The notes under the pieces are model-generated. The model saw nothing but the letters and a program-made list of their open reading frames with translations. It did not search any database and had not been told where the DNA came from. This document shows, piece after piece, positions 1 through 64,000 of a stretch of 64,000 nt of DNA; within the stretch, counting starts at the first letter, position 1, and every line of letters begins with the position of its first letter. The position numbers and the translations under genes are program-made. The DNA is taken from NCBI GenBank assembly GCA_963709645.1, contig CAVPXP010000021.1, positions 88,445 through 152,444 of the forward strand. The letters are read 5' to 3'. Source of the stretch: an uncultured Gammaproteobacteria bacterium. Lineage in GTDB: Bacteria; Pseudomonadota; Gammaproteobacteria; Chromatiales; Chromatiaceae.

Positions 1-1606
1 GCTGGCGGACTAGACCGATCTGGCGCACCCCGAGGCGATACAGGCCGAGCATCCCAGTGCAAAGCACTAGGACCAGGGCGGTGGCCACCCAGGTGACGAC
101 CTCGGCCCCGGGGCCAAGGGGCAGACGTGTAACGGAAAAGGCCAGCTCCAGGTCGCTCAGGGGGGCGGACAGTCGTGTTTGGTAGAGCGGAGTGCCGTGC
201 AGAGCCTGGGAGGCGTAGTCGCGTCCGTACTGGCCGATGAATAGCGCTAATCGCTCGCCGCGCCAAGTCACCTCCAGGTCGCTGGTGCCGTTGAGGGCTG
301 CCTCGCGGAAGGGCCCTCCGATCAGCCCTCGGAGGAAAGGTTCCGGGTCGATCAGCGCCCCCTGGGTGTAGCGCTGCCCGTCCCGCCAGACCTTGCGGTA
401 GAGAACGAGCTGACCGCCGGCCAGGCGGCTGGCCTCGAAGGGGTCGATTTCGCTCTCGAAGGTGCGGATGGGGGGGCGCTGGACTGCAGCGGTTGGAGTC
501 TTGCCGTCCTGGTTTGCGGCGGGTTCCATGGCGTCCTTGTCCTTGGCATTACTCCCCAAGTCCGTCGACTCCGCGGGGCTCGCTGGCGGCGAGGCCTTCG
601 CCCTGTTGCGTTGAGATTGGGGCGCAAGGGAGGCTGCTGCTCCCGCTGCCGTCACTGGCGAAGATTCCGCCTCCGGATCCGGAAGGACCCCGACCTCCCG
701 GCGGCTCTGGCGTTGCCGGCGGGTCGGCTCAAATGCCTGGGACTTGGCCTCCGGGTTCGCGGCCTTGGGTCGGACCTCCTGCTCAGCTCCGACTGCGTCG
801 GCGCGTGCCCCAGCCTTCGGCTCCGCCTGGCTGCCCTGGGTTTCGTTGAGGCGCTCGAAGGTGAGCGGGGCGCCTGCCTGGGCCATGGCCCGGGGAGGTG
901 GGGCCAGGTTGGGTGGTCCCACCGGGGCTGCTTCCTGCTTGGCCCCTTGCTGGGCCGGCGCAGCTGCCGCGAGCTGGCTATCCGTCTCCGCCCGACTGCC
1001 GGACTCAGCCCAGGGCAGGTCCAGGGTCTCGCGGGCGGAGGACCAGACCGAGGCCCGCTCGTCCGCGTTGAACGTCGGCTTGGTCGCATCGCGCCCGCCG
1101 CCCTCGGCACGTCTGCGCTCCGCCAGGCGGTTACTGCTGAGGATCTGCTCCAGGTGCTGCTCTGCCGCTGTCCGTTCGGCCACCTCTGCTGGGGTCAGGC
1201 CGTAGACCCGAGGGTCGATGGAGCCGCGCGGGAGCAGAGGGGAGCTGAAGGCCCCCTGGGCGTCCACCTGGAAGTAGCCGATCAGGCCCGGAATTTCCGG
1301 GCGGGGCGGATAGGTCGACAGGGGAGATCGCTGCAGGTAGCCGGCCCTGGGGTCGCCTTCAACGATCAGAAAGGCATAGTCCGCGAAGCTGCGGGCAGAT
1401 TCGTCGTCCAGCAGCGCCGCCAAGTGGGCATCGACACGCTGAGCCAATGCCTCGGCCAGGACTTGCTGTTGGTGGAAGCCCTCCCATTCCAGCCGGCCGA
1501 ATGCTTGGTACACCAGGAGCCCGCTGGGCACGGCGAGTGCCAGGAAGAAGGCCAGCAGCCCGAGGCGCAAGCGTCGTCGGTCCAGCCCGCCGAGAGCCGA
1601 GCCCAT
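1..1606 (-). CDS. membrane sensor protein, N-terminal part; probable cognate sensor kinase of the adjacent response regulator (3' end beyond window)
   Basis: Absent from the ORF track because no stop falls inside the window. My manual translation from the ATG at 1606 stays open to position 1: MGSALGGLDRRRLRLGLLAFFLALAVPSGLLVYQAF..., a long Ala/Pro/Glu-rich periplasmic stretch, then a second TM VVTWVATALVLVLCTGMLGLY near position 60. The ATG lies 4 nt after the regulator stop. No HisKA/HATPase motif lies inside the window, so the kinase call is contextual. Confidence 0.5.
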   Translation of the reverse strand, partial: MGSALGGLDRRRLRLGLLAFFLALAVPSGLLVYQAFGRLEWEGFHQQQVLAEALAQRVDAHLAALLDDESARSFADYAFLIVEGDPRAGYLQRSPLSTYPPRPEIPGLIGYFQVDAQGAFSSPLLPRGSIDPRVYGLTPAEVAERTAAEQHLEQILSSNRLAERRRAEGGGRDATKPTFNADERASVWSSARETLDLPWAESGSRAETDSQLAAAAPAQQGAKQEAAPVGPPNLAPPPRAMAQAGAPLTFERLNETQGSQAEPKAGARADAVGAEQEVRPKAANPEAKSQAFEPTRRQRQSRREVGVLPDPEAESSPVTAAGAAASLAPQSQRNRAKASPPASPAESTDLGSNAKDKDAMEPAANQDGKTPTAAVQRPPIRTFESEIDPFEASRLAGGQLVLYRKVWRDGQRYTQGALIDPEPFLRGLIGGPFREAALNGTSDLEVTWRGERLALFIGQYGRDYASQALHGTPLYQTRLSAPLSDLELAFSVTRLPLGPGAEVVTWVATALVLVLCTGMLGLYRLGVRQIGLVRQ

Positions 1607-1610
1607 GGCA

Positions 1611-2312
1611 CTAACCCAGCAGCAGCCGGTAACCGGCCCCACGCACCGTGATCAGGTGGCGGGGCTCGCCCGGGTCGGGCTCGATCTTGCGCCGGAGCTT
1701 GGCGATATGGATGTCCACGGTCCGGGTCTCGATGTTGGCCCTCCGTGCGTAGCCCCAGACCCGGTGCAACAGCTCCTCACGCGGCACCGGGCGTTCGGTG
1801 TTGGCCGCCAGGTACTGGAGTACCTCGACCTCTCTCCGGGTTAAGGAGATGGTCTCTGCGCCGTGCTGCCCGCTCAAGTTCCGAGTGTCGATCGTCAACC
1901 CGTCGGGCAGGCGGATCATGGCCAGGTCTTCCTGTACCGGCCGGGCCCGGCGCAGCACGGCCTGGACGCGCAGTACCAGTTGAGTCACCGAGAAGGGCTT
2001 GGCCACATAGTCGTCCGCGCCCAGGGTCAGGCCGCGGACGATGTCCTCGTCGCTGGTCTTCGCAGTGAGCATGATGACGGGCTGCTCGGCGTCCTGGGCA
2101 CGAACCTGGTTGCAGATCTCGAATCCGTCGACCCCCGGGAGCATCACGTCCAGCAGGAGCAGATCGAAGCCCCCGACTAGTGCCTTGCGCAGCCCCTCGC
2201 GCCCGTTCTCTGCCACCTCTACCTCGTAGCCGTGGAAGACGAACAGGTCCGTCAGGCCGGTGCGGATCGCGGCCTCATCCTCGACGATGAGCAGACGGGT
2301 CTTGCGGGGCAT
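1611..2312 (-). CDS. OmpR/PhoB-family two-component response regulator
   Basis: 233-aa ORF. Receiver motifs LLIVEDE and LLLLDVMLPGVDG. C-terminal winged helix: REVEVLQYL, VDIHIAKLRRKIE, ITVRGAGYRL. Confidence 0.92.
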   Translation of the reverse strand: MPRKTRLLIVEDEAAIRTGLTDLFVFHGYEVEVAENGREGLRKALVGGFDLLLLDVMLPGVDGFEICNQVRAQDAEQPVIMLTAKTSDEDIVRGLTLGADDYVAKPFSVTQLVLRVQAVLRRARPVQEDLAMIRLPDGLTIDTRNLSGQHGAETISLTRREVEVLQYLAANTERPVPREELLHRVWGYARRANIETRTVDIHIAKLRRKIEPDPGEPRHLITVRGAGYRLLLG

Positions 2313-2469
2313 GGCGCAGTGGCTTGTGACTAGGTCCTGGGTCCGCCCGGCGGACCGGACGCCTGCAAAGCCTACCAGTTATCCCCCAGGCGGTCGGTAA
2401 ATTCCTTGTAAAACCAAGTCCTGGTTCGCCCGGCGCAGGTTCTGCCCGGGGCCCAGGTGCACAACTCCC

Positions 2470-4314
2470 TCATTGGCTGTTCCATTGGGCACTATCCGCC
2501 GTTCCAGCCGCGCGATCTCGGGTCGCGCGCATCGGCCGCGCTGCTCCGCTCAACAACCTGCGCCTAATAGGCGGCTCTGGTCGGATACTCTTGAATCGGC
2601 CCTCGCGCTGGTAGGGGCGGGGGAAAAAGACTGGGTCTTGTTCCGGCCAAGGGGTTCGGCAGGGCATGCCGGCCTGGTATAGGGTCAGGTTCGCCTGGAG
2701 CCGCGGCAGGTCACCGTAGCGACCAGCGGCGGCAGTGGCCGTCACGGCATTCTGTTGCAAAGCAGCGGCGCCCGCCGGGTCGCCCGCCTCCGCCTGGGCC
2801 ATGGCCAGGGTCTCGGCATTGTCCAGCGTGTTGGCCTGGTCGAACAGGCCCTGGGCCAGGCCCAAGGCGCGGGGACCATCGCGTACGGTCGGCTGTGGGC
2901 TGGCGGCGAGGAGGCGCGCGAGCGCGACGCCCAGGGTGGCATCGTCGGGATGATCGGCCAGGGCGGATTCCAGCATCGCGCGGGCCTCAGCGTGGCGCTC
3001 TGGCCCGAGGCGCACCAGCGCTATGGCTTGCATCAGTGCCGCGGGGGTGTCCTGGGGGACTGCTGCGTAGGCCGCGGCATAGTGCCCGGCGGCCGCCTGA
3101 TAGTCCCCGTGGCGCATTGAGGCGTTACCCAACGCGTGGTGGGCCCCACCGTGCGGCGGGTCCGTCTCCAGGACCCGGCGATAGTGGTCTAGCGCGCTGT
3201 TCTCGTCACCCTGCTCCTCCAACAGGGCTCCCATCAGAAAGAGGCCTAGGGCGTGATGGGGGTCGCGCGTCAAAGCATCTCGCAATTGGTCAGCGGCCCC
3301 CTGGGCGTTGCCGGCCAGGTACAGGGCCCGGGCAAGGGTGACCCGGGCATTGACGTTGTCGGGCTCGATTTCCAATGCATCACGAAAGGCGGCGACGGCG
3401 ACATCGTAGTGACCGTCGCGCAGGGCCTCGATACCCCGGTAGTGGAAGGTGCGGGCCCCGCTCAGGAGTTGGGCCAAGTCATCCACCATCGGGTCGCGGA
3501 CACGCGGCTCCCCATCGCCGCGCTGCGCCAGCTGGGCCCGGGCCTGGTCAACCTTGCCCAAGGCGCGGTAGGCCATGGCGAGGGAATAGTGGATCTGACT
3601 CGCATCCGGGTCCGCGGCTAACGCCTTCTCGAACAGGGTAATGGCCACGGCGGGGTCGCGGTTGGCCTGCGCCGCACGCCCCAGACCGTACAGCGCGGCC
3701 CCGCGCAGCCCGGGGACATCCGCAGCGGCGGTAAGCAGCGGGGTCGCATCGTTCAGCCGGTTTAGGTCCAGATAGGTCAGCCCCAGGCGGAGCTGCGCGG
3801 GACCAAGGTCCGGGTCCAGCCGCAGGGCACGCCCATAGGCCGCGGCCGCCAGTTCGGGCTGGGCATCCTGCTGGTAGCGGTAGCCGAGATAATAGGGCCA
3901 GCGGGGGTCGCGCGGGTCCAAACGCTCGGCGTTGGCGTAACATGTTTCGGCTGCCACCCACAGCTTGTGGGCCAGATAGTACCCACCGGTCTGAGCGTAG
4001 GCAGCGGCCAGGTCCCTGTCCGGGACCCCGGGCGGGGCCTCGGCCTGCGCCAAAGTCTGAGCAAGATTGGTGCGGGCCTCCCCCAGGTGTTGGCGTACCA
4101 CCGCTTCGGCGCGCGAAAGATCCGGGGCCGGGATGGGCTCCAGGGTGACGGGGCCCGCGTCGGCATGGAGCGTGACCGGGACGGCTAGGGGATCGTCGTC
4201 GGCCAGCGCGCTGCCCATGCTGATCGCCAGGGCGAAGGCCGCGAGGACCCGGCGCCCCGAGCCCAGTCGACGCCGGGCTCCCGTCAGTCTCGGGTCGTGG
4301 TATCCAGTGCTCAT
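2470..4314 (-). CDS. secreted TPR-repeat protein
   Basis: The ATG at 4314 overlaps the upstream gene stop (ATGA). Signal-like RRVLAAFALAISMGSALA. Repeated TPR-type units: YGRALRLDPD, FEKALAADPD, FRDALEIEPDN, YRRVLETDPP. The 958-aa track ORF 2470..5346 is this gene plus out-of-frame read-through across the next gene. Confidence 0.8.
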   Translation of the reverse strand: MSTGYHDPRLTGARRRLGSGRRVLAAFALAISMGSALADDDPLAVPVTLHADAGPVTLEPIPAPDLSRAEAVVRQHLGEARTNLAQTLAQAEAPPGVPDRDLAAAYAQTGGYYLAHKLWVAAETCYANAERLDPRDPRWPYYLGYRYQQDAQPELAAAAYGRALRLDPDLGPAQLRLGLTYLDLNRLNDATPLLTAAADVPGLRGAALYGLGRAAQANRDPAVAITLFEKALAADPDASQIHYSLAMAYRALGKVDQARAQLAQRGDGEPRVRDPMVDDLAQLLSGARTFHYRGIEALRDGHYDVAVAAFRDALEIEPDNVNARVTLARALYLAGNAQGAADQLRDALTRDPHHALGLFLMGALLEEQGDENSALDHYRRVLETDPPHGGAHHALGNASMRHGDYQAAAGHYAAAYAAVPQDTPAALMQAIALVRLGPERHAEARAMLESALADHPDDATLGVALARLLAASPQPTVRDGPRALGLAQGLFDQANTLDNAETLAMAQAEAGDPAGAAALQQNAVTATAAAGRYGDLPRLQANLTLYQAGMPCRTPWPEQDPVFFPRPYQREGRFKSIRPEPPIRRRLLSGAARPMRATRDRAAGTADSAQWNSQ

Positions 4315-6046
4315 GGTCCTGCCTCCGGTTGCCCCTGCCCCTCGTGTAGCTCGGTGTAGCGGCCTAGGGACGGGGCGGGGAAGGACTCCCTCCGCCCGCT
4401 TGGCCAGCGCACAGTCACGCCGGTGACCTTGGGCTGGTTTCCGAGCCCGACCAGCAGTCGTGGGTCGCGGGCACTTGCATAGCTCCCGTCGACATGGACC
4501 CGCCGCCACAGGGACGAGGCCCCTTCGCGGCGGATCTCCACCCAGGCACCCAGGGCGTCCCTGCCTTGCGTGGCGATCAGCCTCAATCCGAGCCAGGGCT
4601 TGCGATTGCCGACCTGATTGACCGGCAACCGCGCCGGCCCGTTGTTGTTGACCACGACCAGGTCTGTGTCGCCGTCGTTGTCGATATCGCCGAAGGCGAC
4701 GCCCCGGCTGACCTCCGAGAGCCCAAACAGGGTCCCCGAGTCCGCCGAGACGTCCACGAAGCGCCCGTCTCCCTGATTGGCGAAAATCTGGTTCGGCTGA
4801 TGCAGCGGGTAGGGGTCGGATGCCTTGACCAGGCTCAGGATGATGTTGACGGCCCCGTTGGCCACGTAGATGTCCAGGTCGCCGTCGTTGTCGTAATCGA
4901 GGAATCCGGTGCCGAAGGCAGTCATGGCCTTGCTTGGGCCGCCCAGGCCGCTGGCGGCGGTGCGGTCCTCGAACCACCCCTGGCCGTCGTTCATGTACAG
5001 GGTGTTGGTCTCCCCGGTCAGATGGGTCATGAAGAGGTCGTCGTCGCCGTCGTCGTCCAGGTCCCCGGCGTCCACCCCCATGCTCGCCTCGGCCATCCCG
5101 GCGGTGTTCACCGCCGTGCCCGAGATGAGGCCGTCGTCGCGGAAGGTCCCGTCGTGCTGGTTGATCCAGAGGAGGTTGGCCATGCCGTCGTTGGCGACAT
5201 AGATATCCGGCCAGCCGTCGCCGTTGAAGTCCGCCGTCACCACCCCGAGCCCGGTTCCCTTGGCCTGGCCGATGCGGCTCTTGCCGAGACGTCCGCGAAG
5301 GTGCCGTCGCCGTTGTTGTGGAACAGGCGATCCGGCAGCGGCTCATAGACTTTGGGGGAGCAGTAGTCGCGGGCGCTGCTGGGCGCGTAGCAGGGCTTGT
5401 TCGTGGCGGTGGTGAAGTCGACGTACTCGGCCACGTAGAGATCGAGCCAGCCGTCGCGGTCGTAGTCGACGAAGGCGGCGCTGATGGCCAGCCGCGACTC
5501 GCCGACCCCTGCCGTGGCGGTAGCCTCGGTGAAGGTCCCGTCGCCGTTGTTGTGCCAGAACGTATTGCCGCCCATGTTGGTCAGGAACAGGTCGATGTGT
5601 CCGTCGTTGTCGTAGTCTCCGGCGGTCACACCCATGCCGTAGCCGTCCGCCTGGAGCCCGCTGGCTTCGGTGACGTCCGTTAGGTGCAATTGGGGCCGCC
5701 CGTCCGGGCCCGCGGTCAGGTCGTTACGGTACAGGACGCCGCGCAGCGGCACCCCGGCCTTCGGCGGAAACTGGGCGTCGGCCAGGGTCTTGCCCTCTCC
5801 CAGCGTGCGGCCCTGGACCAGGTAGACGTCCAGGTCGCCGTCGTTGTCGTAGTCGAAGAGGGCCGCCCCGCCCCCTAGGTTCTCCACGAGGTAGAGCTGG
5901 TCCGACATGCCGTTGAAGTGGACGAAGTCGAGCCCGGTGGCCTGGCTGCCGTCGATGAAGACGTCCTCGGCCGCTGCCGGTGACAACGCCAGCGTGAGCA
6001 GCAACCCGACCGCCCACTTGGCCAAACTAGCCTTTCGTCTAGCCAC
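4311..6046 (-). pseudogene. CRTAC1/ASPIC-UnbV family FG-GAP (VCBS) repeat protein, one frameshift in this sequence
   Basis: Track ORFs 5237..6046 and 4311..5243 are the two halves of one protein. Signal peptide present. Repeats DYDNDGDLD, DYDRDGWLD, DFNGDGWPD, DIDNDGDTD. UnbV/ASPIC-like tail GAWVEIRREG...VDGSYASARDPRLLVGLG...VTVRWPSGR. The frames join near 5283-5290 (GDGTFADVS | KSRIGQAKGTGLGVVTADFNGDG). Confidence 0.8.
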
Positions 6047-7925
6047 CGCTGCCTTCCCCCTCCACGATCTCGATCAGTCGGTCCACGCTCAAGGGGCCCC
6101 AGCTCCTGGCGTGTCCCGTCTGGCCAGCGGATGCTGACCCCATCGACCCGGTCCGCCGCTCCCCAGGCCGAAGGTCAGGGGCAGCTCGACCTGGGACAGG
6201 TAGCTGCGGGTCGGCATCACCTCCCGGGTCTGGGTCTGTCCCCCGGCGCGGACCTCGACCCGGGCCCCGATGGCGTCGCGGTTGGCGTCCGGGCGAGCGC
6301 AACCGCAGGCGCAGCCAGTGGTGCCCCAGGGCCTGGTCGTTGCGCAGCAGGACCGGGGCCCGCCCGTTCTGGGTGATGAGCAGATCCAGGTCGCCGTCGC
6401 CGTCGATGTCGGCGTAGGTCGCGCCACGCCCGACCAGCGGCCGGCCCAGGTCGCCGGTTGCTCGGCTCACGGCGACGAAGGTTGCCGGGCAGTCCGGCCC
6501 GCAGTTCCAGAAGAGCAGGGGCGGCTGGGCATAGTGCTGGCTGGACTGGATCCGGGCGATCTCGGTCTCCAGGTGGCCGTTGACCTGGAGCAGATCCAGG
6601 CGCCCGTCCAGGTCGTAGTCCATGAACAGGGTCCCGAAGGATAGGGCCAGCCGGCTGGCCGGACCGACCCCCTCCAGGATGGCGTCGTCGGAGAACTGGG
6701 GCGGGTCGCCTTCCGGGAGGGGCGGAGACGTAGAGTGAGGTCATCTCGTTGGCGAAGTTGCCGATGGCCACGGCCAGGGCCGCGTCGTTGCGGTGATGGG
6801 CCCAGTCCACCCCCATGGCACCGGTGGCCTGGCCGTTGCGGTCGAAGGCCAGGCCCCACTCCACCCCGACCTCGGCGAAGCGCCCTTGCCCAGGTTGCGG
6901 AAGACGAAGTTCTGCACCGTGTCGTTGGCCACCAGGATGTCGAGGCGGCCGTCGCCGTCCAGGTCCGTGACGGCCAGGGCCAGCCCCTTGCCCATGGGTT
7001 TGCCGGTCGCCGGGTTGGCGACCTGGATGCCCGCCTGCGCTGAGACGTCGGCGAAGGTCCCGTCACCCTGGTTGCGGTAGAGGACGGAATTCGCCCCGCC
7101 ATAGCCGGTGGGGGGGCCGTAGGCCCGGCCGATCCCGGTGAGTTGGAAGTCCACCTCCAGGTCGATGGCCTGCGACCAGCGGACATACCGGGTGACGAAG
7201 AGGTCCAGGTCGCCGTCGCCGTCGGCGTCGAAGAAGGCGGCGGCGGTGTTCCAGTCATCGGGGCCCCCGGCTACGCCGGCGGTCGCGGTGACGTCCACGA
7301 ACCGCCCGTGATCATTGCGGTAGAGCCGATTCGCGCCCAGGCCGCTGATGAAGACGTCCACCCAGCCGTCGCCGTCGTAGTCCCCGACCGCCACGCCCAT
7401 GCCGTAGAGCGGCTCGGCCAGCCCGGCAGACGCCGTGACGTCGGTGAACCGGCCGTGACCGTCGTTGGCGTAGAGGGCTGCGGTCGGTCTGGGCGCGCCG
7501 GCATTGCGGTCCTCCGGCCAGATGTCGGAGTTGACCAGCAGCAGGTCCTCGTCGCCGTCGTTGTCGTAGTCGAAGAAGGCGGCCCCGCTGCCCATGGTCT
7601 CGGGGAGGAAGCGCCGCCCCCTGGCCCCGTTTTCGTGGACGAAAGTGATACCGGCCTCGCGGGTGATGTCGGTGAAGGTCACCGGGGGCGGTGCTGCCGC
7701 GGCATTGATGGCCTGGATCTCTGGGCGGGCAGGTTCGGCCTCTTGGACCTGGGTGGGTGCCGGGGCATGAGCGGCTTGCCACCACCAGAGGCCGGCTGCA
7801 GCCAGCCCGACAAGGGCGAGGACGACAAGGGACCAACGCCAGGCGCGGGCGATGACGGCGTCGTCCTGGATCAGCTCCTCGGGTGCCTGCTCGGGCAGGT
7901 CTCGGCGCGGGTCAGTCATGGTCAT
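6039..7925 (-). pseudogene. second CRTAC1/ASPIC-UnbV family FG-GAP repeat protein, about 4 frameshifts
   Basis: Fragments 6741..7925, 6217..6864, 6039..6623 and 6089..6427 concatenate in order. They carry an N-terminal TM, FG-GAP repeats (DYDNDGDED, DYDGDGWVD, DADGDGDLD, DLDGDGRLD, DYDLDGRLD, DIDGDGDLD) and the tail ANRDAIGARVEVRAGGQTQTREV...LTFGLG. Frame changes fall near 6880, 6722, 6300 and 6150. Confidence 0.75.
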
Positions 7926-10876
7926 CCGCCTGGGTTCGGACGTCGGGTCCGGTTGCTGACAATACCCCCGCCACCGGTGCCCCTAGTCCCCGGGCGGTGG
8001 CGGGCAGCGGTTTCAGGTCGTAGATCACCACGGCCTCCGCGGCATGATCTGCCGCTGGGTGGCTGCGCCTATGCTCCGCCACGGCGAAGTCGGCGGCGTT
8101 GTCGTCGGGCTTGTACGTGGCGTGCAGACGGCGGTGCTGCTCGGCGCGCTCCGTCTCTCCCAGCGCCTGGTAGACCAGGGCGAGGTTGTAGTGGGCGGCC
8201 AGGTTCTCCGGGTCCAGGGCCAGGGTCTGCTCGAACCGGCCTACCGCCGCGCGCAGGAGTCGCTCGCGCTCGGCCTTGCGGGCCTCGCCACGCTTCTGGC
8301 GGGCACGCTCGTAGAGGGTCTCGCCCAGGGCGTCCAGGACCCGGTAGTCCTTGGAAAAGTCGAAGCCGCGCCGGCGGGCTTCGCCGAATCGGGTCCCGAG
8401 GATGGCCTCGAAGCCGGCGATGGCCTGGTCCAGATAGCCGTTCTGGTGGTCCACCAGGGCTCCGATCCAGGTCGCGGTCCAGGGCGGGGCCGGGTGCTCC
8501 CCCGGCCGCCCGGCCAAGGGCCACGGCGGCCTCGTGCAGGCGCCCTCTGCCAGGTAGACCCGCGCCAGGTTCAGCGGCCCGTCGGCCCGCCCCAGCGCCT
8601 CGACCCGGGCGAAGGCCTCCTCGGCCTGACGCAACTCGCTGTTGCGCGGCTTGCGCAGCAGCCCGATGCCGTAGTCGTTCCAGCGCTGCCAGTCGGGGAA
8701 GGCGTCGTTCGGCTCCACCGGCTGGGGACCCGCCGAGGGCCGCCCGCGACCGGGAGGGTCACCCGGTCCTCGGCCAGGGTCAGGATCGGCAGGTCGTTGC
8801 GGACGAAGCCGTCCCCCTGAATCTGGCGCATGTAGGTGGTGTCGAACTTGCGGTAGTGGAGCCGTGCCGTCGACGGTGACGGGCCCGGCCAACTCCTGCG
8901 GGACCCGCAGCCGATAGTGCACCACGTCCGCCGCGCCCGGCGGGATCTGGTGGTTGTAGAGCGGGACGAAGATGTCCTCCGCGTTGCGCCGGTCGATGCG
9001 GTTGCCCTCGCGGTCGAGCACGTAGGCGTTGACGAAGTGCGACCAGGGGTCGACGGACCCGTCCGCCGGGTCCAGGGCCCCGCTGCGGCCGATGACCTCG
9101 CCGCTGCGTGGCGGTCACCTCGAGCCAGACCTCGTTCGAGTCGGCGGTGCCCTGGGTGAAGAGGTGGCCCATCTTGAGGGTGCGGACCACCGTCTCCAGC
9201 AGGTACTCTCGGCCCGGCACCAGGGCCGGCAGCTCCGGGCGCAGCGGGGCCATCAGCTCGCCGTCGATCTCGCCCCCTTCGCGCAGGCCGAAGAGGTCGA
9301 CCCGCATCACGCCCTGGTTGAAGTCGCGATGCCTGGCGGTCACCCAATCCTCGTCCCTCCCGGCTCCTGCCTCCGGGACGTTAGCCCATCCTCGGGCTCG
9401 GCAGCCCCGCCAGCTCGGGACCGCCGTGTTGGCGGAGGGGAACAGGTGGTCGTGCACCGTCAGCTCGCCCGCCGGGGTCGTAGCGCCGCGCCCCGAAGTC
9501 CTCCGACGGCAGCAGCGGCATGTGGCAGCCGTTGCAGTTGGGCTCGGCCTTCTCCGGGTAGTAGAAGCTCGCCACGCCGTGGCCCGAGACGCCGCACAGC
9601 AAGTAAGCTGTCGTAGTGGTTCTGGCCGCGCAGCCACTTGTAGTCGTTGAGCTCCTCGGGGAGGTGGACCTTGTGGCAGGTGCCGCAGAACTCGGCCGCC
9701 TGGTGCAGCGGCTTGAGGAAGGTCTTCTTGTGGAACTCCGGCTTGGCCTTGACGAGCTGGCGGTTGACCCACTGGAGCAGCGGGCTCTCGCTGAAGGCGA
9801 AGGGGTAGTGCATGCGGCTCCTCGATGGTGTAGTCCGCGTTGCCGCGGGGCTGTTGACGTGGGTGATGGCGTGGCACGCGGTGCAGGTGATGCCGGCCTG
9901 GGCGGTCGGGTCGTTGACGTCGTCGAACTGCGGATCGTCGAAGGCGCCGCTGAAGAAGGGCACCGGGTCGTGACAGCCGGCGCAGAAGCGCGGCCGCCTG
10001 CACGTTGCCGTCGCGCTCCAGGGCGACCCGCGGGTCTTGCGCACGGAGAAGAGGTAGGCGGGATTGTTGAACGAGGAGAAGCCGGTGGACGCTGTGGGAC
10101 CACTGGTCGTGGACGTCCTCGTGGCACTCCTGGCAGTAGTCGTCCATCATCAGGGTCTTGGCGGGGATGAAGTCGCCGCTCGCGGTGCGGGCGAGCGACG
10201 GGAAGAAGTACTGCTCCCCGGAGGCCGGTCCCGCCACGTTCCAGGCCCGCGGGTCCTGCGCCTGGACCAGGACCATGGCCGCCGCCGCGAGCCCCGCCAG
10301 ACCGGCGATGGCCAGCCCAGCCCTCCAGCGGATGGCCTTGCCCGCCAGGCGGTGCAGGACGAAGAGCCAGGCACACAGCAGGGGCGCCGCCACGTGGGCC
10401 CAGTAGGCGACGCCCCGCACCGCCGGGTCGCGGATCTCGAAGACCCCCAGGCGCAGCAGCAGGACCCCGCTCACCAGCACCACCAGCCCGGCGCCGAACA
10501 GGGCGAGCCCGCCTTGACGGCCCGCCGGTTGCGGTCGCGGCCAGGCGCGCTTGAGGTGGATGGTCCCGAAGACCAGGAAGGGGACGACCAACAGGAGCCC
10601 CAGGCCCAGGTGGGCCAGGAACATGATTTGGTAGAACCAGTCCTGGTAGGTCTGGCCGCGGTACCACTCCAGCAGGGTCACCCCGCCCAGGTAGGCGGAG
10701 TTGGCCGCCAGGAGGGAGAACAGGACCAGGACCAGGAGCAGGAGCGGCCGGAGCCTGGGGCCGACCACCTGGACGAAGGGGCGGCGCGGCCGGGGCGATG
10801 TTGGGACCGCGTCTTGGGTGACGTCTTGGGGGCTTGGGACCTTCATCTGCAGGACGCCTATGCCGCCAGGGTTCAC
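7912..10876 (-). pseudogene. multihaem c-type cytochrome with N-terminal polytopic membrane domain and C-terminal TPR-like region, at least 8 frameshifts
   Basis: Fragments 8780..10876, 9460..10044, 9381..10667, 8571..9347 and 7912..9021 read as one protein of about 980 aa. Five CXXCH motifs are seen: CQECH, CAGCH, CTACH, CGTCH, CNGCH. The N-terminus has hydrophobic helices and the C-terminus has TPR-like units (FEQTLALDPENLAAHYNLALVYQALGE). Confidence 0.7.
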
Positions 10877-10927
10877 CCTATACTTTACCAGGAAGTCGCG
10901 CCCTCGGGGGCCGCCCGCCTTTGGCCA

Positions 10928-11875
10928 TCAGGACATGAGCTTGCCCAGCGATACCAGGCCCAGGACCAGGGTCAGGATACCAACCCCGGCACGCAGCCAA
11001 GTCTCCGGGAGGCGGCGTACCGTCACCGTGGCCCAGGGGACCGAGAGCAGGGCGCCCGCGGCCAGGGGCAGGGTCAGACCCCAGTCCGGGGCGCCCTTCA
11101 CGGCAAGGTAGGCGCCGAATCCCACCAGGCAGGTCAGGGCCTCGGCCAGGGACGTGATCGCCACGGCATGGCGCGCGGGGACCCCGGAGACGACCTGCCC
11201 GGCGGTCACCAGGGGACCGTAGCCCCCGCCGCTCAGGCCCTTGTTGAAGGCCGCGACCAAGCCGACGGCGACGATGCCACCGGCGCGGTAGCGGAAGCGC
11301 CGGCGCGCCGTGACCAGGGTCAGGGCACCCATGGCCAGGACGATGGCGACGATGACGTAGCCGAACCAGGGACCGCTGAGCCGTACCGCGAGGAGTACCG
11401 CGGCCAAGGCGCCGACTCCGCTCAGCGCGCTCAGCAGAACGAGCGTGCGGCGGGCACGGGCGTCCCCCAGCAGGTCCACGTTGCCGTCGCGGTGGTGCAG
11501 CAGGCCGGCGGCCAGGCCGGTGAGCAGCTCCGAGAACAGTACCGCCGGGACGATGCTCATCGGCGCAAAGCCCGCGATCAGAAGGAGCGGGGTCAGGGTG
11601 GTGCCGTAGCCCATGCCCAGGCTGGAGTCCATGTACTCGCAGACGAAGGCCGCGAGCAGCACGGCCGCCAAGGCGGTCGTCGAGAGCGCCGAGGACACCC
11701 CACCCGGCCCGCCAACGGGCGCGGCCAACCACAGCCCCTGGCTGAGCACGACGATCAGAGCCAGGGTAAGGAATGCCAGCCATAGATACAGGCGGCGGCG
11801 GTGCGAGGCATAGAAGCTGGCGGCGGCGAGCGTGGCGGAGCGGACCATGGGGACGGTTCCTCGGTAACGGGGCAT
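10928..11875 (-). CDS. TauE/SafE (TSUP) family anion exporter
   Basis: Polytopic membrane ORF with two TSUP-type half repeats: EYMDSSLGMGYGTTLTPLL and FNKGLSGGGYGPLVT. The start is uncertain (ATG 11875 or 11848; the track ORF begins at 11947). Confidence 0.75.
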   Translation of the reverse strand: MPRYRGTVPMVRSATLAAASFYASHRRRLYLWLAFLTLALIVVLSQGLWLAAPVGGPGGVSSALSTTALAAVLLAAFVCEYMDSSLGMGYGTTLTPLLLIAGFAPMSIVPAVLFSELLTGLAAGLLHHRDGNVDLLGDARARRTLVLLSALSGVGALAAVLLAVRLSGPWFGYVIVAIVLAMGALTLVTARRRFRYRAGGIVAVGLVAAFNKGLSGGGYGPLVTAGQVVSGVPARHAVAITSLAEALTCLVGFGAYLAVKGAPDWGLTLPLAAGALLSVPWATVTVRRLPETWLRAGVGILTLVLGLVSLGKLMS

Positions 11876-11996
11876 CGCAACCTGTCGGCCCCAAGGGGCG
11901 GACGGGTGCTTCACCCTGCACCACACAGATTCCGTGCCAGCCAGCAACCTCTTGTTTTATCCCGTTGTTCGGTCGAGGGCGTGCTGCGTCTTGTTA

Positions 11997-12046
11997 GGAT
12001 TGCTATGATATTTAACGGGACAGCCGTTACATTACAACAGCAATCC
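11997..12046. promoter_or_regulatory. nested palindrome in the divergent TauE / sigma54-activator intergenic region (candidate operator or UAS)
   Basis: GGATTGCT (11997-12004) pairs with AGCAATCC (12039-12046). These enclose TAACGG (12013-12018) and CCGTTA (12024-12029). The patch is locally AT-rich and ends 18 nt before the ATG at 12064. Confidence 0.25.
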
Positions 12047-12063
12047 CGTATCATGACGTGGCT

Positions 12064-13752
<1,689 letters not shown>

Positions 13753-13801
13753 AGCGTGGTACTAGACTAATCTGCGAGTCAACCGAACAGGAGGGGGACG
13801 C

Positions 13802-14395
13802 ATGACGACCGCCAACGCCACCCGGGCCGAACCGCCGCCCGCCCTGGGTCCCAGCCGCCACCCGATCACCGTGGGCGAGTACTTCCGCATGGGCGAGGCG
13901 GGCGTTCTGGACGCGGACGCCCGCTGCGAGCTCATCGAGGGCGAGATCATCGACCTGCCGCCCATCGGGCCACCCCACGCCAGCAAGACCAACCGATTGG
14001 CCGCCCTGCTCGCCGACGCCGTCCGCGGCAAGGCCATTGTTTCGGCGCAGAACCCCGTCGTTTTGGGCGACCTGTCCGCCCCACAACCCGACCTCGCACT
14101 GCTTCGCTACCGCGACGACTACTACGCACAGGCCCATCCCGGACCCGCCGACATTTTGCTCCTGGTCGAGGTCGCGGACACCAGCCTGGCCCACGACCGC
14201 AACACCAAGCTGCCCCTCTATGCCAGGTTTCAGGTCCCCGAGGTCTGGATCATCGACATCCCCGGGCGCCACATGGACGTTCATCGGGAACCCGACGGGG
14301 CGCGCTACACCCATCAGTTCCGGGCATCCGACCTGTCCCGGATCGAGCTCGCCGCTCTGCCGGGCCTGGTGCTCGATCTGCGGGGCCTGTTCTGA
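13802..14395 (+). CDS. Uma2 family (DUF820) putative endonuclease
   Basis: 197-aa ORF with the family pattern ELIEGEII...PDLALL...ADILLLVEV (D...EVxD-type nuclease core) ...KLPLYARFQVPEVWIID. Confidence 0.75.
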   Translation: MTTANATRAEPPPALGPSRHPITVGEYFRMGEAGVLDADARCELIEGEIIDLPPIGPPHASKTNRLAALLADAVRGKAIVSAQNPVVLGDLSAPQPDLALLRYRDDYYAQAHPGPADILLLVEVADTSLAHDRNTKLPLYARFQVPEVWIIDIPGRHMDVHREPDGARYTHQFRASDLSRIELAALPGLVLDLRGLF

Positions 14396-14975
14396 TGCAC
14401 GATCAACGGGCGGGCAGGGGCTGTGGTTCAGGCGGGCGCTGGCACTCGGGGAGTGCAGGAAAATGCGGGATTGCGTGATTGCGTGACTTGACCACGCAGC
14501 CTTTGAGCCTTTGAGACTCGACTCCGCAGCCTTTGCCTTGACCCCGCAGCCTTGTGCGCCCTATGGGCTGCTCGGACCCTGGACTGGACTGGTGCTCTGG
14601 ACTGGTGGACGCTTTCGCCGGATCCGACAACCAGCAATCAGCCACTTGCAGGCGCTTCGGCCTGGGAAACCGCCGCAAATTGGGCCAAGGAGGGGTCGAA
14701 TAGCGGGTGTCGCGCTAGCTGCGTCTGACCCACGAACGGGGGAGCATGCAACCGGCAGCTCGTTAGCAAGAATAGCGGCATCCCCGATGGCCGCCCCCGG
14801 CTCGAATCCCATGCCAAGAGGGCGGCGGTAACATCAGCCCTTACCCAACGCGTCCAACCCGGTTTGGGCCCCGATCGAGCCATGCCTTTGACAGCAGGTA
14901 CAATGGGTGCGGTCTTTCGTCAAGAGTGGATGACTTTCCTGTCTATCCACCGCGGATACGCAAGGGGGCCTGAAA

Positions 14976-16055
14976 ATGTTCCGATCCCGCCGCCGTGGGG
15001 AATTTCCAGCGATTGTCTGCACAATCCTGTTTGCGGCCGCCTTCGCGGTCGCCGCGGCGGATTCGCCGACCGAAACTCCGAAGAAAGAGCTGATATTCCT
15101 GAATTGGTCGGAGTACATGGATCCGGGTCTGCTTGAGGAGTTCGAAAAGCGATTCAACGTCAAGGTGACCGAGGTCTACTTCGAGTCCGACGAAACCCGC
15201 GACGACATGCTGGTGGAGACCGACGGAAGGGGCTACGACGTCATCCTGGCCAGCGGCATCACCCTGCGCCCCTACGTGAAGCGCGGTTGGCTGGCTCCGC
15301 TGGGGGCTTCCGAGGTGCCTAACCTCAAGCATGTAGACGCCCGCTGGCTCGACGTCTTCCCGGAGTCGCGGGGTTTCGCGGTGCCGTTTTTTTGGGGTAC
15401 CACCGGGATCGGTTATCGCAAGGACCTGGTGCAGGGCGAGATCACGAGCTGGATGCAGCTCTATCGGCCCGACGAGTACCTGCGCGGGAAGATCTTCATG
15501 AACAAGTACTCGCGCGACGTCGTAGGCATGGCCCTCAAGGCCCTCGGATTTTCTGCCAACAGCACGGACAGCAGTGAGCTGGCGGCCGCCGAGGCCCTGG
15601 TGCTCGAGCAGAAGCCCTACGTCAAAGACTATTTCTACCCAGCCCTGAACGCCGAATCCGCACTGGTGACGGGAAAGGTCTACGCTGCCATGATGTTCAA
15701 CGGCGATGTCCTCATGGTTCAGGAGCATCATCCAGAAATTACCTACGCGCTCCCCAAGGAAGGGGGCAATATCTGGGTTGACTACCTGGCGGTCGGCCAA
15801 GCGTCGACGAAGAAGGATCTGGCCTACCAGTTCATCAACTTCCTCAACGAGCCCGAGATTGCCGCACGGCTCGCCCAGTTCGTCTACTTCGCCACCCCCA
15901 ACAAAGCCGCCGAGGCCCTGCTCCCCCGGAAGTTCCTCGACGACCCGGTGATATACCCCGATAAAGCCACGCTGCAACGTTCAGAGGTGTACGCGCACTT
16001 GCCTGCAAAGGCAGTCAGGCGGATCAACGGGATCTTCGCGCGCCTGTTGCAGTGA
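14976..16055 (+). CDS. periplasmic polyamine-type solute-binding protein (PotD/PotF/NspS-like)
   Basis: Signal peptide IVCTILFAAAFAVAAA. PotD-family pattern LIFLNWSEYMDP...FEKRFNVKV...YDVILASG...PFFWGTTGIGYRKD...NIWVDYLAV. Confidence 0.8.
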   Translation: MFRSRRRGEFPAIVCTILFAAAFAVAAADSPTETPKKELIFLNWSEYMDPGLLEEFEKRFNVKVTEVYFESDETRDDMLVETDGRGYDVILASGITLRPYVKRGWLAPLGASEVPNLKHVDARWLDVFPESRGFAVPFFWGTTGIGYRKDLVQGEITSWMQLYRPDEYLRGKIFMNKYSRDVVGMALKALGFSANSTDSSELAAAEALVLEQKPYVKDYFYPALNAESALVTGKVYAAMMFNGDVLMVQEHHPEITYALPKEGGNIWVDYLAVGQASTKKDLAYQFINFLNEPEIAARLAQFVYFATPNKAAEALLPRKFLDDPVIYPDKATLQRSEVYAHLPAKAVRRINGIFARLLQ

Positions 16056-16065
16056 GGTCGCACGA

Positions 16066-18667
16066 TTGAATCTCCGACCCAAGCTGCTCGTCCTCCTCGT
16101 CCCGCTCGTCGTGATTCCCCTACTCGGCGTGGGCGCGGCGGCCTACGTGCAGCTGCAACAGACGTCGGAGCGCAAGACCCTAGATCAGATGGCCTCGCTC
16201 CTGCGATCTGATCGCCCGCCAGACACAGTCGGTTCTGGCGACAGCGCGGGCCAACGTCCAATTGCTCTCCACCCAGAACCTGGTCCGCCAGTACCTGCTC
16301 GCCGAAGACGAGGAAGAGCGATACCAGGTGCTGCAATCGCCGCTGTTGCGTCAGCTCATCAGCTATCAGGAGGCCTACCCGGACTACTACGAAATCCGCA
16401 TCTTGCTGCCGGACGGCAATGAAGACCTTCGCTGGACGCGCCTACCCCTGCCCAACGCCACCGAGGAGGAGGGAGACAGCGCCTGGTTTCAGGCAGCACG
16501 GAGCGCCGCTGACGATATTTACAGCGCCTTTGCGCGCAACCCGGACACCGGCGATCCCGCCCTCGTCGTCTCGAAGCGGATACGGCTAAAGGATAGGAGC
16601 AGCGATCCCCTCAGCGCGCCCGTCAAGCTTCGCGGCTATCTCGTGGTGACCGTCGATCTGGGATTCCTCGCCCGTACGCTTCAGGATAGCGTCATCGGCC
16701 AGCGGGGTTTCCTCATGGTGACCGACGCCGAGGGCAAGGTCCTTCTCCATCCCGACCGCCCGGAGGCCAATGCGCTGCTCCAAATGGCGGACAGGGCACA
16801 GACCCACCCGTCAGCGCACCCGCACCCCGGCGATCACGAGACCTTACCGGCGCTGCTCTTTGGCGATCTGGCCCGTCACGCAGATACCGGCGACGCGCTT
16901 CGCGCCCAGCTTTCAGACCACCCGCTCTTGTTTCTCGGCAAGCGCCTGGACGGCAACCTGTACCTCTTCGCCGCACTTCCGGTCGCCGAACTGCTGGACG
17001 CGGGACGCCAGCTCGGCGCCCTGGTCGCGGTTGTCGTACTGGCAGCCGTGCTGATCGCCACGATGCTGCTTTTCTTCACCCTGGATCGCCTGCTGGTGAC
17101 GCCGGTTCAGCGGCTCGGCGACGCCTTCCGCGAGGTCGGTCGCGGCAACCTGGACGCCAAGATTCGGTCGGGACGCCGGGACGAGATCGGTGCGCTTGCC
17201 AACATGTTCGACGACATGAGCGAGAATCTGCGGGTCTCGGATGAGCGGATTCGTTACCTGGCCTACCACGACGCACTTACCGGGCTTCCCAACCGCATGA
17301 TGTTCCGGGAGTACCTGAACCATGCCCTTGCCGACGCGCGGCGCCGGCATCAGCTGCTGGTGCTGCTGTTCCTCGACCTGGACAATTTCAAGGACGTGAA
17401 CGACACCCTGGGGCATCAGGTGGGGGACGCATTGCTGCAAGTCGTTGCCGAGCGTTTGGAGCAATGCCTGCGTGGGGCCGACTACATCGCCCGGCTGGAC
17501 GCCACCCAGGCCGAAGGCGTGGTGGCGCGCCTGGGCGGGGATGAGTTCATCGTCATGCTGACCGACCTCAAGGATCCCTACGAGGCCACGGCGGTGGCGG
17601 ACCGCATCCTGACTTCGCTGGCCAGGCCGATCCCGATCGAAAACACCGATCTTTACGTCAGCGCTAGCATCGGCATCACCACATCCCCCGCGGACGGCGA
17701 TGACGTGGAAGGGCTGATCAAGAACGCCGACATCGCCATGTACCACGCCAAGCAACAGGGAAAGAACAACTACCAGTACTTTTCGGACAGGATGAACACG
17801 GCGGCCTTCCACCGCGTCGCAATGGAGAACAAGCTACGCAAGGCCCTGGACCAGGGTCAGTTCCTTCTCCACTATCAGCCCAAGTTCGACGTGCGGAGCA
17901 CGCGCCTGGTCGGGGTCGAAGCGTTGATCCGCTGGCGTGACCCCGAGACCGGGATCGTACTGCCCGACGCCTTCATACCCATCGCCGAAGAAACCGGCTT
18001 GATTACGGCCATCGGCGAATGGGTTCTACGAGAGGCTTGCCGGCAGACCAAGGCCTGGCAGGAGGCCGGGCTGGAGGTAGTGCCCGTGTCGGTTAATGCC
18101 TCCAGCATACAGGTGGCGCGCCAGGACTTCCCTGACCTCATCGCCAAGGCCCTGCGCGAATCCCGGCTCGACCCAAGATATCTCGAGATCGAGCTCACGG
18201 AGACATCCATCATGTCCGCCCTGGAACGCGGCGCGGAAACTCTCCGGGAGATCCGCGCCCTGGGGGTGAGTATCGCCCTCGACGACTTCGGGACTGGCTA
18301 CTCGTCGCTAAGCTATCTGCGGCATTTCCCCATCAATACCCTCAAGATCGACCGCAGCTTCATCGGCGAAATCGGCAAAGGGCCAGATGATACGCCCATC
18401 ATCTCGGCAATTATCGCCATGGCCCATGCCTTGAACTTGACCGTCGTGGCCGAGGGTGTGGAGACCGAGAACCAGACGCGCTATCTGGTATCCAAGAACT
18501 GCGACACCATGCAGGGCTTCCTGCTCGGCCCCCCGGTGCCCCCTGAGCAGATTCCCGCGCAACTTGTTCGCCGCGGAGCGCCCCCACTGGAACATCACCA
18601 ACAACGGGGTCACAAGCAACTACCGGGCGCGGCGGTCGACGATGCCGAATTGGAGTTTCCTGGCTAA
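16066..18667 (+). pseudogene. membrane sensor diguanylate cyclase/phosphodiesterase (periplasmic sensor-HAMP-GGDEF-EAL), one frameshift near 16203
   Basis: TTG start 10 nt after the binding-protein stop. N-terminal TM LLVLLVPLVVIPLLGVGAAAY. The frames join as LDQMASLL | DLIARQTQSVLATARANVQLLSTQNL. HAMP present; GGDEF intact (RLGGDEFIV); EAL intact (VGVEALIRW, DDFGTGYSSL). Confidence 0.85.
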
Positions 18668-19021
18668 CGGATATCGCTCCAATCGAAAGGGGCGAGGGTC
18701 AGTGCTTGACCTTATACCTGTGCGGGAATTGCTGACCAGCATAGAATGCGAGGTAAGCACTGCTATAGGTGTCCCTCGGTGCTGACCCCTACTCCGCTGC
18801 TCCCCCTCCTAGAGTAAAGGGGGCAGGTTCAATAGCCTCACAGAGCGCCGAAAGCGGTTCCGCCGCGCCCCTGGCAACTCGGTAGGGTATGCCGAGCGAG
18901 CGGATCGCACCATCCGCAAGCGGCTCGGTTCGTTCCTCGCCGCACCCTACGGGCGCGACCTTGACCCCTCAGCGTCGGAACGAGGCAACAGCAAAGACCA
19001 GTGGCAGCGGCGTCACTTGCT

Positions 19022-19360
19022 TCACGCCAAACCGACCACCACCGCAAGCAAGCGATTCAACTCGGCGAGTTCACGTTCCGAGAGGCGCCCGATGACGTTT
19101 CCCACCTTTGCGACGGGCAAGCTGAGGAGCTGGTTGATCTGCACCTGGGACCGCACCTTGAGTCCGTTTCTCTGTGCCGGCTCCAGGGTCAGGCGCAGCA
19201 GGGGAGCATCTTGCAGGTGGCTCGTCACCAGCATCACGATAGTCGACTGCGCATCTTGGTTCAGGACGTGGCCCTGAACCACCACTGCCGGCCTCGGCTC
19301 GCCGGCGTCGCCCGAGGCCGCCACCGTCACGATGTCGCCGCGCCGCACTAATCCGACCAA
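19022..19360 (-). CDS. MazF/PemK-family type II toxin
   Basis: RRGDIVTV...RPAVVVQ...IVMLVTS... pattern typical of PemK/MazF. The start is TTG 19360 or, more likely, GTG 19348 overlapping the antitoxin stop (TAGTG). Confidence 0.75.
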   Translation of the reverse strand: MVGLVRRGDIVTVAASGDAGEPRPAVVVQGHVLNQDAQSTIVMLVTSHLQDAPLLRLTLEPAQRNGLKVRSQVQINQLLSLPVAKVGNVIGRLSERELAELNRLLAVVVGLA

Positions 19361-19557
19361 TCCGCCGCTGCCTCGATGAACTGCAACGCATCTTGGTCTT
19401 CGGTACTCCCCTCAACCAGGCGCAACTGCCGCCGGATCTCCTCGCCGAACCCGGGACGACGCGTGTCGGGCACCCACAGGACGACCTGGCGCATGCCGCG
19501 GGCCTTGAGCCGGTCACGGTAAGCTCGATGGCGTTCCGGGTAGGTGTTGATGCTCAT
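19348..19557 (-). CDS. DUF3018-type antitoxin
   Basis: 69-aa ORF from ATG 19557: MSINTYPERHRAYRDRLKARGMRQVVLWVPDTRRPGF...FIEAAADWSD. Sits directly upstream of, and overlaps, the MazF-like gene. Confidence 0.7.
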   Translation of the reverse strand: MSINTYPERHRAYRDRLKARGMRQVVLWVPDTRRPGFGEEIRRQLRLVEGSTEDQDALQFIEAAADWSD

Positions 19558-19907
19558 GGCGATTCTCCAGCCTGTCGCATAGCGACAGTGTAGACCCGGG
19601 CCGCGACGCGCCGCAAACCCCCCTGCGCGAAGCGCGCCCACAGTTGGCGCAGTGGACCCCTTTCCGCCACTGGCGCTGGGCCCGAATGGAGCGTAAGCCC
19701 CATCCCGGAGCACCGTCAGGGGCAAATGCCAGGTTCGGGCGGACCGCAACCTCAAGAATCGGGGCTTGACCCTATCCCTTCATGCAAACCAGCGGTTCCA
19801 GTCCAAGGGGGCCGGGGCACACAGGCGCCGGGGCGAGCATAGCGGGCAGGTCTATTAACAGAGCATCGAGCACGATGTACGGGAACGGGTGCGTATTCCA
19901 CGGAATT

Positions 19908-19964
19908 TGGACACCCATTCCACGGCAACCTGGACACCCATTCCAGCGCAACCTGGACAGTCGG
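19908..19964 (+). repeat. 2.5 tandem copies of a 23-bp unit (iteron-like)
   Basis: TGGACACCCATTCCACGGCAACC (19908-19930), TGGACACCCATTCCAGCGCAACC (19931-19953), then TGGACAGTCGG. Three 11-12-bp units follow at 20016-20049: GTCAATTTTGC, GTCAATTTTGG, CTGCAGTTTTGG. Confidence 0.6.
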
Positions 19965-20195
19965 AGCGTAGCGACGCGCGGGGCGGATGGTGTTTACGCT
20001 GTGATGGGTGTCTCCGTCAATTTTGCGTCAATTTTGGCTGCAGTTTTGGCGGGGATTCCCCGGCGAGGTGGAGGGGATGCTCAAGTAGACGGTAAACCCG
20101 TACTAGCATCGCAGTGGCGACCGCACGGCGAACGTCGCGGCCACCTTTGCGGGCTGGAAAGGTCACAATATCCGTTCGTCCGGAGTGAAGCACCC

Positions 20196-20471
20196 ATGGC
20201 TACCTTGTCACTTTCCATTCCAGACTCCGCGCTGTCCGACCTGCGCCGCTCGCCGGAGGAACTCGGCCGCGAGCTGAAGCTTGCGGCAGCCATCCATTGG
20301 TGCGGGCGGGGCCTGATGTCGCAGGAACGCGCCGCGGATCTGGCCGGGATGAACCGCCGCGACTTCATTCGTGCCCTTGCCCGAGAAGGGGTCGACGTCT
20401 TCGTCCTCGACGACGACAGCCTCGCGCGGGAGCTTGACCACGACGAGGGCGGGCCTACGTCAGGACAATGA
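20196..20471 (+). CDS. UPF0175 family antitoxin
   Basis: 91 aa from ATG 20196: MATLSLSIPDSALSDLRRSPEELGRELKLAAAIHWCGRGLMSQERAADLAGMNRRDFIRALAREGVDVF. ATGA overlap with the downstream DUF3368 gene. Confidence 0.75.
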   Translation: MATLSLSIPDSALSDLRRSPEELGRELKLAAAIHWCGRGLMSQERAADLAGMNRRDFIRALAREGVDVFVLDDDSLARELDHDEGGPTSGQ

Positions 20472-20962
20472 ACGCCTCTGCCTCGCGCTTGGTCGTTAAT
20501 ACCTCGCCCTTGATCCACTTGGCCGAGGCCGGTCTTCTCCATTTGTTGAAGGAGGCGGCACCGGTCATCTGAATACCGGAGCCAGTTGCGCAAGAAATTT
20601 GCGCCTACGGAGACCAGGATCCGACCGCGCGGGCGCTGGCCGACAACGATTGGTTGGAGGTTCGACCGGTTCCGCCACTGTCTGCCCAAGTGCTGGCGTG
20701 GGACCTGGGTCCAGGAGAAAGCGCGGTCATCGAGGTGGCACGAACCGTTGTCGACAGTAGAGCCGTGATCGACGATCTGGCGGGACGCCGCTGCGCCGAG
20801 GCGCTAGGACTCGCCTTGCGTGGCACCGTCGGGCTGGTGCTCGCCGCCAGACAGGCCGGTTGCCTCCCGGCTGCCCGTCCGGTGTTGGAGCGCTTGCGCG
20901 ACAGCGGCATGTATCTGTCCGATGCGGTATTGCAACGGGCGCTCAGGTTTGTGGGGGAGTAA
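20468..20962 (+). pseudogene. DUF3368 (PIN-like) toxin gene interrupted by an in-frame TGA at 20570-20572
   Basis: ATG 20468 gives MNASASRLVVNTSPLIHLAEAGLLHLLKEAAPVI. Then TGA. The same frame continues IPEPVAQEICAYGDQDPTARALADNDWLEVRPV...GTVGLVLAARQAGCLPAARPVLERLRDSGMYLSD. 20654 minus 20468 is divisible by 3. Confidence 0.75.
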
Positions 20963-20999
20963 GCCGAGTCAGAGAATCCGGCGTTGCCCGGTTATGGAT

Positions 21000-22620
21000 G
21001 TTGCAATGCAAGACTTGAACATCCCGCTGAAATTTTCAATAGCAGATGCGGATGTCTATTCGCTCGCTAATCACGAATTGCATAGTCGCGATCCTGCTTG
21101 AGCATTTGAAAGATCACGCGGCACAGATGGCGACCCAGCGCGCGAATCGCCTGGTTGTGGGTTTTCCCCTCGTTGCGTTTTTTTTCGTAATAGCGCTGCG
21201 AGGCGGGGACCTGTTTGCGATGGCGATCCACGCCGGTCATCATCGCCGCCTTGGCGCGGGTATTGACATGGCGCGGCGCCTTGGCGCCCTGCTGTTGACC
21301 GGAGCTGTGATCGAGGTTGGCCATGCCCAGGTAGAGGGCCAGACTCGCCTCGCTGGCAAAGCGTTCCAGGGTGCCGATCTCCCCGGCCAGCTCGCTGGAG
21401 CAGACCAGCGCGAAGCCGGGGATGGTATCGATGCGTCGGGCGATCTGGGAGACCGCCATGAGGGCTTGGCAGCGTCTCTCCAGGGCCTTGATCTGGACGC
21501 GCAGGTCCAGCACCCGGCGGGCGTCGGCGACGATCATGGGGCTGGCATAGGCGACCTCGTGGCTGAAGAAGGCTCGCGGCTGCCAGGTGCGGATGACGGC
21601 GCAGAACTTCTTGCCGACGGCGGGGATGGCCAGCAGGGTCTTCTCGCGCAGGCGCGCAAGCTTGGTCAGATCTTCTCCGTGGGCCAGCAGGTTGAGGAAC
21701 CACAGGTTTTCCGCATCGGCAGTGATCTCCAGCAGGCCCGGGCAGACGGCCTGCAGGTCGCCCTGCAAGCGGCTGAGCACGCGGCTCTTTTCGGCTACCA
21801 GGGCACGTCGGCGCCGGGTCAGGCGCTTGAGTTCGAGATTCTCCGCGGGGGCGCCCTGAACCTCTTGGAGGGCGTCGCGGGCGCGGGGCATGTGCTCGCC
21901 CAGCTGCATCAGCTCCAGGGCCCGGCGCGCGTCGATGCGGTCGGTCTTGGCCGCCGCGGGAAAGACCTGCTTGAAGCGAGCGAGCTTCAGGTTGTTGACG
22001 TTCAACAGCCGCCACTGGCGTTCGCGCACCAAGGTGTCCAACGGGCGGGCATGGCCGTTGTAGCCCTCCATGGCCACCGCCACTGGCCCCGGGTAACGGC
22101 GCTGGTAACGCTCGATGCGGCTGAAGAAGTCGGCAAACCCCTCTGGACGGTGGTCCACGTCGAACTCCTCCAAGAGCTCTCCCGTGGACAACCCCACCGC
22201 CACGCTGTGGCGATGGCAGCCCACATCGACGCTCACACGCAGCTCCGGGCACAAGACCATGACAACCCCCGTAGATCGGACAGAAAGGAACGGATCGCTT
22301 GGATCGTCCGTCGGTCTCGTCTACATTCAGAGCCACTGTCCAAAAGACCGGCACCATCCCGTATGACCTCAACGGACGATACAGGGAGACGGGGGCGGCA
22401 TTTCAAGTCAAGACGAGTCAGACACGCTGATCGCGGACCCCAAGAGCCACACCCCCGTCTCACAGCCAGCTTACCCCCGCCGGGATATATCGGGCTACCT
22501 GTAAATCCGATGGTAGACCCCATCTCCCCGCCCAATCTGGGACCCTGTCACCTCGATGAGCTGGAAGACCCGGGCAGCTAATGCAGACAGAGCCCATTGA
22601 AAGACCCGACCCCACGGGCC
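21000..22620 (-). mobile_element. IS110-family insertion sequence (boundaries approximate)
   Basis: Transposase ORF 21067..22260 with about 350 bp of non-coding 5' sequence and under 100 bp of 3' sequence, wedged between the DUF3368 stop (20962) and the PACE gene start (22683). I could not define ends or target duplication by eye. Confidence 0.6.
21067..22260 (-). CDS. IS110 family transposase (DEDD recombinase)
   Basis: 397 aa. N-terminal RuvC-like VSVDVGCHRHSVAV...VAMEGYNGHARPL, TDRIDARRALELM, C-terminal Transposase_20-type region IDTIPGFALVCSSELAGEIGTLERFASEASLALYLGMA...YYEKKRNEGKTHNQAIRALGRHLCRVIF. Confidence 0.9.
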   Translation of the reverse strand: MVLCPELRVSVDVGCHRHSVAVGLSTGELLEEFDVDHRPEGFADFFSRIERYQRRYPGPVAVAMEGYNGHARPLDTLVRERQWRLLNVNNLKLARFKQVFPAAAKTDRIDARRALELMQLGEHMPRARDALQEVQGAPAENLELKRLTRRRRALVAEKSRVLSRLQGDLQAVCPGLLEITADAENLWFLNLLAHGEDLTKLARLREKTLLAIPAVGKKFCAVIRTWQPRAFFSHEVAYASPMIVADARRVLDLRVQIKALERRCQALMAVSQIARRIDTIPGFALVCSSELAGEIGTLERFASEASLALYLGMANLDHSSGQQQGAKAPRHVNTRAKAAMMTGVDRHRKQVPASQRYYEKKRNEGKTHNQAIRALGRHLCRVIFQMLKQDRDYAIRD

Positions 22621-22682
22621 CGGCGTCGCTCAGCCGCAGCGTCGGGCTTCATGATCGGGCCCTGTGTTGGTAGTCTCGCGCC

Positions 22683-23117
22683 ATGAATCCCCGAGTTCGG
22701 CGCGTCGTCCAGGCGGTTCTGTATGAGGCGGGTGCCGTGATCTTTGTGGGTCCCGCGCTTAGCCTCATCTTCGACCGGCCAGCCGCCTCCACCATCGCCT
22801 TGGCGATCCTCATGTCATCCGTGGCGCTGGCATGGAGCTATGCCTTCAATACGCTCTTCGAGCGTTGGGAGTCACGCCAGAAGACGAAAGGCCGGCCCCT
22901 CTGGCGGCGGCTGGCACATGGCCTCGGCTTCGAAGGCGGCTTGGTCGTCATGCTGGTTCCTGTCATGGCCTACTGGCTGCAAATCTCGTTGCTTCAGGCG
23001 TTGATCGCCGATCTTGGCGTCCTGGCCTTCTTCTTCCTGTACGCGGTTGTCTTCAACTGGGCCTTTGACGGTCTCTTCGGACTGCCGGAGTCCGCCAGGA
23101 ACCAGTGTGAAGCCTGA
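22683..23117 (+). CDS. PACE family (AceI-like, bacterial transmembrane pair) efflux transporter
   Basis: 144 aa with two BTP half-repeats, each carrying the R-x-x-h-a-x-x-f-E signature: RRVVQAVLYEAG and RRLAHGLGFEGG. Confidence 0.8.
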   Translation: MNPRVRRVVQAVLYEAGAVIFVGPALSLIFDRPAASTIALAILMSSVALAWSYAFNTLFERWESRQKTKGRPLWRRLAHGLGFEGGLVVMLVPVMAYWLQISLLQALIADLGVLAFFFLYAVVFNWAFDGLFGLPESARNQCEA

Positions 23118-23322
23118 TCCTTCCGACGCGTAGGCGGCCCAGAGCATCCACCAACCGGGCAAGCGGCGCCAGTCGCCTGACGGGTGTCCCCTGGCAGTGC
23201 GCTCGGGGGCCAACGCGCGGCCTTCGGTGCCCCCGCACATTACAGGTTGGTAATCTTTTCGACCGCGGGACGTAAGGTTGGTCTCCCTATCCTGTGCGTG
23301 GAAGCCCGGGGTACCCAGAGGC

Positions 23323-24108
23323 ATGGCGCTGGAGGACTGCATGTCGGGGACATCGACTCGGCTCGACGCCTCGCCCCTGGTTGCGGCCCGGGTCGGGCTG
23401 GCCGCGGCGCTGCTGGTCGTCTGCTGGCCGGGCCTGGCCTGGCCGGAGGCTTCGCGCCAGACGGAGATGCCTGCTGAAGAGGGGGCTGCCGACGCGGTGG
23501 TTCAACTCCCGCCCGGACATGCATTGGCGCAGCGGGACAAGCTCCTCTCCGCCGCCGCGCGCACTGCCGTCAACTACGTGCACGCGGCAGCCCAGGCCGT
23601 GGCGGCTGGGGAGCCGGGCCAGGCCGGGCGTCTGCTCGCGCAGGCCCGGCGCCTCCTGGACCAGATCCAGGGGGGCGTCGGGGCGAGGGAAGGGGCCGGA
23701 CGCATCACTGTCATCCCAGTCCTGGCGCGGGTGCGTCTGGCCGATGGCGGCGAGGTGAGCGATGCCCTGGCCGCCCAGGTGCGGGCACTGGAGCCCCTGG
23801 TCCTGGCCGGCGAGCACGACCGCGTGCTAGCGGGTCTTCAGGAGGTCGGGGTGAGCCTCACCTACGAGTACGTGGGGATGCCGGTGCAGGCGACCAGCGA
23901 CGGGATCGATCGGGCCGCGGCGGCCCTGTCGGCTGGAAATACCGGCGCGGCCCTGACGGACCTGACGGCCATCGTCCACGGCCTGGTGGTGCGGAGCCTT
24001 TCCGTCGGTCCAAAGCCGCCGACAGGACGCCGAGTCCAGAACTCGGGCCAAACCTCCATTAAGGACCCAGGTGTTTTGGCGTTTTCGGAATCGAACAGAG
24101 GACAATGA
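23323..24108 (+). CDS. YfdX-like periplasmic protein
   Basis: Signal/TM VGLAAALLVVCWPGLAWP. The helical repeat pattern resembles YfdX: AVNYVHAAAQAVAAGEPGQAGRLLAQARRLL...VIPV...LQEVGVSLTYEYVGMPVQATSDGIDRAAAALSAGNTGAALTDLTAIVHGLVVRSLSV. Its stop overlaps the MoxR start (ATGA). Confidence 0.5.
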   Translation: MALEDCMSGTSTRLDASPLVAARVGLAAALLVVCWPGLAWPEASRQTEMPAEEGAADAVVQLPPGHALAQRDKLLSAAARTAVNYVHAAAQAVAAGEPGQAGRLLAQARRLLDQIQGGVGAREGAGRITVIPVLARVRLADGGEVSDALAAQVRALEPLVLAGEHDRVLAGLQEVGVSLTYEYVGMPVQATSDGIDRAAAALSAGNTGAALTDLTAIVHGLVVRSLSVGPKPPTGRRVQNSGQTSIKDPGVLAFSESNRGQ

Positions 24109-25139
24109 GCATGACGTCTAGCAGTGCCGCAGCCCAGCCCCGCCCGGAGACCTCCGCCACGGAGACTCCGAGCGTCGCCCGCACCGCCTTCACGCGGCTG
24201 CGGGACGAGCTGAACGGGCGCATCGTCGGGCAGCGCCCGCTCATCGAGCGGCTGCTCATCGCCTTGCTGGCGGATGGTCACCTCCTGGTAGAGGGTGCCC
24301 CAGGGTTGGCCAAGACCACTGCCATCAAGGAGCTGGCCGCGCGCATCGAAGGGAATTTCCAGCGCATCCAGTTCACGCCGGACCTGCTCCCCGGCGACCT
24401 GACCGGCACCGACATCTACCGCCCCGAGACCGGCACGTTCGACTTCCAGCCCGGCCCGCTGTTTCACAATCTGGTCCTGGCGGACGAGGTCAACCGCGCC
24501 CCCGCCAAGGTCCAGTCCGCCCTGCTGGAGGCCATGGGCGAGCACCAGATCACGGTGGGTACACGCACCTACCCCCTGCCGGAGCCATTTCTGGTCATGG
24601 CGACTCAGAACCCCATCGAGCACGAGGGGACCTACCCCCTGCCGGAGGCCCAGCTCGACCGCTTCCTGATGCACGTGCAGGTCGGGTACCCGGACGCGGG
24701 GGCGGAGCGGCGCATCCTCAATATCGCCCGGGGCGAGGCGAGGGTGCGCCGCGGTGCGGAGTCCGCTCCCCAGGTGCGGGTCACCCGGGAGCAGATCTTC
24801 GCCGGCCGCGATGAGGTCATGGACCTGCACATGGCCGCCAGCCTGGAGGAGTATCTGGTCGAGCTGGTGCTGGCCACCCGTGACCCGTCCCCCTACGGCG
24901 GTGAGCTCAAGCGCCTGGTGGACTACGGGGGCAGCCCCCGCGCCACCATTGCGCTGGATCGCTGTGCGCGGGCGCACGCCTGGCTGCGCGGCAGCGACTA
25001 CGTGACCCCCCAGGACGTGCATGCGGTGGTCTTCGACGTCCTGCGCCATCGCGTCCTGTTGAGTTATGAGGCGGAGGCTGAGGGAATCGGGGCCGACCGC
25101 TTCGTGTCGGATCTGCTCGGCCGGGTGCCCATGGTCTAA
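24105..25139 (+). CDS. MoxR-family AAA+ ATPase
   Basis: LLVEGAPGLAKTT Walker A, FQRIQFTPDLLPGDLTG, LVLADEVNRAPAKVQSALLEAMGE, VMATQNPIE. Confidence 0.92.
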   Translation: MSMTSSSAAAQPRPETSATETPSVARTAFTRLRDELNGRIVGQRPLIERLLIALLADGHLLVEGAPGLAKTTAIKELAARIEGNFQRIQFTPDLLPGDLTGTDIYRPETGTFDFQPGPLFHNLVLADEVNRAPAKVQSALLEAMGEHQITVGTRTYPLPEPFLVMATQNPIEHEGTYPLPEAQLDRFLMHVQVGYPDAGAERRILNIARGEARVRRGAESAPQVRVTREQIFAGRDEVMDLHMAASLEEYLVELVLATRDPSPYGGELKRLVDYGGSPRATIALDRCARAHAWLRGSDYVTPQDVHAVVFDVLRHRVLLSYEAEAEGIGADRFVSDLLGRVPMV

Positions 25140-25202
25140 CGGCCCGCCTCAGCGCCCCACCACATCGACCCGAGTGTGCCCCGGATTCACGGCAACCCGA
25201 AT

Positions 25203-26285
25203 ATGCCCAAGCTAGCCCCCGATCCCAACGTCCAGATCAGCACCCACGACCTCATCGGCCTGCGCCGGCGCGTCGAGCGGTTGCGCCTGACGGCGCGGGA
25301 GCCTAGTCGTTCGGTCCTGGCGGGGAGCCACCGCTCGCGGTTCCGCGGGCGCGGCATGGACTACCAGGAGTCGCGCCACTACCAGCCCGGCGACGACATC
25401 CGCAACATGGACTGGCGGATTACCGCCCGCGCCGGGAGGCCGCACGTGAAGGTCTACGAAGAGGAACGCGAGCGCCCCGTCATCGTCCTGGTGGACTTGA
25501 GCCCCAGCATGTTCTTCGGTACCCGGGGTGCGTTCAAGTCCGTGGCAGCGGCGCGCCTGGCGGCCCTCGTCGCCTGGGCAGCCGTCGCCCACGGCGACCG
25601 TATCGGAGGCCTGCTCTTCGGCTGGTCTTCCCAACGCAGCGCTACCTCCTCTGTCCCGGGATTCGTCAACGGCGGTCACCGCGAGCTCCAGCCCGCTGGG
25701 GGGCGCCGGGCGGCGATGCGCCTGATCCGGGACCTGGCGTTGGCCGGCGACGCCCAGGGATGGGTTAGCGCCCCGGGGGACAGGAGTCGGGAGGGACCAG
25801 ACGCCCAAGACACAGAGGCTGGACCGGCCGCGAGCCCGATCCCCGGCGGACTGAGCGCCGGCCTGGCCCGGCTCCGGCGGGTAGCCCGGCCCGGGAGTCT
25901 GGTCTTCGTCATCTCCGATTTCTACAGCATGGATGCGGATACCCAGCGACACCTGGGGCAGTTGCGCCGCCATAACGAGATCGTGGCCTGCCAGGTCTCC
26001 GACGCGCTGGAGCTGGCCCCGCCTCCTCCTGGGAGCTACGGCATCGGCGATGGGCGACGAACCGGGGTGCTGGATACCCGCCCGGCGGCGGCCCGGGCGC
26101 GCTATGCGGACTATTTCGCCCGTCACCACGCGGCGGTCGCGGGCATGACCGAGGCCCGAGGTATCCCCCTCATCCGTCTGTCGCCAGAGGACGACCCGGC
26201 CGCGCGCTTGGCTGAGGGATTGGACCTGCGCGTCGGAGGCGGTCGGCCGCGCAGCGCAGGGCTGGGGATCGGAGCGGCGGGATGA
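25203..26285 (+). CDS. DUF58 domain protein (vWA-like, MoxR partner)
   Basis: SRFRGRGMDYQESRHYQPGDDIRNMDWRITARAGRPHVKVYEEERERPVIVLVDLSPSM. The track ORF begins at GTG 25176. Confidence 0.88.
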   Translation: MPKLAPDPNVQISTHDLIGLRRRVERLRLTAREPSRSVLAGSHRSRFRGRGMDYQESRHYQPGDDIRNMDWRITARAGRPHVKVYEEERERPVIVLVDLSPSMFFGTRGAFKSVAAARLAALVAWAAVAHGDRIGGLLFGWSSQRSATSSVPGFVNGGHRELQPAGGRRAAMRLIRDLALAGDAQGWVSAPGDRSREGPDAQDTEAGPAASPIPGGLSAGLARLRRVARPGSLVFVISDFYSMDADTQRHLGQLRRHNEIVACQVSDALELAPPPPGSYGIGDGRRTGVLDTRPAAARARYADYFARHHAAVAGMTEARGIPLIRLSPEDDPAARLAEGLDLRVGGGRPRSAGLGIGAAG

Positions 26286-26899
26286 GCCCTACCCCAGTGG
26301 AGACCCCGGCGCAGACCCCAGTGCAGGCTAAGGTGACGCCCGCCCCGGACCAGGTGCCGGGCTCGGTGCTCGGCCAGACGCAGTTGCCCCCGCCGGGCCT
26401 GCCTGGCGCCCCTTCCGCCGTGGCGGGCGCGCCTGGCGGCCAAACACTGGAGCAGGCCCTGGACCTGCGGGACATCCATCCCCCGGGGACCCCGGGGCTC
26501 TGGCCGCCGGCGCCGGGCTGGTGGGTCGTCCTGACCCTTCTGGTCGCGACCCTGGCTGCTCTCGGCACCAGGGTCTGGCGGGCACACCGTGCTCGGGTCA
26601 GGCGGCGGCGTATCCTGGCCGAGTTGGCGGCCGTCGGCGGGCGCGTCCAGGGGGTCGAGCTGGCGGCGGCGGTCTCGGCGCTGCTGAAGCGTGTCGCCCT
26701 CGCGCAGTTCCGCCGCGCCGAGGTGGCTCCCCTCACGGGTCGGGCCTGGCTCGACTTTCTCGACCGCCATGGTGGGGCAGGGCGTTTCTCCGCCGGACCC
26801 GGACGGGTCCTTGCCGAGGGCCCCTATGCGCCGGCCTTGGACCTGGACTCTCAGGCACTGCTCGACCTAGCCCGGGATTGGGTGCGGAGAAACACATGA
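26282..26899 (+). CDS. DUF4381 domain protein
   Basis: LRDIHPP...WPPAPGWWVVLTLLVATLAAL (TM) ...LTGRAWLDFLD. Four-nt overlaps with both neighbours. Confidence 0.75.
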   Translation: MSPTPVETPAQTPVQAKVTPAPDQVPGSVLGQTQLPPPGLPGAPSAVAGAPGGQTLEQALDLRDIHPPGTPGLWPPAPGWWVVLTLLVATLAALGTRVWRAHRARVRRRRILAELAAVGGRVQGVELAAAVSALLKRVALAQFRRAEVAPLTGRAWLDFLDRHGGAGRFSAGPGRVLAEGPYAPALDLDSQALLDLARDWVRRNT

Positions 26900-28050
26900 A
26901 CCTGGAGCAGTTGGCATTCCTTTGGCCCTGGGTTTTCGCCGCCCTGCCCCTGCCGCTGGTGGTGCGCTTCCTGCTTCCACGGGCCGAGCAAGGCTCGGGG
27001 ACGGCCCTGCGCATTCCCTTCTTCGCCGCCATCACGGCGGCGGTCGGGGTTCCGGGTGCGCGCCCAAGCCGAGCGTCCTGGGTCCTGGCCGCGCTGGCCT
27101 GGGCCCTGCTGGTCGCAGCGGCAGCCCGCCCGCAACTGCTGGGGGAGCCCATCGCCCTGCCGATGCAGGGGCGTGACTTGATGCTGGCCGTGGACATCTC
27201 CGAGTCCATGGCCGAGGAGGACATGGTCATCGGCAACCGCACCGTGGACCGCCTGACCGCGGTCAAAGCGGTGGCAGGGGACTTCATCGAGCGCCGCAAC
27301 GGGGACCGCGTCGGGCTCATCCTGTTCGGTACCCAGGCCTATCAGCAGGCGCCCCTGACCTTCGACCGTCCGACGGTGCGCACCCTACTGTTCGAGTCCG
27401 AGGTTGGTCTGGCCGGAAAGGCCACCGCCATCGGCGACGCCATTGGGCTCGCCATCAAGCGCCTGCGCGGCTCCGGCGTCGCGGCCTCTGACGAGGCTCC
27501 CCCGTCCCAGGGGTCTCAGGCCGCCGCTGACCAGCCGGTTCTGATCCTGCTCACGGACGGCGCCAACACTGCCGGCAGCATCGAGCCGCGCAAGGCTGCC
27601 GAGCTGGCAGCCCGCGAGGGGATACGTATCTATACCATTGGCGTGGGGTCCGAGCCGCGTGGTGTCTTCGGCCTCGCGGTAGGCGGGGCGCAGATCGACG
27701 AGCCGACCCTGGAGGCCATCGCGAAGACCACAGGCGGACGCTTTTTCCGCGCCCGCGACATCCGGGGGCTCCAGGCCATCTATGCAGCCCTCGACGAGTT
27801 GGAACCGGCGGTCTCTGAGGACAAGACCTTCCGTCCGGTGCGCGACCTGTTCCAGTGGCCCCTCGGTGCCGCCTTGTTGGTGAGCGCCCTGATTGGGGTC
27901 TGGCGGCTTGCTAGCGGAGGGTGGGAGCGCAGTCCTCGCCGCGACAGGCTCGGAGCCGGCTCCTTCCCGGCAGTGCAGCTCTCCGCGGTGACTGCCGACC
28001 GTTCGGCGCAGCGCGTTGCGCGACCGCGTCCCGCCCATCACCAACGATGA
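26896..28050 (+). CDS. BatA-type membrane vWA domain protein
   Basis: ATG 26896 (ATGA overlap). N-terminal TM LAFLWPWVFAALPLPLVV. MIDAS LMLAVDISESM. LILLTDGANTAG; C-terminal TM. The last 40 or so residues look atypical, so the stop position is uncertain. Confidence 0.8.
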   Translation: MNLEQLAFLWPWVFAALPLPLVVRFLLPRAEQGSGTALRIPFFAAITAAVGVPGARPSRASWVLAALAWALLVAAAARPQLLGEPIALPMQGRDLMLAVDISESMAEEDMVIGNRTVDRLTAVKAVAGDFIERRNGDRVGLILFGTQAYQQAPLTFDRPTVRTLLFESEVGLAGKATAIGDAIGLAIKRLRGSGVAASDEAPPSQGSQAAADQPVLILLTDGANTAGSIEPRKAAELAAREGIRIYTIGVGSEPRGVFGLAVGGAQIDEPTLEAIAKTTGGRFFRARDIRGLQAIYAALDELEPAVSEDKTFRPVRDLFQWPLGAALLVSALIGVWRLASGGWERSPRRDRLGAGSFPAVQLSAVTADRSAQRVARPRPAHHQR

Positions 28051-28057
28051 CCGATCC

Positions 28058-30102
28058 ATGCCTGCCGATTTTCATTTTCTGACCCCCGAATGGTTCCTGG
28101 CCCTGCTGCCGCTCGCGGCCGTCCTCTGGGGCGCCAGCCGGCGGGGCGTCGCACAGAATGCCTGGCAACGGGTGGTGGACCGCCACCTCCTGCCCTACCT
28201 CCTGGTGGGGCAGGCGGGCGCGGCGCGCTGGCTGCCCCTGACCCTGGTGGCCGCGGGGTGGCTGGTGGCGGTCGTCGCCCTGGCCAACCCCAGCTACGAG
28301 CGCCGACCGGCCCCGGCCGTGCGCCCGGTCGATGCCCGTGTGGTGGTCCTGGACCTGTCCCACTCCATGGACGCGGCAGACCTCAAGCCGTCGCGACTGG
28401 CGCGGGCACGCTACAAGGTGGCGGACATCCTCAATCGCAGCCGCGACGGCCAGGTCGGCTTGGTCGCATTCGCCGGGGACGCCTTCGTGGTGGCCCCCCT
28501 GAGCGACGATGCCGGGACTTTGCTCGGGATGCTCGACGCCCTATCCCCGGAGGTGATGCCGGTGCGTGGCAGCCGTCCGGACCTGGGACTGGCCAAGGCG
28601 GGTGAACTCTTGACCCAAGGCGGAGCCCGCGGGGGTGAGGTGATCCTGGTTGGGGACGATGCCGGGGACGAGCGGGCCCGGGCCGCCGCCGCGTCACTGG
28701 TCGCGGAGGGCCGCACCCTGTCGGTGATCGGCGTGGGTACGGCTGAGGGGGCGCCGGTGCCCGGGGCGCGGGATGCCGACGGCAAACCGGTGATGGCCCA
28801 GCTCGATGCGGCAGCTCTTCAGAGTCTGGCCCGCGCTGGCGGTGGGGACTATGCCACCCTGACCCCGGACAGGGCGGACCTAGACCTGGTTCTGCACCGC
28901 CAGTCTGGGCGGGTCGACCCAGGTCAGGACGCGGCCAAAGTGGACGCGGACCAGTGGGAGGGTCTCGGCCCCTGGCTCACGCTGGCACTGCTCCCGTTGG
29001 CGGCTCTGGCCTTCCGTCGCGGCTGGCTGGTGGGTGCCGCCCTGACCCTGGTCCTGACCCAGGGAATCCTGAGCCCGAGACCCGCCTTGGCGCTGACCTG
29101 GGACGATCTTTGGCAGCGGCCCGACCAACAGGCGGCTGCAGCCCTGGCACAGGGCGATCATCGGCGCGCCCTGGACCTCGCGGAGCAACCGGACCAGCGC
29201 GGGACCGCCAGCTATCGCCTTGGCGACTATCAGAGCGCGGCCGAGTCCTTTGGCGTCGCCGGCAGCGCGGACGGGGACTACAACCGCGGCAATGCCCTGG
29301 CCCGGGCTGGCAAGCTCCAGGAGGCCATCGCGGCCTACGGCGAAGCCCTGAAGCTCCGGCCAGGGATGGAGGATGCCGTCTACAACAAGGCTCGGGTGGA
29401 GGAACTGCTAAAGCGACAGCAACAGCAACAGAACAGCAACAGCAGTCAGACTCCGGTGACGGGTCCAACGAACAATCCAACCAGGCGCCTCAGGGCGGTG
29501 AATCACAGCCGGACGCGAAGAGCGAGCAGCAGGACCAGGGCCAGCAGGGACAGGCGGGCGATCAGTCCCAGTCCGGCCAACCGGGCGATCGACAGGAGAC
29601 CGGGGAACAGGGACAGGGCGGTCAGGCCCCTGATGAACAGGGTGCCGAGCCGGGTGGGCAGGAGCAAGACTCCCAGGCTTCCGGCCAAGATCAGGGGGAG
29701 CAGGCTGCCCAACAAGGCGCTGAGCATGGCGCTGAGCAAAGCCAGACCGAGGGCCAGCAGGGCCGGTCGGGTGGTCCGCTGGCGACCGACGAGGGCGCGC
29801 CTGAGGCGAAGGATGCGGAGGCTCGCAGTGATCAGGCAGAGAAGGCCGCGGAGGACTACAGCGCCGAAGCGGCACGCCAGGCGCAAGCCCAGGTCGGGCC
29901 GGACGAGGATCACGGCGAGCAGCCGGGGGCGCCTATCGAGGCTGACTTGCCGCCGGAAGAACGGGAGGCTCAGCAGGCGGCGGATCAGTGGTTGCGGCGC
30001 ATCCCGGACGATCCCTCGGGGTTGCTGAGGCGCAAGTTCCTGTACCAGTACCGATTGCGCAACGGGCGGGGCGGGGTCACGACCTCGGGCAATCCATGGT
30101 AA
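28058..30102 (+). pseudogene. BatB/BatC-type vWA + TPR protein with acidic Gln/Glu-rich linker, one frameshift near 29430
   Basis: VVVLDLSHSM MIDAS, TPR units (GNALARAGKLQEAIAAYGEALKLRPG). A frame change inside a CAG/CAA-rich run switches to frame 28954..30102, which ends with the family tail WLRRIPDDPSGLLRRKFLYQY. Confidence 0.8.
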
Positions 30103-30193
30103 GGGTCGGACCACCGCCCAGTCGCGGGCCGCTCTTGCGACCGGAGGTGCAGCGGTGGCCCCTGTCCCCTATCCACCCCAGCCAGCGAGGGTC

Positions 30194-32107
30194 ATGAAGA
30201 TGCTTGAGCAGTGCCGAGTTGCCTGGGTCGCCGTCCTCGGTCTTGTGCTGGTGGCGCCCTCTGCCACCCTTCTGGCGGGGGATCTGCGTGCCCACTTCGA
30301 CCGCCGCCAGGTCCACGAGGGCGACACCCTTACGCTAACCATCGAGAAGGACGGAACAGGGCCCGCAGGGTCACCGGACCTCTCGCCGCTGAAAGGCGAC
30401 TTCGATGTCCTGGGGACCAGCAGCGGAACCCAGATCCGCATCGTCAATGGGGCCCGCAGCGACACGACCAGTTGGCAGGTGACCCTAGCCCCCAAGCGCG
30501 CGGGGGTCCTGACGGTCCCGGCTATCGCCGTCGGTTCCGACAGCACAGCGCCCCTGACCCTGACCGTGAGCGCCGTACCCCAGGGGGCCCTGGGCAACCC
30601 TGGGGACGACGTCTTCGTGGACCTGGAGGTGGGCGACGGCGACGAGGTCCAGACGGAGGCTGTCCTGGTTCAGCAGCAGGTGCCCGTGACCGTACGGCTC
30701 TACTCGGCCCGCCCCTTGATTAGCGGGGACCTCAGCGAGCCCAGGGCGGACGACGCCGTGATCTCGAAGCTCGGCGAGGACCGCCAGTACCGCACTCAAC
30801 GCCAGGGCCGCGACTACCAGGTTGTGGAGCGCCGCTACAGCCTCTCCCCGGAGAAGAGCGGCGAGCTGCACATCCCGCCGGTGGTCTTCAAGGGGACCGT
30901 TCGCTCCGCCCAGGGTGTGGGTCAAGGCCGGCGCCGTGGTATCCCCGGCGGTGCCTTCGACGACCCGGGCTTTGATCGCTTCTTCCAGGACCCGGACCTG
31001 GACCGGCTTTTCGGCAACGCCTTTGGCGGTCGGGACCCCTTTGGGATGTTCGAGCGCGGAGACCCGGTGCGCGCTCAGAGCAAGGGGGCAGATCTCCGGG
31101 TCAGGGCCCGCCCCGAGGGTGTGGCTGGCAGCCACTGGCTCCCGGCCCAGGACCTGACCATCACGGACTCCTGGAGCGCGGAGCCTCCGCAGATGCGGGT
31201 CGGCGAGCCGGTCACCCGGACCTTGACGCTGACGGCCAAGGGCCTGGCCGGGGTCCAGGTGCCGGAGGTCAGTCTACCCGGGGTGGATGGGTTAAGGGTC
31301 TATCCGGAACAGGCGGAGGCAGAGACACGCACCGACGGTGAGACGGTTTTCGGGGTTAGCCGCCAGACCTTCACCCTGATCCCAAGCCGGGCCGGACCGC
31401 TCGCCATCCCTGAGGTCAAGGTGACCTGGTGGGACACTGCTGCCCAGCAGGAGCGGGTGGCGACCCTGCCGGCCTGGAACCTCCAGGCGGAGGGGGCCTC
31501 GGCTGGGACGACACCCCAGAACGCGACGGTGCCCGCTGAAGCTGAGCCCTCCGCCGCGCCGACGACGGCCTCCGCTGAGGCCCCGGCCCAGAATTCTGCC
31601 GCAGCCTCTGACGCTACGCCGGCCTACCTGCGCCCGAAGTTTCTGGCCGGTGCGGTCTTGGTCCTGCTCGGGGTTCTGGGTGCCGCGTTCCTCTGGCAGC
31701 GGCGCAGAGGGTCAATGCCAACACCAGCCACGGCAAAGCCGGAGGCCAGCGGCATGAGCAAGGGATCCTCGCCGCCCCGGGCGGTAGATCTGCCGGCGGT
31801 CAAGCGGGCCATGCGCGATGCTTGCGAAGCCAACGACCCCCAGGCCGCAGCCAAGGCCCTGCTCTGCTGGGCCGAGGTGGTCTGGCCAGAGGCCCCGCCG
31901 CGCAGCCTGGGGGCCCTGGCGGTGAGCATCACCCCGGCCGCGCTGGAGCCCCTCAAGGCGCTGGAGGTTCGGCTCTATGCCCAAGCGGGCGACACCTGGG
32001 ACGGAGCGCCCCTCTGGGAGGCGATAAAGGATGGGTTGGCACCAGCGGGGCGCCGAGATGGCCGGGCGGCCGAGGGCCTCGCGCCCCTCTACCCGGTGCG
32101 GGGCTGA
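30194..32107 (+). CDS. BatD-family protein
   Basis: MKMLEQ... signal peptide. BatD pattern RRQVHEGDTLTLTIE...TSWQVTLAPKRAGVLTVPAI...YSLSPEKSGELHIPPVVF... with a C-terminal TM. Last gene of the MoxR/Bat operon. Confidence 0.8.
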   Translation: MKMLEQCRVAWVAVLGLVLVAPSATLLAGDLRAHFDRRQVHEGDTLTLTIEKDGTGPAGSPDLSPLKGDFDVLGTSSGTQIRIVNGARSDTTSWQVTLAPKRAGVLTVPAIAVGSDSTAPLTLTVSAVPQGALGNPGDDVFVDLEVGDGDEVQTEAVLVQQQVPVTVRLYSARPLISGDLSEPRADDAVISKLGEDRQYRTQRQGRDYQVVERRYSLSPEKSGELHIPPVVFKGTVRSAQGVGQGRRRGIPGGAFDDPGFDRFFQDPDLDRLFGNAFGGRDPFGMFERGDPVRAQSKGADLRVRARPEGVAGSHWLPAQDLTITDSWSAEPPQMRVGEPVTRTLTLTAKGLAGVQVPEVSLPGVDGLRVYPEQAEAETRTDGETVFGVSRQTFTLIPSRAGPLAIPEVKVTWWDTAAQQERVATLPAWNLQAEGASAGTTPQNATVPAEAEPSAAPTTASAEAPAQNSAAASDATPAYLRPKFLAGAVLVLLGVLGAAFLWQRRRGSMPTPATAKPEASGMSKGSSPPRAVDLPAVKRAMRDACEANDPQAAAKALLCWAEVVWPEAPPRSLGALAVSITPAALEPLKALEVRLYAQAGDTWDGAPLWEAIKDGLAPAGRRDGRAAEGLAPLYPVRG

Positions 32108-32233
32108 CGCAGAGCCCAGCCGGTCCTTGCCTGGCCGCATCGCCAACCGGCCACCGTCATAGGATCGACCACTCGCACATCCCGGCCGGGGCGCAGGAAG
32201 GCCCCGATCACGTCGAGCCGAAAGCCGAGGCGG

Positions 32234-33001
32234 CTAATGCCGGGAATCCGTGGGGGCCAGGAAGTCGATGACCACGGTGGTCACATTGTCCCGGCCGCCT
32301 CGGTCGCACGCCTGTTGGACCAGCGACTTGGCGCAGTCGGCGGGTGGGATCTGGTCTAGGGCGGCGGTCAGGGCCTCGTGGTCGAGCTCGCGGAACAAGC
32401 CGTCGCTGCAGAGCAGATAACGGTCGCCGGCTCTGAGTCGCTCGATCTTGCCATCCACTTCCACGGGGGTGTCGCTGCCGATTGCGCGCAGCAGCACGTT
32501 GGACAGGGCGTGGCCTTCTGACCACTCGGGCGAGAGCAGCTCCGCGTCGATCATAGCCTGGACCTGACTGTGATCGGTGGTGAGCTGGGTCAGTACGCCA
32601 TCGCGCAGCCGGTAGGCGCGGCTGTCGCCCACCCAGAGCATCGCGCAGTGCCCGCCGACTGCAAGCAGGGTGACGACGGTGCTGCCGATGATGTCGCCGT
32701 CCAGCAGGGCGGCTGCCCGGTCCAGCAGCGCCTGGTTCACTCTGCGGAGTATCCCGCGGACTTCCCTCGCTGCCGAGCCCAGCCGCCTGGGATGCGGGAG
32801 CTGCGCCAGCCCCTCGACGATGGCGTGGCTGGCCAGGGCGCCGTCGCTGTGGCCCCCCATGCCGTCAGCCACCGCCCACAAACCGAGGTCCGGGCGGTCC
32901 AGATAGGCATCCTGGTTGACGGTACGGACGCATCCCGTGTTGGTGGCCGCTGCCGAGACCCAGCGCAGGGCTGCAGGCCCAGGCCCGTGGGAGGCGGCCA
33001 T
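32234..33001 (-). CDS. pppA: PP2C-family Ser/Thr phosphatase, T6SS-associated (PppA/TagG)
   Basis: TNTGCVRTVNQDAY...WAVADGMGGHSDG...CSDGL...GGRDNVTTVVI. Start overlaps the tagF stop. Confidence 0.88.
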   Translation of the reverse strand: MAASHGPGPAALRWVSAAATNTGCVRTVNQDAYLDRPDLGLWAVADGMGGHSDGALASHAIVEGLAQLPHPRRLGSAAREVRGILRRVNQALLDRAAALLDGDIIGSTVVTLLAVGGHCAMLWVGDSRAYRLRDGVLTQLTTDHSQVQAMIDAELLSPEWSEGHALSNVLLRAIGSDTPVEVDGKIERLRAGDRYLLCSDGLFRELDHEALTAALDQIPPADCAKSLVQQACDRGGRDNVTTVVIDFLAPTDSRH

Positions 33002-33738
33002 CAGGCTGGGCCGAGCCGCAGCCAGCCGCGGTTGGCCCAGTCTCCGGTCAGGAGCGCCGGGAAGCCATCGGGGGCGGGCAGACCCTGACAGGCCAGCAGG
33101 GATGGAGTGACCCGCTCAGACCCCGTGGTCCACCACAAACTGTAGGCAAAGAAGACCTCATCGAGGGCGCGCGCCACCAGCACCGGGCAGGCCTGCGGCA
33201 GTTGGGCCGCTGTGGGGACCTCGATTTGCCATGCATTCAGCTCTCCGGGGTCCGCTGTCTCGCCAGACGGGGAAGCGACCTGTGTTTGCGTACACCCGAG
33301 GGCCAGGACCTGGGCGTCGAACTCGGTCAGGTCGAACCCCTCGTCCAGACCGGCGAGGGCAACCGCCTCGGCGCGCTCGAACCAGTCGGGCGTGCACAGA
33401 GCCACGAAGGGGTTGGTCCCCGGGGCCAGGGGACAGGCGAGGGTCAGCGGAAAGTAACGCCCCACGCGGTCGACGCTCGGCATCAGGACGCCGGTCCAGC
33501 CTGTCTGCCCGGCAATCCCGGGGCTAAGCGCGAAGCGCCAGATTGGGCTGGTCAGATAGTGGTCAAGCCATGCTTGATCCAGCTGGGCCTTGCTGGCGGC
33601 CACGGACTCCCGGAGCCATAGGTCCCACGGCTGGACAAACTGCGTCGGCAGTCGGCGCGTCACGAAGTCGCCCAGGCTCGGCAGCTTGCCGTAGAAACCG
33701 GCTGCGCCCCCCTCGGAACGGGTGTCGATCTGGCTCAT
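33001..33738 (-). CDS. tagF: type VI secretion-associated protein TagF (DUF2094)
   Basis: GFYGKLPSLGDFVTRRLPTQFVQPWDLWL...SPIWRFALSPG...MPSVDRVGRYFPLTL. Confidence 0.88.
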   Translation of the reverse strand: MSQIDTRSEGGAAGFYGKLPSLGDFVTRRLPTQFVQPWDLWLRESVAASKAQLDQAWLDHYLTSPIWRFALSPGIAGQTGWTGVLMPSVDRVGRYFPLTLACPLAPGTNPFVALCTPDWFERAEAVALAGLDEGFDLTEFDAQVLALGCTQTQVASPSGETADPGELNAWQIEVPTAAQLPQACPVLVARALDEVFFAYSLWWTTGSERVTPSLLACQGLPAPDGFPALLTGDWANRGWLRLGPA

Positions 33739-33748
33739 GGGGCGGGAC

Positions 33749-36700
33749 TCACAGGCGCTCCGGGCAGCGGAAGCCGCGGAGCTCGTCGAGTTGGAAGGGG
33801 TTGCGTACGCTCGCCGCCCGCAGGTCGAAATCCGCCGACATCCCGGACAGCGAGAATCGCACCTTGAACAGCTCCTCCTGGCTGGTGGCCTGCATCCTGG
33901 CGCGGTCGAGCATTCGGAACCAGGCCCAAGAGCCCTCCTCGGTCACGCTAGGCTCTTTGCCTTCCAAGCCGACGAACACGAGGCGTACCCGTCCGACACC
34001 GTCGGGAGATGGCCATTGCAGGCTTTGGGCATTCAGCGGGCCGTGCCGGTAGTCCACGATCTGGCCACCGATATCCAGGATGAACTGGCTCACATCGGCG
34101 TCCATGCGTGTGGGGGTCAGCTGGAAGGTCACTGACGGGACCTTGCCGCCTCCCGCGAAAAAAGCCTCGCGGATCGTCGCTGCACGCTGGAACTGGACCA
34201 GGACTGCGTCCGGGATGCCGATGCCGCCGCCTGCCCAGCGCCAGGTCCGGCGGGAGGTGTCCGCGATTTGACTCAAATGCTCGGAAAAGAAGGTGTCCAG
34301 CAGGCCGGCTGGTCCGAACAGCCGGGCGAAGTCAAAGGGCGTGGTCTCTCGGCGGCTGCCTCGCTCGAAGGGGTAGCGGCCGTTGATGGCCTCGCGGCAG
34401 AAGGGCAGGACCTGGGACGTCCAGAGGTTGTTGATCTTTGCCCGTGCGCCACCCGCGATCAGGGTCGCGCTGTCCTGGGTGAGGGTGGCGATGAGTCCGC
34501 CCACCGGCTGCGGCAGTCGGGCGGCGGTCTGTCGCGCCTCTTGGATCTCCTTGCCCTCGCCGGCCGTCAGCGTGCTGCGGCCGCTGGAGACCGCGGCGGC
34601 GACGGAGCTGAGGTGCAGCTGCAACTGGGCGAGCTGCTGCTGGACCGCATCGAAAGGGGCGGGCTTGTCCCCGCTGCCGCGGACCAGGTCCCGCAGCCAG
34701 GCGAAGCGGCGGCTCACATAGACCTCGGGGGCCTCCTGGCTCGGGGCCGCACCGGGCTGCTCGTCGCCGAAATAGCGCTCCACGCGCTGCTTCAGGCCAC
34801 CCAGCGCCTCGCCCGCCTTTTTCAGGGTGCCAGCCCCCTTGTCAGACGCCGTGCTCGAGCCGGCACCAGCCTCCGGAGCGCGGTCGAGTTCGGTCTCGTC
34901 CGCCGCGGCCGAAAGCAGCCGCCGCAGGGGGGAGTCCTTCGTATCCGCCAGGATCCGCGCGATCTCTGCCGCGTGCTGGATGTCGCGGGCCGGCACGAGT
35001 CCGATGTCCTTGAGCATTCCGTCCCATTGCTCCACATAGTCCTGGAGATAGCGGTCTCGGACCTCGCCGATGAGCCGCTGGGCCTCGGGGGTCCCCGGCT
35101 TCACCCGCGCCTGGGGTCCCAGCACCCACGCCTCCTCCGCGGCGGCCCCAATGAGCCGGTCTGTAGCGGCGTGGAAGCCACGGTGGTAGCCGGCATAGGT
35201 GTAGATGGCCGGGATCCCCTGGGTCATCGATTTGCCGCTTGGGCGGGTGAGGACAAGGATTGAGAGATCGCCGGCGGCACCGGCGATGGTGAAGTCGGGT
35301 ATGTCGCTGCCGACGCCCTCGCGCTGGAGTCGGGCATAGATCCGGGAGGCCAGGGGCGCGTTGTTGAGGACGTCCCGGGCGCTCTTAATCAGCCGGTCGT
35401 CCAGGGCGAGGGGAAGCGGGCTTGGAGGCTCCTCCAGCAGGGCCGCCAGGTGTCCTGCGCAGGGCTGCCTGCTGCTCGGTGGTGGTCCCGCGCGGCAGGC
35501 TGTGCTCCCAGTCCCGGGTGACCCAGAGCTGGACCGCGGCGGGGTCGTAGCGGTCGGCGTCGTCCAGCATCAGATAGATGCGCAGCGCGTCGTAGAGATA
35601 CTCCGGGTTCGGCTGGCACCCTGGCGGATCTGGTCCTCCAGCCGAGCATGACGCGGGGCAGCAGGGCCTTGTGGAGCAGTCGGCGGTAGGCCCGCGTGGC
35701 CTGGGAGCCGAGCTTGTCGCCCTGGTAGAGTCCCAGTCCCATGGACCAGGGGGCACCGGCGCCCTGGTCCGCGTAGCCGCCCGGAATCGCGCGGGCGGCA
35801 TCCAGGAGCGGCAGCACGCCGAGCGGGTCGCGGTCCTCGCGGTGTCAGGACCTCGATCCGGCGTCTCGATGTCAGCCGTCCGACCCCGCCACCGTCGGCG
35901 ACATAGGACCGATTTCGGGAGTAGCTGGTGGTCCAGGCGGCGGCGGCCAGCAGGGCGATACCGGCGGCGCTCGCGTAGGCGCCCCGGCGCAGCCAGCAGC
36001 CGGCGGCGCTCCAGGCGCGGGTCGAGTCCGGCGAGTCCGGCCTCCGGGAATACGACTTCGCCGCAGCAGCCGGGTGACGAAGAAGCTCTTGGCGGTCCCG
36101 GTGAAGGGTGCCGGTGCCCTGACGGCCGAGGCCGAAATTGGCGGCGATGGCACCCAGCACCCGGTCGATGGGCGTGCCGGTCTGGGTGCCGCTGGTGAAA
36201 TAGACACCCCGCACCAAGGGCCGTTCCTCGAAACGGCTCGGGGCGAAGGTCGCGTCCAGGAACTGCCCGACGGTCTCGCCGAGGGAGCCGAACTGACGGG
36301 GGAAGCTGAACACCAGGCCGCGCTTTCCGTGGATCCCGCTCCTGCTGCATGCGCGCGAGCAGCCGCTGGTCCAGACGCTCCACGAGGGCGCGGTGCTCGG
36401 TGGCGAAGGCGGCCATCGGCCCCGCGCCGGGTCTGGCCATGCTAGGTGCGCCGACGGCCATGGACGGGCTCGCATCGCGGGATGCAGGAGCCGACAGCGA
36501 CGAGGGAGCGGTGCTGGCCGGCCGTCGTCGTAGCGGGAAGGTCATGCCCCAGACCTGCCCACGCTCCTCCTGGCCCAGGTCGGCGAAGAACTCCGTGAAG
36601 CCGGCCACCAGGTCGGCCTTCATGAACAGGACGTAGACGGGGCAGCGGATCTTGAAGGTCGTGTAGAGCTCCTGGACCCGCGCCCGGATGGCCCGGGCAT

Positions 36701-37432
36701 GGGCGTCGCGCTCTGCCTGGGACTGCTGCATCAGGTCCGACAGGCTGATCGCGACCAGGACGCCGTTGATGGGCCGGCGCGGCCGATGCTTCTTCAGCAG
36801 GCCCAGAAAGCCGGCCCAGGCGGCGCTGTCCACCTCGGCATAGCTGTCCTGGGTGGTATAGCGCCCGGCGGTGTCCAGCAGCACCGCCTCGTCGGTGAAC
36901 CACCAGTCGCAGTTGCGGGTGCCGCCGATGCCGTGGATGGCGTCCTGGCCGAATTGCTCGGCCAGCGGGAAGCGCAGCCCGGAGTTGACCAGCGCGGTGG
37001 TCTTGCCGCACCCGGGCGGGCCGATGATCAGGTACCAGGGGAGCTGGTAGACCCATTGGCCGCCCAGCCGACGCCGGCCTTCGCTGCGCCTTGAGCACCC
37101 CCATGGCCTCGTCGAACCGCTGGCGCAGCGCCTCAACCTCGTCTGCGGAGGCGACCCGAGCCGGGTCGGGGGCCGCGTCCGGACCGCCGGCGAGCTGCTC
37201 CATGAGCCGGCGGTTGCGCATCCGGGCCAGCGATGGCGGAGACGATCTGGTACAGGGTCCAGCTCCCGAACAGGGTGCCGATGACCCACCAGCGCACGGT
37301 CTCGGAGGCCAGGGGCTCCCGCCCGGCGAATCCGAACAGGGGCCCGACGAACCACACGAGGGCGGCCACCGCCGCGGTTCCGATCAGGGTCAGGAACCAG
37401 CGCGCGCCAAGAAAACCGAACAGTCGCTTCAT
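33749..37432 (-). pseudogene. tssM: T6SS membrane-complex protein TssM (IcmF), at least 8 frameshifts between about 35400 and 37250
   Basis: Start MKRLFGFLGARWFLTLIGTAAVAALVWFVGP (37432). Walker A YLIIGPPGCGKTTAL, then RNCDWWFTDEAVLLDTAGRYTTQD. Fragments in all three frames follow; the C-terminal 492 aa (33749..35227) are intact. Confidence 0.85.
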
Positions 37433-38868
37433 GATGTGGCGGCCCCGGCCGTTGCAGAGGCGCGGGTCCGCGCGGGCATTAGGGTGATCTCCACCCGGCG
37501 GTTCCTGGCGTCCCTGGGATTCTCCGGGACCCGCGGCTCGGTGTCGGCGCGGCCCTCAGTGACGAAGCGGCCCTGGTTTGCTGCTCGTGACCTCGATGAG
37601 CATGGTCGTGACTGACTCCGCGCGGGCTTGCGACAGGTGCCAATTCGACGGGAACTTGAGGCTCTTGATGGGGGCGCTGTCGGAGTGCCCGGTGACCAGT
37701 ACTCGCCCCGGCAGTTGCCCGAGGGCCTCGCCGATGCGCCGGATCACGGGCACAAAGTTGGGCTGGAGGTCGGCTCGGGCGGAGGCAAAGAGGCCGTCGC
37801 CCCGGATGATGACGGTCTGACCCTCGGGCCCGTCCACCACCTCCAGCCGTCCCGCGGCGATGTCGTCCGCAAGCAGAATGCGCAGCGTGATCGGCGGCGG
37901 TGCTGCTGGCTTCGGCTCGGGCTCTACTGGGGGTGAGACGGGTGGGGGCTCCACCCGGGGTATGGAGGCGACGGGGCGTTCCGGCATGGGCGGCAAGCCG
38001 CTTGTCGAGGGTGCTCAGGGACAGGAACACGGGGTCGGAGTCCCGGCTCAGCGCGAAGGTAAAGGCCGCGAACAGCGCCGAGCAGCAGGAGGCTCGGCCA
38101 GGCCGGCGAAGACCCACAGCGGGACCTGGTGGATCAAGGGGTCGCGACGCTCGGTGATCCCCCGCCAATGGGGCGAGAGCTCCCGCTCGGGCTCGCCCCG
38201 CTGGGTGCGTATGGTCTGGAAGAGTTGCTCGCGCACCCGCTCCAATTGGTCGCGGCCGCCGTCGCGTACCCGGTAGCGGCCCTCGAAGCCCAGGGCGAGG
38301 CAGAGGTACATGAGCTCCAGCAGGTGCAGGTTGCCGCTCGGGAATGCCAGCAGACGATCGAGCGCGTCGTAGAACTTCTCGCCGCCCCAGGTCTCGTTGT
38401 GGAAGCTGATCAGAAGCCCCGCTTGGCCCAGACGCTCTGGCTGCCCCAGGGGGTATCCAGCACCGACTCGTCCACCAGGGCACAGAGCACATAGCGGGCC
38501 GGCAGGACGATCGAGTCGGTGAACCCCTTGGCCCGGGCGCACTGCTCGAACTCGCGCATCTGGCCGATCAGCCGCTCGCGTAAGCCCGTCTGGGTCCGGG
38601 TGGGAGGCCGTGCCGCGCAATTGGCCCGCGACGGTGAGCAGGTTCGTGGCGCAGGCCACCAGCGGGTTGTCGGTGGTTGCACCCGGCAACGTACCGCTCA
38701 GGGCAGGATCCGGCGGGCGGTGTTGCAGGCTGGGCAGGGCCCGGGGGGGCGGCTGGGCCTGGCAGGATACCGGACGAGGTGCCGCCGGGCCGGCGGCCCC
38801 CCGGCATGGGCCGGATCACGGTGGGGCCCCCGTCGCCGCGGATTGAAGAAGGGATCGTCTTCGGTCAC
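37429..38868 (-). pseudogene. tssL: T6SS TssL (DotU) with C-terminal OmpA/MotB-like peptidoglycan-binding domain, several frameshifts
   Basis: GTG 38868 lies 3 nt after the tssK stop. DotU motifs NPLVACATNLLTVAGQLRG, ARYVLCALVDESVL, LELMYLCLALGFEGRYR. OmpA-like LVTGHSDSAPIKSLKFPSNWHLSQARAESV ... GRADTEPRVPENPRDARNRRVEITL. Stop overlaps the tssM ATG. Confidence 0.8.
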
Positions 38869-38871
38869 GGG

Positions 38872-40211
38872 TTACTCCCGGATCGCCCAGAGCTCGAGTT
38901 GAAGACCCGGAAACTCGCCGCCGATGTGCAGGCCGAACCCGCCGCTCGCAGCGAGCTGCTTCCAGAAGTCGCTCGGTGCGATCCAGCTCGAAATAGTCGA
39001 ACCCCGCAGTGGTAGGGGATCTCCAGCGGGGCCGTGGGCATGGGCCGCAGCGCGATGCCCGGCAGGGCCAGCTTGACCAGCTCCTGAATCTTGTCGATCG
39101 GCCCGATCTTGATCTGCGCCGGGAAGCGGTTGCGCAGCACCTGGGAGTCCACCTGGGCCTGCGCCGCCAGCACGAAGCGGGCGCTGGCGAGCAGCGAGCC
39201 GGTCCGCCACCAGGGCAACCCGAAAGCCGTACTTGCGTTCTTGGATGGGGATCGGTATCGCCCGCTCCACGGTCTCCCGGCTGAGATACTCGCGCAGCCG
39301 ATCGATCAGGGGGCTGAAGGTCGCCTCCAGGTCGTCGTGCCGGTAAGGTGGGAAGTCTGGCGGGCGCTTGGCATCACTGGCAAAGGTCGCCAGATCCCCG
39401 GCAAGCGCCAGCAGGGTGCGGTACAGGGCCTCCGGGTGGAGACCCTGGATTCTCGCCAGATGGATCGACGACGGGCTCGGCGCGATTGATCAGCTGCAGC
39501 AGGAGAAAGTCTGCCCAGTCGGACACACCGCCGCGGCCCACACCGCGCACCCGCCCGGCCCTGGATTCGGCCTGGCGGTGCAGCAGGCCCTGAAGTTCGT
39601 CGACGAAGGCGGCGAGCCGACCGGAGGCCCGGTAGTCGATACAGGGGGGGATGTAGGCGCTGTCGAGGACTGCCTGGCGGTCCGCCCGGCACTCCAGGAC
39701 GCGCGCCAGGCCGCAACAGGCGAACCCGTCCCGGGCGTCCCGGTCCCGCAGCAGGCGAAGGTCCAGGCGGCCGACCTCCATCAGGGTCTCGGTGCCCGGA
39801 CCCAGGGTGTTGTCCCGCACGGTGAGCTCACCGGCTCGATAGCGCAGCATGGTCTCGCGGGGCATCGGGCCCACCGCTCTCCGTTGCCCCAGGGCGGCCC
39901 AGCGGCAGGGCCAGGTAGACGATCTGACCCGCAGCGTCGTCCCCAAGGTCTAGGGGCGGCGGCAGGGGGTCGCTGGTGGGGGCGTCGAAGGGGGTGCCGT
40001 CGGGCAGGATGCCGGCACAGTCGGTGACGGCCAGTTTGCCCAGGGCCAGCAGGTCCTGGTCGATGGAGAGCCGCTTGAGCCCCCACGGATAGGGGGTGCC
40101 GATCCCAGCCTGAGCGCGGGTCAGCCGTTCGAGATAGCGGTCGTGCTGCTGAAAGTGATGAGGCTGCAGAAAGAGCCCCTCGGACCACAGCACCCGATTG
40201 TCCCAGGACAT
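38872..40211 (-). pseudogene. tssK: T6SS baseplate protein TssK, several frameshifts
   Basis: MSWDNRVLWSEGLFLQPHHFQQHDRYLE (hallmark N-terminus). The fragments 39374..39946, 38872..39270 and 38865..39218 continue the protein and end GGFGLHIGGEFPGLQLELWAIRE. Confidence 0.82.
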
Positions 40212-40222
40212 GGTCCGCCCCC

Positions 40223-40723
40223 TCAGCGCGGCTGGGCGCGGATGGCTTTGGGTCCTACCGCGACGTCGAGGTTGTTATCCTTGCCGTCGACGAGCGGAAC
40301 CAGGGCACGCCAGGTGGCGCGGTCGATGTCTCTGAACGCCCCGAGGACCCCCAGATAGCGGGCCTGCGGATTCAGCGGCTTGACGATTTGGCGCATCTGG
40401 CCGGGCGCTAGGGTAAGCTCCTCGCGAGCGATCAGCTCCCCGCCCAGGGCTTTTGCCTCCCGGTCATAAAGGCTGTAGAAGTCCGCCCCGCTGAAGGCCC
40501 CCTGGGCCTTGAGCTCGTAGAGGCGAACCACGATGGGTAGGCCCTGACCCGCAGGGCCTCGGTTGGCGTCTGCGGCCGCCGCGACGTCGACTCGCAATAC
40601 CGGGGCCGGCGCCGGGGGCTTGTCCTCCTTCGGCGGCTTTCCGCCGCAGGCCGGGAGGGTTGTCAGTGCGACTGCGGCCACCAGACTAAACAACAGCCGA
40701 CTGACTCGAATTGATTGTTCCAT
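40223..40723 (-). CDS. tssJ: T6SS lipoprotein TssJ
   Basis: Lipobox LTTLPAC. PIVVRLYELK...F..ADFYSLY pattern typical of TssJ. Confidence 0.85.
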   Translation of the reverse strand: MEQSIRVSRLLFSLVAAVALTTLPACGGKPPKEDKPPAPAPVLRVDVAAAADANRGPAGQGLPIVVRLYELKAQGAFSGADFYSLYDREAKALGGELIAREELTLAPGQMRQIVKPLNPQARYLGVLGAFRDIDRATWRALVPLVDGKDNNLDVAVGPKAIRAQPR

Positions 40724-40750
40724 GCGTTAGATCCCCGTTGTCGGTAGAGT

Positions 40751-42337
40751 TTAGGACGGTCGGCGTCCGCGGGCCTGCGCCAGGCGCAGGATCTGGTCCT
40801 CATAGGCGCGGGTGAATGCCTCGCCGAAGAGTTGCATGAAGTCCTCCGCCGCGTCCGCGGCGACCTGCCCATAGGTCTGCGTGAACTGGTCCCAATAGCG
40901 TGACTTTCGCGCCATGGGCAGGACCTTGTCGAGCCCGGATGCGGTGTCCAGGCGGGCCTCCAGGGCGCTCGGCTCGAACCGGGCCAGGAGTGCGCGCAGG
41001 GCTGCGCGCAACCCTGCGATCATGGCCATTTCGTGGGCCTGGATGTCGTCGAAGGCCTCCCGCGCCGCGTCCAGCGGGGGCATGTAAGCCGGATTGGGGC
41101 GCAGCAGCAGCCGCTCCATGGCCTCTTCCGGACTCACCGAGAATTTGAACGGGTTGTTCTCGGCCCGGCGTATGGTGGTGACCCCGAGGCGCAGCTCGCT
41201 CTTGAATTGGGAGCGGGCCATCATGGTGGTGGTGAGCCCGGCCGTCATTGCCCGCAGGAGGGCGCCCGCGTCGCGCAGGAAGGCCGCCGCATCCTTCACC
41301 TGCCCAGCGTCCCCGCTGCCGAGCCCGGCGAGGAAGGCTGCCAGAAGATCGTCGGATGCTGCTGCGGGGCCAGTTTGGAGCGCCGGCGAGGCGGGAGAAG
41401 GCTGAGGCGGGGATTGCGGCGCGACATGCGGAGGTGGCGCCGGCACCGGACCTGCTGGCTGGGGGCCCTGTGCGTCTGGTGCCGGGGGCACCGTAACGGG
41501 CCCTGGCATGTCGCCGGAACGCCCCTTGGCTGGGGTTACCGGGGGTTCGAATCCCTGTTCCAGGTCCAGATCGAGTGAAAAGTCCAGGTCCGGGCTGGGG
41601 ACAGGTTCGGGCTCCCTGGGGGGAGGTTGCGGGGGCTCGAAGGCGGGCCCTGGCAGGGGAGCGGGCGGTCCCCCGGCCGGGGCGCCGGTTGGCGTCGGCA
41701 GCGCGTCACTGAGCAGGTCGTACCCGTCTGGGATGGCTTGGATCTCCGGGGCGCGGAAGAAGACGTGCTCCACCGGGGTTGGGTGGGGCTCGGCCGCCCG
41801 TGGGCCCTCATCGACGGGTGCCGGGCCCGCGAGAAAGGGGTCCAAGGGGTGGGCGTCCGCGAATGGGTCCTCGGTCTGCCTTTGCTTATTTCCTGCGGGT
41901 TGTCCGCTGTTGCCCCCGAGCAGGTTCATGATGTCCGGTGCGCCGCCGGGACTGCCTATTCCTGGCATGGCCGCCTCATCCACCGCGAAGGGGTCAGTTT
42001 CCTTGACCCTTTCTCCCGAGTCGATGGAGACGGCAATCTCGTAGGGACCGACGGCAATGGTATCCCCGTCGTGGAGCGCCACCGGCTGGCTTGGCGGCAA
42101 GCGGTCCGCAGACTGATTGATGAAGGTACCGTTGGTGCTCTGGTCGATGAGCCAGACCCCGTCGTCGCGGATCTCGACACTGGCGTGGCGACTCGACACC
42201 AGGCGCTCCGGGTCACCCAGGACGAGGTCATTCTCCGGATTGCGCCCCAAGGCGTAGACGCCGCTGCCAACGTGAAGGCTCGCAGCTTGCTCGGGCGGCA
42301 GACCGCGGTAGCTTGTAACCTCCAGGTGAAGCTTCAT
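40751..42337 (-). CDS. tagH: T6SS-associated FHA-domain protein TagH (Fha)
   Basis: From MKLHLEVTS. FHA residues LGRNPENDLVL, VSSRHASVEI, STNGTFIN. Pro-rich linker and conserved TagH C-terminal domain (NNPFKFS...). The track ORF starts 69 nt upstream at 42406. Confidence 0.85.
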   Translation of the reverse strand: MKLHLEVTSYRGLPPEQAASLHVGSGVYALGRNPENDLVLGDPERLVSSRHASVEIRDDGVWLIDQSTNGTFINQSADRLPPSQPVALHDGDTIAVGPYEIAVSIDSGERVKETDPFAVDEAAMPGIGSPGGAPDIMNLLGGNSGQPAGNKQRQTEDPFADAHPLDPFLAGPAPVDEGPRAAEPHPTPVEHVFFRAPEIQAIPDGYDLLSDALPTPTGAPAGGPPAPLPGPAFEPPQPPPREPEPVPSPDLDFSLDLDLEQGFEPPVTPAKGRSGDMPGPVTVPPAPDAQGPQPAGPVPAPPPHVAPQSPPQPSPASPALQTGPAAASDDLLAAFLAGLGSGDAGQVKDAAAFLRDAGALLRAMTAGLTTTMMARSQFKSELRLGVTTIRRAENNPFKFSVSPEEAMERLLLRPNPAYMPPLDAAREAFDDIQAHEMAMIAGLRAALRALLARFEPSALEARLDTASGLDKVLPMARKSRYWDQFTQTYGQVAADAAEDFMQLFGEAFTRAYEDQILRLAQARGRRPS

Positions 42338-42752
42338 CCCCTCCCCTGCCACAGGCCGGCTCCCCCGGGCGCCGCTTTGGAGCCGCCAGAGCTCGTGGAT
42401 CGACAACGCCGAGGGCCGAACTCCATAACTGTCACCGATGTCACCGAATGGACACCCACTGGTTCAAATTTGAAAGATCGCCGCGAATGGAAAACGCGAT
42501 CGCGGATTGCAGCCCCGTCCAACGGCTCAGAGTATAGCGAAGGTCGAGGGCTCCCTTGCCATGGGTCTTGGGCGATGGCCGGGGATGCGACGGCGAGAAC
42601 CTCGATCCGAACACCCTTGCAGTCGGACATCTTCCGCCCTCGAAGCGATGGTGACCCGCAGCTTAGCCCAACGCGGCCGAATGAGGTACCGTCACAGGGC
42701 CCGGCGCGCCGATGCCCTAGCCGGGCCGCAGACCCAACCGACACGCTCAAGG

Positions 42753-43905
42753 GCGCCAGCAGTCGATTACACTGGGGCCGCCGAAGCCGATCCTGCGCGC
42801 CGGTTGCATCGGGGCCAGATGACTGCCTGGGGACGGAGCCGATCGATGAGTCCAGAAGATAACCGGGTCGTGACCCCCGAGGCCGCCGATGACGGCGGAG
42901 CGACGGTCGTGCGCCTGGATCCGGTTGCACCCCATGGCATTGCCCCCGGGACCCTGTTGGTCAACACCTACCGGGTCGAGCGCCTGCTCGGCGGCGGCGG
43001 CATGGGGGAGGTCTATCTGGCCCGCCATACCGGGCTTGAGACCCGGCACGCCATCAAGGTGATCCGCCCCGCCATGGCCATGAACCGCCAGGTCATGGAC
43101 CTCTTTTATCGCGAAGCGCGGGTACTGCGCGGGGTGCGCCACGACGCCGTGGTGAGCTACGACGGCTTCGTGCGAGACGACCAAGGGCGCGACTACCTGG
43201 TCATGGAGTATGTGGAGGGCTCCTCCCTCGCCGACCGGCTGCGCCGCGGGCCGCTCAACCCCGCAGAGGTACTCAGCCTGCGGGACCGGCTCGCCGCCGG
43301 GCTTGCCGAGGCCCACCGCTGTGGGGCGGTGCATCGGGACATCTCCCCGGACAACGTCATACTGCCCGGAGAGCGCATCGAAGCCGCCAAGCTCATCGAC
43401 TTCGGGGTTTGCAAACTCACCGACCCGACCCAGGAGACCATCATCGGCTCCTCCTTCGCCGGCAAATACCGCTACGCGTCGCCCGAGCAGCTTGGCCTGT
43501 TCGGGGGTGGAGTGGACGCCCGCTCCGACATCTACAGTCTGGGTCTGATTCTCGCCGCCGCCGCCCAGGGGCGCCCCCTGGGCATGGGCGACAGCATCGA
43601 GGGCGCGCTGCGCAGCCGCCAGAGCGTACCCGACCTCAGCGGGGTCCCCGCGGGTCTGCGCGACTGGCTCGTGGCGATGCTGCAACCCGACCCTGCGCAA
43701 CGCCCGGCCACCATGGAGGCGCTGCTCGAGCACTGGCCGGCGGCTGGCGGCGGGACGCAGCGGTCGCCGGGTCGCACCGCCACGGAGGCCGCGGCGCGCT
43801 CTGGCCGCGGCCGACGCGGGTTGACGTGGGCGATCGGGCTGGTGTCGCTCGTAGCCGTTGCCGGCGGCCTTTACTGGCTGCTGCGCCCGCTGCCAGTGGT
43901 GGAGC
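42753..43905 (+). repeat. direct repeat copy 1 (kinase 5' module)
   Basis: 42753-43810 matches 49597-50654 (offset 6844). I aligned both junctions nucleotide by nucleotide. Track ORFs in several frames on both strands are identical between copies (43193..43465 = 50037..50309; 43210..43548 = 50054..50392). About 90% identity continues to about 43905. Confidence 0.9.
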
Positions 43906-44996
43906 GCAACCTGGATGCTGCCGCTACCCGGGGTACTGGGGAGACCGAGGCCGTCGCCGTTAAGGACGCCGATGTCGGGCAAGGCCAAACCCTGCGGGAG
44001 CAGCCGCAGCAGGTGGCGGCTAGGCGGGATGACACGGCGCCGGACACATCCAAGGTGGAAGAGCGATCCCAGGTCGATGTCCAACCCGATACGGCGTCGG
44101 ATGGCACCCCTGAGCCTGCACCCGAAGAAGGTCCGTTGCCGAGGGCGGAAAAGCCGCCTGAGCGCGAAACAGTCATCCCTGGCACACGCTTCGCCGATCC
44201 CTTGGCGGGCGGCGGCTCGGGTCCGATTATGGTCTGGCTACCTGGAGGAGAGTTCCAGATGGGCTCCCCTCCGGAAGAGCCGGGTCGCAACCCAGACGAG
44301 CGACTCCATCTGGCACCGATTCCGGAGCCAATCGCGATGAGCGAGACCGAGATCACCCTGGGGCAGTTTCGGCAGTTCGTCCAGGCGACGGGTTACCGAA
44401 CCGAGGTCGACCGCGAATCCACCTGTCTGAGACCGGACGATGCCTGGCAGCAGCTTGTTCCCGACATGAGCCTTTCGTGGCAGTCCCCGGGTTACGAGGT
44501 CACCGACCGGCATCCCGTCGCGTGCGTCAACTGGAGTGATGCGCGGGCATACGCCAAGTGGCTCACGGATACGACGGGCAAAGACTATCGCTTGCCGACG
44601 GAGCAGGAGTGGGAGTACGCGGCCCGCGCGGGGACCCTCACAAGCCGCTTCTGGGGGGACGATCCCAAGGCAGGCTGCAATCTTGCAAACACGGCGGAGT
44701 GCAAAGACGACTATACCTATGCCGCTCCGGCCGGGACTTTCCCGCCCAACCTCTTCGGGCTGCGCGACATGCTGGGTAATCTCGCCGAATGGACTTGCTC
44801 TGAGTATGGGAAAGGCTACAGTGGCAGCGAGGCCCGGTGCAGCGAGGCCGGCGGAGCGTCACCGCGGGTCTTTCGTGGCGGCTCCTGGCTCGATGCCCCG
44901 GAGCTGGTACGGTCTGCCGCACGGGACGGCGCTCCAGCAAACCTCGGCCTCAACACCGTGGGTTTCCGTGTGGTCCGGACCCTGGGCCCTGAGTAG
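42819..44996 (+). CDS. Hanks-type Ser/Thr kinase with TM helix and periplasmic FGE-sulfatase (SUMF1/TagR-like) domain; PpkA-like by context
   Basis: GGGGMGEVYLARH, HAIKVIR, HRDISPDNVIL, IDFGVCK, YASPEQ. TM WAIGLVSLVAVAGGLYWLL. FGE motifs RLPTEQEWEYAARAG, GNLAEWT, FRGGSWL, GFRVVR. Alternative ATG at 42846. Confidence 0.88.
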   Translation: MTAWGRSRSMSPEDNRVVTPEAADDGGATVVRLDPVAPHGIAPGTLLVNTYRVERLLGGGGMGEVYLARHTGLETRHAIKVIRPAMAMNRQVMDLFYREARVLRGVRHDAVVSYDGFVRDDQGRDYLVMEYVEGSSLADRLRRGPLNPAEVLSLRDRLAAGLAEAHRCGAVHRDISPDNVILPGERIEAAKLIDFGVCKLTDPTQETIIGSSFAGKYRYASPEQLGLFGGGVDARSDIYSLGLILAAAAQGRPLGMGDSIEGALRSRQSVPDLSGVPAGLRDWLVAMLQPDPAQRPATMEALLEHWPAAGGGTQRSPGRTATEAAARSGRGRRGLTWAIGLVSLVAVAGGLYWLLRPLPVVERNLDAAATRGTGETEAVAVKDADVGQGQTLREQPQQVAARRDDTAPDTSKVEERSQVDVQPDTASDGTPEPAPEEGPLPRAEKPPERETVIPGTRFADPLAGGGSGPIMVWLPGGEFQMGSPPEEPGRNPDERLHLAPIPEPIAMSETEITLGQFRQFVQATGYRTEVDRESTCLRPDDAWQQLVPDMSLSWQSPGYEVTDRHPVACVNWSDARAYAKWLTDTTGKDYRLPTEQEWEYAARAGTLTSRFWGDDPKAGCNLANTAECKDDYTYAAPAGTFPPNLFGLRDMLGNLAEWTCSEYGKGYSGSEARCSEAGGASPRVFRGGSWLDAPELVRSAARDGAPANLGLNTVGFRVVRTLGPE

Positions 44997-45115
44997 AGCG
45001 GGTGACGCGGCAGACGAATGCGAGGCTGCAAGTCAACAACGAACGGGCGGTCGCACCGGTGCCGCCCAGGGCATCGCGGGCGACATTATTTGGTGAGGAA
45101 GGCGGGTAGACGATC

Positions 45116-46060
45116 ATGAATCAGATAACGGAATCGATTGGGTTTATCCGCGCCCTGAACGCGGCAGCCGCAACACTGGTGCTGGGTGCCTGCGCGTCTT
45201 CGGGTGGGGAGTCCGTTTACCAGCAGGCGGCCGGCGCGAGGGACGACCCGAAGACTATCGAACGCCTCGTCGGCCAGGCGGAGGACCTCACCGTCGTGGA
45301 CTGCCTGCTCCCAGGCAAGATGCGCCGAATGGGGAGCACCATCACCTGGGTGACCCGACCGCGCCCCGTCAAGCAGATCGCGACCGATTGCGAGATCCTG
45401 GGTGGTCAGTACATCCTGTTCGACCGCGCCAATCCAGACACGGCATTGAGTGTATGGACGTCCGCTGCCGAAGCGGGAGATCCTACCGCCCAGACTTATG
45501 TCGGCGAGATCTACGAGCGCGGACTTGGCCGACCGCGGGATTATGGGACAGCGGCCCTCTGGTACCGAAAGGCCGCGGATCAGGGATACCCGCGCGCGCA
45601 GCTGCGGTTGGGGACCCTCTACGAGAAAGGTCTCGGTGTCGAGCGAGACCCGGTCAAGGCTTTGGACCTTTACCGCAAAGCGGCCGGGTTGTCGGAAGAC
45701 AAGGTCGTCTATCTCTCCCAGGCCCTTGCAGCGGCCCGCGCCTCCCAGGCGGCGGAGGCCGGAAAAGCGGCATACCAAGCGAAGGCCCGGGCCCAGTTTC
45801 AGCAGATCCGGTCAGAACGCAGCTCCAGCGACCAAAGGGTCCGCAGTGCGGAGGCACAAGTCGAGCAAGCCAAGGAGGAGGTGGTACGCAGTGGACGCCG
45901 GACACGGACGCTCGAACAACCAACCCCGGCGATCACGGCGAGGGGCAGGCTCATCGATCAGTATGTCGCTGTGACCCAACAGGCCGAAAGTCAGCGACTC
46001 GTGAGCGAAAGCCAGCGGCGCATAGAGGAACTCGCCCAACCCATCGTCGCGCAGAGGTAG
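45116..46060 (+). CDS. Sel1-repeat lipoprotein with C-terminal coiled coil
   Basis: Lipobox LVLGAC. Sel1 units AQTYVGEIYERGLGRPRDYGTAALWYRKAADQGYPRAQLRLGTLYEKGLGVERDPVKALDLYRKAA. Confidence 0.8.
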   Translation: MNQITESIGFIRALNAAAATLVLGACASSGGESVYQQAAGARDDPKTIERLVGQAEDLTVVDCLLPGKMRRMGSTITWVTRPRPVKQIATDCEILGGQYILFDRANPDTALSVWTSAAEAGDPTAQTYVGEIYERGLGRPRDYGTAALWYRKAADQGYPRAQLRLGTLYEKGLGVERDPVKALDLYRKAAGLSEDKVVYLSQALAAARASQAAEAGKAAYQAKARAQFQQIRSERSSSDQRVRSAEAQVEQAKEEVVRSGRRTRTLEQPTPAITARGRLIDQYVAVTQQAESQRLVSESQRRIEELAQPIVAQR

Positions 46061-46479
46061 TGCCTGTCGCAGCGGGTTCGGTCCCGCACCCGTATCCGCT
46101 GGGTCGGCAGGTTCTCGCCTGTCCCCCATTTCCGTGTCCAGCACCCCGAACGCGGGCTGGGCAACGATTCACGCCTCGACGCTCTGGCCCCGTCGGACTC
46201 AGTCGCGGACCAATCATTCTGGCTTGTATCTTTCTCGTCACATCTGGTCACTTTGCGGTAGGTCGTGCGTGACAAGTCGTTGTCAGTGACCTACCTTTAT
46301 CCGGGCATGTGTGGTCGACCGTACGTGTTGCGAATTGCATACAATGGGTGTCCGGTATGCAAACAGTAGAATTCTCGGGACAGATTACGGAAGGCCAAGA
46401 GGCGCGTTTGCCGTCTGGCGCCACGAGGTGGCCGCACGTTTCCGCGCAATGGGTCTTAGAGCAGGCAAGGGGGTAGAAG

Positions 46480-48603
46480 ATGGGAACGGGGCTGATTTGT
46501 TGCACTAGGTGGGGCGGTGATCACCCTGTTGATGGAAGTGATGGGGGCACGCGTTCATTGCGACGCGTCTTTCAGGCGCGCTGGTTACTGTTTCTTCCGA
46601 TCGCTCTCGTCGGCCTGCTTTTTTCCCCCCGAGCCTTTGCGGCTGTCACCACGGCGACGATCGCCGCATCACCAAGCCAGATTAACGAGGGCGGTTCAAG
46701 CGAATTCTCCGTTGCGCTGACGACCGACAGCATCACCGGGGCCCCCCATGATGCCACTGTCGTGGTGGGAGTAGCCGGCTCTGCGACTTTGGGCGTGGAC
46801 TACGAAATTGTGGGATATCCGCAAACCCCAATAACGCTGCAGTTCACCGGCTTCTTAAATGCGACTCAGAGCATCACGGTTAGGGCATTGAACGACACTG
46901 CCTTCCCTGAAAGCCCGGAAAGCATCATTCTCACAGTGACCCAATGCGCCTGGACAAACGCATCGGAAGGGTCGGGATCTTGCCCCACAGGATCTTCGGC
47001 GACAGTGACGATCATCGACGCGACGCCCGCGCCGGTCGCCACCATCGAGGCAACCTCTGGCAACGGTCAAGTGGCGTCGACGGGCGTGCCCTTGCAGCCG
47101 TTCGTCGTGACGGTCACGTCGGACGGTTCCCCCGCGGCGGGCGTCCCGATCGTGTGGACCCTGGTAAGCGGTGGGGGGTCCTTGTCCAATGGTCGGACGC
47201 TGACCGACGCCCAAGGACAGGCCAGTTCGACCCTGACGCCGAGCAGCAACGGCGAGTTCGTCGTCAGGGCGCAGGTCGAGGGTACGACTCAATCGGTCAC
47301 ATTCACCGCCTTGTTCAACCCGCTCGCCGGCCTGCCCGGGCTTACGGGTCCCCAGCGTTCGATGGCGACGACCCTGGATACCCTCTGCCCTAAGCTCGCC
47401 GGGACTGCCGATCAAAGGGCCCTGACGGCCGGCGAGCAGGATCTGCTCACTCAATGTCAGACGCTGATCAGCAGCTCCGTGACCGATCCCAGCGCCGCTG
47501 CGCAAGGCGTGGCGGCCTTGACACCCGAACAGGCAAGTGCTCCGCGCAAGCTTGCCACCCAGGTCGCCGGTTCCCAGATCGACAACATCGTGACACGCCT
47601 GATGGCACTCCGCCGCGGAGCGCGGGGCATCAGTCTGCGCAATCTGACCGCTAACATGGACGGCCAGAGCGTCGACGGTAATACGGCTGAAGGCGTGTCA
47701 AAGCAACTGGGCGGAACGGGCGGTGGGGCGAGCGCCGATGACACCTATGAGTTTGAGCGTTTGGGCATCTTCATCAACGGCAACATTGATTGGGGCAGCA
47801 AGGACAGGAGTGCCAACGAAGACGGATTCGATTTTAGTACCCAGGGGATCACCGCGGGCGTCGACTACCGGTTTTTGGAGGGTCTGGTGTTGGGGCTTGC
47901 GTTCGGATATGGCAACACGGATGCCGACATCGACTCCAATGGCGGCGATATCGGCGCCAACGCCTGGAGCAGCACCATTTACGGAACCTACTACGCGACG
48001 GATCACTTCTACGTGGAGGGATCTGGGATGTATGGCTGGAATAATTTCGATCAGACCCGCAACATCAGCTACAGCCTCCTTGGCGGGGCGCGCGAGGCCA
48101 ATGCAGACTTTGGCGGCAGTCAATATGCCCTCATGTTTGGGACGGGATACGACTTTATACGCGGCCCGGGAATCCTCGACATCTACGGACGTTTGAGGTA
48201 CGTGAAGGTGGATCTCGATAGCTACCGTGAACAGGGCGCGTCCGGTTTGGACCTCACCATCGACGGCCAGGAGGCAACCTCCTTGATGAGCATCCTCGGC
48301 GTCAACTACACGGGTTCCATCAGCCTTGCCAAGGTCGTGCTGGTTCCTCAGGGCTGGTTCGAGTGGCTGCATGAGTACGACGATGGCGACGATGAGGTGA
48401 CCGGAGTCTTCGTTAACGATCCGAACCGTATCCCCTTTGCACTGGCGACCGACAGCTTTGACACCGACTCCTTCCGCGTCGGCTTGGGGGTCGGGGCCCA
48501 GTTCGGGCAGGGTAGAACGGCCTTTGTGACCTACGAGGCGCGCGTGGGGCTCAATAATTACACCGAGCAAACGGCGAATTTCGGCGTGCGTCTGGACTTT
48601 TAG
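46480..48603 (+). CDS. autotransporter outer-membrane protein with Calx-beta-like and Ig-like passenger domains
   Basis: Signal LLFLPIALVGLLFSPRAFA. Calx-beta-like GSATLGVDYEIVG...ITVRALNDTAFPESPESIILTV. Invasin-like Ig VTVTSDGSPAAGVPIVWTLVSGGG. C-terminal beta-barrel with alternating aromatic pattern ending NFGVRLDF. Confidence 0.8.
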   Translation: MGTGLICCTRWGGDHPVDGSDGGTRSLRRVFQARWLLFLPIALVGLLFSPRAFAAVTTATIAASPSQINEGGSSEFSVALTTDSITGAPHDATVVVGVAGSATLGVDYEIVGYPQTPITLQFTGFLNATQSITVRALNDTAFPESPESIILTVTQCAWTNASEGSGSCPTGSSATVTIIDATPAPVATIEATSGNGQVASTGVPLQPFVVTVTSDGSPAAGVPIVWTLVSGGGSLSNGRTLTDAQGQASSTLTPSSNGEFVVRAQVEGTTQSVTFTALFNPLAGLPGLTGPQRSMATTLDTLCPKLAGTADQRALTAGEQDLLTQCQTLISSSVTDPSAAAQGVAALTPEQASAPRKLATQVAGSQIDNIVTRLMALRRGARGISLRNLTANMDGQSVDGNTAEGVSKQLGGTGGGASADDTYEFERLGIFINGNIDWGSKDRSANEDGFDFSTQGITAGVDYRFLEGLVLGLAFGYGNTDADIDSNGGDIGANAWSSTIYGTYYATDHFYVEGSGMYGWNNFDQTRNISYSLLGGAREANADFGGSQYALMFGTGYDFIRGPGILDIYGRLRYVKVDLDSYREQGASGLDLTIDGQEATSLMSILGVNYTGSISLAKVVLVPQGWFEWLHEYDDGDDEVTGVFVNDPNRIPFALATDSFDTDSFRVGLGVGAQFGQGRTAFVTYEARVGLNNYTEQTANFGVRLDF

Positions 48604-49499
48604 GGGCGAGTCTCTGCAGTTGCCGGATGGGCCTGAAGCGCTTGCAGGTCCAACGCGAATTGGTGATGCGTGAGCCCAGCGAGGATGGCCGGCCAGGCGT
48701 GCTCCCAGCAGCACCGATGGTCGAAACCGGGTACGACAACGAATTGCGCGTTCGGCTGGCCGGCTGCGGTTGGCCCTGACAAGCCGGTAGGGACCTGGAG
48801 GTCCCGTTTGCCCGCAAGGTGGATCTGTCGGATGTGGGCCGGCAGTGGTGGCTGTGTTGCCGGGTTGAGGGAGCCTCGGAGGCGGCTGTAGCCGTGGTGA
48901 TCCGCCCAAGCCGTGACGTCCAGATTGGCGGCAATCGTTATCACGCCTCGTACTTGCTCCATCCGCGCGGCAATGAGCATGGCCAGCACCCCACCTCCGC
49001 TGTAACCGATGAGTGTGACCTCGCGGTCGCTGCCGTGGCCCAAGGCACGCTGCAGAGCCGCGGTCATGCTCCTTACGACTTCCTCGCTATAGCGTCCCTG
49101 TGTCCACAGCCAAGGCGAGCAGCCGGGAGATTCTGCCAGCCCCTGGTAGCAGGGGCGCCCGATGTAGAGGGCCGGACCGGGATCGTGCGACATGAGTTGT
49201 AGCGCGAGAGGAGTCCGGGGGGTCGGATCCCGGGCAATACGTGTGCGGGTAATCCAAGGGAGGCCGTCCCCTTCGAGGTAGACATGCACAGGGCTCGACT
49301 TGTCCCAACTCCCCTGGCGGTAGACTAGATGTTGGAAGGGGTCCCCCGCGATCATCGATTGGTCGCGGCCGACCGCTTCCTTATGGACCCCGGTCCTTTG
49401 TAATGGCCAACTGCAGCCGAGGATGCTGAAGATCAACGAACCGGCCATGAACAGGGCCCAGCGCTTCAATAGACGCCACTCCAAGATAGTGAATACCAA
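48600..49499 (-). CDS. alpha/beta hydrolase lipoprotein
   Basis: Signal plus lipobox LFMAGSLIFSILGC. Nucleophile elbow LIGYSGGG. TTG start at 49499 (alternative ATG 49448). Its 3' end overlaps the autotransporter stop by 4 nt, convergent. Confidence 0.7.
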   Translation of the reverse strand: MVFTILEWRLLKRWALFMAGSLIFSILGCSWPLQRTGVHKEAVGRDQSMIAGDPFQHLVYRQGSWDKSSPVHVYLEGDGLPWITRTRIARDPTPRTPLALQLMSHDPGPALYIGRPCYQGLAESPGCSPWLWTQGRYSEEVVRSMTAALQRALGHGSDREVTLIGYSGGGVLAMLIAARMEQVRGVITIAANLDVTAWADHHGYSRLRGSLNPATQPPLPAHIRQIHLAGKRDLQVPTGLSGPTAAGQPNAQFVVVPGFDHRCCWEHAWPAILAGLTHHQFALDLQALQAHPATAETRP

Positions 49500-49596
49500 C
49501 GCTGGGGGTCGTTGTCGGACAGCCGACGGTGCATCGGTTGAAGGGCTTGACCACCACTGCCTAGTATAGGAGCACGCCCCAACCCGGGGCCCCTGA

Positions 49597-50749
49597 GCGC
49601 CAGCAGTCGATTACACTGGGGCCGCCGAAGCCGATCCTGCGCGCCGGTTGCATCGGGGCCAGATGACTGCCTGGGGACGGAGCCGATCGATGAGTCCAGA
49701 AGATAACCGGGTCGTGACCCCCGAGGCCGCCGATGACGGCGGAGCGACGGTCGTGCGCCTGGATCCGGTTGCACCCCATGGCATTGCCCCCGGGACCCTG
49801 TTGGTCAACACCTACCGGGTCGAGCGCCTGCTCGGCGGCGGCGGCATGGGGGAGGTCTATCTGGCCCGCCATACCGGGCTTGAGACCCGGCACGCCATCA
49901 AGGTGATCCGCCCCGCCATGGCCATGAACCGCCAGGTCATGGACCTCTTTTATCGCGAAGCGCGGGTACTGCGCGGGGTGCGCCACGACGCCGTGGTGAG
50001 CTACGACGGCTTCGTGCGAGACGACCAAGGGCGCGACTACCTGGTCATGGAGTATGTGGAGGGCTCCTCCCTCGCCGACCGGCTGCGCCGCGGGCCGCTC
50101 AACCCCGCAGAGGTACTCAGCCTGCGGGACCGGCTCGCCGCCGGGCTTGCCGAGGCCCACCGCTGTGGGGCGGTGCATCGGGACATCTCCCCGGACAACG
50201 TCATACTGCCCGGAGAGCGCATCGAAGCCGCCAAGCTCATCGACTTCGGGGTTTGCAAACTCACCGACCCGACCCAGGAGACCATCATCGGCTCCTCCTT
50301 CGCCGGCAAATACCGCTACGCGTCGCCCGAGCAGCTTGGCCTGTTCGGGGGTGGAGTGGACGCCCGCTCCGACATCTACAGTCTGGGTCTGATTCTCGCC
50401 GCCGCCGCCCAGGGGCGCCCCCTGGGCATGGGCGACAGCATCGAGGGCGCGCTGCGCAGCCGCCAGAGCGTACCCGACCTCAGCGGGGTCCCCGCGGGTC
50501 TGCGCGACTGGCTCGTGGCGATGCTGCAACCCGACCCTGCGCAACGCCCGGCCACCATGGAGGCGCTGCTCGAGCACTGGCCGGCGGCTGGCGGCGGGAC
50601 GCAGCGGTCGCCGGGTCGCACCGCCACGGAGGCCGCGGCGCGCTCTGGCCGCGGTAGGCGCGGGTTGATGTGGGCGATCGGGCTGGTGTTGCTCGTCGCC
50701 ATTGCCGGCGGTCTTTACTGGCTGCTGCGACCGCTGCCAGTAGTGGAGC
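49597..50749 (+). repeat. direct repeat copy 2 (kinase 5' module)
   Basis: See copy 1. The first mismatch is at 50655 versus 43811, just before the TM helix codons. Confidence 0.9.
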
Positions 50750-51181
50750 CCCAACCGGAGCCAGTACCCAACCGCAACCGCAACCGCAACCCCAACCGCA
50801 ACCCCTGCCATGGGGGAACTCCGTGACCTAATCCGCGAGGGCCGACTGGATGACGCCTTCGCGCTGGCCCAGGACCGCTTGAGCGCCGGGAGGCCACCCC
50901 CGGCAGAGGATCTCTGGGCACTGGGCCAAGGGTTGCTCAAGGCGCGGCGACTCGATCAAGCCTTCGCCCTGATCCGGGAGCTGGCGAACGCCGGACACGG
51001 CCCCGCTGCCTTCGCCTTGGCAGAGATGTACGATCCGTTGCATTGGTCCAAGGACAACTCGCCCTTCTCCAAGCCCAATGGGGCCAAGGCGCGAGACTGG
51101 TACCGTCGTGCTGCCGAGGCTGGGGTGCCAGACGCCGATGCGCGACTCAAGGCCGTCGATAGTGCCGAGGAGGCGCCATGA
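49663..51181 (+). pseudogene. Hanks-type Ser/Thr kinase paralog with TM, Pro-Gln linker and Sel1-like periplasmic domain; one frameshift near 50767
   Basis: The kinase domain is residue-identical to 42819..44996 up to GRGRRGL. TM WAIGLVLLVAIAGGLYWLL. The (CAACCG)n tract reads PNRNRNRN in the track frame and PQPQPQPQPQPLPWGELRDL in the frame of ORF 50810..51181 (AAFALAEMYDP...ARDWYRRAAEAG). Confidence 0.8.
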
Positions 51182-53202
51182 TGCATATGTCGACCCGCCT
51201 CGGGGTTGTGGCAAGGGTCCTTGCGGTAGTCCTGGTCGGCCTCGGAGCCGCGGCGGCTGCGGCTGCCGAGCGGCAGGCCCTGCCCATGCCGGGCAAGACC
51301 AGCCTCTATCAGCGGGTGTTGACCCGCCCCGGCGCCGCTCTGCGGGATGCCCCGAGCACGACGGCCCGGCGCGGTGCCGAGGTGCCGCCGCTGAGCGTCT
51401 TCCACGTCTACGACCGGCGGCAGGTCCAGGGCTCGGACTGGCTGGAGTTGGGCACCGCCGCCGCGGATGCCGCTGTCGGCTGGCTCGCGGCGGCCGAGGT
51501 CATCGACTGGCGTCAGACCCTCACTGTCGCCTTCACGCGTAACGCCGATCGGGAGCCGGCCCTATTCTTTCGTGAGCGGGGGGGGCTGATGGGGCTACTT
51601 GAGTCCGAGACCCTGGTACCGGAGACTGAGCGCCTGCGTGCGGCGATTCGGGAGGGCCGGATCCCGGAGGGATTTCCGGTGATCGCCAAGGAGCCGGATA
51701 CCTATGTGGATCCTAACCGCCAATTCTATCTGCTGCCGATCCTGGCTCACGAGCAGGTCGACCTGGAAAGCGGCCTGCGTGCGACGGTCTTGGATGTGGC
51801 GGCGGTGACGCTCCAGGCAGGGGATCCGGACCTGCTCGCCCAGGGTGCGGGGGGCGGCGGCGGTGCGTCAGCGGGGACAGGGGATGCCCCGGCTGGGGCG
51901 CCTGCGGACTATCGTGCCGGGGTGGTCTTCGTGGTCGACACCACAACCTCCATGGGTCCCTACATCGACCGCACCCGCGCGGCCATCCGCCGCATCTACG
52001 ATCGGCTCAAGGGCTCGCCGATGGGCGACGCACTGAGCTTCGGACTGGTAGCCTTTCGGGACAACACCGAGGTGACCCCCGGCCTGGAGTATGTAAGCCG
52101 GGTGGCTGCCACCCTGGAGGACGGCCGGGACCCGTCGGGCTTCTTCGGCAAGGTGAACCGCGTGGAGGCGACCAATGTCTCCAGCCGGGGGTTCAACGAG
52201 GATGCGTTTGCCGGGGTCTACGACGCCATCGAGTCCATCGACTGGCGGGGCTACGCGGGCCGTTTCGTCGTGCTGATCACCGACGCCGGCGCGCGCGAGG
52301 CCAATGACCCCCTATCGCGCACCCACCTGGGGGCCGAGCGCCTGCGCCTCCTGGCCCAGGAAAAGGACCAGACTGCCGGCGGCGGCAAGATCGCCATCGC
52401 GGCCCTGCACCTCCTCACCCCAGAGGGCCGCCAGACCCATCAGCTCGCCGCTGCCCAGTATCACACCCTGACCCGCTGGGGTGACGCCGGTGACCTCTAT
52501 TTCCCGGTGAAGGGGGGCTCGGTGGATGCCTTCGGCTCCCAGGTGGATGCGCTTGCCGACGCCCTGGTGCAGCAACTGGAGGGCATCCGCTCGGGCCGAA
52601 TCATTCAGGTGCCCGAGGGACCTCAGGCCACTGAGGTGGAGCGCAAGACCGCCCTGGTCGGGCGTGCCATGCAGCTCGCCTATCTGGGGCGGGAGGCCGG
52701 TAGCCGGGCGCCGCGCCTGATCGATGGCTGGGTCAGCGACCGCGACCTCACGGACCCGTCCCAGAAGGTTCTGGAGGTGCGGGTCCTCATCGGCAAGAAC
52801 CAGTTGAGCAACCTCCAGGAGACCCTGGAGGCCATCGTTGCCGCCGGGGAGCGTACCACCATGACCGCCAAGGACTTCTTCGGCCAGTTGCGGGGTGCCG
52901 CGGCGGCCCTGGCTCGTGACCCGGACAAGGTCAGCACGTTGCAGGTGAAGCGCCTGGCGGATGTGGGCCTGGTGGGGGAGTGGCTGGACGATCTGCCCTA
53001 CACCAGCCAGATCATGAATCTTACCGAGTCCCGTTGGCTGGCGCGCTCCTACGCGGAGCAACAAGAGGTGCTGGACGCCATCGAGGAGAAGATCCGGCTC
53101 TACCGCCGCATCCATGACGATACGGACCGTTGGATCGATCTGAGCGGGCGCGCCTCCAAGGGCGAGTCGGTCACCACCATCCCCTTGGACGCCCTGCCCT
53201 GA
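51178..53202 (+). CDS. secreted/periplasmic vWA-domain protein
   Basis: Signal VLAVVLVGLGAAAAAAA. MIDAS-type VVFVVDTTTSMGPY, then VVLITDAG. Long helical C-terminal region. ATG overlaps the kinase stop (ATGA). Confidence 0.8.
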   Translation: MMHMSTRLGVVARVLAVVLVGLGAAAAAAAERQALPMPGKTSLYQRVLTRPGAALRDAPSTTARRGAEVPPLSVFHVYDRRQVQGSDWLELGTAAADAAVGWLAAAEVIDWRQTLTVAFTRNADREPALFFRERGGLMGLLESETLVPETERLRAAIREGRIPEGFPVIAKEPDTYVDPNRQFYLLPILAHEQVDLESGLRATVLDVAAVTLQAGDPDLLAQGAGGGGGASAGTGDAPAGAPADYRAGVVFVVDTTTSMGPYIDRTRAAIRRIYDRLKGSPMGDALSFGLVAFRDNTEVTPGLEYVSRVAATLEDGRDPSGFFGKVNRVEATNVSSRGFNEDAFAGVYDAIESIDWRGYAGRFVVLITDAGAREANDPLSRTHLGAERLRLLAQEKDQTAGGGKIAIAALHLLTPEGRQTHQLAAAQYHTLTRWGDAGDLYFPVKGGSVDAFGSQVDALADALVQQLEGIRSGRIIQVPEGPQATEVERKTALVGRAMQLAYLGREAGSRAPRLIDGWVSDRDLTDPSQKVLEVRVLIGKNQLSNLQETLEAIVAAGERTTMTAKDFFGQLRGAAAALARDPDKVSTLQVKRLADVGLVGEWLDDLPYTSQIMNLTESRWLARSYAEQQEVLDAIEEKIRLYRRIHDDTDRWIDLSGRASKGESVTTIPLDALP

Positions 53203-53930
53203 TGGCCCCCTCGCCGCCGGTCTATCTGTGCCGGGCACTTGTGAAGCGTCGGCAGGCAGGGGGAACCCGATTCGAGCTCCTGGTGCCGGAGCTGAGGGTC
53301 CGCCCGGGGGAGGTGGTAGTCCTGCGCGGCCAGAGCGGCTGCGGCAAGAGCACCCTCCTCGACCTGCTCGCGTTTGCGCTCAGGCCCGACGGCGCCGAGA
53401 CCTTCAGTTTTCATCCGGAGCACCGTCAGCCCACGGATCTGCTCCGGCTCTGGGGGCGGCGCGACCTGGACGGGCTCGGGCGGCTGCGTGGCGCCCACGT
53501 CGGCTATGTGCTCCAGACGGGCGGACTCTTGCCCTTCCTTACCGCCCGGGAGAATATCGCCCTGTCCTGCCGCCTGTTGGGGCAGGACCCGGCCGGTCTC
53601 GTCGAGCGCCTCGCGGAGCGGCTGGGCATCGGCCCGCAGCTCGACAAGAATCCAGGCCAGCTCTCGGTGGGGGAGCGCCAGCGGGTCGCCATCGCCCGCG
53701 CCCTGGCTCACCGCCCGAGTGTGCTGCTGGCGGATGAGCCTACGGCCTCGGTGGACCCGGTGAATGCGGCCGCTATCCTGGATCTGCTCTTGGAACTGGT
53801 GCGCCAGGCGGGGGTGACCGCGGTGATCGCGAGCCACGACTGGCACCCGGACGGGATCCCCGGGGTCCAGGTGCTCGAGCACCGCATCGAGCGCGACGGC
53901 GAGACCACGCGATCGCTGTTCTGGAACTGA
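53202..53930 (+). CDS. ABC transporter ATP-binding protein (LolD/MacB-type; TagT-like by context)
   Basis: Walker A GQSGCGKST, signature LSVGERQRVAIARAL, Walker B VLLADEPTASVD. Start overlaps the vWA stop (TGATG). Confidence 0.88.
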   Translation: MAPSPPVYLCRALVKRRQAGGTRFELLVPELRVRPGEVVVLRGQSGCGKSTLLDLLAFALRPDGAETFSFHPEHRQPTDLLRLWGRRDLDGLGRLRGAHVGYVLQTGGLLPFLTARENIALSCRLLGQDPAGLVERLAERLGIGPQLDKNPGQLSVGERQRVAIARALAHRPSVLLADEPTASVDPVNAAAILDLLLELVRQAGVTAVIASHDWHPDGIPGVQVLEHRIERDGETTRSLFWN

Positions 53931-53937
53931 CGATCCC

Positions 53938-55156
53938 ATGCGCCCCAATCGGGAGATCCTGCGCCTGGCGTATCGGGACTTCGCTCACGAGCGGCGTATC
54001 TCGCTGTGCTTCGTGCTTGGCCTTGATGGCGGTGCTGGCGCCGCTACTGGTCCTGTTCGGTCTCAAGTTCGGTCTGGTGGACACCCTGGCCCAGCGCCTG
54101 GTCGAATCGCCTGCCAATCGGGAGGTCTTGGCGGTGGGCAGTCGGAGCTTCGACGAGGCCTGGTTCGCCCGCATTGCGGCCCGAGCGGACGTGGCCTTCG
54201 TGGTCCCCAACACCCGTCGCATCGCCGCAAGCCTCAGCCGGCTCATGAGTCCCTCCAAGGGGACCGAACTGCGCGCCCTGCAGATGATCCCCACGGGCGC
54301 GGGCGACCCCCTGCTCGGGGCCCCTGGCCTTGCACCCTCCGGTGTGACTGAGCTGGTCCTTTCCGCGGCTGCGGCGCGCAAGCTGGCGGCCGTACCGGGT
54401 GACCGGCTGGTGGCGCGCATCGACCGCCACCGCAACGGCCAGGACGAGGGCGTGGTATGGGAGCTGACCGTCACCGGGGTCCTGGCCCCAGAGGCCCTGG
54501 TGGAGGAGGCGGCCCTGGTGCCCCTGGCGCTTCTGGTCGCCACCGAGGACTATCGGGACGGGGTCGCGGTGCCGGAGTTGGGCTGGGAGGGCTCCGAGCC
54601 CCCGCCCCGCCCCCGGACCTATGCCCGGTTCCGGCTCTATGCGACCAGCATCTACAAGGTGGCCGAACTGGCCGCGGATCTGACCGCCGAAGGCATCGAG
54701 GTGCGTACCCAGGTGGCCGAGATCGCCGCGGTGCAGTCCCTGGATCGGAACTTGACCCGGGTCTTCTGGCTGATTGCCCTGATCGGGACACTGGGCTTTC
54801 TGGCCTCGCTCGCGGCCAACCTGCTGGCCAACGTGGAGCGCAAGCGCCGGGAACTGTCCATCGTCCGGCTGATCGGCTTTCCAACCCTGAGCCTGGTCCT
54901 GTTCCCGGTGACCCAGGCGGTGTTGGTGGCGATGCTGGGTGCCCTTGCTGCACTGGCCCTGTACCTGCCTGTCGCTACCGCGCTGAACGGCTGGTTCGCC
55001 GAAAGCCTGCAACCGGGGGAATCCATTTGCCGGCTGCTGCCCGGTCACGTCATGAGTGCGCTCGCTGCGACTTTGCTCGGTGCGGCGGCCTCGGCCGCCT
55101 GGGCCGGCTGGCGAGCGGCGCGCATCGAGCCTGCCGAGGGACTGAGAGATGTCTAG
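53938..55156 (+). pseudogene. FtsX-like ABC permease (TagS-like by context), one frameshift near 54015
   Basis: MRPNREILRLAYRDFAHERRISLCFVLG in frame 53938, continuing as LMAVLAPLLVLFGLKFGL in frame 54017. Large periplasmic loop. C-terminal FtsX helices RKRRELSIVRLIGF... Confidence 0.8.
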
Positions 55157-56816
55157 TGTATCTTTTGCGCGGTTGCTGGCTGCCCTGTTCGGGACCCTTG
55201 TCCTGGCGCTGGGCTCCGGCCTGGCCTCTGCCGATCAGGCCGCGGGGCCCGTGACCTGGCCGGAGAAGTTCTTCAACCCGACGCCGGCGGCCGATGATCT
55301 GGTGCTGCCCCTGGCGTGCGGCGGCGCCATGGTCTTTCGCCCCGTGGAGATCCCCTCCGACAACCTGTTGGACGACCGTCAGGTGGAACTCGGCCAGAGC
55401 GATGCCGATCGCGGTTACAAGGAGGGTCGGCGTTTGAGCCACCTGGCCGGCGCATTCTCGGAGCCGTCATCGGCGGCGCGCCGATACTACATCGCCAAAT
55501 ACGAGACGACCCGCGATCAATACGCCGCCCTGACCGCTGAGACCTGCCCCACACCCTCGATGCAGGGACGTTTGCCCATGACGGAGGTTAGTTGGTTCGA
55601 TGCGGTGGACCTGGCGCGCCGCTACACGGAGTGGCTGCTCGCCCACGCGCCCGACGCCATGCCCCGGGAAGATCGCGAGCCGGGTTTCCTGCGCCTGCCC
55701 ACGGAAGAGGAGTGGGAGTTCGCCGCCCGCGGGGGGCTGATGGTCGACGAGACGGACTTTCTGGCCCCCGTCTTTCCCATGCCCGAGGGCGACCTCGCAC
55801 GCTATGCCTGGTTCGAGAGCACCCGTTCCGCGGAGGGCAGCCTCCACCCCGTCGGGCTGCTGAAGCCCAATCCCCTGGGCCTTCACGACATCCTCGGCAA
55901 CGCCGCCGAGATGACCCTGGTTCCCTTCCACCTGGATCGACGGGGCCGCCCCCACGGTCAGGCCGGTGGATTCGTCAGCCGCGGCGGCGACGTCTTCACC
56001 CCCGAGAGCCAGCTGGGCAGTGCCGTGCGCCAGGAGCACAACTATTTCAACGGCGCAACCGGGCGCGCCAAGACGCTGGACAGCCTGGGCTTCCGTTTGG
56101 TGCTGACGGCCCCGGTGATCGTCTCCCCCCAGCGCCTGGACGCGATCAAGCAGGCCTGGTCGGTGTTGCCCGCCCTGACCGGGGATGCGGGGGGCGATGC
56201 GGCTCAGGCCCTCGCGGACCTCCGACAGTTGGCCGAGCAGTCCCAGGACCAGGCACTGCGCGCCCGTCTGGAACTGATTCAGCGAGACATGGAGCGGAGC
56301 CAGTCTGCGATCAACGAGGCCCGCGCCCGTACCATGCGCGCCCTCCTGCGCCTCGGTGCCTTTCTCGGGAAGCGGGTGGTCACGGACCGACAGAAGGCGC
56401 GGGCTATCGAGCAGCTTATCGGGCTTGCAGAGGGCCGCTTCGATCGCTTCGCTGCGGAAGTCTCCGGCCGGCAAGGCTCTGACGCGGCGATCGATGAGGC
56501 CCGCGCGTCCCTCAAGGACAAGATGGCGAAGTGGCAGACACAGCTCGATGAGATCCGTGAGAGTCTGGACAATAGCCTGTCCTATTACGGCGATACGGTG
56601 ATTGGCGTGGGTCGGGATTTCGGAGAGCAGGAGGTGGGAGCGGGGATCGAGGTCGTGAACGATGAGTTTCACCTGAAGCAGAACGCCTACTTGATCCCAT
56701 ACGCGGCGCAGTTCGTGGCACACATGGCGGCCTACCGTCTCAATGGACAAGCGGACAAGGGTTCCTGGCTTGGCGACCTTGATCGGATCGGTGCCGAACG
56801 AGGGCCAGTACCCTGA
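55149..56816 (+). CDS. periplasmic FGE-sulfatase (SUMF1) domain protein with C-terminal coiled coil (TagR-like by context)
   Basis: Signal LLAALFGTLVLALGSGLASA. FGE motifs YYIAKYETT, RLPTEEEWEFAARGG, GNAAEMT, GFRLVL. About 200-aa helical tail. 8-nt overlap with the permease gene. Confidence 0.8.
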   Translation: MSSVSFARLLAALFGTLVLALGSGLASADQAAGPVTWPEKFFNPTPAADDLVLPLACGGAMVFRPVEIPSDNLLDDRQVELGQSDADRGYKEGRRLSHLAGAFSEPSSAARRYYIAKYETTRDQYAALTAETCPTPSMQGRLPMTEVSWFDAVDLARRYTEWLLAHAPDAMPREDREPGFLRLPTEEEWEFAARGGLMVDETDFLAPVFPMPEGDLARYAWFESTRSAEGSLHPVGLLKPNPLGLHDILGNAAEMTLVPFHLDRRGRPHGQAGGFVSRGGDVFTPESQLGSAVRQEHNYFNGATGRAKTLDSLGFRLVLTAPVIVSPQRLDAIKQAWSVLPALTGDAGGDAAQALADLRQLAEQSQDQALRARLELIQRDMERSQSAINEARARTMRALLRLGAFLGKRVVTDRQKARAIEQLIGLAEGRFDRFAAEVSGRQGSDAAIDEARASLKDKMAKWQTQLDEIRESLDNSLSYYGDTVIGVGRDFGEQEVGAGIEVVNDEFHLKQNAYLIPYAAQFVAHMAAYRLNGQADKGSWLGDLDRIGAERGPVP

Positions 56817-57156
56817 TCGACGGCCCAGGCCGAAGCAGGGATTCCCATAGTCGATTGCGGCGGTCGCATCCCTGAGCTTGGCCAGGCACATTCTTGGTCA
56901 AACGGTCTGGAAAAACCCGGTGCCAGCAGGTGCGGGGTGACCCCAGGCCAGCGGTCTTGCAATCGGTGGAAAGAGCGAACCGAATTGTGACTGGACTTAG
57001 GCGATTTCTGTCAGATCATGCACCAGCTAGCTTGTCTTTGCGCCCGCCTTTCTCGTCGCGCCAGCAGTCACATAGCCCAGCTATGCTTCCGCCGGTACTC
57101 CTTGAAGGCGGACGTCAATTCGGCGCCAGCTGGTACATGATTCTCCGGCAATCGCC

Positions 57157-57945
57157 TTAGTCGATCTCTCGTACGTGCATCTGCACATTACCGATGTCAA
57201 TGACGTCTCCGACCGTGAGGGGATGGCTGGGCAACACCTGCTTTTGGTTGACAAAGGTTCCATTCGCGCTGCCAAGATCCGTCAGTGTCAGCGCGATCTT
57301 CCCGCCAGACCGGCCGACCGAAATCTTGGCGTGCTGGCGAGATATGCAATCGTCATTGATCTGCAGGTCGACATTCTCGGAACGTCCGATAATCGCCCCA
57401 TGCCGGATTTGCAGCCGTTGCTCGAAACCCGACCCGACCCGCGGCTGTACGAAAAACAAAACGCTGGCCTGTCGGTACGCGGGGATAATCGTGGTTGGCT
57501 GAGGGTCCACAATGGAGCCGTGCTGGACCGCAGACAGCGTCAGCGACTCGGGCGGCACACCCAGGATAAGCGCCAGCAATCGTTGGCCCGCACGGTCAGC
57601 ATCCCTGCGGAAATCGATAAATTGAACGGTCCCGAGTTTTAGGTGGACTTCGCCGGGTTCGCAGGTCCTGGTCATCAGCGGGATAACACGTCCACGCATA
57701 TGCTCCAGGGCCCAATGAGTCTCTGCCTGAACCCATTCCGACCTTTGGGCGTCAGGTGACAGGACGACGATAAACCAGTCGGCTTGCACCAGCGCCTCAC
57801 GGATTTGCCTTTGCCAGTCGTTAGCCGTTCTGATGTGGGTTGCGGAGCACCAGGTGATTACGCCCTGCCCGCCAAACAATGGCTGGAGCTGGTTGCGAAC
57901 AAAATCAACGTCCTTGCTCGAATGACTGATGAAGAGCCGGGTCAT
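57157..57945 (-). CDS. TIR domain - FHA domain fusion protein
   Basis: From ATG 57945. TIR_2-like MTRLFISHSSKDVDFV...DWFIVVLSPDAQRSEWVQAETHWAL. FHA AIIGRSENVDLQINDDCISRQHAKI...LGSANGTFVNQKQV. The sampled line 57361-57420 is about 58% G+C against about 75% for 51241-51300. Confidence 0.8.
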   Translation of the reverse strand: MTRLFISHSSKDVDFVRNQLQPLFGGQGVITWCSATHIRTANDWQRQIREALVQADWFIVVLSPDAQRSEWVQAETHWALEHMRGRVIPLMTRTCEPGEVHLKLGTVQFIDFRRDADRAGQRLLALILGVPPESLTLSAVQHGSIVDPQPTTIIPAYRQASVLFFVQPRVGSGFEQRLQIRHGAIIGRSENVDLQINDDCISRQHAKISVGRSGGKIALTLTDLGSANGTFVNQKQVLPSHPLTVGDVIDIGNVQMHVREID

Positions 57946-58429
57946 GGTCGTCGGAATCGCCCTGCCTGCAGTTCGTCGGCTGAGCGCATGGGGTCCAGGC
58001 GGACAACGGCTTTCTGGCGGTTTTCGCTGTTCAGGGGGCACCGGGAAACAGCGCAATCGATGGCCGCTGGTGGCGCGTACTGCGACGCGGGACTCGTCTG
58101 CATCGACTTCTGCTTCAAAGTGGGAGATCCGGTTTTCGGCTGGTTCCCCTTAAGACCTGCCAGCTGATTCCCCTTGGAGAGCCGGCTTCGCCGTCGGCAG
58201 ACTCGTTCACGACCCAAAGGCGCAGATCGAAGAGCTCGCGATTTGATGGTGCCGGACAGGGTTGTGCCACGGGGACGCTGCAGGTGCACCTCAAGGCCGA
58301 TACAAGCGGTTATTGGGGTCGCATCGCAAAGGGATCGACCGACTGGCATTCTCACTACCCCTCGTGTTGTATGATTGTTCTCATCCGCGCGCTGAGGCAG
58401 TACGATTCGCTGGATCTTCGACCATGCTA

Positions 58430-58580
58430 GGGAAACGCTGATTAAAGCGTTTCCCGTGCGGGCCACGGAGGGCCAGCCATTTCCAACGGCGCTAAGCCGT
58501 TGAAAATGGAGCGCTCCACGAGTCGCGCCTCGGGGAGCGCGAGCTGATTCAAGCCAGGGATGGCTTTAATCAGCATCTCC
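58430..58580 (-). repeat. 151-bp MITE-like structured element, copy A (inverted relative to copy B)
   Basis: The reverse complement aligns with 61823-61970 at about 94% identity (8-9 differences by hand alignment). Terminal inverted repeat GCTGATTAAAGC / GCTTTAATCAGC. Internal 14-bp-stem hairpin CCATTT(T/C)CAACGGC. Confidence 0.85.
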
Positions 58581-58731
58581 CTAGCGGTCGGACGGGGGCG
58601 GCGCAGCTGGGCGGCGGCCTCTCGGTGACGTGCTGAAGTCTAACTGGTTTCCCCAGCATTTTTACCATAATCAGGTGTAGCTGACTGCATAGGGGGAGTG
58701 ATGTTCGATCTGTCCGTGACGACAACCAAGC

Positions 58732-59478
58732 TTGTCTGGCGTCGCCCCCGCATTTGCGGCTGCCGTGATTCTGATGGGAGGGTGCGTCAGCACCGGGGAT
58801 CGGGTTGGCGAGTCCGTCTCCGGTGCCGGGTCCTGGATGAGCGGGCTCACCGGCGGGGCGTCCACGACGGCTGCACCGGACAGTTCGCTCACCCCTGCCG
58901 AACAACGCCTGCGAAAACAGAGCCAGGCGTTCCAGAAAACGGTGTGGGAAGGGGTCCTGATCGGCGCCAGCGCTGGTGCGCTGTTGGGCATCTTCCAGGG
59001 TAAGGATACAGAGGGGATCCTCAAAAGGGCCCTGATCGGCGGGGCAGTGGGCGGCCTGGCCGGGGCCTACGTTGCCAGCAAACAGAAGCAATACTCGGAC
59101 AAGGAGGACCAGCTCGATTCGATGATTGCTGACGTGCAGCAGTCGAACAAAGAGACCGAGGAGCTGATTGGCAGCGCGCGGCAGGTCCTGGCCGAAGACA
59201 AGCGTCGCCTCGCCTCCGTGCGGAGCCGCTACAAGGCAGGGCAGGCCTCGGAGGCGGATCTGACGAGTACCCGCAGTCGTGTTTCGGAGAACGAGGCCGT
59301 GGTTAGCCAGGCCACCAAGGGCGCGCGGGAGAAATACTCCATGTTCGAGGGCGCCGAGCGGGAGTACCGACAGCAGAACCCCGGCACAGATACAGCTGGC
59401 CTGCAGAAGGAGCTCCGGGCCTATAACCAGCAAATCGAGACCCTGGATGGCCTCGCGAACACGGTCTCGGCAGCCTAG
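58732..59478 (+). CDS. lipoprotein with glycine-zipper segment and coiled-coil C-terminus
   Basis: Lipobox VILMGGC. Glycine zipper GVLIGASAGALLGIF...LIGGAVGGLAGAYVA. The TTG start at 58732 is uncertain. Confidence 0.6.
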   Translation: MSGVAPAFAAAVILMGGCVSTGDRVGESVSGAGSWMSGLTGGASTTAAPDSSLTPAEQRLRKQSQAFQKTVWEGVLIGASAGALLGIFQGKDTEGILKRALIGGAVGGLAGAYVASKQKQYSDKEDQLDSMIADVQQSNKETEELIGSARQVLAEDKRRLASVRSRYKAGQASEADLTSTRSRVSENEAVVSQATKGAREKYSMFEGAEREYRQQNPGTDTAGLQKELRAYNQQIETLDGLANTVSAA

Positions 59479-59488
59479 GGAGCTGGCA

Positions 59489-60067
59489 ATGAAGCGATCC
59501 GATGGTGGCAAGGGCACGGACTCCAGGTTGTACGCTGCGGCCTCGGCCATGGGGCGCTGGCGCGGCTGGGTCCTATCTGCCGGCATCTCCATCTTTGCGG
59601 CCGGGTGCGCGACCAGTGTCGATCCCCACGAGGGCGGCTTCGTGAGCGGGGTCGTGGGCCTGGCTGGCGGCGGTTACCAGCGTCGCGTCGACGAGCGGGA
59701 GGGCGTCCACCAGGGCGAGCTGAGTGCTCAGCAGCGGCTCAATGCGCAGGCGAGCGCGCTCGAGCAGGAACGGGCTCAGGTGAGAGGAGACCTGGGGCGT
59801 GCACAGTCCCGCCTGGCGAACCAGGAGCGCAGAATCGCCGCAGAGCGCTCGCGTCTGAGGGCCGAGAGCAAGAGCTCTGCTACCCAGGCGAGCCTGCACC
59901 GACTCGATCAGGCACAGGCACGCGTAACGAGTACTAAAGATCAGCTGCGGGGGGTTCGGCCGGACGAGCAGCCAGTGACGGACCTCAGGACCAGATCCCA
60001 GGGAATCCAGAAGGAGCTGGACGAGATCGACAGCATGGTGAGCGTGGTGTCCGGGAGCCGGTTCTAG
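59489..60067 (+). CDS. coiled-coil lipoprotein
   Basis: ATG 59489, lipobox SIFAAGC, then heptad-rich QQRLNAQASALEQERAQVRGDLGRAQSRLANQERRIAAERSRL. Confidence 0.6.
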   Translation: MKRSDGGKGTDSRLYAAASAMGRWRGWVLSAGISIFAAGCATSVDPHEGGFVSGVVGLAGGGYQRRVDEREGVHQGELSAQQRLNAQASALEQERAQVRGDLGRAQSRLANQERRIAAERSRLRAESKSSATQASLHRLDQAQARVTSTKDQLRGVRPDEQPVTDLRTRSQGIQKELDEIDSMVSVVSGSRF

Positions 60068-60230
60068 GAGCCTGTCGGACTTAGGGGGATCGTCGCGAGG
60101 GAGTGGGAGAGCGAGACCATTTTGTTCCGGCTTTGAGGCGCATAGTGGGCTCTATGTAACGACATAGCGGGGGCAGAATGGGCCGTTCTCCCACTTCCGC
60201 AGTAGATTCATCCTGAGTCCGACAGGCTCC
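60067..60230. repeat. 164-nt nested inverted repeat / long stem-loop
   Basis: Outer stem GGAGCCTGTCGGACT (60067-60081) pairs perfectly with AGTCCGACAGGCTCC (60216-60230). Inner stem GGGAGTGGGAGAGCG (60099-60113) pairs with CGTTCTCCCACTTCC (60184-60198): 15 bp with 2 G-T pairs. Apical CTATG/CATAG. Starts at the last base of the stop codon of the preceding gene. Confidence 0.8.
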
Positions 60231-60494
60231 CGGCATCCGCGCTCCCCTCGCCGCTTTCCCCGATCCCGGGGAGCATCGCCGCCGTCCCCACTCGGGTGTC
60301 GTATTCATGATCGGCGTGAAGCGCCTGCAGACTGAGGATACCGCTCGACAACTGGAGCTGTTTGCCCTTGGGGTAAATTAGCCAGATGACGGTCAGGCCT
60401 GCGTATTTAGGGGACTGCCTGGACAAAGGCGAAAGCCGTAGGCTATGTGCGGCGGGCCCGCAATGTTAGGATTCCGAGCAGTCCTCTCTTGCTC

Positions 60495-61638
60495 ATGCGG
60501 CAGGGCAGGAGATCTCACGACCACGCAGGCGCCGGGCAACCCAAAGTGTCATTCGATTCTACGAAACCCATTGCCGTCTCCCTGGCGCTGATTGTCGTGC
60601 GTCGCTGGGCTCTATGCCGATCCGGCCCTCTGCGGACTCCGGCGCGACGCCGAAGAAGACCGGCGACCTCGGGTTCTGGGAGGAGCTCGCCTTCTGGGAG
60701 ACCGTCAAGAACAGCAAGGACCCGTCAGAGTTCGAGGCCTATCTGGCCACCTACCCCACCGGGCGCTTTGCGCGCCTTGCCGAGATACGGATCAAGGCGC
60801 TGAAGAGGCAAACCGCACCGGCATCGGGGAGGAGTCCACAGGTCCCCATCCGATGGCGGCGGACCTGCTGGCGGCATGTCGGCGGGTCGGCCGGGACAAC
60901 GGATCGCTGCGGGCGACGGGGCGACCGAGCACCTTTCGGGATTGCGACGCATGCCCGTTGATGGTGGAGGTACCGGCAGGCACCTACCTGATGGGCTCCG
61001 ACCAAGGCCGCCCGGACGAGAAGCCTAGACACGAGGTCCGCTTCGCCCGCCCATTCGCGATCGGCGTCTACGAGATAACACTCGCCGAATGGGACGCCTG
61101 TCTGCGCGAGGGCGGCTGCCGCTTCAGCCCCGAGGCGGGCGCTGACGGTCGCCTGCCTGCCAGCAATCTGAGCTGGGACGACGCACAAGAGTATGTCGCC
61201 TGGCTCAGCAAGAAGACGGGTCATGCGTACCGATTGCCGACCGAGGCCGAGTGGGAGTACGCAGCCAGCGGGGGCAAGACGACGGCCTATTGGTGGGGCG
61301 ACGAGGTCGGCAAGGGTAACGCGAATTGCAGTGACTGCGGGAGCGACTGGGATGGCCGCGGCCCGGCTCCGGTCGGATCTTTCGCGCCCAATCCGTTCGG
61401 GCTCTACGACGTCCACGGCAACCTGTGGGAATGGACGATGGACTGCGTGAATGGCTCCTACAAAGGAGCACCCGTCGACGGCTCGGCCTGGCTTCGGGGC
61501 GATTGCATCGCGCGCATCCTGCGCGGCGGCAGCTGGAATCTGGGGGCTGACTACATGCGAACGACCCGGCGGAATCATTACGACCGGGACGTTCGCTACT
61601 ACCTGCACGGTTTCCGGGTCGTCCGGTCCATGCCCTGA
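60495..61638 (+). pseudogene. membrane-anchored FGE-sulfatase (SUMF1) domain protein, about 2 frameshifts; start uncertain
   Basis: The putative anchor KPIAVSLALIVV (frame 60447), DLGFWEELAFWETVKNSKDPSEFEAYLATYPTGRFARLAEIRIKAL (frame 60614) and the FGE domain in frame 60592 (RLPTEAEWEYAASGG, GNLWEWT, LRGGSW, GFRVVRS) read as one gene. Confidence 0.7.
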
Positions 61639-61822
61639 TCCCGCGACCTGATCGGGGCATGGCGGGCGGCTGCGATGCCCTGTATCGCCAGCCCGCCAGT
61701 TGCCTGCGGACATCTCCGTCCAGACCGCTACGCATGACCCTCGCCGCCGTCGCCGCGGCCGCTATCGCGGACCCTCCAGGACCTGCGAGAGTTTCATGCA
61801 GACCTCGATTCCGAACCCCTAA

Positions 61823-61970
61823 GGAGATGCTGATGAAAGCCATCCTGGCTTGAATCAGCTCGCGCTCCCCGAGGCGCGACTCGTGGAGCGCTCCATTTTC
61901 ACCGGCTGAGCGCCGTTGAAAATGGCGGGCCCTCCGTGCCCCCACGGGAAACGCTTTAATCAGCGTTTTC
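61823..61970 (+). repeat. 148-bp MITE-like structured element, copy B
   Basis: GGAGATGCTGATGAAAGCC...GGGAAACGCTTTAATCAGCGTTTTC. See copy A. Confidence 0.85.
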
Positions 61971-62005
61971 AACGTAATGCTCGCCCTGGACGGCGCCGGC
62001 CATTC

Positions 62006-62676
62006 TCAGGGCACGGTGATGGTGATCCGCTCTGACATCACCGGCGGCGTGTGCGGGATGTGATTGGCATCGCCCAGCAGCAATTGCAGGGTGTGCTCGC
62101 CCTTGGGTAGTGTCAGGTGATACTCGGTCTGGCCACGGCCGAAAGTGGACAAAGTTGTCACTCGCAGGGATCGGCTGATCCAGTGGCGGTAGGTCCGTAT
62201 CGATCAGCAGGTGATGATGGCCCGGTATGGGCCTTATCCACGCCGGCAGGCGCCGTACCCATCCCGTGCAGTCCGAACAGGACGACGAAATCGCCCCCAG
62301 GGATTACCTCGCCATCCTGCGGCCAAATGATGTACGCAAAGGCATCCTCTGGAGCCTCGGTCGGTCCGCCTTTCAAGCTGGGTGTACTCGGTTCCAAGGA
62401 ACCGCTCCCTCGGTCGACTCGAGCAGGTGACCATAGACGAAGCCCATCTGCCCGCTGTTCAAGCGAACCTGGTGCCAGTTGCCTCCAGCGGCGCTTCCGA
62501 TCACCCGGACGCTGGTTGCCCTGTTTGAGGTAACCGATCTTCTGGGAATTGGTGGTCGGCGCGGCCCTGATGTTCGAGTTGGCCGTCGCCTGGTACATCT
62601 TGCCCGAATCCTCTGCGCTCAGCGGGAAGGCAAAAAGAACCGAGGTGATCGCCGCGGTGATGAGGCTTCGTTTCAT
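62006..62676 (-). pseudogene. SH3b + DUF4399 domain periplasmic protein, about 3 frameshifts
   Basis: Signal MKRSLITAAITSVLFAFPLSA. SH3b-like IRAAPTTNSQKIGYLKQG / VRVIGSAAGGNWHQVRLNSGQMGFVYGHLL. DUF4399 pattern FGLHGMGTAPAGVDKAHTG / HHHLLIDTDLPPLDQPIPASDNFVHFGRGQTEYHLTLPKGEHTLQLLLGDANHIPH. Frame changes near 62515, 62400 and 62215. Confidence 0.65.
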
Positions 62677-62928
62677 GGGGTTGGCTCCTTTGGTCATTGC
62701 TATCGTTATTGCTGCGTCTTGAGCAAACGCAGATTAAACCGGCACTCACCGCGAGGCGGCGTTGCCGGCCGAGTCGGCAGGCCCCTCAGGTGCAGTTCCG
62801 GGTGCGCGGGGACCGAACCCAAGAATGGGCCGAATGCCGGGACATGACCGGAAACGCTCCAGCCGCACCCCGATACCCGGCAGAGTATGGGCGGGCCCGC
62901 ACGCCACAACAACCTTGGGGATCTCGCG

Positions 62929-64000
62929 TCATTGCATGTAGTCGAGCGCCTGTCGGAGCCCCAGCAGACGCTCATCGTCCGGATTCATTCTCAAACCAGT
63001 CTCAATCATTCGGCGAGCGTCGTCGATCGCCCCCTGCCTCAACATTGCGTCGGCGGACAGGAACACCTTGTTGGCTGCGTTTATTCGCCCAATCGTAACC
63101 AGGGCCTGCGTGGCTTGCGGGTGCTCCGGGTCGAGGTCCAGGACCCGGCTGTAGCTCTCGAAGGCGTTGTCTCCCGGCGGATCGGTCAAACGGCCGGCCT
63201 TCCATTGACGTCTCGGCCTGGTTCAGCAATGTTTCGAACCCGTTGCTGTCCGCCGGCTATAGGCCGTCGGGAGTATCCGCAAGCAGGGGTCCCCCGCCGG
63301 GGGTGCGCCTGGTCTCAACGTGAGCCGTCGGCGCCCCCGGTGGCAGACCCTCGGGTGTCGGCAGCAGGGGTCTGGCGCCCTCATCCGACGCGTGCGGCAG
63401 GGCACCAGGCACGGCGTCTTGGGCGTCGCTCGGCGGTACTGAGGGCGTCGCCGGTGCTTCTGGGATCGGTGTGAGAAGGCCGCTATAGCCGATGAAGGCC
63501 GCGATCCCCATAAGGCCCGCGATGCCGATCAAGGCGACCGCCAGCCCAAGGCGGCGTCTCGCGCGCCGATTCCGGAGGGGCTCCACTTGGGCCGGGGCAA
63601 CCCGGCGATTCGGCGTCGTTTCTGGGACTCGCGACAGGACGACGGTCGTCGTCGGAGTCGGACGGGGAGCACGCACCGATGTCGTCGTGCGGGATGCGCG
63701 TCGATGACCCGGAGCAGTTCCTCGGCTGACGCCATCCGATCCTCTGGCTTCTTGGCCATCAGCCCCTCGATGACGGGCTGGAACCGATCCAGGCGTTCGG
63801 GCAGTTCCGGGATCGGATCGTTCGCGTGCTTCAGCGCCAGCGCAAAGGGGTCCGGCGCCGAATAGGGCAGGGTACCGGTCAGCATCTGCCAGAAGAGGAC
63901 GCCGAGGCTGTACAGATCGGACCGGTTGTCCACCTCGTCTCCCAGGGCCTGCTCCGGACTCATGTAGCCGACGCTCCCGACCGTCACTCCGGTGGAGGTG
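62929..64000 (-). pseudogene. third Hanks-type Ser/Thr kinase (C-lobe, TM, TPR-like tail); 5' end beyond window, at least 2 frameshifts
   Basis: VGSVGYMSPEQALGDEVDNRSDLYSLGVLFWQMLTG...RMASAEELL. TM LGLAVALIGIAGLMGIAAFIGY in frame 63257..63676. Tail GDNAFESYSRVLDLDPEHPQA... in frame 62929..63189. Confidence 0.75.

Follow-up and report, generated by a model that had tools for sequence, protein, structure and literature searches.

A TIR-FHA gene within the T6SS-type sensor operon of purple sulfur bacteria suggests a second output of the kinase pathway

The question raised by this locus was whether the kinase of a type VI secretion system (T6SS) sensor operon may be read by two FHA proteins, namely the canonical Fha/TagH and a TIR-FHA fusion. 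Such a network, fed by several envelope sensors, had been proposed in the first-pass annotation. In Pfam and NCBIfam searches of the window (i.e., the whole stretch of 64,000 nucleotides analysed), all of the domains listed in that annotation were present, with weak matches for vWA.

The core of the window is a predicted T6SS-type threonine phosphorylation (TPP) module, which is composed of a kinase, a vWA-like protein, TagT, TagS, TagR, a distant TagQ-like lipoprotein and a coiled-coil lipoprotein. The PpkA-type kinase-TM gene (kinase 2; 49663..51181, + strand; Pkinase 1.5e-38) is followed by the gene of a secreted vWA-like protein of 674 aa with a signal peptide (51178..53202, +). The vWA matches of this protein (E 5e-4 to 3e-3) were all under the Pfam cut-offs; a MIDAS-like DxTxS...TD pattern was found, and DTTxS and TD were invariant in seven orthologues. 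This protein, of periplasmic location, corresponds to the periplasmic vWA domain of Pseudomonas aeruginosa PpkA but has its own gene, which was always located after the kinase gene in the loci compared. The following genes encode a TagT-like ABC ATPase (53130..53930, +; ABC_tran 1.4e-25; LolD/FtsE/DevA-like), a TagS-like FtsX permease with TM helices (54017..55156, +; FtsX 1.4e-6) and a secreted TagR-like FGE-sulfatase-domain protein with a signal peptide (55149..56816, +; FGE-sulfatase 1.1e-25). The TagQ-like Gly-zipper lipoprotein (58732..59478, +) has a lipobox and matched NF041250 VI_TagQ with E = 7e-12 and 45 bits, under the 300-bit cut-off. Its constant partner is a coiled-coil lipoprotein, also with a lipobox (59489..60067, +), the orthologues of which followed the TagQ-like gene in loci L001, L132, L134 and L135.

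The analogy drawn earlier with the TagQRST-PpkA-Fha1-PppA pathway of P. aeruginosa was strengthened by this distant relative of TagQ and by the position of the kinase-vWA-ABC-FtsX-FGE block in other bacteria. In the alphaproteobacterium Inquilinus (L133), the block came directly after tssM-tagF-pppA, in the order tssM-tagF-PP2C-kinase-684aa-ABC-FtsX-FGE. In a member of Competibacteraceae (L135), it came directly after fha, in the order fha-kinase-664aa-ABC-FtsX-FGE-255aa-173aa, in which the 255- and 173-aa proteins were homologous to the TagQ-like and coiled-coil lipoproteins of the window. The orthologous block of the TagR-like gene was located within a T6SS cluster in both loci. These gene orders indicate that the module of the window is a genuine T6SS TPP variant.

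Fha/TagH and PppA were located on one side of the sensor operon. Both had been counted among the parts of the interval 42819-64000; they were present, but outside it. The gene fha/tagH (40751..42406, −; FHA 7e-16, T6SS_FHA_C 3e-59) encodes the canonical T6SS FHA reader and scored 316 bits against TIGR03354 (NCBIfam; cut-off, 120). The gene pppA (32234..33001, −; Pfam PP2C_2 5e-13) encodes the PP2C phosphatase of the T6SS threonine phosphorylation pathway, is orthologous to the PppA gene after TagF in L003, L018 and L133, and adjoins tagF (33001..33738, −; Pfam TagF_N 3.8e-47). The remaining genes of this flank were tssM with IcmF-related domains (33749..37441, −), divided into at least four frame segments with frame switches against L003 TssM in tblastn; tssL (DotU; 37454..38815, −; DotU 4.7e-43), frame-broken with switches against L003; tssK (38875..40211, −), mapped in three frames against its orthologue, with T6SS_VasE at 1.3e-32 on one piece; and the lipoprotein gene tssJ (40223..40723, −; T6SS-SciN 3e-36).

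The three kinases of the proposed multi-sensor network were present; however, the picture was overstated for the window, because the catalytic module of two of them is a single duplicated one, and frame breaks affect several of the sensor genes. Kinase 1 (42819..44996, +), a Hanks kinase-TM-FGE protein with one TM helix (Pkinase 1.4e-37, FGE-sulfatase 4.5e-55), is a chimera of a PpkA-type N-terminal part and an FGE C-terminal part from a different kinase-FGE paralogue. The N-terminal part was 72% identical to the PpkA-type L134 kin497, and the C-terminal part was 75% identical to L134 kinase-FGE786, the kinase domain of which was just 27% identical. A direct repeat over 1164 nt with 98.9% identity, comprising the 5' region and the kinase and TM coding sequence, was found as copy A (42753..43915, +) and copy B (49597..50759, +). 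Hence, kinases 1 and 2, the 5' parts of which are this one repeat, are not independent. Kinase 2 (kinase ORF, 49663-50826) was frameshifted within a CAACCG (Pro-Gln) repeat tract, right at the end of the direct repeat, and its conserved Sel1-like periplasmic tail was recovered in another frame (50816-51181) by orthologue mapping and alignment. Kinase 3 (62929..64000, −; Pkinase 1.9e-9, TPR_19 3e-8) is a kinase-TM-TPR protein that runs off the window end and was 44% identical to L134 kin525; its C-lobe was at 63532-63999 (−), and its TM segment was out of frame with the kinase and TPR parts. The other genes frame-broken against orthologues, besides kinases 2 and 3 and tssK/tssL/tssM, were the third FGE-sulfatase gene (60584..61638, +; FGE-sulfatase 3.1e-55), with one frameshift and 75% identity to L134 FGE367 over two frames, and the SH3_3-DUF4399 gene (62009..62697, −), to which the L134 orthologue was mapped in three frames. 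TIR-FHA, TagR, TagS, TagT, the vWA-like protein, the TagQ-like and coiled-coil lipoproteins, Fha, TagF and PppA were intact. Frame breaks were also seen in related MAG contigs, such as the L021 TIR-FHA gene in three frames. In the kinase alignment, no juxtamembrane Thr motif separating the loci with TIR-FHA from those without was found.

Between kinases 1 and 2, a Sel1-repeat lipoprotein (45116..46060, +; Sel1 4e-21) was 82% identical to the Sel1 gene product after kinase-FGE in L134, and a 50% identical homologue adjoined TIR-FHA in L085. The autotransporter (46480..48603, +; Big_1 passenger and beta-barrel; Autotransporter beta-domain 7e-53) had homologues near TIR-FHA or T6SS genes in L017/L057, L018/L084, L019, L085 and L086. 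The alpha/beta hydrolase-like lipoprotein (48600..49499, −; weak Abhydrolase matches) had a 55% identical orthologue in L015. The autotransporter and hydrolase genes had been absent from the earlier parts list.

The TIR-FHA gene (57157..57945, −) encodes 262 aa and is nested in the tag operon on the opposite strand, with tagR on one side and the tagQ-like gene on the other. Its TIR assignment was upheld by the profile searches (TIR_2 9.4e-22; FHA 2.1e-18; Pfam), and the AF2 model contained two domains (pLDDT 84). In the alignment, E75 matched the AbTIR Glu in the motif DWTNYEL; it was conserved in 98/98 homologues, as was the SxWVxxExHWA motif around this catalytic Glu. The pThr-binding residues R188, S202, R203 and N228 of the FHA domain were conserved in all 98 sequences and H205 in 97 of them. 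The linker was variable and of low pLDDT except for the motif T151-T152-[IVL]-[IVL], at least one Thr of which was kept in 91/98 sequences. The nearest solved FHA domains were those of GarA, OdhI and FhaA, which use a linker-Thr-type switch.

The antisense nesting of TIR-FHA between the tagR and tagQ-like genes was found in at least 15 Chromatiaceae loci (L001, L008, L009, L010, L013, L015, L064, L065, L068, L070, L078, L079, L058, which is a partial contig, and L132, which is Thiocystis violascens DSM 198, among them), with 51-85% TIR-FHA identity to the window protein. The full window order, including Fha beyond the kinase, was reproduced in L015 and L064. Hence, the expected synteny of TIR-FHA with kinase and TagR-like genes was borne out in many related genomes. 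Other, independent arrangements with TIR-FHA close to the T6SS were tssM-tagF-pppA followed by TIR-FHA (L003), pppA-autotransporter-vgrG-TIR-FHA (L018/L084), a vgrG-PAAR-AHH island with TIR-FHA 3.5 kb downstream and then clpV-tssGFE-hcp (L017/L057), and TIR-FHA convergent with clpV (L082, L083). Among the 22 non-redundant loci whose flanks totalled at least 10 kb, 15 had TPP or T6SS genes within 10 kb of TIR-FHA, and homologues of TIR-FHA and the TagR-like protein were found on equal-sized contigs down to 38-43% TIR-FHA identity. No T6SS genes were found within 10 kb of the Thiocystis violascens module. About one-third of the TIR-FHA genes were orphans, which lie among housekeeping genes and have neither a kinase nor a PP2C gene within 10 kb (L053, L055, L014, L012, L062, L069, L022, L089); one orphan copy adjoined a transposase. 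The family is small, mostly from Chromatiaceae, and stably linked to the TPP sensor operon or T6SS genes, and much of this synteny may be inherited from a single arrangement instead of having arisen many times independently. TIR-FHA and its neighbours had equal GC3 in most loci compared, indicating long residence. In the window, the GC3 of TIR-FHA was lower (0.69 vs 0.81), and a MITE-like element of ~160 bp was located upstream (58433..58592; 93% identical to an inverted copy at 61810..61968); a recent replacement or acquisition may have occurred here. Close relatives of the operon without TIR-FHA were also found (L134, with a 78% identical TagR, L136, L135 and L133), indicating that TIR-FHA is dispensable for TPP.

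According to the gene content, synteny and residue conservation, the chance is about even that TIR-FHA is a pThr-gated, NAD-cleaving or signalling second reader of the TPP kinase. Phosphorylation would begin when the periplasmic Tag proteins sense that the envelope is perturbed and the kinase is thereby activated, which would place pThr on itself and/or on the Thr-Thr-Ile-Ile motif of the TIR-FHA linker. The FHA domain may read the kinase pThr in trans, by docking on the active kinase so that TIR domains cluster, or the linker pThr in cis, as in a GarA/OdhI-like intramolecular switch. We infer that the TIR domain would be gated in this manner, and that its catalytically competent form would then cleave NAD+ or make an NAD-derived signal until PppA resets the pathway. 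One kinase would thereby have two readers, with T6SS assembly as the output of Fha/TagH and a metabolic, signalling or suicide response as that of TIR-FHA.

An independent gene for anti-phage defence or abortive infection, which has a separate trigger and hitch-hikes in a variable spot so that kinase proximity has no functional meaning, would account for the orphan copies in unrelated contexts (including the one beside a transposase), the lower GC3 and nearby MITE-like element, the similarity of the TIR domain to ThsB and SAVED-TIR domains, and the functioning of the operon without TIR-FHA in L133-L136. This explanation was considered unlikely, because the nested antisense position was held at only 51-60% TIR-FHA identity, at least four further arrangements also place TIR-FHA close to T6SS genes, PADLOC identified neither a known defence system nor a known defence partner, and an FHA domain requires a Ser/Thr kinase, of which the TPP kinases are the nearest. 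TIR domains also serve as protein-interaction modules. A further alternative is that TIR-FHA regulates or scaffolds T6SS assembly without being an enzyme. On the phosphorylated kinase or TssL, its FHA domain would be a competitor of Fha/TagH or a complement to it, the TIR domain would serve for self-association only, and firing would be modulated with no cleavage of NAD+. The linkage to pppA, clpV and vgrG in several architectures and the bracketing of the sensor operon by TIR-FHA and Fha from opposite sides in the window, L015 and L064 are consistent with this role; however, the invariance of the catalytic Glu and its surrounding motif is as expected for an enzyme, and modules with TIR-FHA were also seen where T6SS genes were absent within 10 kb, which make the role distinctly improbable.

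Decay or assembly noise (pseudogenes or long-read indel errors) might explain most of the multi-kinase complexity, leaving only an ordinary TPP locus functional. The near-identical duplication, the frame breaks listed above and those of related MAG contigs fit this explanation, but it was considered very improbable given the intact genes, TIR-FHA among them, and the family-level synteny, which is independent of this window. NADase toxins are known T6SS effectors, and TIR-FHA might be such a cargo, loaded via VgrG and paired with a neighbouring adaptor or immunity protein. The vgrG neighbourhoods of L018/L084, where TIR-FHA comes directly after vgrG, and L017/L057 and an uncharacterised 446-aa protein after TIR-FHA in these loci, L077 and L080 favour this function. 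It was nevertheless the least probable of the explanations, since no vgrG, PAAR, chaperone or immunity candidate was adjacent in the window and at least 14 other loci, where the gene instead lies inside the sensor operon, an invariant pThr-binding pocket makes little sense in a delivered toxin, and the Pfam search of TIR-FHA gave no delivery domain of the MIX, PAAR or Rhs type.

The pairing of TIR-FHA with a T6SS sensor operon was not described in the literature searched. The location of TIR-FHA inside the T6SS envelope-damage sensor operon of many purple sulfur bacteria suggests that the kinase pathway of these bacteria has a second, previously undescribed output.

At the high GC content of the window (approximately 0.62–0.72 in 2-kb steps), most of the long ORFs were spurious; the genes were selected by third-position GC and checked by profile searches. 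The genes pppA (PP2C), tagF, tssM, tssL, tssK, tssJ and fha/tagH were identified by profile searches on the minus strand at 32.2–42.4 kb. The pppA gene (32234–33001; PP2C_2 5e-13) was located directly after tagF, and the fha/tagH product matched TIGR03354 with 316 bits (cut-off 120) and T6SS_FHA_C with 3e-59. After fha, the plus strand carried the gene of kinase 1 (42819–44996), a Hanks kinase that combines a single TM helix with an FGE-sulfatase domain, and then those of a Sel1 lipoprotein and an autotransporter. These genes were followed by an alpha/beta hydrolase on the minus strand and then, on the plus strand, by kinase 2 (49663–51181), a secreted 674-aa vWA-like protein, an ABC ATPase, an FtsX permease and a secreted FGE-sulfatase protein. 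Kinases 1 and 2 (Pkinase 1e-37 and 1e-38, respectively) each had one TM helix and the HRD, DFG and SPE motifs, and the kinase gene was divergent from fha. The gene of the 262-aa TIR-FHA protein occupied 57157–57945 on the minus strand (TIR_2 9.4e-22, FHA 2.1e-18), and the plus strand beyond it encoded two lipoproteins, one with a Gly-zipper and one with a coiled coil, and then a third FGE protein. The window ended on the minus strand with an SH3-DUF4399 gene and a kinase-TM-TPR gene (kinase 3, 62929–64000) that extended past the window edge. All of the parts listed in the first-pass annotation, which had proposed a threonine phosphorylation network with three kinases and two FHA readers, were recovered in these searches, and its TIR call held. 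All three kinases were present in the window, but kinases 1 and 2 carried one duplicated module and kinases 2 and 3 were frame-broken. No tssBC, hcp or clpV gene was found in the window. A consensus promoter and terminator scan of 56.5–58.9 kb and Rfam and tRNA scans of the whole window gave no match, nor any sign of an RNA element or of an island bounded by tRNA genes. The region 1–32107 contained FG-GAP/ASPIC proteins in several overlapping ORFs, possibly frame-broken too, as well as a TauE exporter, a sigma-54 activator, a Cache-HAMP-GGDEF-EAL protein, an IS110 transposase (21067–22320) and BatB/BatD-like vWA-TPR genes (28016–32107).

The block of kinase, secreted protein of approximately 680 aa, ABC ATPase, FtsX permease and FGE protein recurred in other genomes, with an FGE-protein identity of 41–89%. 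It was positioned directly 3′ of tssM-tagF-PP2C in Inquilinus (locus L133) and directly 3′ of fha in a Competibacteraceae genome (L135). Hence, the block belongs with the T6SS. According to its domains, the TagR-like signal peptide, the TagS-like TM helices and its T6SS-cluster context elsewhere, the block is predicted to correspond to P. aeruginosa PpkA, the vWA part of which would here be encoded separately, and to TagT, TagS and TagR. The Gly-zipper lipoprotein contained a lipobox and matched NF041250 VI_TagQ with E=7e-12 and 45 bits, against a cut-off of 300 bits; it is probably a distant TagQ relative and not an equivalog. In three loci without TIR-FHA (L134, a close relative of the window operon, L135 and L136), the TagQ-like gene was located 3′ of the FGE gene on the same strand, and in L134 and L135 it was followed by the coiled-coil lipoprotein gene. 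This gene order points to an ancestral operon of kinase, vWA, tagT, tagS, tagR, tagQ-like and coiled-coil lipoprotein genes. The Pfam vWA matches of the 674-aa protein were all below threshold, and its DxTxS and TD motifs were invariant. A profile of seven orthologues had no vWA match among PDB sequences; the vWA call therefore rests on the weak Pfam matches and the motifs, and this putative assignment is the weakest of the operon. Near the TagQ-like lipoprotein pair of L001 (4213–7540) and L002 (3743–7177), an operon was observed with a caspase-like peptidase bearing a peptidoglycan-binding domain, a Tll0287-like/HAMP protein and a kinase with DUF8082, which may be a further envelope-linked kinase input. 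A diversity-generating retroelement aimed at FGE domains, an idea taken from comparative genomics (PMC10907252), was rejected, as the repeat search of 40–64 kb gave no template/variable repeat pair; no reverse transcriptase was present among the ORFs scanned with Pfam in part of the window.

The analogy with the T6SS-type threonine phosphorylation pathway (TPP) of P. aeruginosa drawn by the first-pass annotation was borne out by the kinase, Fha, PppA beside tagF and the TagR/S/T-like block. The TagQRST-PpkA-Fha1-PppA pathway has been summarised (PMC13584744). Like the H1-T6SS pathway, the window encoded, beside tssJKLM and tagF, a Hanks kinase with a single TM helix, an ABC ATPase paired with an FtsX-type permease, an FGE-sulfatase-domain protein of the periplasm, a PP2C phosphatase and a TIGR03354-type FHA scaffold; a periplasmic vWA element and a lipoprotein of the outer-membrane type are putative further counterparts. 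In contrast to the H1-T6SS pathway, in which the vWA part is the C-terminus of PpkA, the window encoded its putative counterpart as a separate secreted protein, and the periplasmic part of the kinase was a Sel1-like tail, or an FGE domain in the case of kinase 1. Furthermore, the TagQ-like protein fell far below the TagQ equivalog cut-off, an extra coiled-coil lipoprotein was present, and the operon embedded a second FHA protein, which bears the TIR domain.

Kinases 1 and 2 had a direct repeat of 1164 nt in common (42753–43915 and 49597–50759; 98.9% identity), and their proteins were 99% identical across 367 residues. What few differences they had were concentrated in the TM helix, where the repeat ends on its 3′ side, a pattern like that at the border of a conversion tract. 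Comparison with L134, the TagR of which was 78% identical, revealed kinase 1 as chimeric. Its kinase and TM part was 72% identical to the PpkA-type kinase of L134, its kinase part was only 27% identical to the kinase domain of the separate kinase-FGE gene, and its FGE tail was 75% identical to that gene. The Sel1 gene of the window was 82% identical to the Sel1 gene 3′ of kinase-FGE in L134. Kinase 1 is a natural domain swap, in which a PpkA-type kinase and TM helix are fused to the FGE tail of another kinase-FGE paralogue. The 6.8 kb between the repeats had a lower GC content (0.62–0.65), and this insert puts a foreign sensor tail, together with the Sel1, autotransporter and hydrolase genes, behind a duplicated 5′ part of ppkA. 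In the nearest orthologous loci (L015 and L064), a 531–540-aa kinase was directly divergent from fha and the insert was absent. The reading frame of kinase 2 was lost in a CAACCG (Pro-Gln) hexanucleotide tract (50760–50815) exactly at the end of the repeat, which left its conserved Sel1-like periplasmic tail out of frame (50816–51181). This loss could be due to slippage, phase variation or a sequencing error. The autotransporter (46480–48603; Big_1 passenger and beta-barrel) recurred near TIR-FHA and T6SS genes in L017/L057, L018/L084, L019, L085 and L086 (Thiohalocapsa-like), and in L085 it occurred with Sel1 and kinase-FGE, the set found in the insert. Two inverted copies of an element of approximately 160 bp (58433–58592 and 61810–61968; 93% identical) with terminal inverted repeats ATTAAAGC...GCTTTAAT flanked the TagQ-like, coiled-coil and third FGE genes, with the first copy upstream of TIR-FHA. 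The element looks MITE-like, and no further copy was found in the window or in loci L001–L057.

Full-length homologues of TIR-FHA formed approximately 100 clusters at 90% identity, all of approximately 260 aa and with the same two domains; the named sources were Thiodictyon, Lamprocystis and Allochromatium. Only about 20 proteins of 245–280 aa, among 1.84 billion representatives of 50% identity clusters, matched the profile over its full length in a single stretch; the architecture is rare. The AlphaFold2 model (mean pLDDT 84) consisted of two confident domains and a disordered linker (136–156), and the pLDDT of the TIR alpha/beta domain was approximately 90. The TIR domain had PDB sequence matches to AbTIR, PdTIR and the CRISPR-associated Cat1. 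E75, which aligned opposite the Glu of the AbTIR motif DWTNYEL, was conserved in 98 of 98 homologues, and the SxWVxxExHWA motif was invariant among them. FHA matches dominated the Foldseek search with the whole model and no TIR match was among the best 50, so the support for the TIR domain comes from the sequence searches. The FHA domain was nearest to GarA, OdhI and FhaA by both sequence and fold (Foldseek TM-score approximately 0.8). In its phosphothreonine pocket, R188, S202, R203 and N228 were conserved in 98/98 homologues and H205 in 97/98. The variable, low-pLDDT linker contained a T-T-[IVL]-[IVL] island at 151–154, in which at least one Thr was kept in 91 of 98 homologues.

GarA and OdhI are FHA proteins with an N-terminal ETTS phospho-switch; they lack an enzymatic domain and control enzymes of the TCA cycle through binding. 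These actinobacterial proteins have the nearest solved FHA domains, and the Thr-Thr-hydrophobic motif of the linker island, just upstream of the FHA domain, may be a parallel to their switch. A second possible parallel is the ETII segment of the neighbouring kinase, which lies in its activation loop. Unlike in GarA and OdhI, the FHA domain of the window protein is fused to a TIR domain, and its linker is a candidate for self-binding. No Thr motif in the kinase juxtamembrane region was seen to separate loci with TIR-FHA from those without. Bdellovibrio DgcB is an FHA-GGDEF protein switched on by its phosphorylated tail. It resembles TIR-FHA in the fusion of an FHA domain to a nucleotide-signalling enzyme, would share phosphopeptide gating, and its FHA domain was among the structural matches (PDB 6hc0 and 6hc1). 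However, the output of DgcB is a diguanylate cyclase, with no tie to a T6SS sensor operon. With AbTIR, Thoeris ThsB and Cat1, TIR-FHA shared the TIR fold, the SxW..E catalytic motif and the Glu aligned with that of AbTIR. Unlike bacterial TIR NADases and signal synthases, it had no ThsA, SAVED, STING, NLR or CRISPR partner; its regulatory domain was FHA and its genomic partners were a Ser/Thr kinase pathway. PADLOC and NCBIfam gave only sub-threshold, domain-level TIR matches (ThsB and SAVED-TIR), and hence TIR-FHA is not a known defence system. No ThsA, cyclase, SAVED/STING, STAND NTPase or reverse transcriptase partner gene adjoined it, and the neighbours were Tag and T6SS genes.

Loci were gathered from species-representative genomes, metagenomes and exact-protein look-ups, and the neighbours were mapped by tblastn with window and T6SS proteins. 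The synteny of TIR-FHA with kinase and TagR-like genes anticipated for the window was found in related genomes. TIR-FHA was nested antisense between tagR and the tagQ-like gene in the window, L001, L008, L009, L010, L013, L015, L064, L065, L068, L070, L078, L079, L058 (partial) and L132 (Thiocystis violascens), with 51–85% identity to the window protein. Several nested loci had a second TagQ-like paralogue 3′ of tagR. In L015 and L064, fha was kept beyond the kinase, and the two FHA readers bracketed the sensor operon as in the window. Other arrangements that kept TIR-FHA close to T6SS genes were tssM-tagF-pppA followed by TIR-FHA (L003), pppA-autotransporter-vgrG-TIR-FHA-446aa (L018/L084), a vgrG/PAAR/AHH island, TIR-FHA-446aa and then clpV-tssG-tssF-tssE-hcp (L017/L057), TIR-FHA convergent with clpV (L082 and L083) and TIR-FHA-Sel1-autotransporter-kinase/FGE (L085). 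No T6SS gene was present within 10 kb of the operon in Thiocystis violascens, and L001 had only vgrG-associated genes. In the former, a giant nSTAND1-WD40 protein was encoded directly upstream of the TIR-FHA-bearing kinase operon (L132, 1–4081). A 419-aa protein with a signal peptide was encoded directly upstream of TIR-FHA in L002/L011, L005, L006, L009 and L015, and a 446-aa protein directly downstream in L017/L057, L018/L084, L077 and L080. These two proteins were mutually unrelated, absent from the window and without a Pfam, NCBIfam, PADLOC or PDB sequence match; the former was a distant relative of the 420-aa protein closing the Competibacteraceae operon.

The linkage bears on whether TIR-FHA is an unrelated hitch-hiking defence gene. 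TPP or T6SS genes were present within 10 kb in 15 of the 22 loci (TIR-FHA clustered at 95% identity; at least 10 kb of total flank), which exceeds chance by far, even with the architectures taken as only some five independent ones, if TPP/T6SS genes make up an assumed 1–2% of a 5–8 Mb genome. The GC3 of TIR-FHA equalled that of its neighbours in most loci, indicating long residence. In the window it was lower, at 0.69 for TIR-FHA against 0.81 for tagR, which tempers the claim. Nine of these 22 loci were orphans, without any queried neighbour gene nearby; TIR-FHA lay between GGDEF and smpB/NADH dehydrogenase genes in L053 and between rdgC and a transposase in L055 (Allochromatium warmingii). 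Moreover, the operon was present without TIR-FHA in L133–L136. A hitch-hiking gene was considered rather unlikely. The complexity of the window might also reflect decay or assembly noise. Compared with the orthologues, frame breaks affected SH3-DUF4399, kinase 3 and the third FGE gene as well as tssL, tssK (spread over three frames) and tssM (in four or more pieces), and they clustered in 33749–40211 and 60584–64000. The fha, pppA, tagF, kinase 1, vWA-like, TagT/S/R-like, TIR-FHA, TagQ-like and coiled-coil lipoprotein genes were intact. The breaks represent either real decay, with the secretion machine lost and the sensor and TIR module kept, or long-read indel errors. Homopolymer artefacts as their cause were set aside, with a run of at least five at only two of the seven inspected sites; related metagenome-assembled contigs were frame-broken too, such as L021, with TIR-FHA across three frames. 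Decay or noise as the main source of the complexity, with no function beyond that of an ordinary TPP locus, was judged very unlikely.

A T6SS cargo toxin would be favoured by vgrG directly upstream of TIR-FHA in L018/L084 and 3.5 kb upstream in L017/L057, but no vgrG, PAAR, adaptor or immunity gene adjoined TIR-FHA in the window or the other nested loci, and this explanation was given the least credence. TIR-FHA as a non-enzymatic T6SS regulator, set beside its T6SS neighbours and its invariant SxWVxxExHWA motif, was regarded as improbable. A farther-reaching reading, held with more doubt than confidence, is that phosphothreonine gates TIR-FHA as a TIR enzyme. In that case, the envelope-damage sensor TagQRST-PpkA, of which only the triggering of T6SS firing is known, would have a second target, an NAD+-consuming or NAD-derived signalling response. 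In some purple sulfur bacteria, the sensor and TIR might by themselves, with no adjacent secretion machine, form an alarm for envelope breach, raised for example by phage entry or T6SS attack. In the best-supported reading, regarded as about as likely as not, the gene content, synteny and residue conservation are observed and five biochemical steps are inferred. The periplasmic Tag proteins would activate the PpkA-type kinase, and phosphothreonine would then arise on the kinase, the TIR-FHA linker or both. The FHA domain of TIR-FHA would read this mark, and through TIR clustering at the active kinase, or an intramolecular mechanism like that of GarA, the TIR enzyme may then be switched. PppA would reverse the switch.

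In the full-text literature searched, no paper contained "TIR-FHA" or "FHA-TIR", and "TIR domain" and "threonine phosphorylation pathway" were not found together in any paper. A search on TIR domain, FHA domain, NADase and phosphothreonine gave nothing relevant, and no report of phosphothreonine-controlled TIR activation was found. A 2026 review of T6SS accessory factors made no mention of TIR (PMC13584744). FHA and FGE/FGS domains were sporadic in two comparative genomics papers on bacterial conflict, including PMC10907252, and the TIR-FHA/TPP pairing was in neither; one of the two, on Thiohalocapsa, described the diversification of FGE-type lectin domains. The view that no such system had been described thus agreed with the literature searched. 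On the basis of these negative results, the finding was classed as a known sensor pathway with an undescribed second output, and as a TIR domain with an undescribed type of regulator. To our knowledge, TPP has one output class in T6SS biology, namely, Fha/TssL-dependent assembly, and the known triggers of TIR immunity are oligomerisation by NLR, SAVED, STING or CRISPR partners or direct phage sensing. The hypothesis is directly testable in vitro, because the family is small, the protein is short and soluble, and cultured carriers are available (Thiocystis violascens DSM 198, Lamprocystis purpurea DSM 4197 and Allochromatium warmingii DSM 173). If it is true, a new mode of TIR activation and a new output class of the T6SS phosphorylation pathway would be added, and two active fields, T6SS biology and TIR immunity, would meet. 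A Ser/Thr kinase and phosphatase pair in control of TIR would gate it reversibly and in a way that is new in principle, and an enzyme-bearing second FHA reader would mean that envelope danger sensing branches into metabolism, signalling or cell fate.

Follow-up and report, generated by a model that had tools for sequence, protein, structure and literature searches.

Tandem PpkA-like kinase genes with an identical cytoplasmic half and unrelated sensor halves in a Chromatiaceae T6SS locus: a probable case of gene conversion

How two neighbouring kinase genes, here called K1 and K2, can have 5' halves identical to the last base and sensor halves that share no homology is the question raised by this locus, which lies in a window of 64,000 nucleotides (the whole stretch of DNA analysed) from a Chromatiaceae MAG in 50 contigs, with a contamination of 4.65%. 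The repeat was observed directly: comparison of both copies confirmed what a first, sequence-only reading had claimed, namely that 42753-43810 equals 49597-50654, with exactly 1058 bp and 100% identity in the assembly consensus, and a search of the whole MAG returned these two copies only. Downstream, alignment of 43811-43905 with 50655-50749 shows 10 mismatches over the 95 positions (89% identity; seven of them synonymous, three changing the amino acid, T/M, S/L and V/I), and 3' of 43905 and 50749 direct comparison found background-level identity only, in agreement with the earlier description of about 95 bp at roughly 90% over the TM helix and nothing beyond. No leftward extension of the repeat was found, the upstream flanks being ~25-35% identical. 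Given the divergence of the flank, the chance of 1058 identical bases is ~1e-51. The distance of 66 nt assigned to the stretch between the repeat's start and the first ATG had to be revised, as homology supports the ATG at 42846/49690 (MSPEDNR...) and not that at 42819/49663, which leaves 93 nt of the repeat ahead of the probable start codon. The features concerned are:

42753..43810, + strand: repeat copy 1, a 93-nt conserved leader and K1 codons 1-322 (kinase domain, Pkinase, and juxtamembrane segment)
42846..44996, + strand: K1, 716 aa, a PpkA-like Hanks kinase with a single TM helix and, in the periplasm, an FGE-sulfatase (TagR-like) domain (Pfam)
43811..43905, + strand: K1 TM segment, 89% identical to 50655-50749
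49597..50654, + strand: repeat copy 2, the same leader as copy 1 and K2 codons 1-322
49690..50826, + strand: 5' part of K2 (kinase, TM helix, start of the linker), where an in-frame TGA ends the ORF
50655..50749, + strand: K2 TM segment, partner of 43811-43905
50755..50815, + strand: K2 frame break, within a (CAACCG)n tract with C4, C5 and G5 runs (three-frame translations, alignment to L121)
50810..51181, + strand: K2 Sel1/TPR-like ectodomain, 123 aa, in the +1 frame, fused to the kinase in relatives

The kinase encoded by the repeat has its catalytic motifs intact (GGGGMGEVY as G-loop, AIK, HRD, DFG and SPE), and Pfam recognises Pkinase in K1 (1e-37) as well as in K2 (1e-38). The FGE/TagR-like ectodomain predicted for one of the kinases was found on K1 (FGE-sulfatase, 3.6e-55, PF03781, residues 469-720), whose orthologues are 63-85% identical. 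To speak of two kinases is nonetheless too strong, since K2 is frame-broken in the assembly: alignment to the intact orthologue L121 shows the kinase frame and the Sel1-like frame of K2 offset by a single surplus base or by the loss of two. The second ectodomain had been described as a PQ linker plus a Sel1-like domain, but the PQ reading belongs to a third frame that stops at TAA 50829-50831; as the PQ, kinase and Sel1-like frames all differ, such a protein needs one or two single-base corrections. The 123-aa ORF has its counterpart in the last ~120 residues of 75 kinases with lengths of 480-570 aa, some of which carry Pfam Sel1; against Pfam the ORF gives a sub-threshold PPR_2 match only, and its homologues P0035 and P0098 carry PF08238. 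Another homologue of this ectodomain, P0009, is termed 'TPR repeat protein' by one source. K2 may have become a pseudogene, with a 5' half that does no more than take up conversions.

The genes around the pair fall into block A, between the two kinases, and block B, after K2:

40751..42406, - strand: T6SS FHA protein of the Fha/TagH type, divergent from K1 (Pfam FHA, and T6SS_FHA_C 3e-59)
45116..46060, + strand: Sel1-repeat lipoprotein, block A (Pfam Sel1 4e-21), placed after K-FGE in every relative examined
46480..48603, + strand: autotransporter with a Big_1 passenger, block A (Pfam Autotransporter 7e-53)
48600..49499, - strand: alpha/beta-hydrolase-like protein, block A (weak Abhydrolase), its 5' end facing repeat copy 2
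51178..53202, + strand: secreted VWA-like protein, 674 aa, with which block B begins downstream of K2 (weak VWA matches)
53130..56816, + strand: TagT-like ABC ATPase, permease and TagR-like FGE protein, the rest of block B (Pfam ABC_tran, FGE-sulfatase)

The VWA-like gene is orthologous in all K-Sel1 loci, a separate TagR-like gene occupies 55149-56816 (FGE-sulfatase, Pfam), and the ABC/permease/TagR-like synteny of block B recurs in L039, L157 and L040. PP2C, TagF, TssM, TssL, TssK and TssJ are encoded upstream in relatives. By gene content, K1 and K2 thus sit in a predicted T6SS threonine-phosphorylation cluster with Fha, PppA, TagF and TagR/S/T-like genes, in which both kinases presumably act on the Fha/TagH-type protein. 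With L038 proteins as queries, tssA, vipAB and hcp were not found within the window; VipB is encoded on other contigs of the same genome. A 299-aa ORF at 57157-58056, considered as a second copy of the hydrolase, proved to be an unrelated TIR-FHA protein and was rejected.

In the H1-T6SS of P. aeruginosa, TagQ and TagR act on PpkA, probably by dimerising it, and Fha1 is the sole PpkA substrate (PMC13713981). The present locus resembles that TagQRST-PpkA-PppA-Fha1 pathway in having a Hanks-type membrane kinase beside a T6SS FHA protein, a PP2C phosphatase and TagF upstream (seen in relatives) and a TagT-like ABC ATPase, permease and TagR-like FGE protein downstream, a likeness of gene content. 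It departs from it in having two kinases instead of one and, unlike PpkA, neither K1 nor K2 has a periplasmic VWA domain, the VWA-like protein being a separate gene; K2 bears a Sel1/TPR-like domain of ~120 aa, and the TagR-like domain of K1 is not free as TagR is, but fused behind the kinase TM helix. This fusion is a hint in the Rosetta-stone style and fits the contact between TagR and PpkA in P. aeruginosa (PMC13713981).

Comparison with orthologous loci, proposed from the sequence as a check, retrieved such a tandem pair from other species, its FGE and Sel1-like sensors being orthologous to those of the window. The tandem layout was observed directly in the window and in three other assemblies (L231, L232 and L233); the whole order FHA, K-FGE, Sel1 lipoprotein, autotransporter, hydrolase, K-Sel1, VWA and ABC is the same in the window and in L231, L232 and L233 ending in the second copy. 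The hydrolase-to-kinase junction is shared with these and with L151, all assemblies from other samples. Just one other genome, L231, has both copies fully assembled: its repeat spans 1057 bp at 98.5% identity (BLAST) with 14 differing sites and a spacing of 7424 bp, the pair being 98.8% identical over 912 compared columns. L232 is a 7.7-kb contig with the repeat at its start and end, and differs from L231 at 3 sites in 7733 bp, all within the K2 repeat copy; the L233 contig stops 345 bp into the second kinase. Both gene types, K-FGE and K-Sel1, are old and widespread, and block A, which in L237 lies away from any T6SS, is an old, self-standing module.

The loci being metagenomic, species relationships were taken from trees of neighbouring genes. 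The kinase modules are 80-89% identical between species, whereas the two copies within a genome, again a direct observation, are far closer (100% in the window, 98.8% in L231). In the tree of kinase-module DNA the pairs group by genome, and mapping the sensor type onto it takes as many changes as are possible; placing the FGE-type modules in one clade was rejected by the AU test (p = 1.2e-7), and a protein tree of 116 kinases also mixes sensor types, e.g., P0001_FGE with P0009_S2. Since both copies are syntenic in the window and L231, the duplication is older than the species split. The tract ends inside older homology at points that vary between the two lineages: the TM segments of the pair are 54% alike in L231 vs 89% in the window, and the L231 tract begins ~50 bp further upstream. 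We therefore consider it likely that K1 and K2 go back to an old tandem duplication and that their shared cytoplasmic half has been repeatedly homogenised by gene conversion. An origin of K-FGE by repeated replacement of a KinX-type module, as in L041, was also considered; the FGE-ectodomain tree is a basal polytomy that needs at least two changes, of which the starred branches force only one, so that repeated replacement is no more than a possibility.

The mechanism that we infer is non-reciprocal homologous recombination between direct repeats 6.8 kb apart, by which leader, Hanks kinase domain and juxtamembrane segment would be overwritten from copy to copy; the FGE/TagR-like and Sel1/TPR-like sensor halves are non-homologous, so that conversion cannot enter them. 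The left limit of the tract would be the start of homology, at a conserved leader motif:

42762..42777, + strand: 16-nt motif GTCGATTACACTGGGG, at the repeat's left edge, with a second copy at 49606-49621

These two matches compare with 0.04 expected by chance, and the motif is a conserved column block in an alignment of seven upstream regions; other species have it ahead of FGE-type and Sel1-type kinase genes alike. It could act as a promoter element of the -10 type or as a leader element; because the leader region gave no match in Rfam and a sigma-70 scan of both kinase upstream regions no consensus match, the promoter reading is one that we only infer. The latest tract would end on the right at 43810, and an older one, with K1 as donor, would have run through the TM helix to 43905, leaving the 89% TM segment as its remnant. 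The K2 TM segment is 78-81% identical to FGE-type TMs of other species vs 64-73% to Sel1-type TMs, and this older TM tract, and it only, suggests K1 as the donor; FGE- and Sel1-type modules are fully intermixed and give no direction for the latest conversion. Functionally, two different envelope sensors would feed one identical catalytic output and, through it, the same Fha substrate.

Could the identity have arisen otherwise? The most serious competitor, unlikely as we hold it, accepts the tandem pair and its near-identity as real and ascribes the strict 100% to assembly, through a long-read assembler that put one repeat consensus in both positions, or through short-read polishing in which multi-mapping reads evened out the copies, so that a few true differences are hidden. 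The source is a MAG of 50 contigs whose close relatives are MFD 'contig_N' long-read assemblies, and a patch of the same contig at 35.4-39.9 kb has ~26 single-base insertions with respect to L038, so that consensus quality is uneven along the contig, which bears on the K2 frame break as well as on the strict identity; the L231 copies, assembled apart, differ at 14 sites, and in the window no difference is retained before the edge of the repeat, at which reads find an anchor. Twice 1058 bp without frame errors, however, indicate a contig that is well supported here, and the sharp step from 100% to 89% fits a conversion endpoint; the date of the last conversion would be altered, not the mechanism. 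That one copy is purely an artefact, made by joining two strains into a chimera or by duplicating the end of a contig, is the least credible of the alternatives: the MAG source and its contamination speak for it, but the tandem-only hydrolase-to-kinase junction appears independently in L231, L232, L233 and L151, each copy is followed by a different and orthologously conserved sensor, and contig G002:C13, from a MAG of the same genus, is interrupted 78 bp within the 3' end of the module, where a repeat would be expected to break an assembly.

A very recent segmental duplication that put the kinase 5' half before a second sensor gene would account for the perfect identity and the sharp left boundary. 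It is nonetheless highly improbable, as the same architecture, with orthologous sensors and blocks A and B, is found in L231, L232 and L233 at 11-20% divergence, the 89% flank marks homology older than the identical tract, and neither kinase type is recent. Of the two options initially put forward, a very recent duplication or ongoing gene conversion, the latter has accordingly stood and the former has not: the modules of tandem relatives differ by 11-20%, while the L231 pair is 98.5-98.8% alike. Improbable too, if less so, is a recent acquisition of block A with its own kinase gene from a close relative, where Campbell-type integration through the kinase module would have duplicated the module. 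Block A is a portable four-gene module with other contexts in L237 and L038, same-genus genomes are mostly without a detectable copy, and loci with K-FGE only or K-Sel1 only lie beside FHA at a similar distance (L038, L039, L157). A single crossover of diverged modules, however, yields two reciprocal hybrids and not identical copies, so that conversion would still be needed; moreover, the tandem state recurs on separate branches, and no integrase or IS was found in or adjoining block A.

Under homogenisation by conversion, a crossover in its place would delete or amplify block A (FGE ectodomain, Sel1 lipoprotein, autotransporter and hydrolase). Excision and amplification between the copies had been foreseen together with an exchange of sensors. 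Excision fits the K-Sel1-only locus L039, sister to the tandem L231 with support 100/99 in the VWA+TagR tree, as expected of a block A pop-out; sensor swapping cannot result from a simple crossover, which between direct repeats only deletes or amplifies. A bolder extension, which we regard as rather doubtful, would make the identical module a recombination handle and the sensor blocks cassettes, block A being popped out or amplified in natural populations, with identity selected so that K1 and K2 heterodimerise and bring two envelope signals into one Fha/PppA circuit; the L151 contig, in which the hydrolase side is joined to repeat and FGE sensor, has a junction such as an excised circle or a tandem amplification would give.

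In Helicobacter pylori, partial conversion between babA and babB produces chimeras that give adhesin variation. Domain-limited homogenisation of tandem or dispersed paralogues otherwise divergent or fused is common to babA/babB, to mtrA-1/mtrA-2 and to the present pair, although protein families and biology are others, and the part homogenised here is the signalling output, not the variable surface part as in babA/babB. For mtrA-1/mtrA-2 of methanogens, domain-limited homogenisation of paralogues differing elsewhere is on record (PMC6053082). Known bacterial cases of concerted evolution include tufA/tufB and the 26 genes of Wang and Chen, 2018 (PMC6053082), with which our pair shares within-genome paralogues closer than orthologues, in several lineages, and a duplication preceding speciation. 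Unlike in tufA/tufB-type cases, only leader, kinase and juxtamembrane segment are homogenised here, the remainder being non-homologous, and the copies stand in tandem, ~7 kb apart. Prokaryotes are held to show long-lasting concerted evolution only rarely, and signalling kinases do not figure in the listed cases: the published 26-gene list has no kinase, and the word 'kinase' is absent from the paper's text (PMC6053082). The locus is a new example of a known process, in which two receptor kinases with unrelated sensors have only their output halves homogenised, a natural case of 'many sensors, one output' that would be upheld by recombination and not by selection on each copy alone. Near-identical 1-kb repeats of this kind break short-read assemblies, as in L232, L233 and G002, and can mislead annotation and binning.

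Two PpkA-like membrane Ser/Thr kinases, K1 with an FGE/TagR-like ectodomain and K2 with a Sel1/TPR-like one, are encoded in the T6SS cluster of the window. Block A denotes what lies between the two copies of the kinase module (FGE ectodomain, Sel1 lipoprotein, autotransporter and hydrolase), and block B the genes from the VWA-like one onward; the sheath protein VipB is encoded elsewhere in the genome, on other contigs.

Genes around the two kinases (window coordinates)
40751-42406, minus strand: T6SS FHA protein, divergent from K1
42846-44996: K1, Hanks kinase, one transmembrane (TM) helix and FGE-sulfatase domain
45116-46060: Sel1 lipoprotein (block A)
46480-48603: autotransporter (block A)
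48600-49499, minus strand: alpha/beta-hydrolase-like gene (block A)
49690-50826: K2 kinase frame
51178-53202: VWA-like secreted protein (block B)
between the VWA-like and TagR-like genes: TagT-like ABC ATPase, then permease (block B)
55149-56816: TagR-like FGE protein (block B)

The perfect direct repeat described in the sequence-only reading was borne out in the consensus sequence: direct comparison gave exactly 1058 bp, 100% identical, over 42753-43810 and 49597-50654, and the upstream flanks of the two copies showed no leftward continuation of the identity. That reading placed the repeat start 66 nt before the first ATG, whereas homologues favour the ATGs at 42846 and 49690, so that the repeat comprises a 93-nt leader and codons 1-322; the G-loop, AIK, HRD, DFG and SPE kinase motifs are all intact in the module (leader, kinase and juxtamembrane part). 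On the right flank (43811-43905 vs. 50655-50749) 10 of 95 positions differ (89% alike), seven synonymously and three with amino-acid changes in the TM helix, and past these 95 bp no similarity between K1 and K2 was found. At the divergence of this flank, the computed chance of 1058 identical bases is ~1e-51. The repeat has only two copies in the whole genome (4.2-Mb MAG, 50 contigs, 84% complete).

The commonest gene order in Chromatiaceae is FHA, K-Sel1 (the kinase gene with the Sel1-type sensor half), VWA, ABC and, further on, TagR (L039, L040, L157 and others; L numbers are related loci or contigs in other assemblies), and the other order, found in some relatives (L038), is FHA, K-FGE, Sel1 lipoprotein, autotransporter and hydrolase. 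The combined tandem order of the window recurs in three more assemblies (L231, L232, and L233). L231, a 30-kb JGI contig and only the second genome with both copies assembled in full, reads FHA, K-FGE, Sel1, autotransporter, hydrolase, a second kinase with Sel1-like domain, VWA and ABC. The two copies of its 1057-bp direct repeat have a spacing of 7424 bp; BLAST puts their identity at 98.5% (14 mismatches, 2 gaps), and they are 98.8% alike over 912 alignment columns. L232 represents the same strain from another sample, on a 7.7-kb contig that starts and stops within the repeat (308 bp, 99.0%), while the contig of L233 (GCA_041307785.1) stops 345 bp into the second kinase. Since the hydrolase-to-kinase junction, specific to the tandem, is attested independently in other assemblies, a chimeric join in the MAG of the window is ruled out.

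In the short-read contig L151 (1-2828) the 5' end of the hydrolase gene is joined to a kinase module with FGE sensor, as expected if block A had been excised as a circle or amplified in tandem, or if the assembly had taken a wrong path through the identical repeat. Contig G002:C13 (L234) of a same-genus MAG carries the Sel1-like domain, VWA and TagR and ends at 10072, 78 bp inside the 3' end of the module, and the module itself is absent from the bin, as would be expected if the 1-kb repeat had collapsed in short-read assembly. The K1/K2 locus is a practical caution for short-read assembly and binning. Frame breaks affect three genes of L231 (17400-21700), those for the second kinase, VWA and ABC, with the T6SS core and block A intact; either decay of block B or local assembly errors may account for them. 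A stretch of ~54 codons (162 bp), glycine loop and AIK lysine included, is missing from the K-FGE orthologue of L233 (P0003, 5436-7460) and present in the second copy, and this FGE-type kinase is probably catalytically dead.

Kinase module DNA is 80-89% identical between species vs. 98.8-100% within the genomes having both copies assembled. The window pair forms one group of the DNA tree and the L231/L232 copies another, the sensor-type label requires as many changes as possible, and a single clade of FGE-type modules was rejected by the AU test (p = 1.2e-7). Sensor types are likewise mixed in the protein tree of 116 kinases, where P0001, of FGE type, has the nearly identical P0009, of Sel1 type, as its sister. 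Each sensor half, the block A genes and the block B genes are orthologous across the tandem species, and independent duplications in each species are therefore not a reasonable alternative. Between the very recent duplication and the ongoing gene conversion originally proposed, the higher identity within genomes than between species, the AU test and the shared orthologous sensors and blocks speak for conversion and against recent duplication; the choice between the two appears settled. A repeat-collapsed consensus or short-read polishing could have inflated the identity to a strict 100%, which we consider unlikely, and such inflation would alter only the date of the last conversion, the mechanism being the same.

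At its left edge the repeat opens nine bases ahead of the 16-nt motif GTCGATTACACTGGGG, kept 5' of FGE-type and Sel1-type kinases alike in every species examined, and the intergenic regions 5' of the motif are not alignable, hence the tract opens where homology opens. The latest tract would have its right end at 43810, still within homology. The TM of K2 matches the FGE-type TMs of other species at 78-81% vs. 64-73% for Sel1-type TMs, and the two TMs of L231 are just 54% alike (89% over 95 bp in the window), which suggests that the lineage of the window had an earlier, longer tract, with K1 as putative donor, and that tracts arose separately in different lineages. Over 7733 bp, three sites distinguish L231 from L232, each of them in the repeat copy belonging to K2, which fits continuing exchange or assembly mixing between copies.

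The K2 ectodomain had been read as a PQ linker plus a Sel1-like domain. This did not hold in the consensus, where the kinase frame stops at a TGA (50824-50826), the 'PQPQPQ' reading is in a third frame that hits a TAA at 50829-50831, and a 123-aa ORF (50810-51181) sits in the +1 frame relative to the kinase frame. The ORF aligns with the last ~120 residues of 75 related kinases (480-570 aa), kinase-fused in every one, and according to the alignment to the intact orthologue L121 the break is repaired by removing one extra base or adding two missing ones. It falls in a (CAACCG)n tract with many C and G runs. On the same contig, a patch at 35400-39900 carries ~26 one-base insertions when compared with the intact L038 region, mostly outside homopolymers, that split tssM, tssL, and tssK into several frames, with long frames kept in the rest of the window; this patch is either badly polished assembly or decaying T6SS membrane-complex genes, and its presence makes an assembly indel plausible for K2. 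Taken as it stands in the consensus, K2 may instead be a real pseudogene.

In the VWA+TagR tree L039, with K-Sel1 only, is sister to the tandem L231 (support 100/99), and the window (tandem), L157 (K-Sel1 only) and G002 share a 98/98 clade. A crossover between the repeats would remove block A and leave exactly FHA followed by K-Sel1, and this proposed loss would be more economical than two identical gains. Block A is an old portable module. In L237 (494-11982) K-FGE, Sel1 lipoprotein, autotransporter and hydrolase lie outside any T6SS cluster; their neighbours encode FHA and FHA-EAL proteins and a PP2C phosphatase, a setting that suggests a phosphosignalling module in its own right. Within Chromatiaceae one FGE sensor is paired with two different kinase modules: a divergent gene adjoining the K-Sel1 operon of L041 (5941-8301, minus strand) encodes 786 aa with an FGE ectodomain 83% identical to that of K1 and a kinase domain ('KinX') 27% identical.

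In P. aeruginosa TagQ and TagR act on PpkA, probably via dimerisation, and the only substrate of PpkA is Fha1 (PMC13713981). The window differs in having two kinases, alike in their catalytic and juxtamembrane module and unlike in their periplasmic sensors, beside one Fha gene, and from this layout two envelope inputs likely converge on one phosphorylation output. Module identity may be neutral and arise simply because 1-kb direct repeats convert one another often, or it may be selected, as both kinases must suit a shared Fha, phosphatase and dimer partner. Concerted evolution through gene conversion is familiar from tuf and other genes. Its long-lasting form is held to be rare in prokaryotes, with 26 genes and no kinase among them (PMC6053082). 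Domain-limited homogenisation has precedents, mtrA among them, and the window locus is a new case, in T6SS receptor kinases.

Directly after the TagR-like gene, a 299-aa TIR-FHA protein (57157-58056, minus strand) carries TIR_2 (9e-22) and then FHA (2e-18). Terminal inverted repeats (TTAGGCGATT...AATCGCCTTAG) mark a 172-bp element at 56991-57162, in one copy within the window; it is kept at 76-82% in the differing contexts of L038 (autotransporter/hydrolase gap, opposite orientation) and L039 (past the Gly-zipper genes), and may be a small element of a mobile or structured kind.

Follow-up and report, generated by a model that had tools for sequence, protein, structure and literature searches.

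A conserved operon with a split PpkA as a probable version of the type VI threonine-phosphorylation sensor module

On the plus strand of the 64,000-nucleotide stretch of DNA analyzed here (the window), the Pfam map places genes with Pkinase, vWA, ABC_tran, FtsX and FGE-sulfatase domains one after another at approximately 49.6–56.8 kb. The question raised by this locus is whether the block constitutes a sensor module of the type VI threonine-phosphorylation pathway (TPP) in which PpkA has been divided between two genes. Our analysis indicates that this operon of a purple sulfur bacterium is real and conserved, and that it is a variant of the sensor with which Pseudomonas detects envelope damage and activates type VI secretion; a split-PpkA version of the TPP sensor module is probably what the block represents. 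Its features are as follows:

49597..50749, plus strand: copy 2 of a 1153-bp direct repeat, spanning the 5′ leader, kinase domain and TM helix (blastn, 99.1% identity without gaps; copy 1 is at 42753-43905)
49690..50826, plus strand: Ser/Thr kinase part A, comprising a Hanks domain, a single TM helix and the first part of a Pro-rich linker (Pkinase, 133 bits)
50755..50815, plus strand: kinase frame-break zone in a (CAACCG)n-like linker tract (three-frame translation; frame 1 to frame 2, net +1)
50810..51181, plus strand: kinase part B, a periplasmic Sel1-like domain without its own signal peptide (74.6% identity to residues 399–520 of the L003 kinase)
51178..53202, plus strand: periplasmic vWA protein of 674 aa, homologous to the whole PpkA ectodomain, with a signal-peptide-like N-terminus (Pfam vWA match of 18–20 bits, below threshold)
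53202..53930, plus strand: TagT-like ABC ATPase of 242 aa (ABC_tran, 91 bits; 48% identity to TagT of G526)
53938..55156, plus strand: TagS-like FtsX permease, 405 aa if read through (FtsX, 29 bits; 44% identity to TagS of G526)
55149..56816, plus strand: TagR-like periplasmic FGE-sulfatase-fold protein of 555 aa, with a signal-peptide-like N-terminus and a helical C-terminal half (FGE-sulfatase, 91 bits)

The four junctions described in an earlier note on this same-strand block match the sequence exactly: (i) the kinase and vWA genes share an ATGA overlap at 51178–51181, with GAGGAGG just 5′ of it, (ii) the vWA and ABC genes meet in a TGATG at 53200–53204, the ATG at 53202 overlapping by 1 nt, (iii) a gap of 7 nt separates the ABC gene from the permease gene (53930 to 53938), and (iv) the permease and FGE genes overlap by 8 nt (55149–55156). 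The junctions are compact, a search of the block for convincing internal promoters and terminators found none, and the five genes are presumably transcribed as a single transcript. The earlier description of five consecutive genes needs a correction: in the assembly, neither the kinase nor the permease is read in one uninterrupted frame, and the spans 49663–51181 (1519 nt) and 53938–55156 (1219 nt) are not divisible by 3. Likewise, the five genes of the proposed unit are all present, but the conserved unit is longer, with two lipoprotein genes 3′ of the FGE gene in many relatives.

The evidence that PpkA is divided in this operon came from comparison with a reference cluster, G526, which has the order fha-tssJKLM-tagF-pppA-ppkA(992 aa)-tagT-tagS-tagR-tagQ and a TagQ scoring 508 bits, above the 300-bit cut-off. 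The window vWA protein is 39% identical to residues 378–992 of this PpkA (E = 1e-144), and its orthologue at the related locus L003 is 40% identical to the C-terminal region of the same protein (E = 1e-142). When the PpkA C-terminal region was searched against the genome of the window, the vWA protein was the sole match. These values and the collinearity of the two clusters bear out the proposal that the separate vWA protein corresponds to the PpkA ectodomain. The modeled structure of this 674-aa product (mean pLDDT 72.6) matched integrin I and vWA domains with TM scores of about 0.75, and this match settles its vWA identity. That PpkA has been re-partitioned is shown by the fused 995-aa homologue P0094, which matches both window genes: kinase part A is 56% identical to its residues 2–339, and the vWA protein is 56% identical to its residues 357–995.

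The kinase translation displays the GGGGMGEVY (GxGxxG), AIK, HRD, DFG and SPE motifs followed by a TM helix, as expected of a membrane-anchored Hanks kinase with intact catalytic motifs, and part A shares 80.5% identity with the L003 kinase, which is intact and 521 aa long. The start proposed earlier at 49663 gives way to the ATG at 49690, which is more likely because it is preceded by GGAG and agrees with the N-terminus of the homologues. In the assembly the reading frame is broken 3′ of the TM helix, part A ending at a TGA (50824–50826), while in the relatives the kinase is always one ORF of 517–545 aa with a hypervariable linker. The earlier description of the kinase ectodomain was right only in part, since the Sel1-like domain is supported by a profile match to Sel1-repeat structures (8sxq, E = 4e-13), but the Pro-Gln linker exists only in a third frame and results from a silent frame switch. 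The operon kinase domain is 33% identical to that of Pseudomonas PpkA; another kinase at the end of the window reaches 51%.

The assignments of the remaining three genes to TagT, TagS and TagR were upheld by comparison with the tagQ-containing type VI secretion system (T6SS) cluster, by best matches back and by collinearity. TagT of G526 found the 53202..53930 gene as its best match in the genome of the window (182 bits; next ABC ATPase, 100 bits), TagS matched the permease at 216–259 bits and nothing else in the genome, and TagR found the 55149..56816 gene (208 bits; next match, 56 bits). The FGE protein is 31% identical to TagR across residues 41–546 of 564. The intact L003 orthologues gave the same picture against G526, with 48% identity to TagT, 44% to TagS and 31% to full-length TagR. 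Assignment of the ATPase to LolD of LolCDE was rejected on its scores (TIGR02211, 115.5 bits against a cut-off of 307.75; NF008639, 103.7 against 360), as was assignment of the ABC pair to MacB (NF007826, 88.9 against 966 bits), the ATPase and permease being separate genes. The earlier note had considered that the pair might group with unrelated MacB or LolD families; with family scores far below the cut-offs and specific matches to TagT and TagS, this is extremely improbable.

To either side of the block, the window contains further genes that bear on its function:

32234..42406, minus strand: T6SS sub-cluster fha-tssJ-tssK-tssL-tssM-tagF-pppA (Pfam matches; order as in G526)
42846..44996, plus strand: paralogous kinase with the same catalytic module, sharing the 1153-bp repeat, and an FGE-sulfatase ectodomain (Pkinase and FGE-sulfatase domains); divergent from fha
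57157..57945, minus strand: TIR-FHA gene, convergent to the operon (TIR_2, 78 bits; FHA, 67 bits)
58732..59478, plus strand: glycine-zipper coiled-coil lipoprotein, a TagQ-like candidate (NF041250 VI_TagQ, 45 bits, E = 7e-12; lipobox in the translation)
59489..60064, plus strand: second small lipoprotein, h191 (63.5% identity to L003 hyp191), co-occurring with the glycine-zipper gene

The Pfam map agrees with the earlier placement of the block on the opposite side of tagH from pppA. In the window, 7 kb separate fha from the operon; in the closest relatives (L003, L071 and L074) the two are directly divergent. The sub-cluster presumably supplies the substrate Fha and the phosphatase PppA. The TIR-FHA gene, likely to encode an NAD-consuming effector, occupies the same position in T. 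violascens (L001), L068 and L071, and is present as a truncated copy in L003; it is missing from most split loci. It is a possible phospho-threonine-dependent output of the operon. The lipobox, glycine zipper and coiled coil, like the location 3′ of the FGE gene in relatives, agree with TagQ; the VI_TagQ score is nevertheless well under the 300-bit cut-off, the likeness consists mainly of the glycine zipper, similar weak matches occur in 25 other genomes, and blastp gave no significant match between this lipoprotein and TagQ. Homologues of the glycine-zipper gene lie directly 3′ of the FGE gene in at least 27 loci, and its pairing with h191 recurs at that position in both Gamma- and Alphaproteobacteria.

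A synteny survey of 80 named species, with counts taken over loci having at least 8 kb of upstream sequence, revealed how these components are distributed. Kinase and vWA are separate genes in 12 of the surveyed species. T6SS genes were adjacent to 12/18 kinase-bearing loci versus 0/49 kinase-less loci (Fisher p = 3e-9); all six fused loci were T6SS-adjacent, and the split loci were divided between six that were adjacent and six that were unlinked. The Sel1-like domain is exclusive to modules with an unfused vWA protein: the kinase carries it in 12/12 split forms and 0/6 fused forms, and kinase-less loci often have it in a small TM-anchored protein encoded upstream of vWA. Such kinase-less loci make up 49 of the 67 counted, Methylococcus capsulatus and many Pseudomonas species among them. 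In Inquilinus limosus the split genes occupy the canonical slot (tagF-pppA-kinase-vWA-tagT-tagS). Modules closely related to the split one are also found at a distance from any type VI system, or where there is none. Seven module-bearing genomes lacked both TssC and TssK, among them Allochromatium warmingii (G028) with a complete split operon, and at the genome level the wider vWA family showed no association with TssC (24 genomes with both, 23.3 expected).

Taking the TPP sensor of P. aeruginosa as the model (PMC13713981), we can propose how the split module may work. One gene encodes a kinase whose cytoplasmic Hanks domain is joined by a TM helix and a variable, Pro-rich linker to a small Sel1-like domain in the periplasm. 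Its neighbor, translationally coupled through the ATGA overlap, provides the rest of PpkA, approximately 640 periplasmic aa including the vWA domain, as a free protein with a signal peptide. These are followed by the TagT, TagS and TagR orthologues and, further 3′, by the TagQ-like glycine-zipper lipoprotein and the second lipoprotein. By analogy with the model, the signal would be outer-membrane damage, which would promote a complex of lipoprotein and TagR-like protein; this complex would then engage the vWA protein. Docking of the latter on the Sel1-like domain may bring two kinase molecules together, leading to autophosphorylation and to phosphorylation of an FHA-domain partner. Candidate substrates are Fha/TagH of the neighboring T6SS sub-cluster, where PppA would reverse the modification, and possibly the adjacent TIR-FHA protein.

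The earlier proposal of a variant TPP input module remains the best reading because kinase-bearing forms are so strongly linked to T6SS genes, and the homology supports it; it is qualified by the A. warmingii operon without T6SS markers and by the kinase-less forms, which are common in T6SS-free contexts. Also counted against it are the broken kinase and permease frames, the heavily frame-changed tssK, tssL and tssM, the lack of a vWA-TssC association, the 33% kinase identity and the subthreshold likeness to TagQ. Several of these observations would fit an autonomous envelope machine, made up of the TM-Sel1 anchor, vWA protein, TagT/TagS-like ABC pair, FGE protein and lipoproteins, that serves mainly some purpose other than controlling the T6SS; in this lineage it would be coupled through the kinase to further FHA outputs, TIR-FHA above all, and adjacency to T6SS genes would be incidental or vestigial. 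The kinase-less majority with no T6SS neighbors, the seven genomes without TssC and TssK, the TIR-FHA gene convergent to the operon in the window, T. violascens, L068 and L071, the broken tssKLM genes and the reported interactors of TagS/TagT outside T6SS (PMC13713981) all favor such a machine. We consider it unlikely, in view of the T6SS linkage of the kinase-bearing forms, the canonical slot downstream of pppA taken by the split form in Inquilinus, the head-to-head arrangement with fha in the nearest relatives, and the rarity of TIR-FHA among split loci.

The frame breaks could also mean that the operon is being lost, both breaks being true mutations in a region decaying alongside the adjacent T6SS membrane-complex genes. 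If real, they would leave the kinase without its Sel1-like domain and TagS without its N-terminus. The second break is an extra T at ~54017 (GCTTGG versus GC-TGG in three relatives, by DNA alignment), which shifts the frame after residue ~27 and splits the permease between frames 1 and 2 in tblastn (53938-~54017 and 54017–55156). In tssK, tssL and tssM, at least nine frame changes were counted in 6.5 kb, far in excess of the genome-wide rate (P = 2e-7), and a search of the 84%-complete genome found no second copy of tssJKLM or fha; the presumed T6SS target may hence be defective. The T6SS genes are also only 60–65% identical to those of L003, compared with 80–90% for the operon genes. Decay of the operon itself is nonetheless very unlikely. 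Across 52,278 aligned codons of the genome the background amounted to 20 frame changes, with 15 of 109 conserved genes hit on many contigs, or approximately one per 8 kb of coding sequence; at this rate two breaks in the 7.1-kb operon are compatible with chance (P = 0.23), and neither gene can be called a pseudogene. Each break alters the length of a short homopolymer by a single base, as consensus errors in metagenome-assembled genomes typically do; the kinase and permease genes are intact in all relatives, and the vWA, ABC and FGE genes, 4.4 kb in all, are unbroken and 83–90% identical to L003. Finally, an ordinary LolCDE- or MacB-type exporter lying by chance beside an unrelated kinase and vWA gene is extremely improbable: the generic DevA, FtsE and LolD matches of the ATPase that speak for it (115–129 bits) fall far under their cut-offs (265–308), the ATPase and permease are specific to TagT and TagS by large margins, the vWA-ABC-FtsX order is kept in all but two of 80 loci (those two having ABC and FtsX on the opposite strand), and a fused kinase-vWA homologue exists.

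Among known systems, the split-PpkA module most resembles the H1-T6SS TPP module of P. aeruginosa (TagQRST-PpkA-PppA-Fha1), with which it shares the families in the order ppkA-tagT-tagS-tagR-tagQ (the last as a TagQ-like candidate), a vWA-containing periplasmic region 39–40% identical across ~640 aa, and a nearby fha-tssJKLM-tagF-pppA operon of the same internal order. It differs in that PpkA of P. aeruginosa is one polypeptide, whereas the window encodes a kinase-TM-Sel1-like protein and a free periplasmic vWA protein; the P. aeruginosa block is downstream of pppA and that of the window is divergent from fha. The low identity of the kinase domains, the weakly similar TagQ counterpart separated from the FGE gene by TIR-FHA, and a second kinase that combines the same catalytic module with an FGE ectodomain further set the window apart.

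The fused PpkA-like proteins of uncultured relatives, P0093 (1021 aa) and P0094 (locus L065, tagF-ppkA-tagT-tagS-tagR), belong to the same kinase subfamily and precede the same ABC, FtsX and FGE genes. P0094, from a tagF-[kinase-vWA]-ABC-FtsX-FGE locus, aligns over its whole length with the two window genes, at 56% identity to each. In these single polypeptides the Sel1-like domain is absent and the linker leads directly into the vWA region. The kinase-less vWA-ABC-FtsX-FGE(-lipoprotein) modules, found for example in Pseudomonas migulae, Methylococcus capsulatus and Rhodospirillaceae, keep the same order of vWA, TagT-, TagS- and TagR-like genes, and in many of them a gene for a small TM protein with the same Sel1-like domain comes first, but they have no kinase domain and none of the 49 in the survey is T6SS-adjacent. 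The LolCDE and MacB type VII ABC systems share the pairing of an FtsX-fold permease with a LolD- or MacB-like ATPase, and this pairing is suggestive of mechanotransmission, not of transport through the inner membrane; the periplasmic partners found in the window (vWA, FGE and Sel1), by contrast, are unrelated to lipoprotein release or efflux.

The five-gene block on the + strand between 49.6 and 56.8 kb displayed the domain content expected of it, namely Pkinase, a weak vWA match, ABC_tran, FtsX and FGE-sulfatase. Since the 674-aa protein, when modeled (mean pLDDT 72.6), matched integrin I and vWA domains (TM ~0.75), its vWA call is settled. The four gene junctions are exactly those given in an earlier note on this DNA.

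Junctions within the operon
51178, + strand, kinase/vWA: ATGA, with GAGGAGG upstream
53202, + strand, vWA/ABC: TGATG
53938, + strand, ABC/FtsX: 7-nt gap before this position
55149, + strand, FtsX/FGE: 8-nt overlap

A scan for promoters and terminators inside the operon revealed none that was convincing and was uninformative. The operon as observed is real, yet its start codon, two frame breaks and the extent of the unit need correcting. The source genome (4.2 Mb, 50 contigs, estimated completeness 84%) was placed in the Chromatiaceae because the named species with homologues belong to Thiocystis, Chromatium, Thiodictyon, Lamprocystis and Allochromatium.

For comparison with the Pseudomonas module we used a 6.5-Mb reference genome (G526) with a bona fide T6SS cluster, whose TagQ scored 508 bits against the 300-bit cut-off of the NCBIfam equivalog. 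This cluster lies on a single strand in the order fha-tssJ-tssK-tssL-tssM-tagF-pppA-ppkA(992 aa)-tagT-tagS-tagR-tagQ. The queries were the intact orthologues of a close relative, L003.

Identity of the L003 orthologues to the products of the reference cluster
vWA protein, to the C-terminal region of PpkA: 40% (E = 1e-142)
ABC ATPase, to TagT: 48%
Permease, to TagS: 44%
FGE protein, to TagR: 31%, nearly full length

The vWA protein of the window itself is 39% identical to PpkA residues 378–992. In the reverse search into the window's genome, TagT, TagS, TagR and the C-terminal region of PpkA each found the operon genes as the best or only match; the best and next scores were 182 and 100 bits for TagT and 208 and 56 bits for TagR, and neither TagS nor the PpkA ectodomain had a second match. 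The operon is also collinear with ppkA-tagT-tagS-tagR. On these identities, reverse matches and gene order, the assignments to TagT, TagS, TagR and the PpkA vWA region hold. On the ABC ATPase, the LolD, FtsE and MacB models scored far under their cut-offs. No NCBIfam model names the vWA, FtsX or FGE proteins, and a sequence search of solved structures with a PpkA-ectodomain profile gave no match.

The proposal that PpkA has been re-partitioned was borne out by fused proteins of 995 and 1021 aa in two uncultured relatives, one of which is encoded in a tagF-[kinase-vWA]-ABC-FtsX-FGE locus. Residues 14–360 of the window kinase align with residues 2–339 of a fused protein, and residues 23–674 of the vWA protein with its residues 357–995, both at 56% identity; hence the two genes jointly correspond to one PpkA-like protein. 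In place of the bare linker seen in the fusion, the split kinase carries a domain of ~120 aa, the profile of which matched Sel1-repeat structures (8sxq, E = 4e-13), in agreement with the ectodomain first read from the sequence. At its N-terminus, the free vWA protein has acquired a signal-peptide-like sequence. The Sel1-like domain was present in 12/12 split kinases and 0/6 fused proteins. At kinase-less loci, the gene upstream of vWA often encodes a small protein in which a short N-terminus and a TM helix are joined by a Pro-rich linker to the same Sel1-like domain. From its strict occurrence with unfused vWA genes, the existence of a fused homologue and the ATGA overlap of the two genes, we infer that it may act as an adaptor between the vWA protein and the kinase.

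While the order and junctions of the five genes stood, the kinase and the permease are not single open frames. The kinase frame stops at 50826, and the Sel1-like domain is read in a different frame from 50810, the break being located within a (CAACCG)n-like linker; the "Pro-Gln" linker of the earlier note belongs to a third frame. The permease starts at 53938 in one frame and continues in another from ~54017, caused by one extra T at that position which is absent from three relatives. In all relatives examined, both the kinase (517–545 aa) and the permease (405–420 aa) are intact. Neither programmed frameshifting nor phase variation was accepted as an explanation at the (CAACCG)n tract, since slippage of a hexamer preserves the frame and the linkers of relatives are unrelated. 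A blastn indel tally against same-genus DNA was confounded by non-coding and diverged alignments, and homopolymer bias was not demonstrable with it; frame changes were therefore counted by tblastn of 109 conserved genes against a same-genus genome. This count gave 20 changes in 52,278 aligned codons, or ~0.13 per kb, a background against which two breaks in 7.1 kb do not stand out (P = 0.23). Both are best regarded as probable consensus errors. As ~14% of the conserved genes (15/109), spread across many contigs, were frame-changed, a pseudogene call in any part of this assembly has to be backed by reads.

The surroundings of the operon contain the following features.

Features of the window around the operon
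24105–32107, + strand: Bat/MoxR-type operon (MoxR AAA_3, DUF58, two vWA proteins, BatD), convergent to pppA
33749–40211, − strand: tssK, tssL, tssM
40751–42406, − strand: fha, ~7 kb from the operon
42753–43905 and 49597–50749: direct repeat of 1153 bp, 99.1% identity
57157–57945, − strand: TIR-FHA fusion gene, downstream of and convergent to the FGE gene
63529–64000 and beyond (contig C21:152135-154366, − strand): another Ser/Thr kinase

In the T6SS sub-cluster, the order fha-tssJKLM-tagF-pppA is that of Pseudomonas. Compared with the intact genes of L003, tssK, tssL and tssM contain at least nine frame changes in 6.5 kb (P = 2e-7), ~11 times the genome-wide rate, and share 60–65% identity with them, against 80–90% for the sensor operon. 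No further copy of tssJKLM or fha was found in the 84%-complete assembly, and its TssC genes are on other contigs. The T6SS membrane complex may be in decay; alternatively, 33749–40211 may be a locally poorly assembled stretch. The Bat/MoxR-type operon forms a vWA system of its own, with no relation to the split-PpkA module.

The direct repeat, in which all mismatches fall in the last ~95 bp, duplicates the leader, kinase domain and TM helix. This results in two kinases with a common leader and catalytic domain, the first copy with an FGE-sulfatase ectodomain and the operon copy with the Sel1-like one. The 5.7 kb between the copies (the FGE ectodomain, a Sel1 protein, an autotransporter and a hydrolase) is missing in the relatives L003, L071 and L074; in these, fha is immediately next to the operon. 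A TIR-FHA gene is found at the corresponding place in T. violascens, L068 and L071, and the L003 version has lost most of its TIR domain and encodes an FHA-only protein of 125 aa. Beyond it lie two lipoprotein genes, which in many relatives directly follow the FGE gene. Like TagQ, the first combines a lipobox with a glycine zipper and a coiled coil, and it gives an NCBIfam TagQ match under threshold; since blastp of these glycine-zipper lipoproteins against TagQ gave nothing significant, it is only tentatively a TagQ counterpart. The additional kinase at the window's end corresponds in relatives to Pkinase plus DUF8082, with synteny kept in L003 and L068; the copy in this genome seems to be either broken in frame or duplicated in tandem. 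One of its pieces reaches 51% identity to the kinase domain of Pseudomonas PpkA, more than the 33% of the operon kinase.

One genome per species was scanned, and 80 named loci were classed by tblastn and ORF continuity. Across 151 genomes with the wide vWA family, co-occurrence with TssC was null (both in 24, expected 23.3), so a division by architecture was needed to reveal the T6SS link; counts were restricted to loci with at least 8 kb upstream.

Locus architecture and adjoining T6SS genes
Fused PpkA: 6 loci, 6 adjoining T6SS genes
Split kinase plus vWA: 12 loci, 6 adjoining T6SS genes
No kinase: 49 loci, 0 adjoining T6SS genes

Adjacency differed strongly between kinase-bearing and kinase-less loci (Fisher p = 3e-9). 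In Inquilinus limosus, the split pair occupies the canonical slot (tssJKLM-tagF-pp2c-kinase-vWA-ABC-FtsX), and in the window's nearest relatives (L003, L071, L074) the operon is head to head with fha. It is found on its own in Chromatium okenii, C. weissei, a Thiocystis violascens MAG, the complete T. violascens genome and Allochromatium warmingii DSM 173. The last genome (99% complete) has neither TssC nor TssK; conservation without these T6SS markers thus does occur, although kinase-bearing loci as a class are T6SS-linked. Many Pseudomonas species possess a second, kinase-less vWA-ABC-FtsX-FGE module with ~38–41% identity to the window's vWA protein (L124, L126, L128–L131, L136–L138, L141, L142, L146, L149, L150), and no T6SS genes were found within 10 kb of these loci. 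Two Thiodictyon-like loci (L019 in G042, L020 in G147) have kept vWA and ABC at 66–79% identity, with no detectable adjoining FtsX, FGE or kinase genes.

In the Pseudomonas model, membrane damage leads to a 2:2 TagQ/TagR complex, which binds two PpkA periplasmic domains and yields a kinase dimer; TagS/TagT ATPase activity is required in a manner not known (PMC13713981). By analogy, a lipoprotein/TagR-like complex would engage the free vWA protein, which the Sel1-like domain would hold at the kinase, and clustering would switch the kinase on. The kinase would then phosphorylate an FHA partner, the candidate being Fha, with PppA reversing the reaction, or perhaps TIR-FHA. The earlier interpretation was largely right; a dedicated T6SS role in this organism, however, is not assured, given that one carrier of the operon lacks T6SS markers, kinase-less relatives are abundant, a TIR-FHA gene lies next door and tssKLM are damaged.

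A wider reading, which we put forward tentatively and with less than even confidence, is that an old, widespread, stand-alone envelope-surveillance machine (vWA, TagT-TagS-like ABC, TagR-like FGE, lipoproteins and a TM-anchored Sel1-like adaptor) was later wired to T6SS firing when a Hanks kinase became fused either to the adaptor (split form) or directly to the vWA protein (PpkA), and in this Chromatiaceae lineage to a TIR-FHA effector as well. If so, the Pseudomonas pathway would be a derived application of a damage sensor of general use, and the split operon would be an intermediate found in nature, with the proposed TagR-ectodomain-kinase contacts open to separation. Kinase-less sensor genes were common and never T6SS-linked in the survey, even within Pseudomonas, which bears on what TagS/TagT do. 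According to a 2026 review, TagQRST has been studied in Pseudomonas only (PMC13584744). We found no description of split or T6SS-free forms in the literature, and the split-PpkA operon is, as far as we could find, an undescribed version of the known sensor module. One pipeline currently labels such vWA proteins "PpkA", whereas others use "vWA domain-containing protein"; the split architecture accounts for both names. PMC13713981 leaves unsettled by what route TagR, TagS/TagT and the PpkA ectodomain switch the kinase on. In the split form, unlike in Pseudomonas PpkA, the ectodomain exists as a separate periplasmic protein, and only a small Sel1-like dock stays on the kinase; with the two halves naturally separate, the proposed ectodomain-mediated dimerization becomes directly testable.

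What the first reader, a model, noticed from the sequence alone, without database searches (positions are those of the whole stretch)
57157..57945. TIR-FHA fusion gene in a lower-GC patch
Seen: one 262-aa ORF. The N-terminus has TIR_2-type hallmarks: FISHSSKD, FIVVLSPDAQRSEWVQAE. The Glu sits where the catalytic glutamate of NAD-cleaving TIRs lies. The C-terminus is an FHA domain with the canonical pThr-binding residues (GR in IIGRS, SxxH in SRQH, NG in ANGTFVN). The gene is convergent with the TagR-like gene. It is separated by 480 bp of apparently non-coding DNA from a MITE-like repeat. It is noticeably less GC-rich than its neighbours (hand count about 58% versus about 75% on sampled lines). 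Inference: a horizontally acquired effector whose activity or oligomerisation is controlled by Thr phosphorylation.
Basis: partly seen in the sequence, partly recalled or inferred. Interest (0 to 1): 0.7.

Follow-up and report, generated by a model that had tools for sequence, protein, structure and literature searches.

The report
TIR-FHA protein in T6SS kinase module
This gene encodes a small cytoplasmic protein joining a likely NAD-cleaving TIR domain to a phosphothreonine-binding FHA domain, and in related bacteria it usually sits inside or beside the envelope-sensing kinase module that controls type VI secretion, which suggests an undescribed output of that pathway.

Summary
ORF 57157-57945 (-) encodes 262 aa with Pfam TIR_2 (E 7e-22) and FHA (E 2e-18). 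AlphaFold models of both domains are confident. The residues matching AbTir's catalytic Glu (E75) and cyclisation Trp (W71), and the FHA pThr-binding residues, are invariant or nearly so in 60 homologues.

The new point is context. The gene lies between a TagR/TagS/TagT-like operon (preceded by a periplasmic VWA protein and a Ser/Thr kinase) and a TagQ-like lipoprotein, about 15 kb from a partial T6SS cluster with PP2C, TagF and TagH. Of 36 non-redundant family loci with at least 6 kb of flank, 25 carry such genes within 10 kb, in at least five gene orders. In one locus TIR-FHA sits inside the operon, between kinase and VWA, with no T6SS core gene detected nearby. The same TIR clade is fused directly to Ser/Thr kinase domains in other proteins.

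Best reading: a kinase-controlled TIR output of a TagQRST-PpkA-like envelope sensor, probably activated by pThr-driven recruitment or oligomerisation. That mechanism is inferred, not shown.

The low GC is real (57.7% against 66-70%, not 75%). Conserved synteny argues against a foreign insertion. A 2026 review of T6SS accessory factors never mentions TIR.

The parts
57157..57945 (-). TIR-FHA gene, 262 aa. No TM segment or signal peptide, so cytoplasmic.
57556..57945 (-). TIR domain (aa 1-130). The E75 codon is at 57721-57723. W71 is the aromatic residue at the cyclisation position.
   Evidence: Pfam TIR_2. AF2 TIR-only model pLDDT 84.5, pTM 0.81. Foldseek TM 0.79-0.84 to SPARTA TIR-APAZ and 0.73 to AbTir. 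E75 and W71 are invariant in 60 sequences.
57472..57555 (-). Disordered linker (aa 131-158). It holds the conserved T151-T152-I-I motif (nt 57484-57495), a candidate phospho-acceptor and FHA ligand. That role is inferred.
   Evidence: pLDDT below 50 for aa 131-155. Thr in 41-42 of 60 sequences at each of the two columns; I, V, L or M at position 154 in 54 of 60, in an otherwise unconserved linker.
57163..57471 (-). FHA domain (aa 159-261) with G187, R188, S202, R203, H205, N228 and G229.
   Evidence: Pfam FHA. Foldseek top hits are the FHA domains of OdhI/GarA, FhaA and DgcB. Residue conservation.
49648..51181 (+). PpkA-like Hanks Ser/Thr kinase with one TM (aa 338-356) and a periplasmic TPR/Sel1-like tail. 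In this window it is split into two ORFs by a frameshift in a (CAACCG)n tract near 50770-50810.
   Evidence: The orthologue is a single gene of about 530-540 aa in L001 and L019.
51178..53202 (+). Periplasmic (signal-peptide) protein with a weak VWA match.
   Evidence: Found next to the kinase in L001, L012, L019, L089, L097, L100 and L102.
53130..53930 (+). ABC ATPase, TagT-like (LolD/FtsE/DevA type). The true start is probably downstream of the first start codon of the ORF.
54017..55156 (+). FtsX-family permease, TagS-like.
55149..56816 (+). Secreted FGE-sulfatase (C-type-lectin fold) protein, TagR-like. Convergent with TIR-FHA.
58732..59478 (+). Glycine-zipper lipoprotein, TagQ-like. Divergent from TIR-FHA.
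   Evidence: Pfam Gly-zipper. NCBIfam VI_TagQ E=7.4e-12, but 45 bits against a cutoff of 300. A homologue of this lipoprotein and/or of the 190-aa lipoprotein beside it lies within 10 kb of TIR-FHA in 19 of 36 loci.
59489..60067 (+). Coiled-coil lipoprotein of about 190 aa, co-transcribed with the TagQ-like gene.
   Evidence: Conserved in L001, L004, L009-L014, L017, L019, L088 and L089. No Pfam family.
60592..61638 (+). Second FGE-sulfatase protein.
   Evidence: Pfam E=3e-55.
32234..33001 (-). PP2C phosphatase (PppA/TagG-like) of the T6SS cluster.
33001..33738 (-). TagF.
40751..42406 (-). Canonical T6SS FHA protein (TagH/Fha1: FHA plus T6SS_FHA_C).
42507..44996 (+). Second kinase. Its kinase and TM part is 99% identical to 49648-50750, but it is fused to a periplasmic FGE-sulfatase domain.
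58433..58592 (.). MITE-like 160-bp element. An inverted second copy lies at 61810-61968.

Best explanation
The gene encodes a cytoplasmic two-domain protein. The N-terminal TIR domain keeps the NAD-cleaving active site. The C-terminal FHA domain keeps the phosphothreonine-binding site.

It is a recurrent accessory component of a TagQRST-PpkA-like envelope-spanning Ser/Thr-kinase module. That module consists of a TagQ-like outer-membrane lipoprotein, a periplasmic FGE-sulfatase protein like TagR, an ABC-like TagS/TagT pair, a periplasmic VWA protein and a single-pass kinase. In Chromatiaceae and related Gammaproteobacteria the module travels with type VI secretion genes.

Proposed mechanism (inferred):
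1. An envelope signal activates the kinase.
2. The FHA domain docks on a pThr. The site could be on the autophosphorylated kinase, on the conserved T-T-I-I motif in the linker of a neighbouring TIR-FHA molecule, or both.
3. Docking concentrates and oligomerises the TIR domains, which is what TIR NADases need to form their composite active site.
4. NAD+ is cleaved, either depleting it or producing a cyclic ADPR-type signal (the cyclisation Trp is conserved).
5. The PP2C phosphatase resets the system.

TIR-FHA would then be a second output of the threonine phosphorylation pathway, parallel to TagH/Fha1, which drives T6SS assembly.
For: Shown:
- Domain calls and folds.
- E75 and W71 align with AbTir E208 and W204 (roles from 10.1101/2022.05.07.491051).
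- E75, W71, G187, R188, S202, R203, N228 and G229 are invariant, and H205 is at least 90% conserved, in 60 sequences down to 36% identity.
- dN/dS is 0.15-0.21.
- 25 of 36 non-redundant loci have TPP or T6SS genes within 10 kb.
- At least five gene orders occur: (i) TagQ-like | [419-aa gene] TIR-FHA | TagR-S-T-VWA-kinase (window, L001, L012, L019, L088, L097, L100, L102); (ii) kinase > TIR-FHA > VWA-like > ABC > FtsX > FGE-sulfatase on one strand, with no T6SS core gene detected within 8 kb (L089, 38% identity); (iii) TssM-TagF-PP2C(-VgrG) > TIR-FHA (L007, L022/L120); (iv) next to ClpV-TssG-TssF (L021/L087, L023, L026); (v) a divergent kinase immediately upstream (L024).
- The same TIR clade is fused directly to Pkinase domains in 8 of 66 other relatives, and once as TIR-FHA-TPR.
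- TIR-FHA has no TM segment or signal peptide. In the module only it, the ABC ATPase and the kinase catalytic domain are cytoplasmic.

Precedents from the literature:
- Fha1/TagH binds pThr on PpkA and is its substrate (review PMC13584744).
- The FHA domain of DgcB activates the attached enzyme by binding the protein's own phosphorylated tail (PMC6733907). That FHA domain is among the structural hits.
[quoted passage not shown] The best structural matches include tetramerised, activated SPARTA complexes.

Weak support: the linker T-T-I-I motif is conserved and resembles the module kinase's activation-loop sequence Q-E-T-I-I-G.
Against: - No biochemical evidence of any kind. NADase activity, phosphorylation and FHA ligands are all inferred.
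- 11 of 36 loci show no kinase or T6SS gene within 10 kb (for example L002, L005, L016, L018, L090), so the link is not obligatory in cis.
- The AbTir BB-loop residues G174 and S176, which AbTir needs for activity, are A41 and D43 here, so the assembly geometry may differ.
- No receptor for a cADPR-type signal was seen among the window genes scanned around TIR-FHA.
- In this window the partner kinase, TssM and TssK are frameshifted. These may be sequencing errors or decay.
- Many loci come from related Chromatiaceae, so the counts are not phylogenetically independent.
Confidence: 0.55

Rival explanations
1. It is a stand-alone, horizontally acquired abortive-infection or anti-phage TIR effector. 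Its position next to T6SS genes would reflect only a shared 'conflict island'.
For: - Low-GC patch 56401-58790.
- Partial TIR-only matches to ThsB, TIR-SAVED and TIR-NLR models in PADLOC.
- Some homologues are isolated genes next to transposases or toxin-antitoxin genes (L005: IS605 OrfB and DDE transposase; L087: Y1 transposase and PIN-VapB).
- TIR-FHA diverges faster than TagR, TagS and TagT (60% against 81-85% between the window and L019).
Against: - The exact position is conserved across 50-60% identical orthologues, and the gene sits inside the operon in L089.
- No full-length PADLOC system model matches.
- No ThsA-like or other partner lies among the neighbouring genes scanned.
- Low GC is not shared by the family.
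- The FHA domain requires a kinase-made ligand, and the nearest kinases are those of the module.
Confidence: 0.2
2. It is a non-enzymatic adaptor. The TIR domain serves only as a homotypic interaction scaffold, and the protein helps position or regulate T6SS assembly, like a second Fha, or buffers the kinase.
For: - Many TIR domains are scaffolds. Foldseek also hits TLR and MAL TIR domains.
- The BB-loop residues needed by AbTir are not conserved.
- It is co-located with T6SS core genes in 11 of 36 loci.
- No downstream receptor for a nucleotide signal was seen among the genes scanned.
Against: - The catalytic Glu and the cyclisation Trp are invariant in 60 sequences, and also in 66 relatives with other architectures.
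- It lacks the T6SS_FHA_C domain that defines TagH.
- L089 has the module and TIR-FHA with no T6SS core gene detected within 8 kb.
Confidence: 0.15
3. It is a T6SS-delivered NADase toxin (cargo effector).
For: - In L022/L120 the order is VgrG > TIR-FHA > 446-aa gene, which looks like an effector-immunity arrangement.
- In L087 TIR-FHA lies just downstream of a run of VgrG, PAAR-like and AHH toxin genes and is again followed by the 446-aa gene.
- NAD(P)+-degrading toxins are known T6SS cargo (own knowledge).
Against: - No PAAR, MIX or Rhs domain on the protein, and no adaptor gene (such as DUF4123) beside it.
- No conserved adjacent immunity gene. The window has none: the 174-aa upstream ORF has flat codon-position GC and no homologues.
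- L002 and L005 are orphan genes.
- FHA is a cytoplasmic signalling module.
- In L089 the gene lies inside the sensor-kinase operon.
Confidence: 0.07

Closest known systems
P. aeruginosa H1-T6SS threonine phosphorylation pathway (TagQRST-PpkA-PppA-Fha1)
   Same: The set of part types matches:
- an outer-membrane lipoprotein (weak TagQ match);
- a secreted COG1262/FGE-sulfatase protein like TagR;
- an FtsX permease plus a LolD-type ABC ATPase like TagS and TagT;
- a Hanks kinase with a VWA element;
- a PP2C phosphatase, TagF and an FHA output protein, next to T6SS core genes (review PMC13584744).
   Different: - The FHA protein studied here carries a TIR domain instead of the T6SS_FHA_C domain of TagH. 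A canonical TagH is also present in the window (40751-42406).
- VWA is a separate periplasmic protein rather than the periplasmic domain of PpkA (PpkA architecture from own knowledge).
- Gene order differs.
- Orthology to the Pseudomonas proteins was not tested directly.
- TIR is not mentioned among T6SS accessory factors in the 2026 review (0 occurrences).
Bacterial TIR NADases activated by oligomerisation (AbTir/BtTir, SPARTA TIR-APAZ, TIR-SAVED, Thoeris ThsB)
   Same: - TIR_2 fold, FISHxS motif, the W-x-x-x-E active-site motif with the catalytic Glu, and the aromatic cyclisation residue.
- Architecture of an enzymatic TIR domain attached to a separate regulatory or sensor domain.
   Different: - The regulatory domain is FHA, that is, pThr-dependent. 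I found no paper describing a TIR effector regulated this way: the term 'TIR-FHA' gave 0 papers, and the combined searches returned only a comparative-genomics paper and a general review.
- The BB loop differs from AbTir.
- No Argonaute, SAVED, ThsA or STING partner.
FHA-regulated enzymes: Bdellovibrio DgcB (FHA-GGDEF) and the GarA/OdhI phospho-switch
   Same: - The FHA domain is structurally closest to the FHA domains of OdhI/GarA, FhaA and DgcB.
- A flexible segment carries a conserved Thr motif that could bind the FHA domain in cis or in trans, as in DgcB (PMC6733907).
   Different: - The attached domain is TIR, not GGDEF or a stand-alone FHA.
- The Thr motif lies in the inter-domain linker rather than in the N-terminal tail.
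- Phosphorylation was not shown.
vWA/FGS (FGE-sulfatase)-containing conflict systems of multicellular bacteria (Kaur et al. 2020, PMC7159879; Dore et al. 2024, PMC10907252)
   Same: - Same taxa (Chromatiaceae such as Thiohalocapsa).
- Same building blocks: vWA, FGS/C-type-lectin, kinase, TIR, caspase.
   Different: - No MoxR ATPase, VMAP or STAND NTPase was found among the module genes scanned, and no DGR reverse transcriptase among the window ORFs scanned. No dedicated DGR search was run.
- Those papers mention FHA only sporadically (PMC7159879) or not at all (PMC10907252), and do not describe this locus type.

Membership tests
TIR domain (Pfam TIR_2, PF13676) | Profile match above the curated cutoff | tested here: met
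   78.6 bits against a cutoff of 28, E=6.9e-22, covering 2-121 of 122 profile positions.
TIR domain (Pfam TIR_2, PF13676) | Flavodoxin-like TIR fold | tested here: met
   TIR-only AF2 model pLDDT 84.5, pTM 0.81. Foldseek TM 0.79-0.84 to SPARTA TIR and 0.73 to AbTir, probability 1.00.
Enzymatic (NADase) TIRs | Catalytic glutamate equivalent to AbTir E208, and the aromatic residue equivalent to W204 | tested here: met
   E75 and W71 align to them and are invariant in 60 family members. Roles of the AbTir residues from 10.1101/2022.05.07.491051.
Enzymatic (NADase) TIRs | BB-loop residues required for AbTir-type assembly (G174, S176) | tested here: not met
   The aligned residues are A41 and D43. 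BB loops vary between TIR classes, so this argues against AbTir-like packing, not against catalysis.
Enzymatic (NADase) TIRs | Measured NAD+ cleavage | not testable with these tools
   Needs an enzyme assay.
FHA domain (PF00498) | Profile match above the cutoff and the 11-strand beta-sandwich fold | tested here: met
   67.2 bits against a cutoff of 20.7. pLDDT 93-97 over most of the domain. Foldseek E=3e-10 to OdhI/GarA FHA, TM 0.75-0.83 normalised to the target.
FHA domain (PF00498) | pThr-binding residues: Gly-Arg, Ser-x-x-His, Asn-Gly | tested here: met
   G187, R188, S202, R203, N228 and G229 are invariant. H205 is at least 90% conserved.
T6SS TagH/Fha1 | FHA domain followed by the T6SS_FHA_C domain (PF20232 / TIGR03354) | tested here: not met
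   No T6SS_FHA_C match. TIGR03354 scores 28 bits against a cutoff of 120. The window's true TagH is 40751-42406.
TagQRST-PpkA-PppA threonine phosphorylation pathway (locus level) | Hanks kinase, PP2C, and TagR (COG1262), TagS (COG4591) and TagT (COG1136) types present near T6SS core genes | tested here: met
   Pkinase, PP2C_2, FGE-sulfatase, FtsX and ABC_tran (LolD/FtsE-like) all match. COG assignments of TagR, TagS and TagT are taken from PMC13584744. This match is at domain level only.
TagQRST-PpkA-PppA threonine phosphorylation pathway (locus level) | TagQ lipoprotein | tested here: inconclusive
   NCBIfam VI_TagQ E=7.4e-12, but 45 bits against a cutoff of 300. A lipobox-like N-terminus is present.
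TagQRST-PpkA-PppA threonine phosphorylation pathway (locus level) | Orthology to the P. aeruginosa proteins and signalling to T6SS | not tested
   No Pseudomonas sequences were available in the collections used. Function needs genetics.
Thoeris (ThsB) | TIR protein paired with a ThsA (SIR2 or Macro-SLOG) effector gene | tested here: not met
   The ThsB_TIR match is weak (24.2 bits, E=4.6e-5). No ThsA-type domain appears in the neighbouring genes scanned. No such domain is listed among the called genes of the related loci either.
T6SS cargo effector | Delivery determinant (PAAR, MIX, Rhs, or a neighbouring adaptor and VgrG) and an adjacent immunity gene | tested here: not met
   None in the window. 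VgrG adjacency occurs only in L022/L120.

The most novel reading that the evidence does not exclude
In purple sulfur bacteria and their relatives, the envelope-damage or attack-sensing TagQRST-PpkA pathway, which triggers T6SS counter-attack in Pseudomonas, is also wired through an FHA domain to a TIR NADase. Threonine phosphorylation would then directly switch on NAD+-based signalling or cell suicide. This would be a new way of regulating TIR enzymes and a new output of the T6SS threonine phosphorylation pathway. In loci such as L089 it may be a T6SS-independent sensor-kinase-TIR immune module.
Probability: 0.35. Interest if true: 0.8.

Novelty: new variant of a known kind. Interest (0 to 1): 0.62.

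Why it matters
TIR enzymes are central to immunity in bacteria, plants and animals. All well-described bacterial TIR effectors are switched on by nucleotide second messengers, nucleic-acid-guided Argonautes, NLR-like sensors or phage proteins. A TIR enzyme gated by a Hanks kinase through an FHA domain would add phosphothreonine signalling to that list.

It would also give the T6SS threonine phosphorylation pathway a second, non-secretory output. The signal sensed by TagQRST is still poorly understood.

The hypothesis is easy to test because the protein is small, soluble and has clear point mutants: E75A, R188A/S202A and T151A/T152A.

Tried and rejected
- Thoeris, SAVED or other known defence systems: only partial TIR-only matches, and no partner genes.
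- Upstream 174-aa ORF 57942-58466 (-) as an operon partner or immunity gene: rejected. Codon-position GC is flat (0.63/0.57/0.61), there is no Pfam family and no homologue in any related locus.
- The 419-aa gene that precedes TIR-FHA in many loci, and the 446-aa gene that follows it in others: unrelated to each other. Neither is present in the window. Remnants of the 419-aa gene were found only in L001 and L017. The 419-aa gene has no Pfam family.
- Low GC as a family signature: rejected.
- Promoter, terminator and Rfam scans of 56.5-62.5 kb: nothing found.
- dN/dS against L091 gave an implausible value (0.61, with pN 0.36 at 85% amino-acid identity). This probably reflects a frameshift or misregistration in that short contig, so it was discarded.
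- Organism name: the window's proteins are singletons without names. Taxonomy is inferred only from the best-matching loci (Chromatiaceae and uncultured Gammaproteobacteria).
- AlphaFold inter-domain packing: pTM 0.50 with a disordered linker, so nothing can be said about autoinhibition.
Full report
OBSERVATION

The ORF 57157-57945 (minus strand) is real and encodes 262 aa from its ATG. The mechanical ORF reaches a TTG at 58056, but all 60 aligned homologues begin at the equivalent of the ATG. Pfam gives TIR_2 (E=6.9e-22, aa 5-123) and FHA (E=1.7e-18, aa 185-252), both far above the curated cutoffs.

An AlphaFold2 model built on a 60-sequence alignment has mean pLDDT 83. It shows two confident domains joined by a disordered linker, aa 131-155. 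The FHA part matches solved FHA domains of OdhI/GarA, FhaA and DgcB. A TIR-only model (pLDDT 84.5, pTM 0.81) matches the TIR domains of SPARTA TIR-APAZ (TM 0.79-0.84), AbTir and PdTIR.

In the phmmer alignments to AbTir, W71 and E75 sit on AbTir W204 and E208. W204 is the Trp needed for ADPR cyclisation and E208 is the essential catalytic Glu (10.1101/2022.05.07.491051). The following residues are invariant across 60 family members down to 36% identity: E75, W71, S69, H77 and W78 in the TIR domain, and G187, R188, S202, R203, N228 and G229 in the FHA domain. H205 is at least 90% conserved. dN/dS against three orthologues is 0.15-0.21.

The gene is 57.7% GC (GC3 0.68). The adjacent operon is 66-70% GC (GC3 0.81-0.84). 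This puts the gene in the lowest 0.2% of 789-bp windows of the 64 kb. The MITE-like repeat exists: a 160-bp element at 58433-58592, 487 bp from the ATG, with an inverted second copy at 61810-61968.

SURROUNDINGS

The window carries half of a T6SS cluster on the minus strand:
- PP2C 32234-33001
- TagF 33001-33738
- TssM, in two ORFs
- a TssL/OmpA-like protein
- TssK, in three ORFs
- TssJ 40223-40723
- TagH/Fha 40751-42406

Next comes a kinase fused to a periplasmic FGE-sulfatase domain (42507-44996), followed by Sel1, autotransporter and hydrolase genes.

Then comes a plus-strand operon:
- a Hanks kinase (49648-51181, broken by a frameshift in a (CAACCG)n tract)
- a signal-peptide VWA protein (51178-53202)
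- an ABC ATPase (53130-53930)
- an FtsX permease (54017-55156)
- a secreted FGE-sulfatase protein (55149-56816)

These are the domain types of P. aeruginosa TagT, TagS and TagR plus PpkA (COG assignments in PMC13584744). TIR-FHA is convergent with the TagR-like gene.

On the other side, transcribed divergently, lie three genes:
- a glycine-zipper lipoprotein with a weak TagQ match (58732-59478; NCBIfam E=7e-12, below the cutoff)
- a coiled-coil lipoprotein of about 190 aa (59489-60067)
- another FGE-sulfatase protein (60592-61638)

TIR-FHA has no TM segment or signal peptide. Within the module only TIR-FHA, the ABC ATPase and the kinase catalytic domain are cytoplasmic.

THE FAMILY AND ITS CONTEXTS

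A search of 5.8 billion proteins found about 100 clusters of 240-298 aa carrying both domains. The named ones come from Chromatiaceae: Thiodictyon, Lamprocystis and Allochromatium. In a library clustered at 50% identity, only about 25 representatives are full-length TIR-FHA proteins, so the family is small.

I collected loci from genomes, metagenomes and exact-protein look-ups. I scored their flanks with tblastn and phmmer, using the window's genes and T6SS genes from related loci as queries. After removing redundancy, 36 loci have at least 6 kb of flank. Of these, 25 carry a TPP or T6SS gene within 10 kb:
- TagQ-like pair (the glycine-zipper lipoprotein and/or the 190-aa lipoprotein): 19
- TagR/S/T or VWA: 14
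- T6SS core: 11
- kinase: 9

This is a lower bound, because only homologues of my queries could be detected.

The association survives rearrangement, which argues for function rather than mere inheritance:
- The window's arrangement recurs in L001, L012, L017, L019, L088, L097, L100 and L102.
- In L089 (38% identity) the order is kinase, TIR-FHA, VWA-like, ABC, FtsX, FGE-sulfatase, all on one strand. The other called genes are SufBD, adenylosuccinate lyase and MarC, and no T6SS core gene was detected within 8 kb.
- In L007 and L022/L120, TIR-FHA follows TssM-TagF-PP2C (and VgrG in L022/L120).
- In L021/L087, L023 and L026 it lies next to ClpV-TssG-TssF.
- In L024 a kinase is divergent immediately upstream.

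Eleven loci show no such neighbours, for example L002 (next to SmpB), L005 (Allochromatium warmingii, next to transposases) and L090.

As an independent line of evidence, 66 proteins share this TIR clade at 45-50% identity but have other architectures. They keep the same invariant W and E. They are fused to TPR (17), Pkinase (8) or WD40 (4), and one is TIR-FHA-TPR. A direct TIR-kinase fusion is a Rosetta-stone argument for a link between this TIR clade and Ser/Thr phosphorylation.

MECHANISM

Shown:
- a cytoplasmic protein with an intact TIR active-site motif and an intact pThr pocket;
- purifying selection;
- recurrent linkage to a transmembrane Hanks kinase module and its phosphatase.

Established knowledge:
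- In the Pseudomonas pathway, TagQRST activate PpkA. Fha1/TagH binds pThr on PpkA, is phosphorylated by it and promotes T6SS assembly. PppA reverses this (PMC13584744).
[quoted passage not shown] The best structural matches include tetramerised, activated SPARTA complexes.
- DgcB is an enzyme activated when its FHA domain binds the protein's own phosphorylated tail (PMC6733907).

Inference: kinase activation creates pThr sites, the FHA domain docks on them, and the resulting clustering of TIR domains switches on NAD+ cleavage. PP2C turns it off.

A candidate self-ligand is the linker motif T151-T152-I-I. Thr occurs in 41-42 of 60 sequences at each of the two columns, and a hydrophobic residue (I, V, L or M) occurs at position 154, which is +3 from T151, in 54 of 60, within an otherwise unconserved linker. 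The motif fits the common pT-x-x-(I/L/V) preference of FHA domains (own knowledge). It also resembles the conserved Q-E-T-I-I-G of the module kinase's activation loop. This is suggestive only.

The conserved Trp at the cyclisation position hints at a cyclic ADPR product, but no receptor gene was seen among the genes scanned. The AbTir BB-loop residues G174 and S176 are not conserved (A41 and D43), so the packing may differ from AbTir filaments.

RIVALS

- A stand-alone, horizontally acquired abortive-infection gene. This fits the low GC and some orphan loci. It does not fit the conserved position or the in-operon placement in L089.
- A purely structural TIR adaptor of the T6SS. This is hard to reconcile with the invariant catalytic residues and with L089, where no T6SS core gene was detected within 8 kb.
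- A secreted T6SS toxin. This is suggested only by the VgrG-TIR-FHA-446-aa order in L022/L120 and by the run of VgrG, PAAR-like and AHH genes upstream of TIR-FHA in L087. Against it: there is no delivery domain, no adaptor and no conserved immunity gene. The 174-aa ORF upstream in the window is not a gene.

HORIZONTAL TRANSFER

The low-GC patch is real, but low GC is not a family trait. The mean difference between gene and flank is -1.5% over 26 loci. The closest alleles with DNA in hand (L091, 85% identical, 57% GC; L092, 68% identical, 60% GC) are also lower in GC. L091 keeps the convergent TagR-like end downstream.

TIR-FHA is less conserved than TagR, TagS and TagT between the window and L019 (60% against 81-85%). 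It is about as conserved as the coiled-coil lipoprotein (63%) and less than the TagQ-like one (72%).

The simplest reading is a faster-evolving allele, possibly exchanged by recombination, in a conserved slot. It does not look like a foreign insertion.

NOVELTY

- The term 'TIR-FHA' gave no papers.
- The combination TIR domain + FHA domain + type VI secretion returned only Kaur et al. 2020. That paper mentions FHA sporadically among vWA-system effectors and does not describe this locus type.
- The combination TIR domain + FHA + threonine kinase + anti-phage returned only a general review of defence systems, which I did not read.
- A 2026 review cataloguing T6SS accessory factors never mentions TIR.
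- The Chromatiaceae DGR paper does not mention FHA or T6SS.

I therefore rate this as a new variant of known kinds: a threonine-phosphorylation module with a TIR output, or equivalently a TIR effector with an FHA gate. All functional claims remain inferred.

CAVEATS

- Many loci come from related Chromatiaceae MAGs, so the counts are not phylogenetically independent.
- The window itself has frameshifts in the kinase, TssM and TssK. These may be long-read assembly errors or real decay.

Noticed in passing
window 42753-43900 and 49597-50750: Two kinase genes share a nearly identical cytoplasmic kinase and TM segment (363 of 367 aa; the first 300 nt are 100% identical). Their periplasmic parts differ: FGE-sulfatase in one, a TPR/Sel1-like tail in the other. 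This could be a recent duplication or gene conversion that swaps sensor domains on one kinase, or an assembly artefact.
   Followed up: partly
window 33749-37355, 38865-40211, 50770-50826: TssM is split into 2 ORFs, TssK into 3 and the module kinase into 2. The kinase break lies in a (CAACCG)n tract. These are either long-read indel errors or decay of the T6SS and kinase while TIR-FHA stays intact.
   Followed up: partly
window 58433-58592 and 61810-61968: Two inverted copies (93% identical) of a 160-bp element with 23-nt terminal inverted repeats bracket the 3.2-kb segment that holds the TagQ-like lipoprotein, the 190-aa lipoprotein and an FGE-sulfatase gene. The element was not found in any related locus.
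   Followed up: partly
L089 6155-14562: A single-strand operon, kinase > TIR-FHA > VWA-like > ABC > FtsX > FGE-sulfatase, with no T6SS core gene detected within 8 kb. It may be a self-contained sensor-kinase-TIR system.
   Followed up: partly
L004 8745-10004; also L009, L010, L013, L019, L088, L098, L100, L112: A conserved 419-aa protein with no Pfam family sits immediately upstream of TIR-FHA, with overlapping or abutting reading frames. It is absent from the window, and only C-terminal remnants remain in L017 and L001.
   Followed up: partly
L087 8764-10104; L022 11349-12587; L026: A different conserved 446-aa gene with no Pfam hit on record follows TIR-FHA in the T6SS-core-adjacent loci. 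It is unrelated to the 419-aa protein.
   Followed up: partly
L001 4213-7540; L004 3743-7177; L108: A conserved trio lies next to the TagQ-like pair: caspase-like Peptidase_C14 with PG_binding_1, a Tll0287-like/HAMP protein, and a kinase with DUF8082. The kinase fragment at the window's end (63529-63987, minus strand) resembles that kinase most.
   Followed up: no
proteins P0142-P0260: The same TIR clade, with the same invariant W-x-x-x-E, occurs at the N-terminus of TPR, Ser/Thr-kinase and WD40 proteins. Genome loci matching only this TIR domain come from Planctomycetota, Acidobacteriota and Nostoc.
   Followed up: partly
L088 9009-9770; L098, L100, L112, L113: A second TagQ-like lipoprotein paralogue (about 253 aa) lies between TIR-FHA and the TagR-like gene in several loci. 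It is absent from the window.
   Followed up: no
window 45951-48790: Another lower-GC stretch (about 61%) covers an autotransporter with a Big_1 domain (46480-48603). It lies between the T6SS half-cluster and the kinase module.
   Followed up: no
window 23278-32107: Part of this stretch looks like a Bat aerotolerance-type operon: a VWA-TPR protein (28016-30028) and BatD (30155-32107). It lies next to the T6SS PP2C gene. The ORFs between 23278 and 28016 were not scanned. The VWA-TPR protein was not linked to the VWA protein of the kinase module.
   Followed up: no
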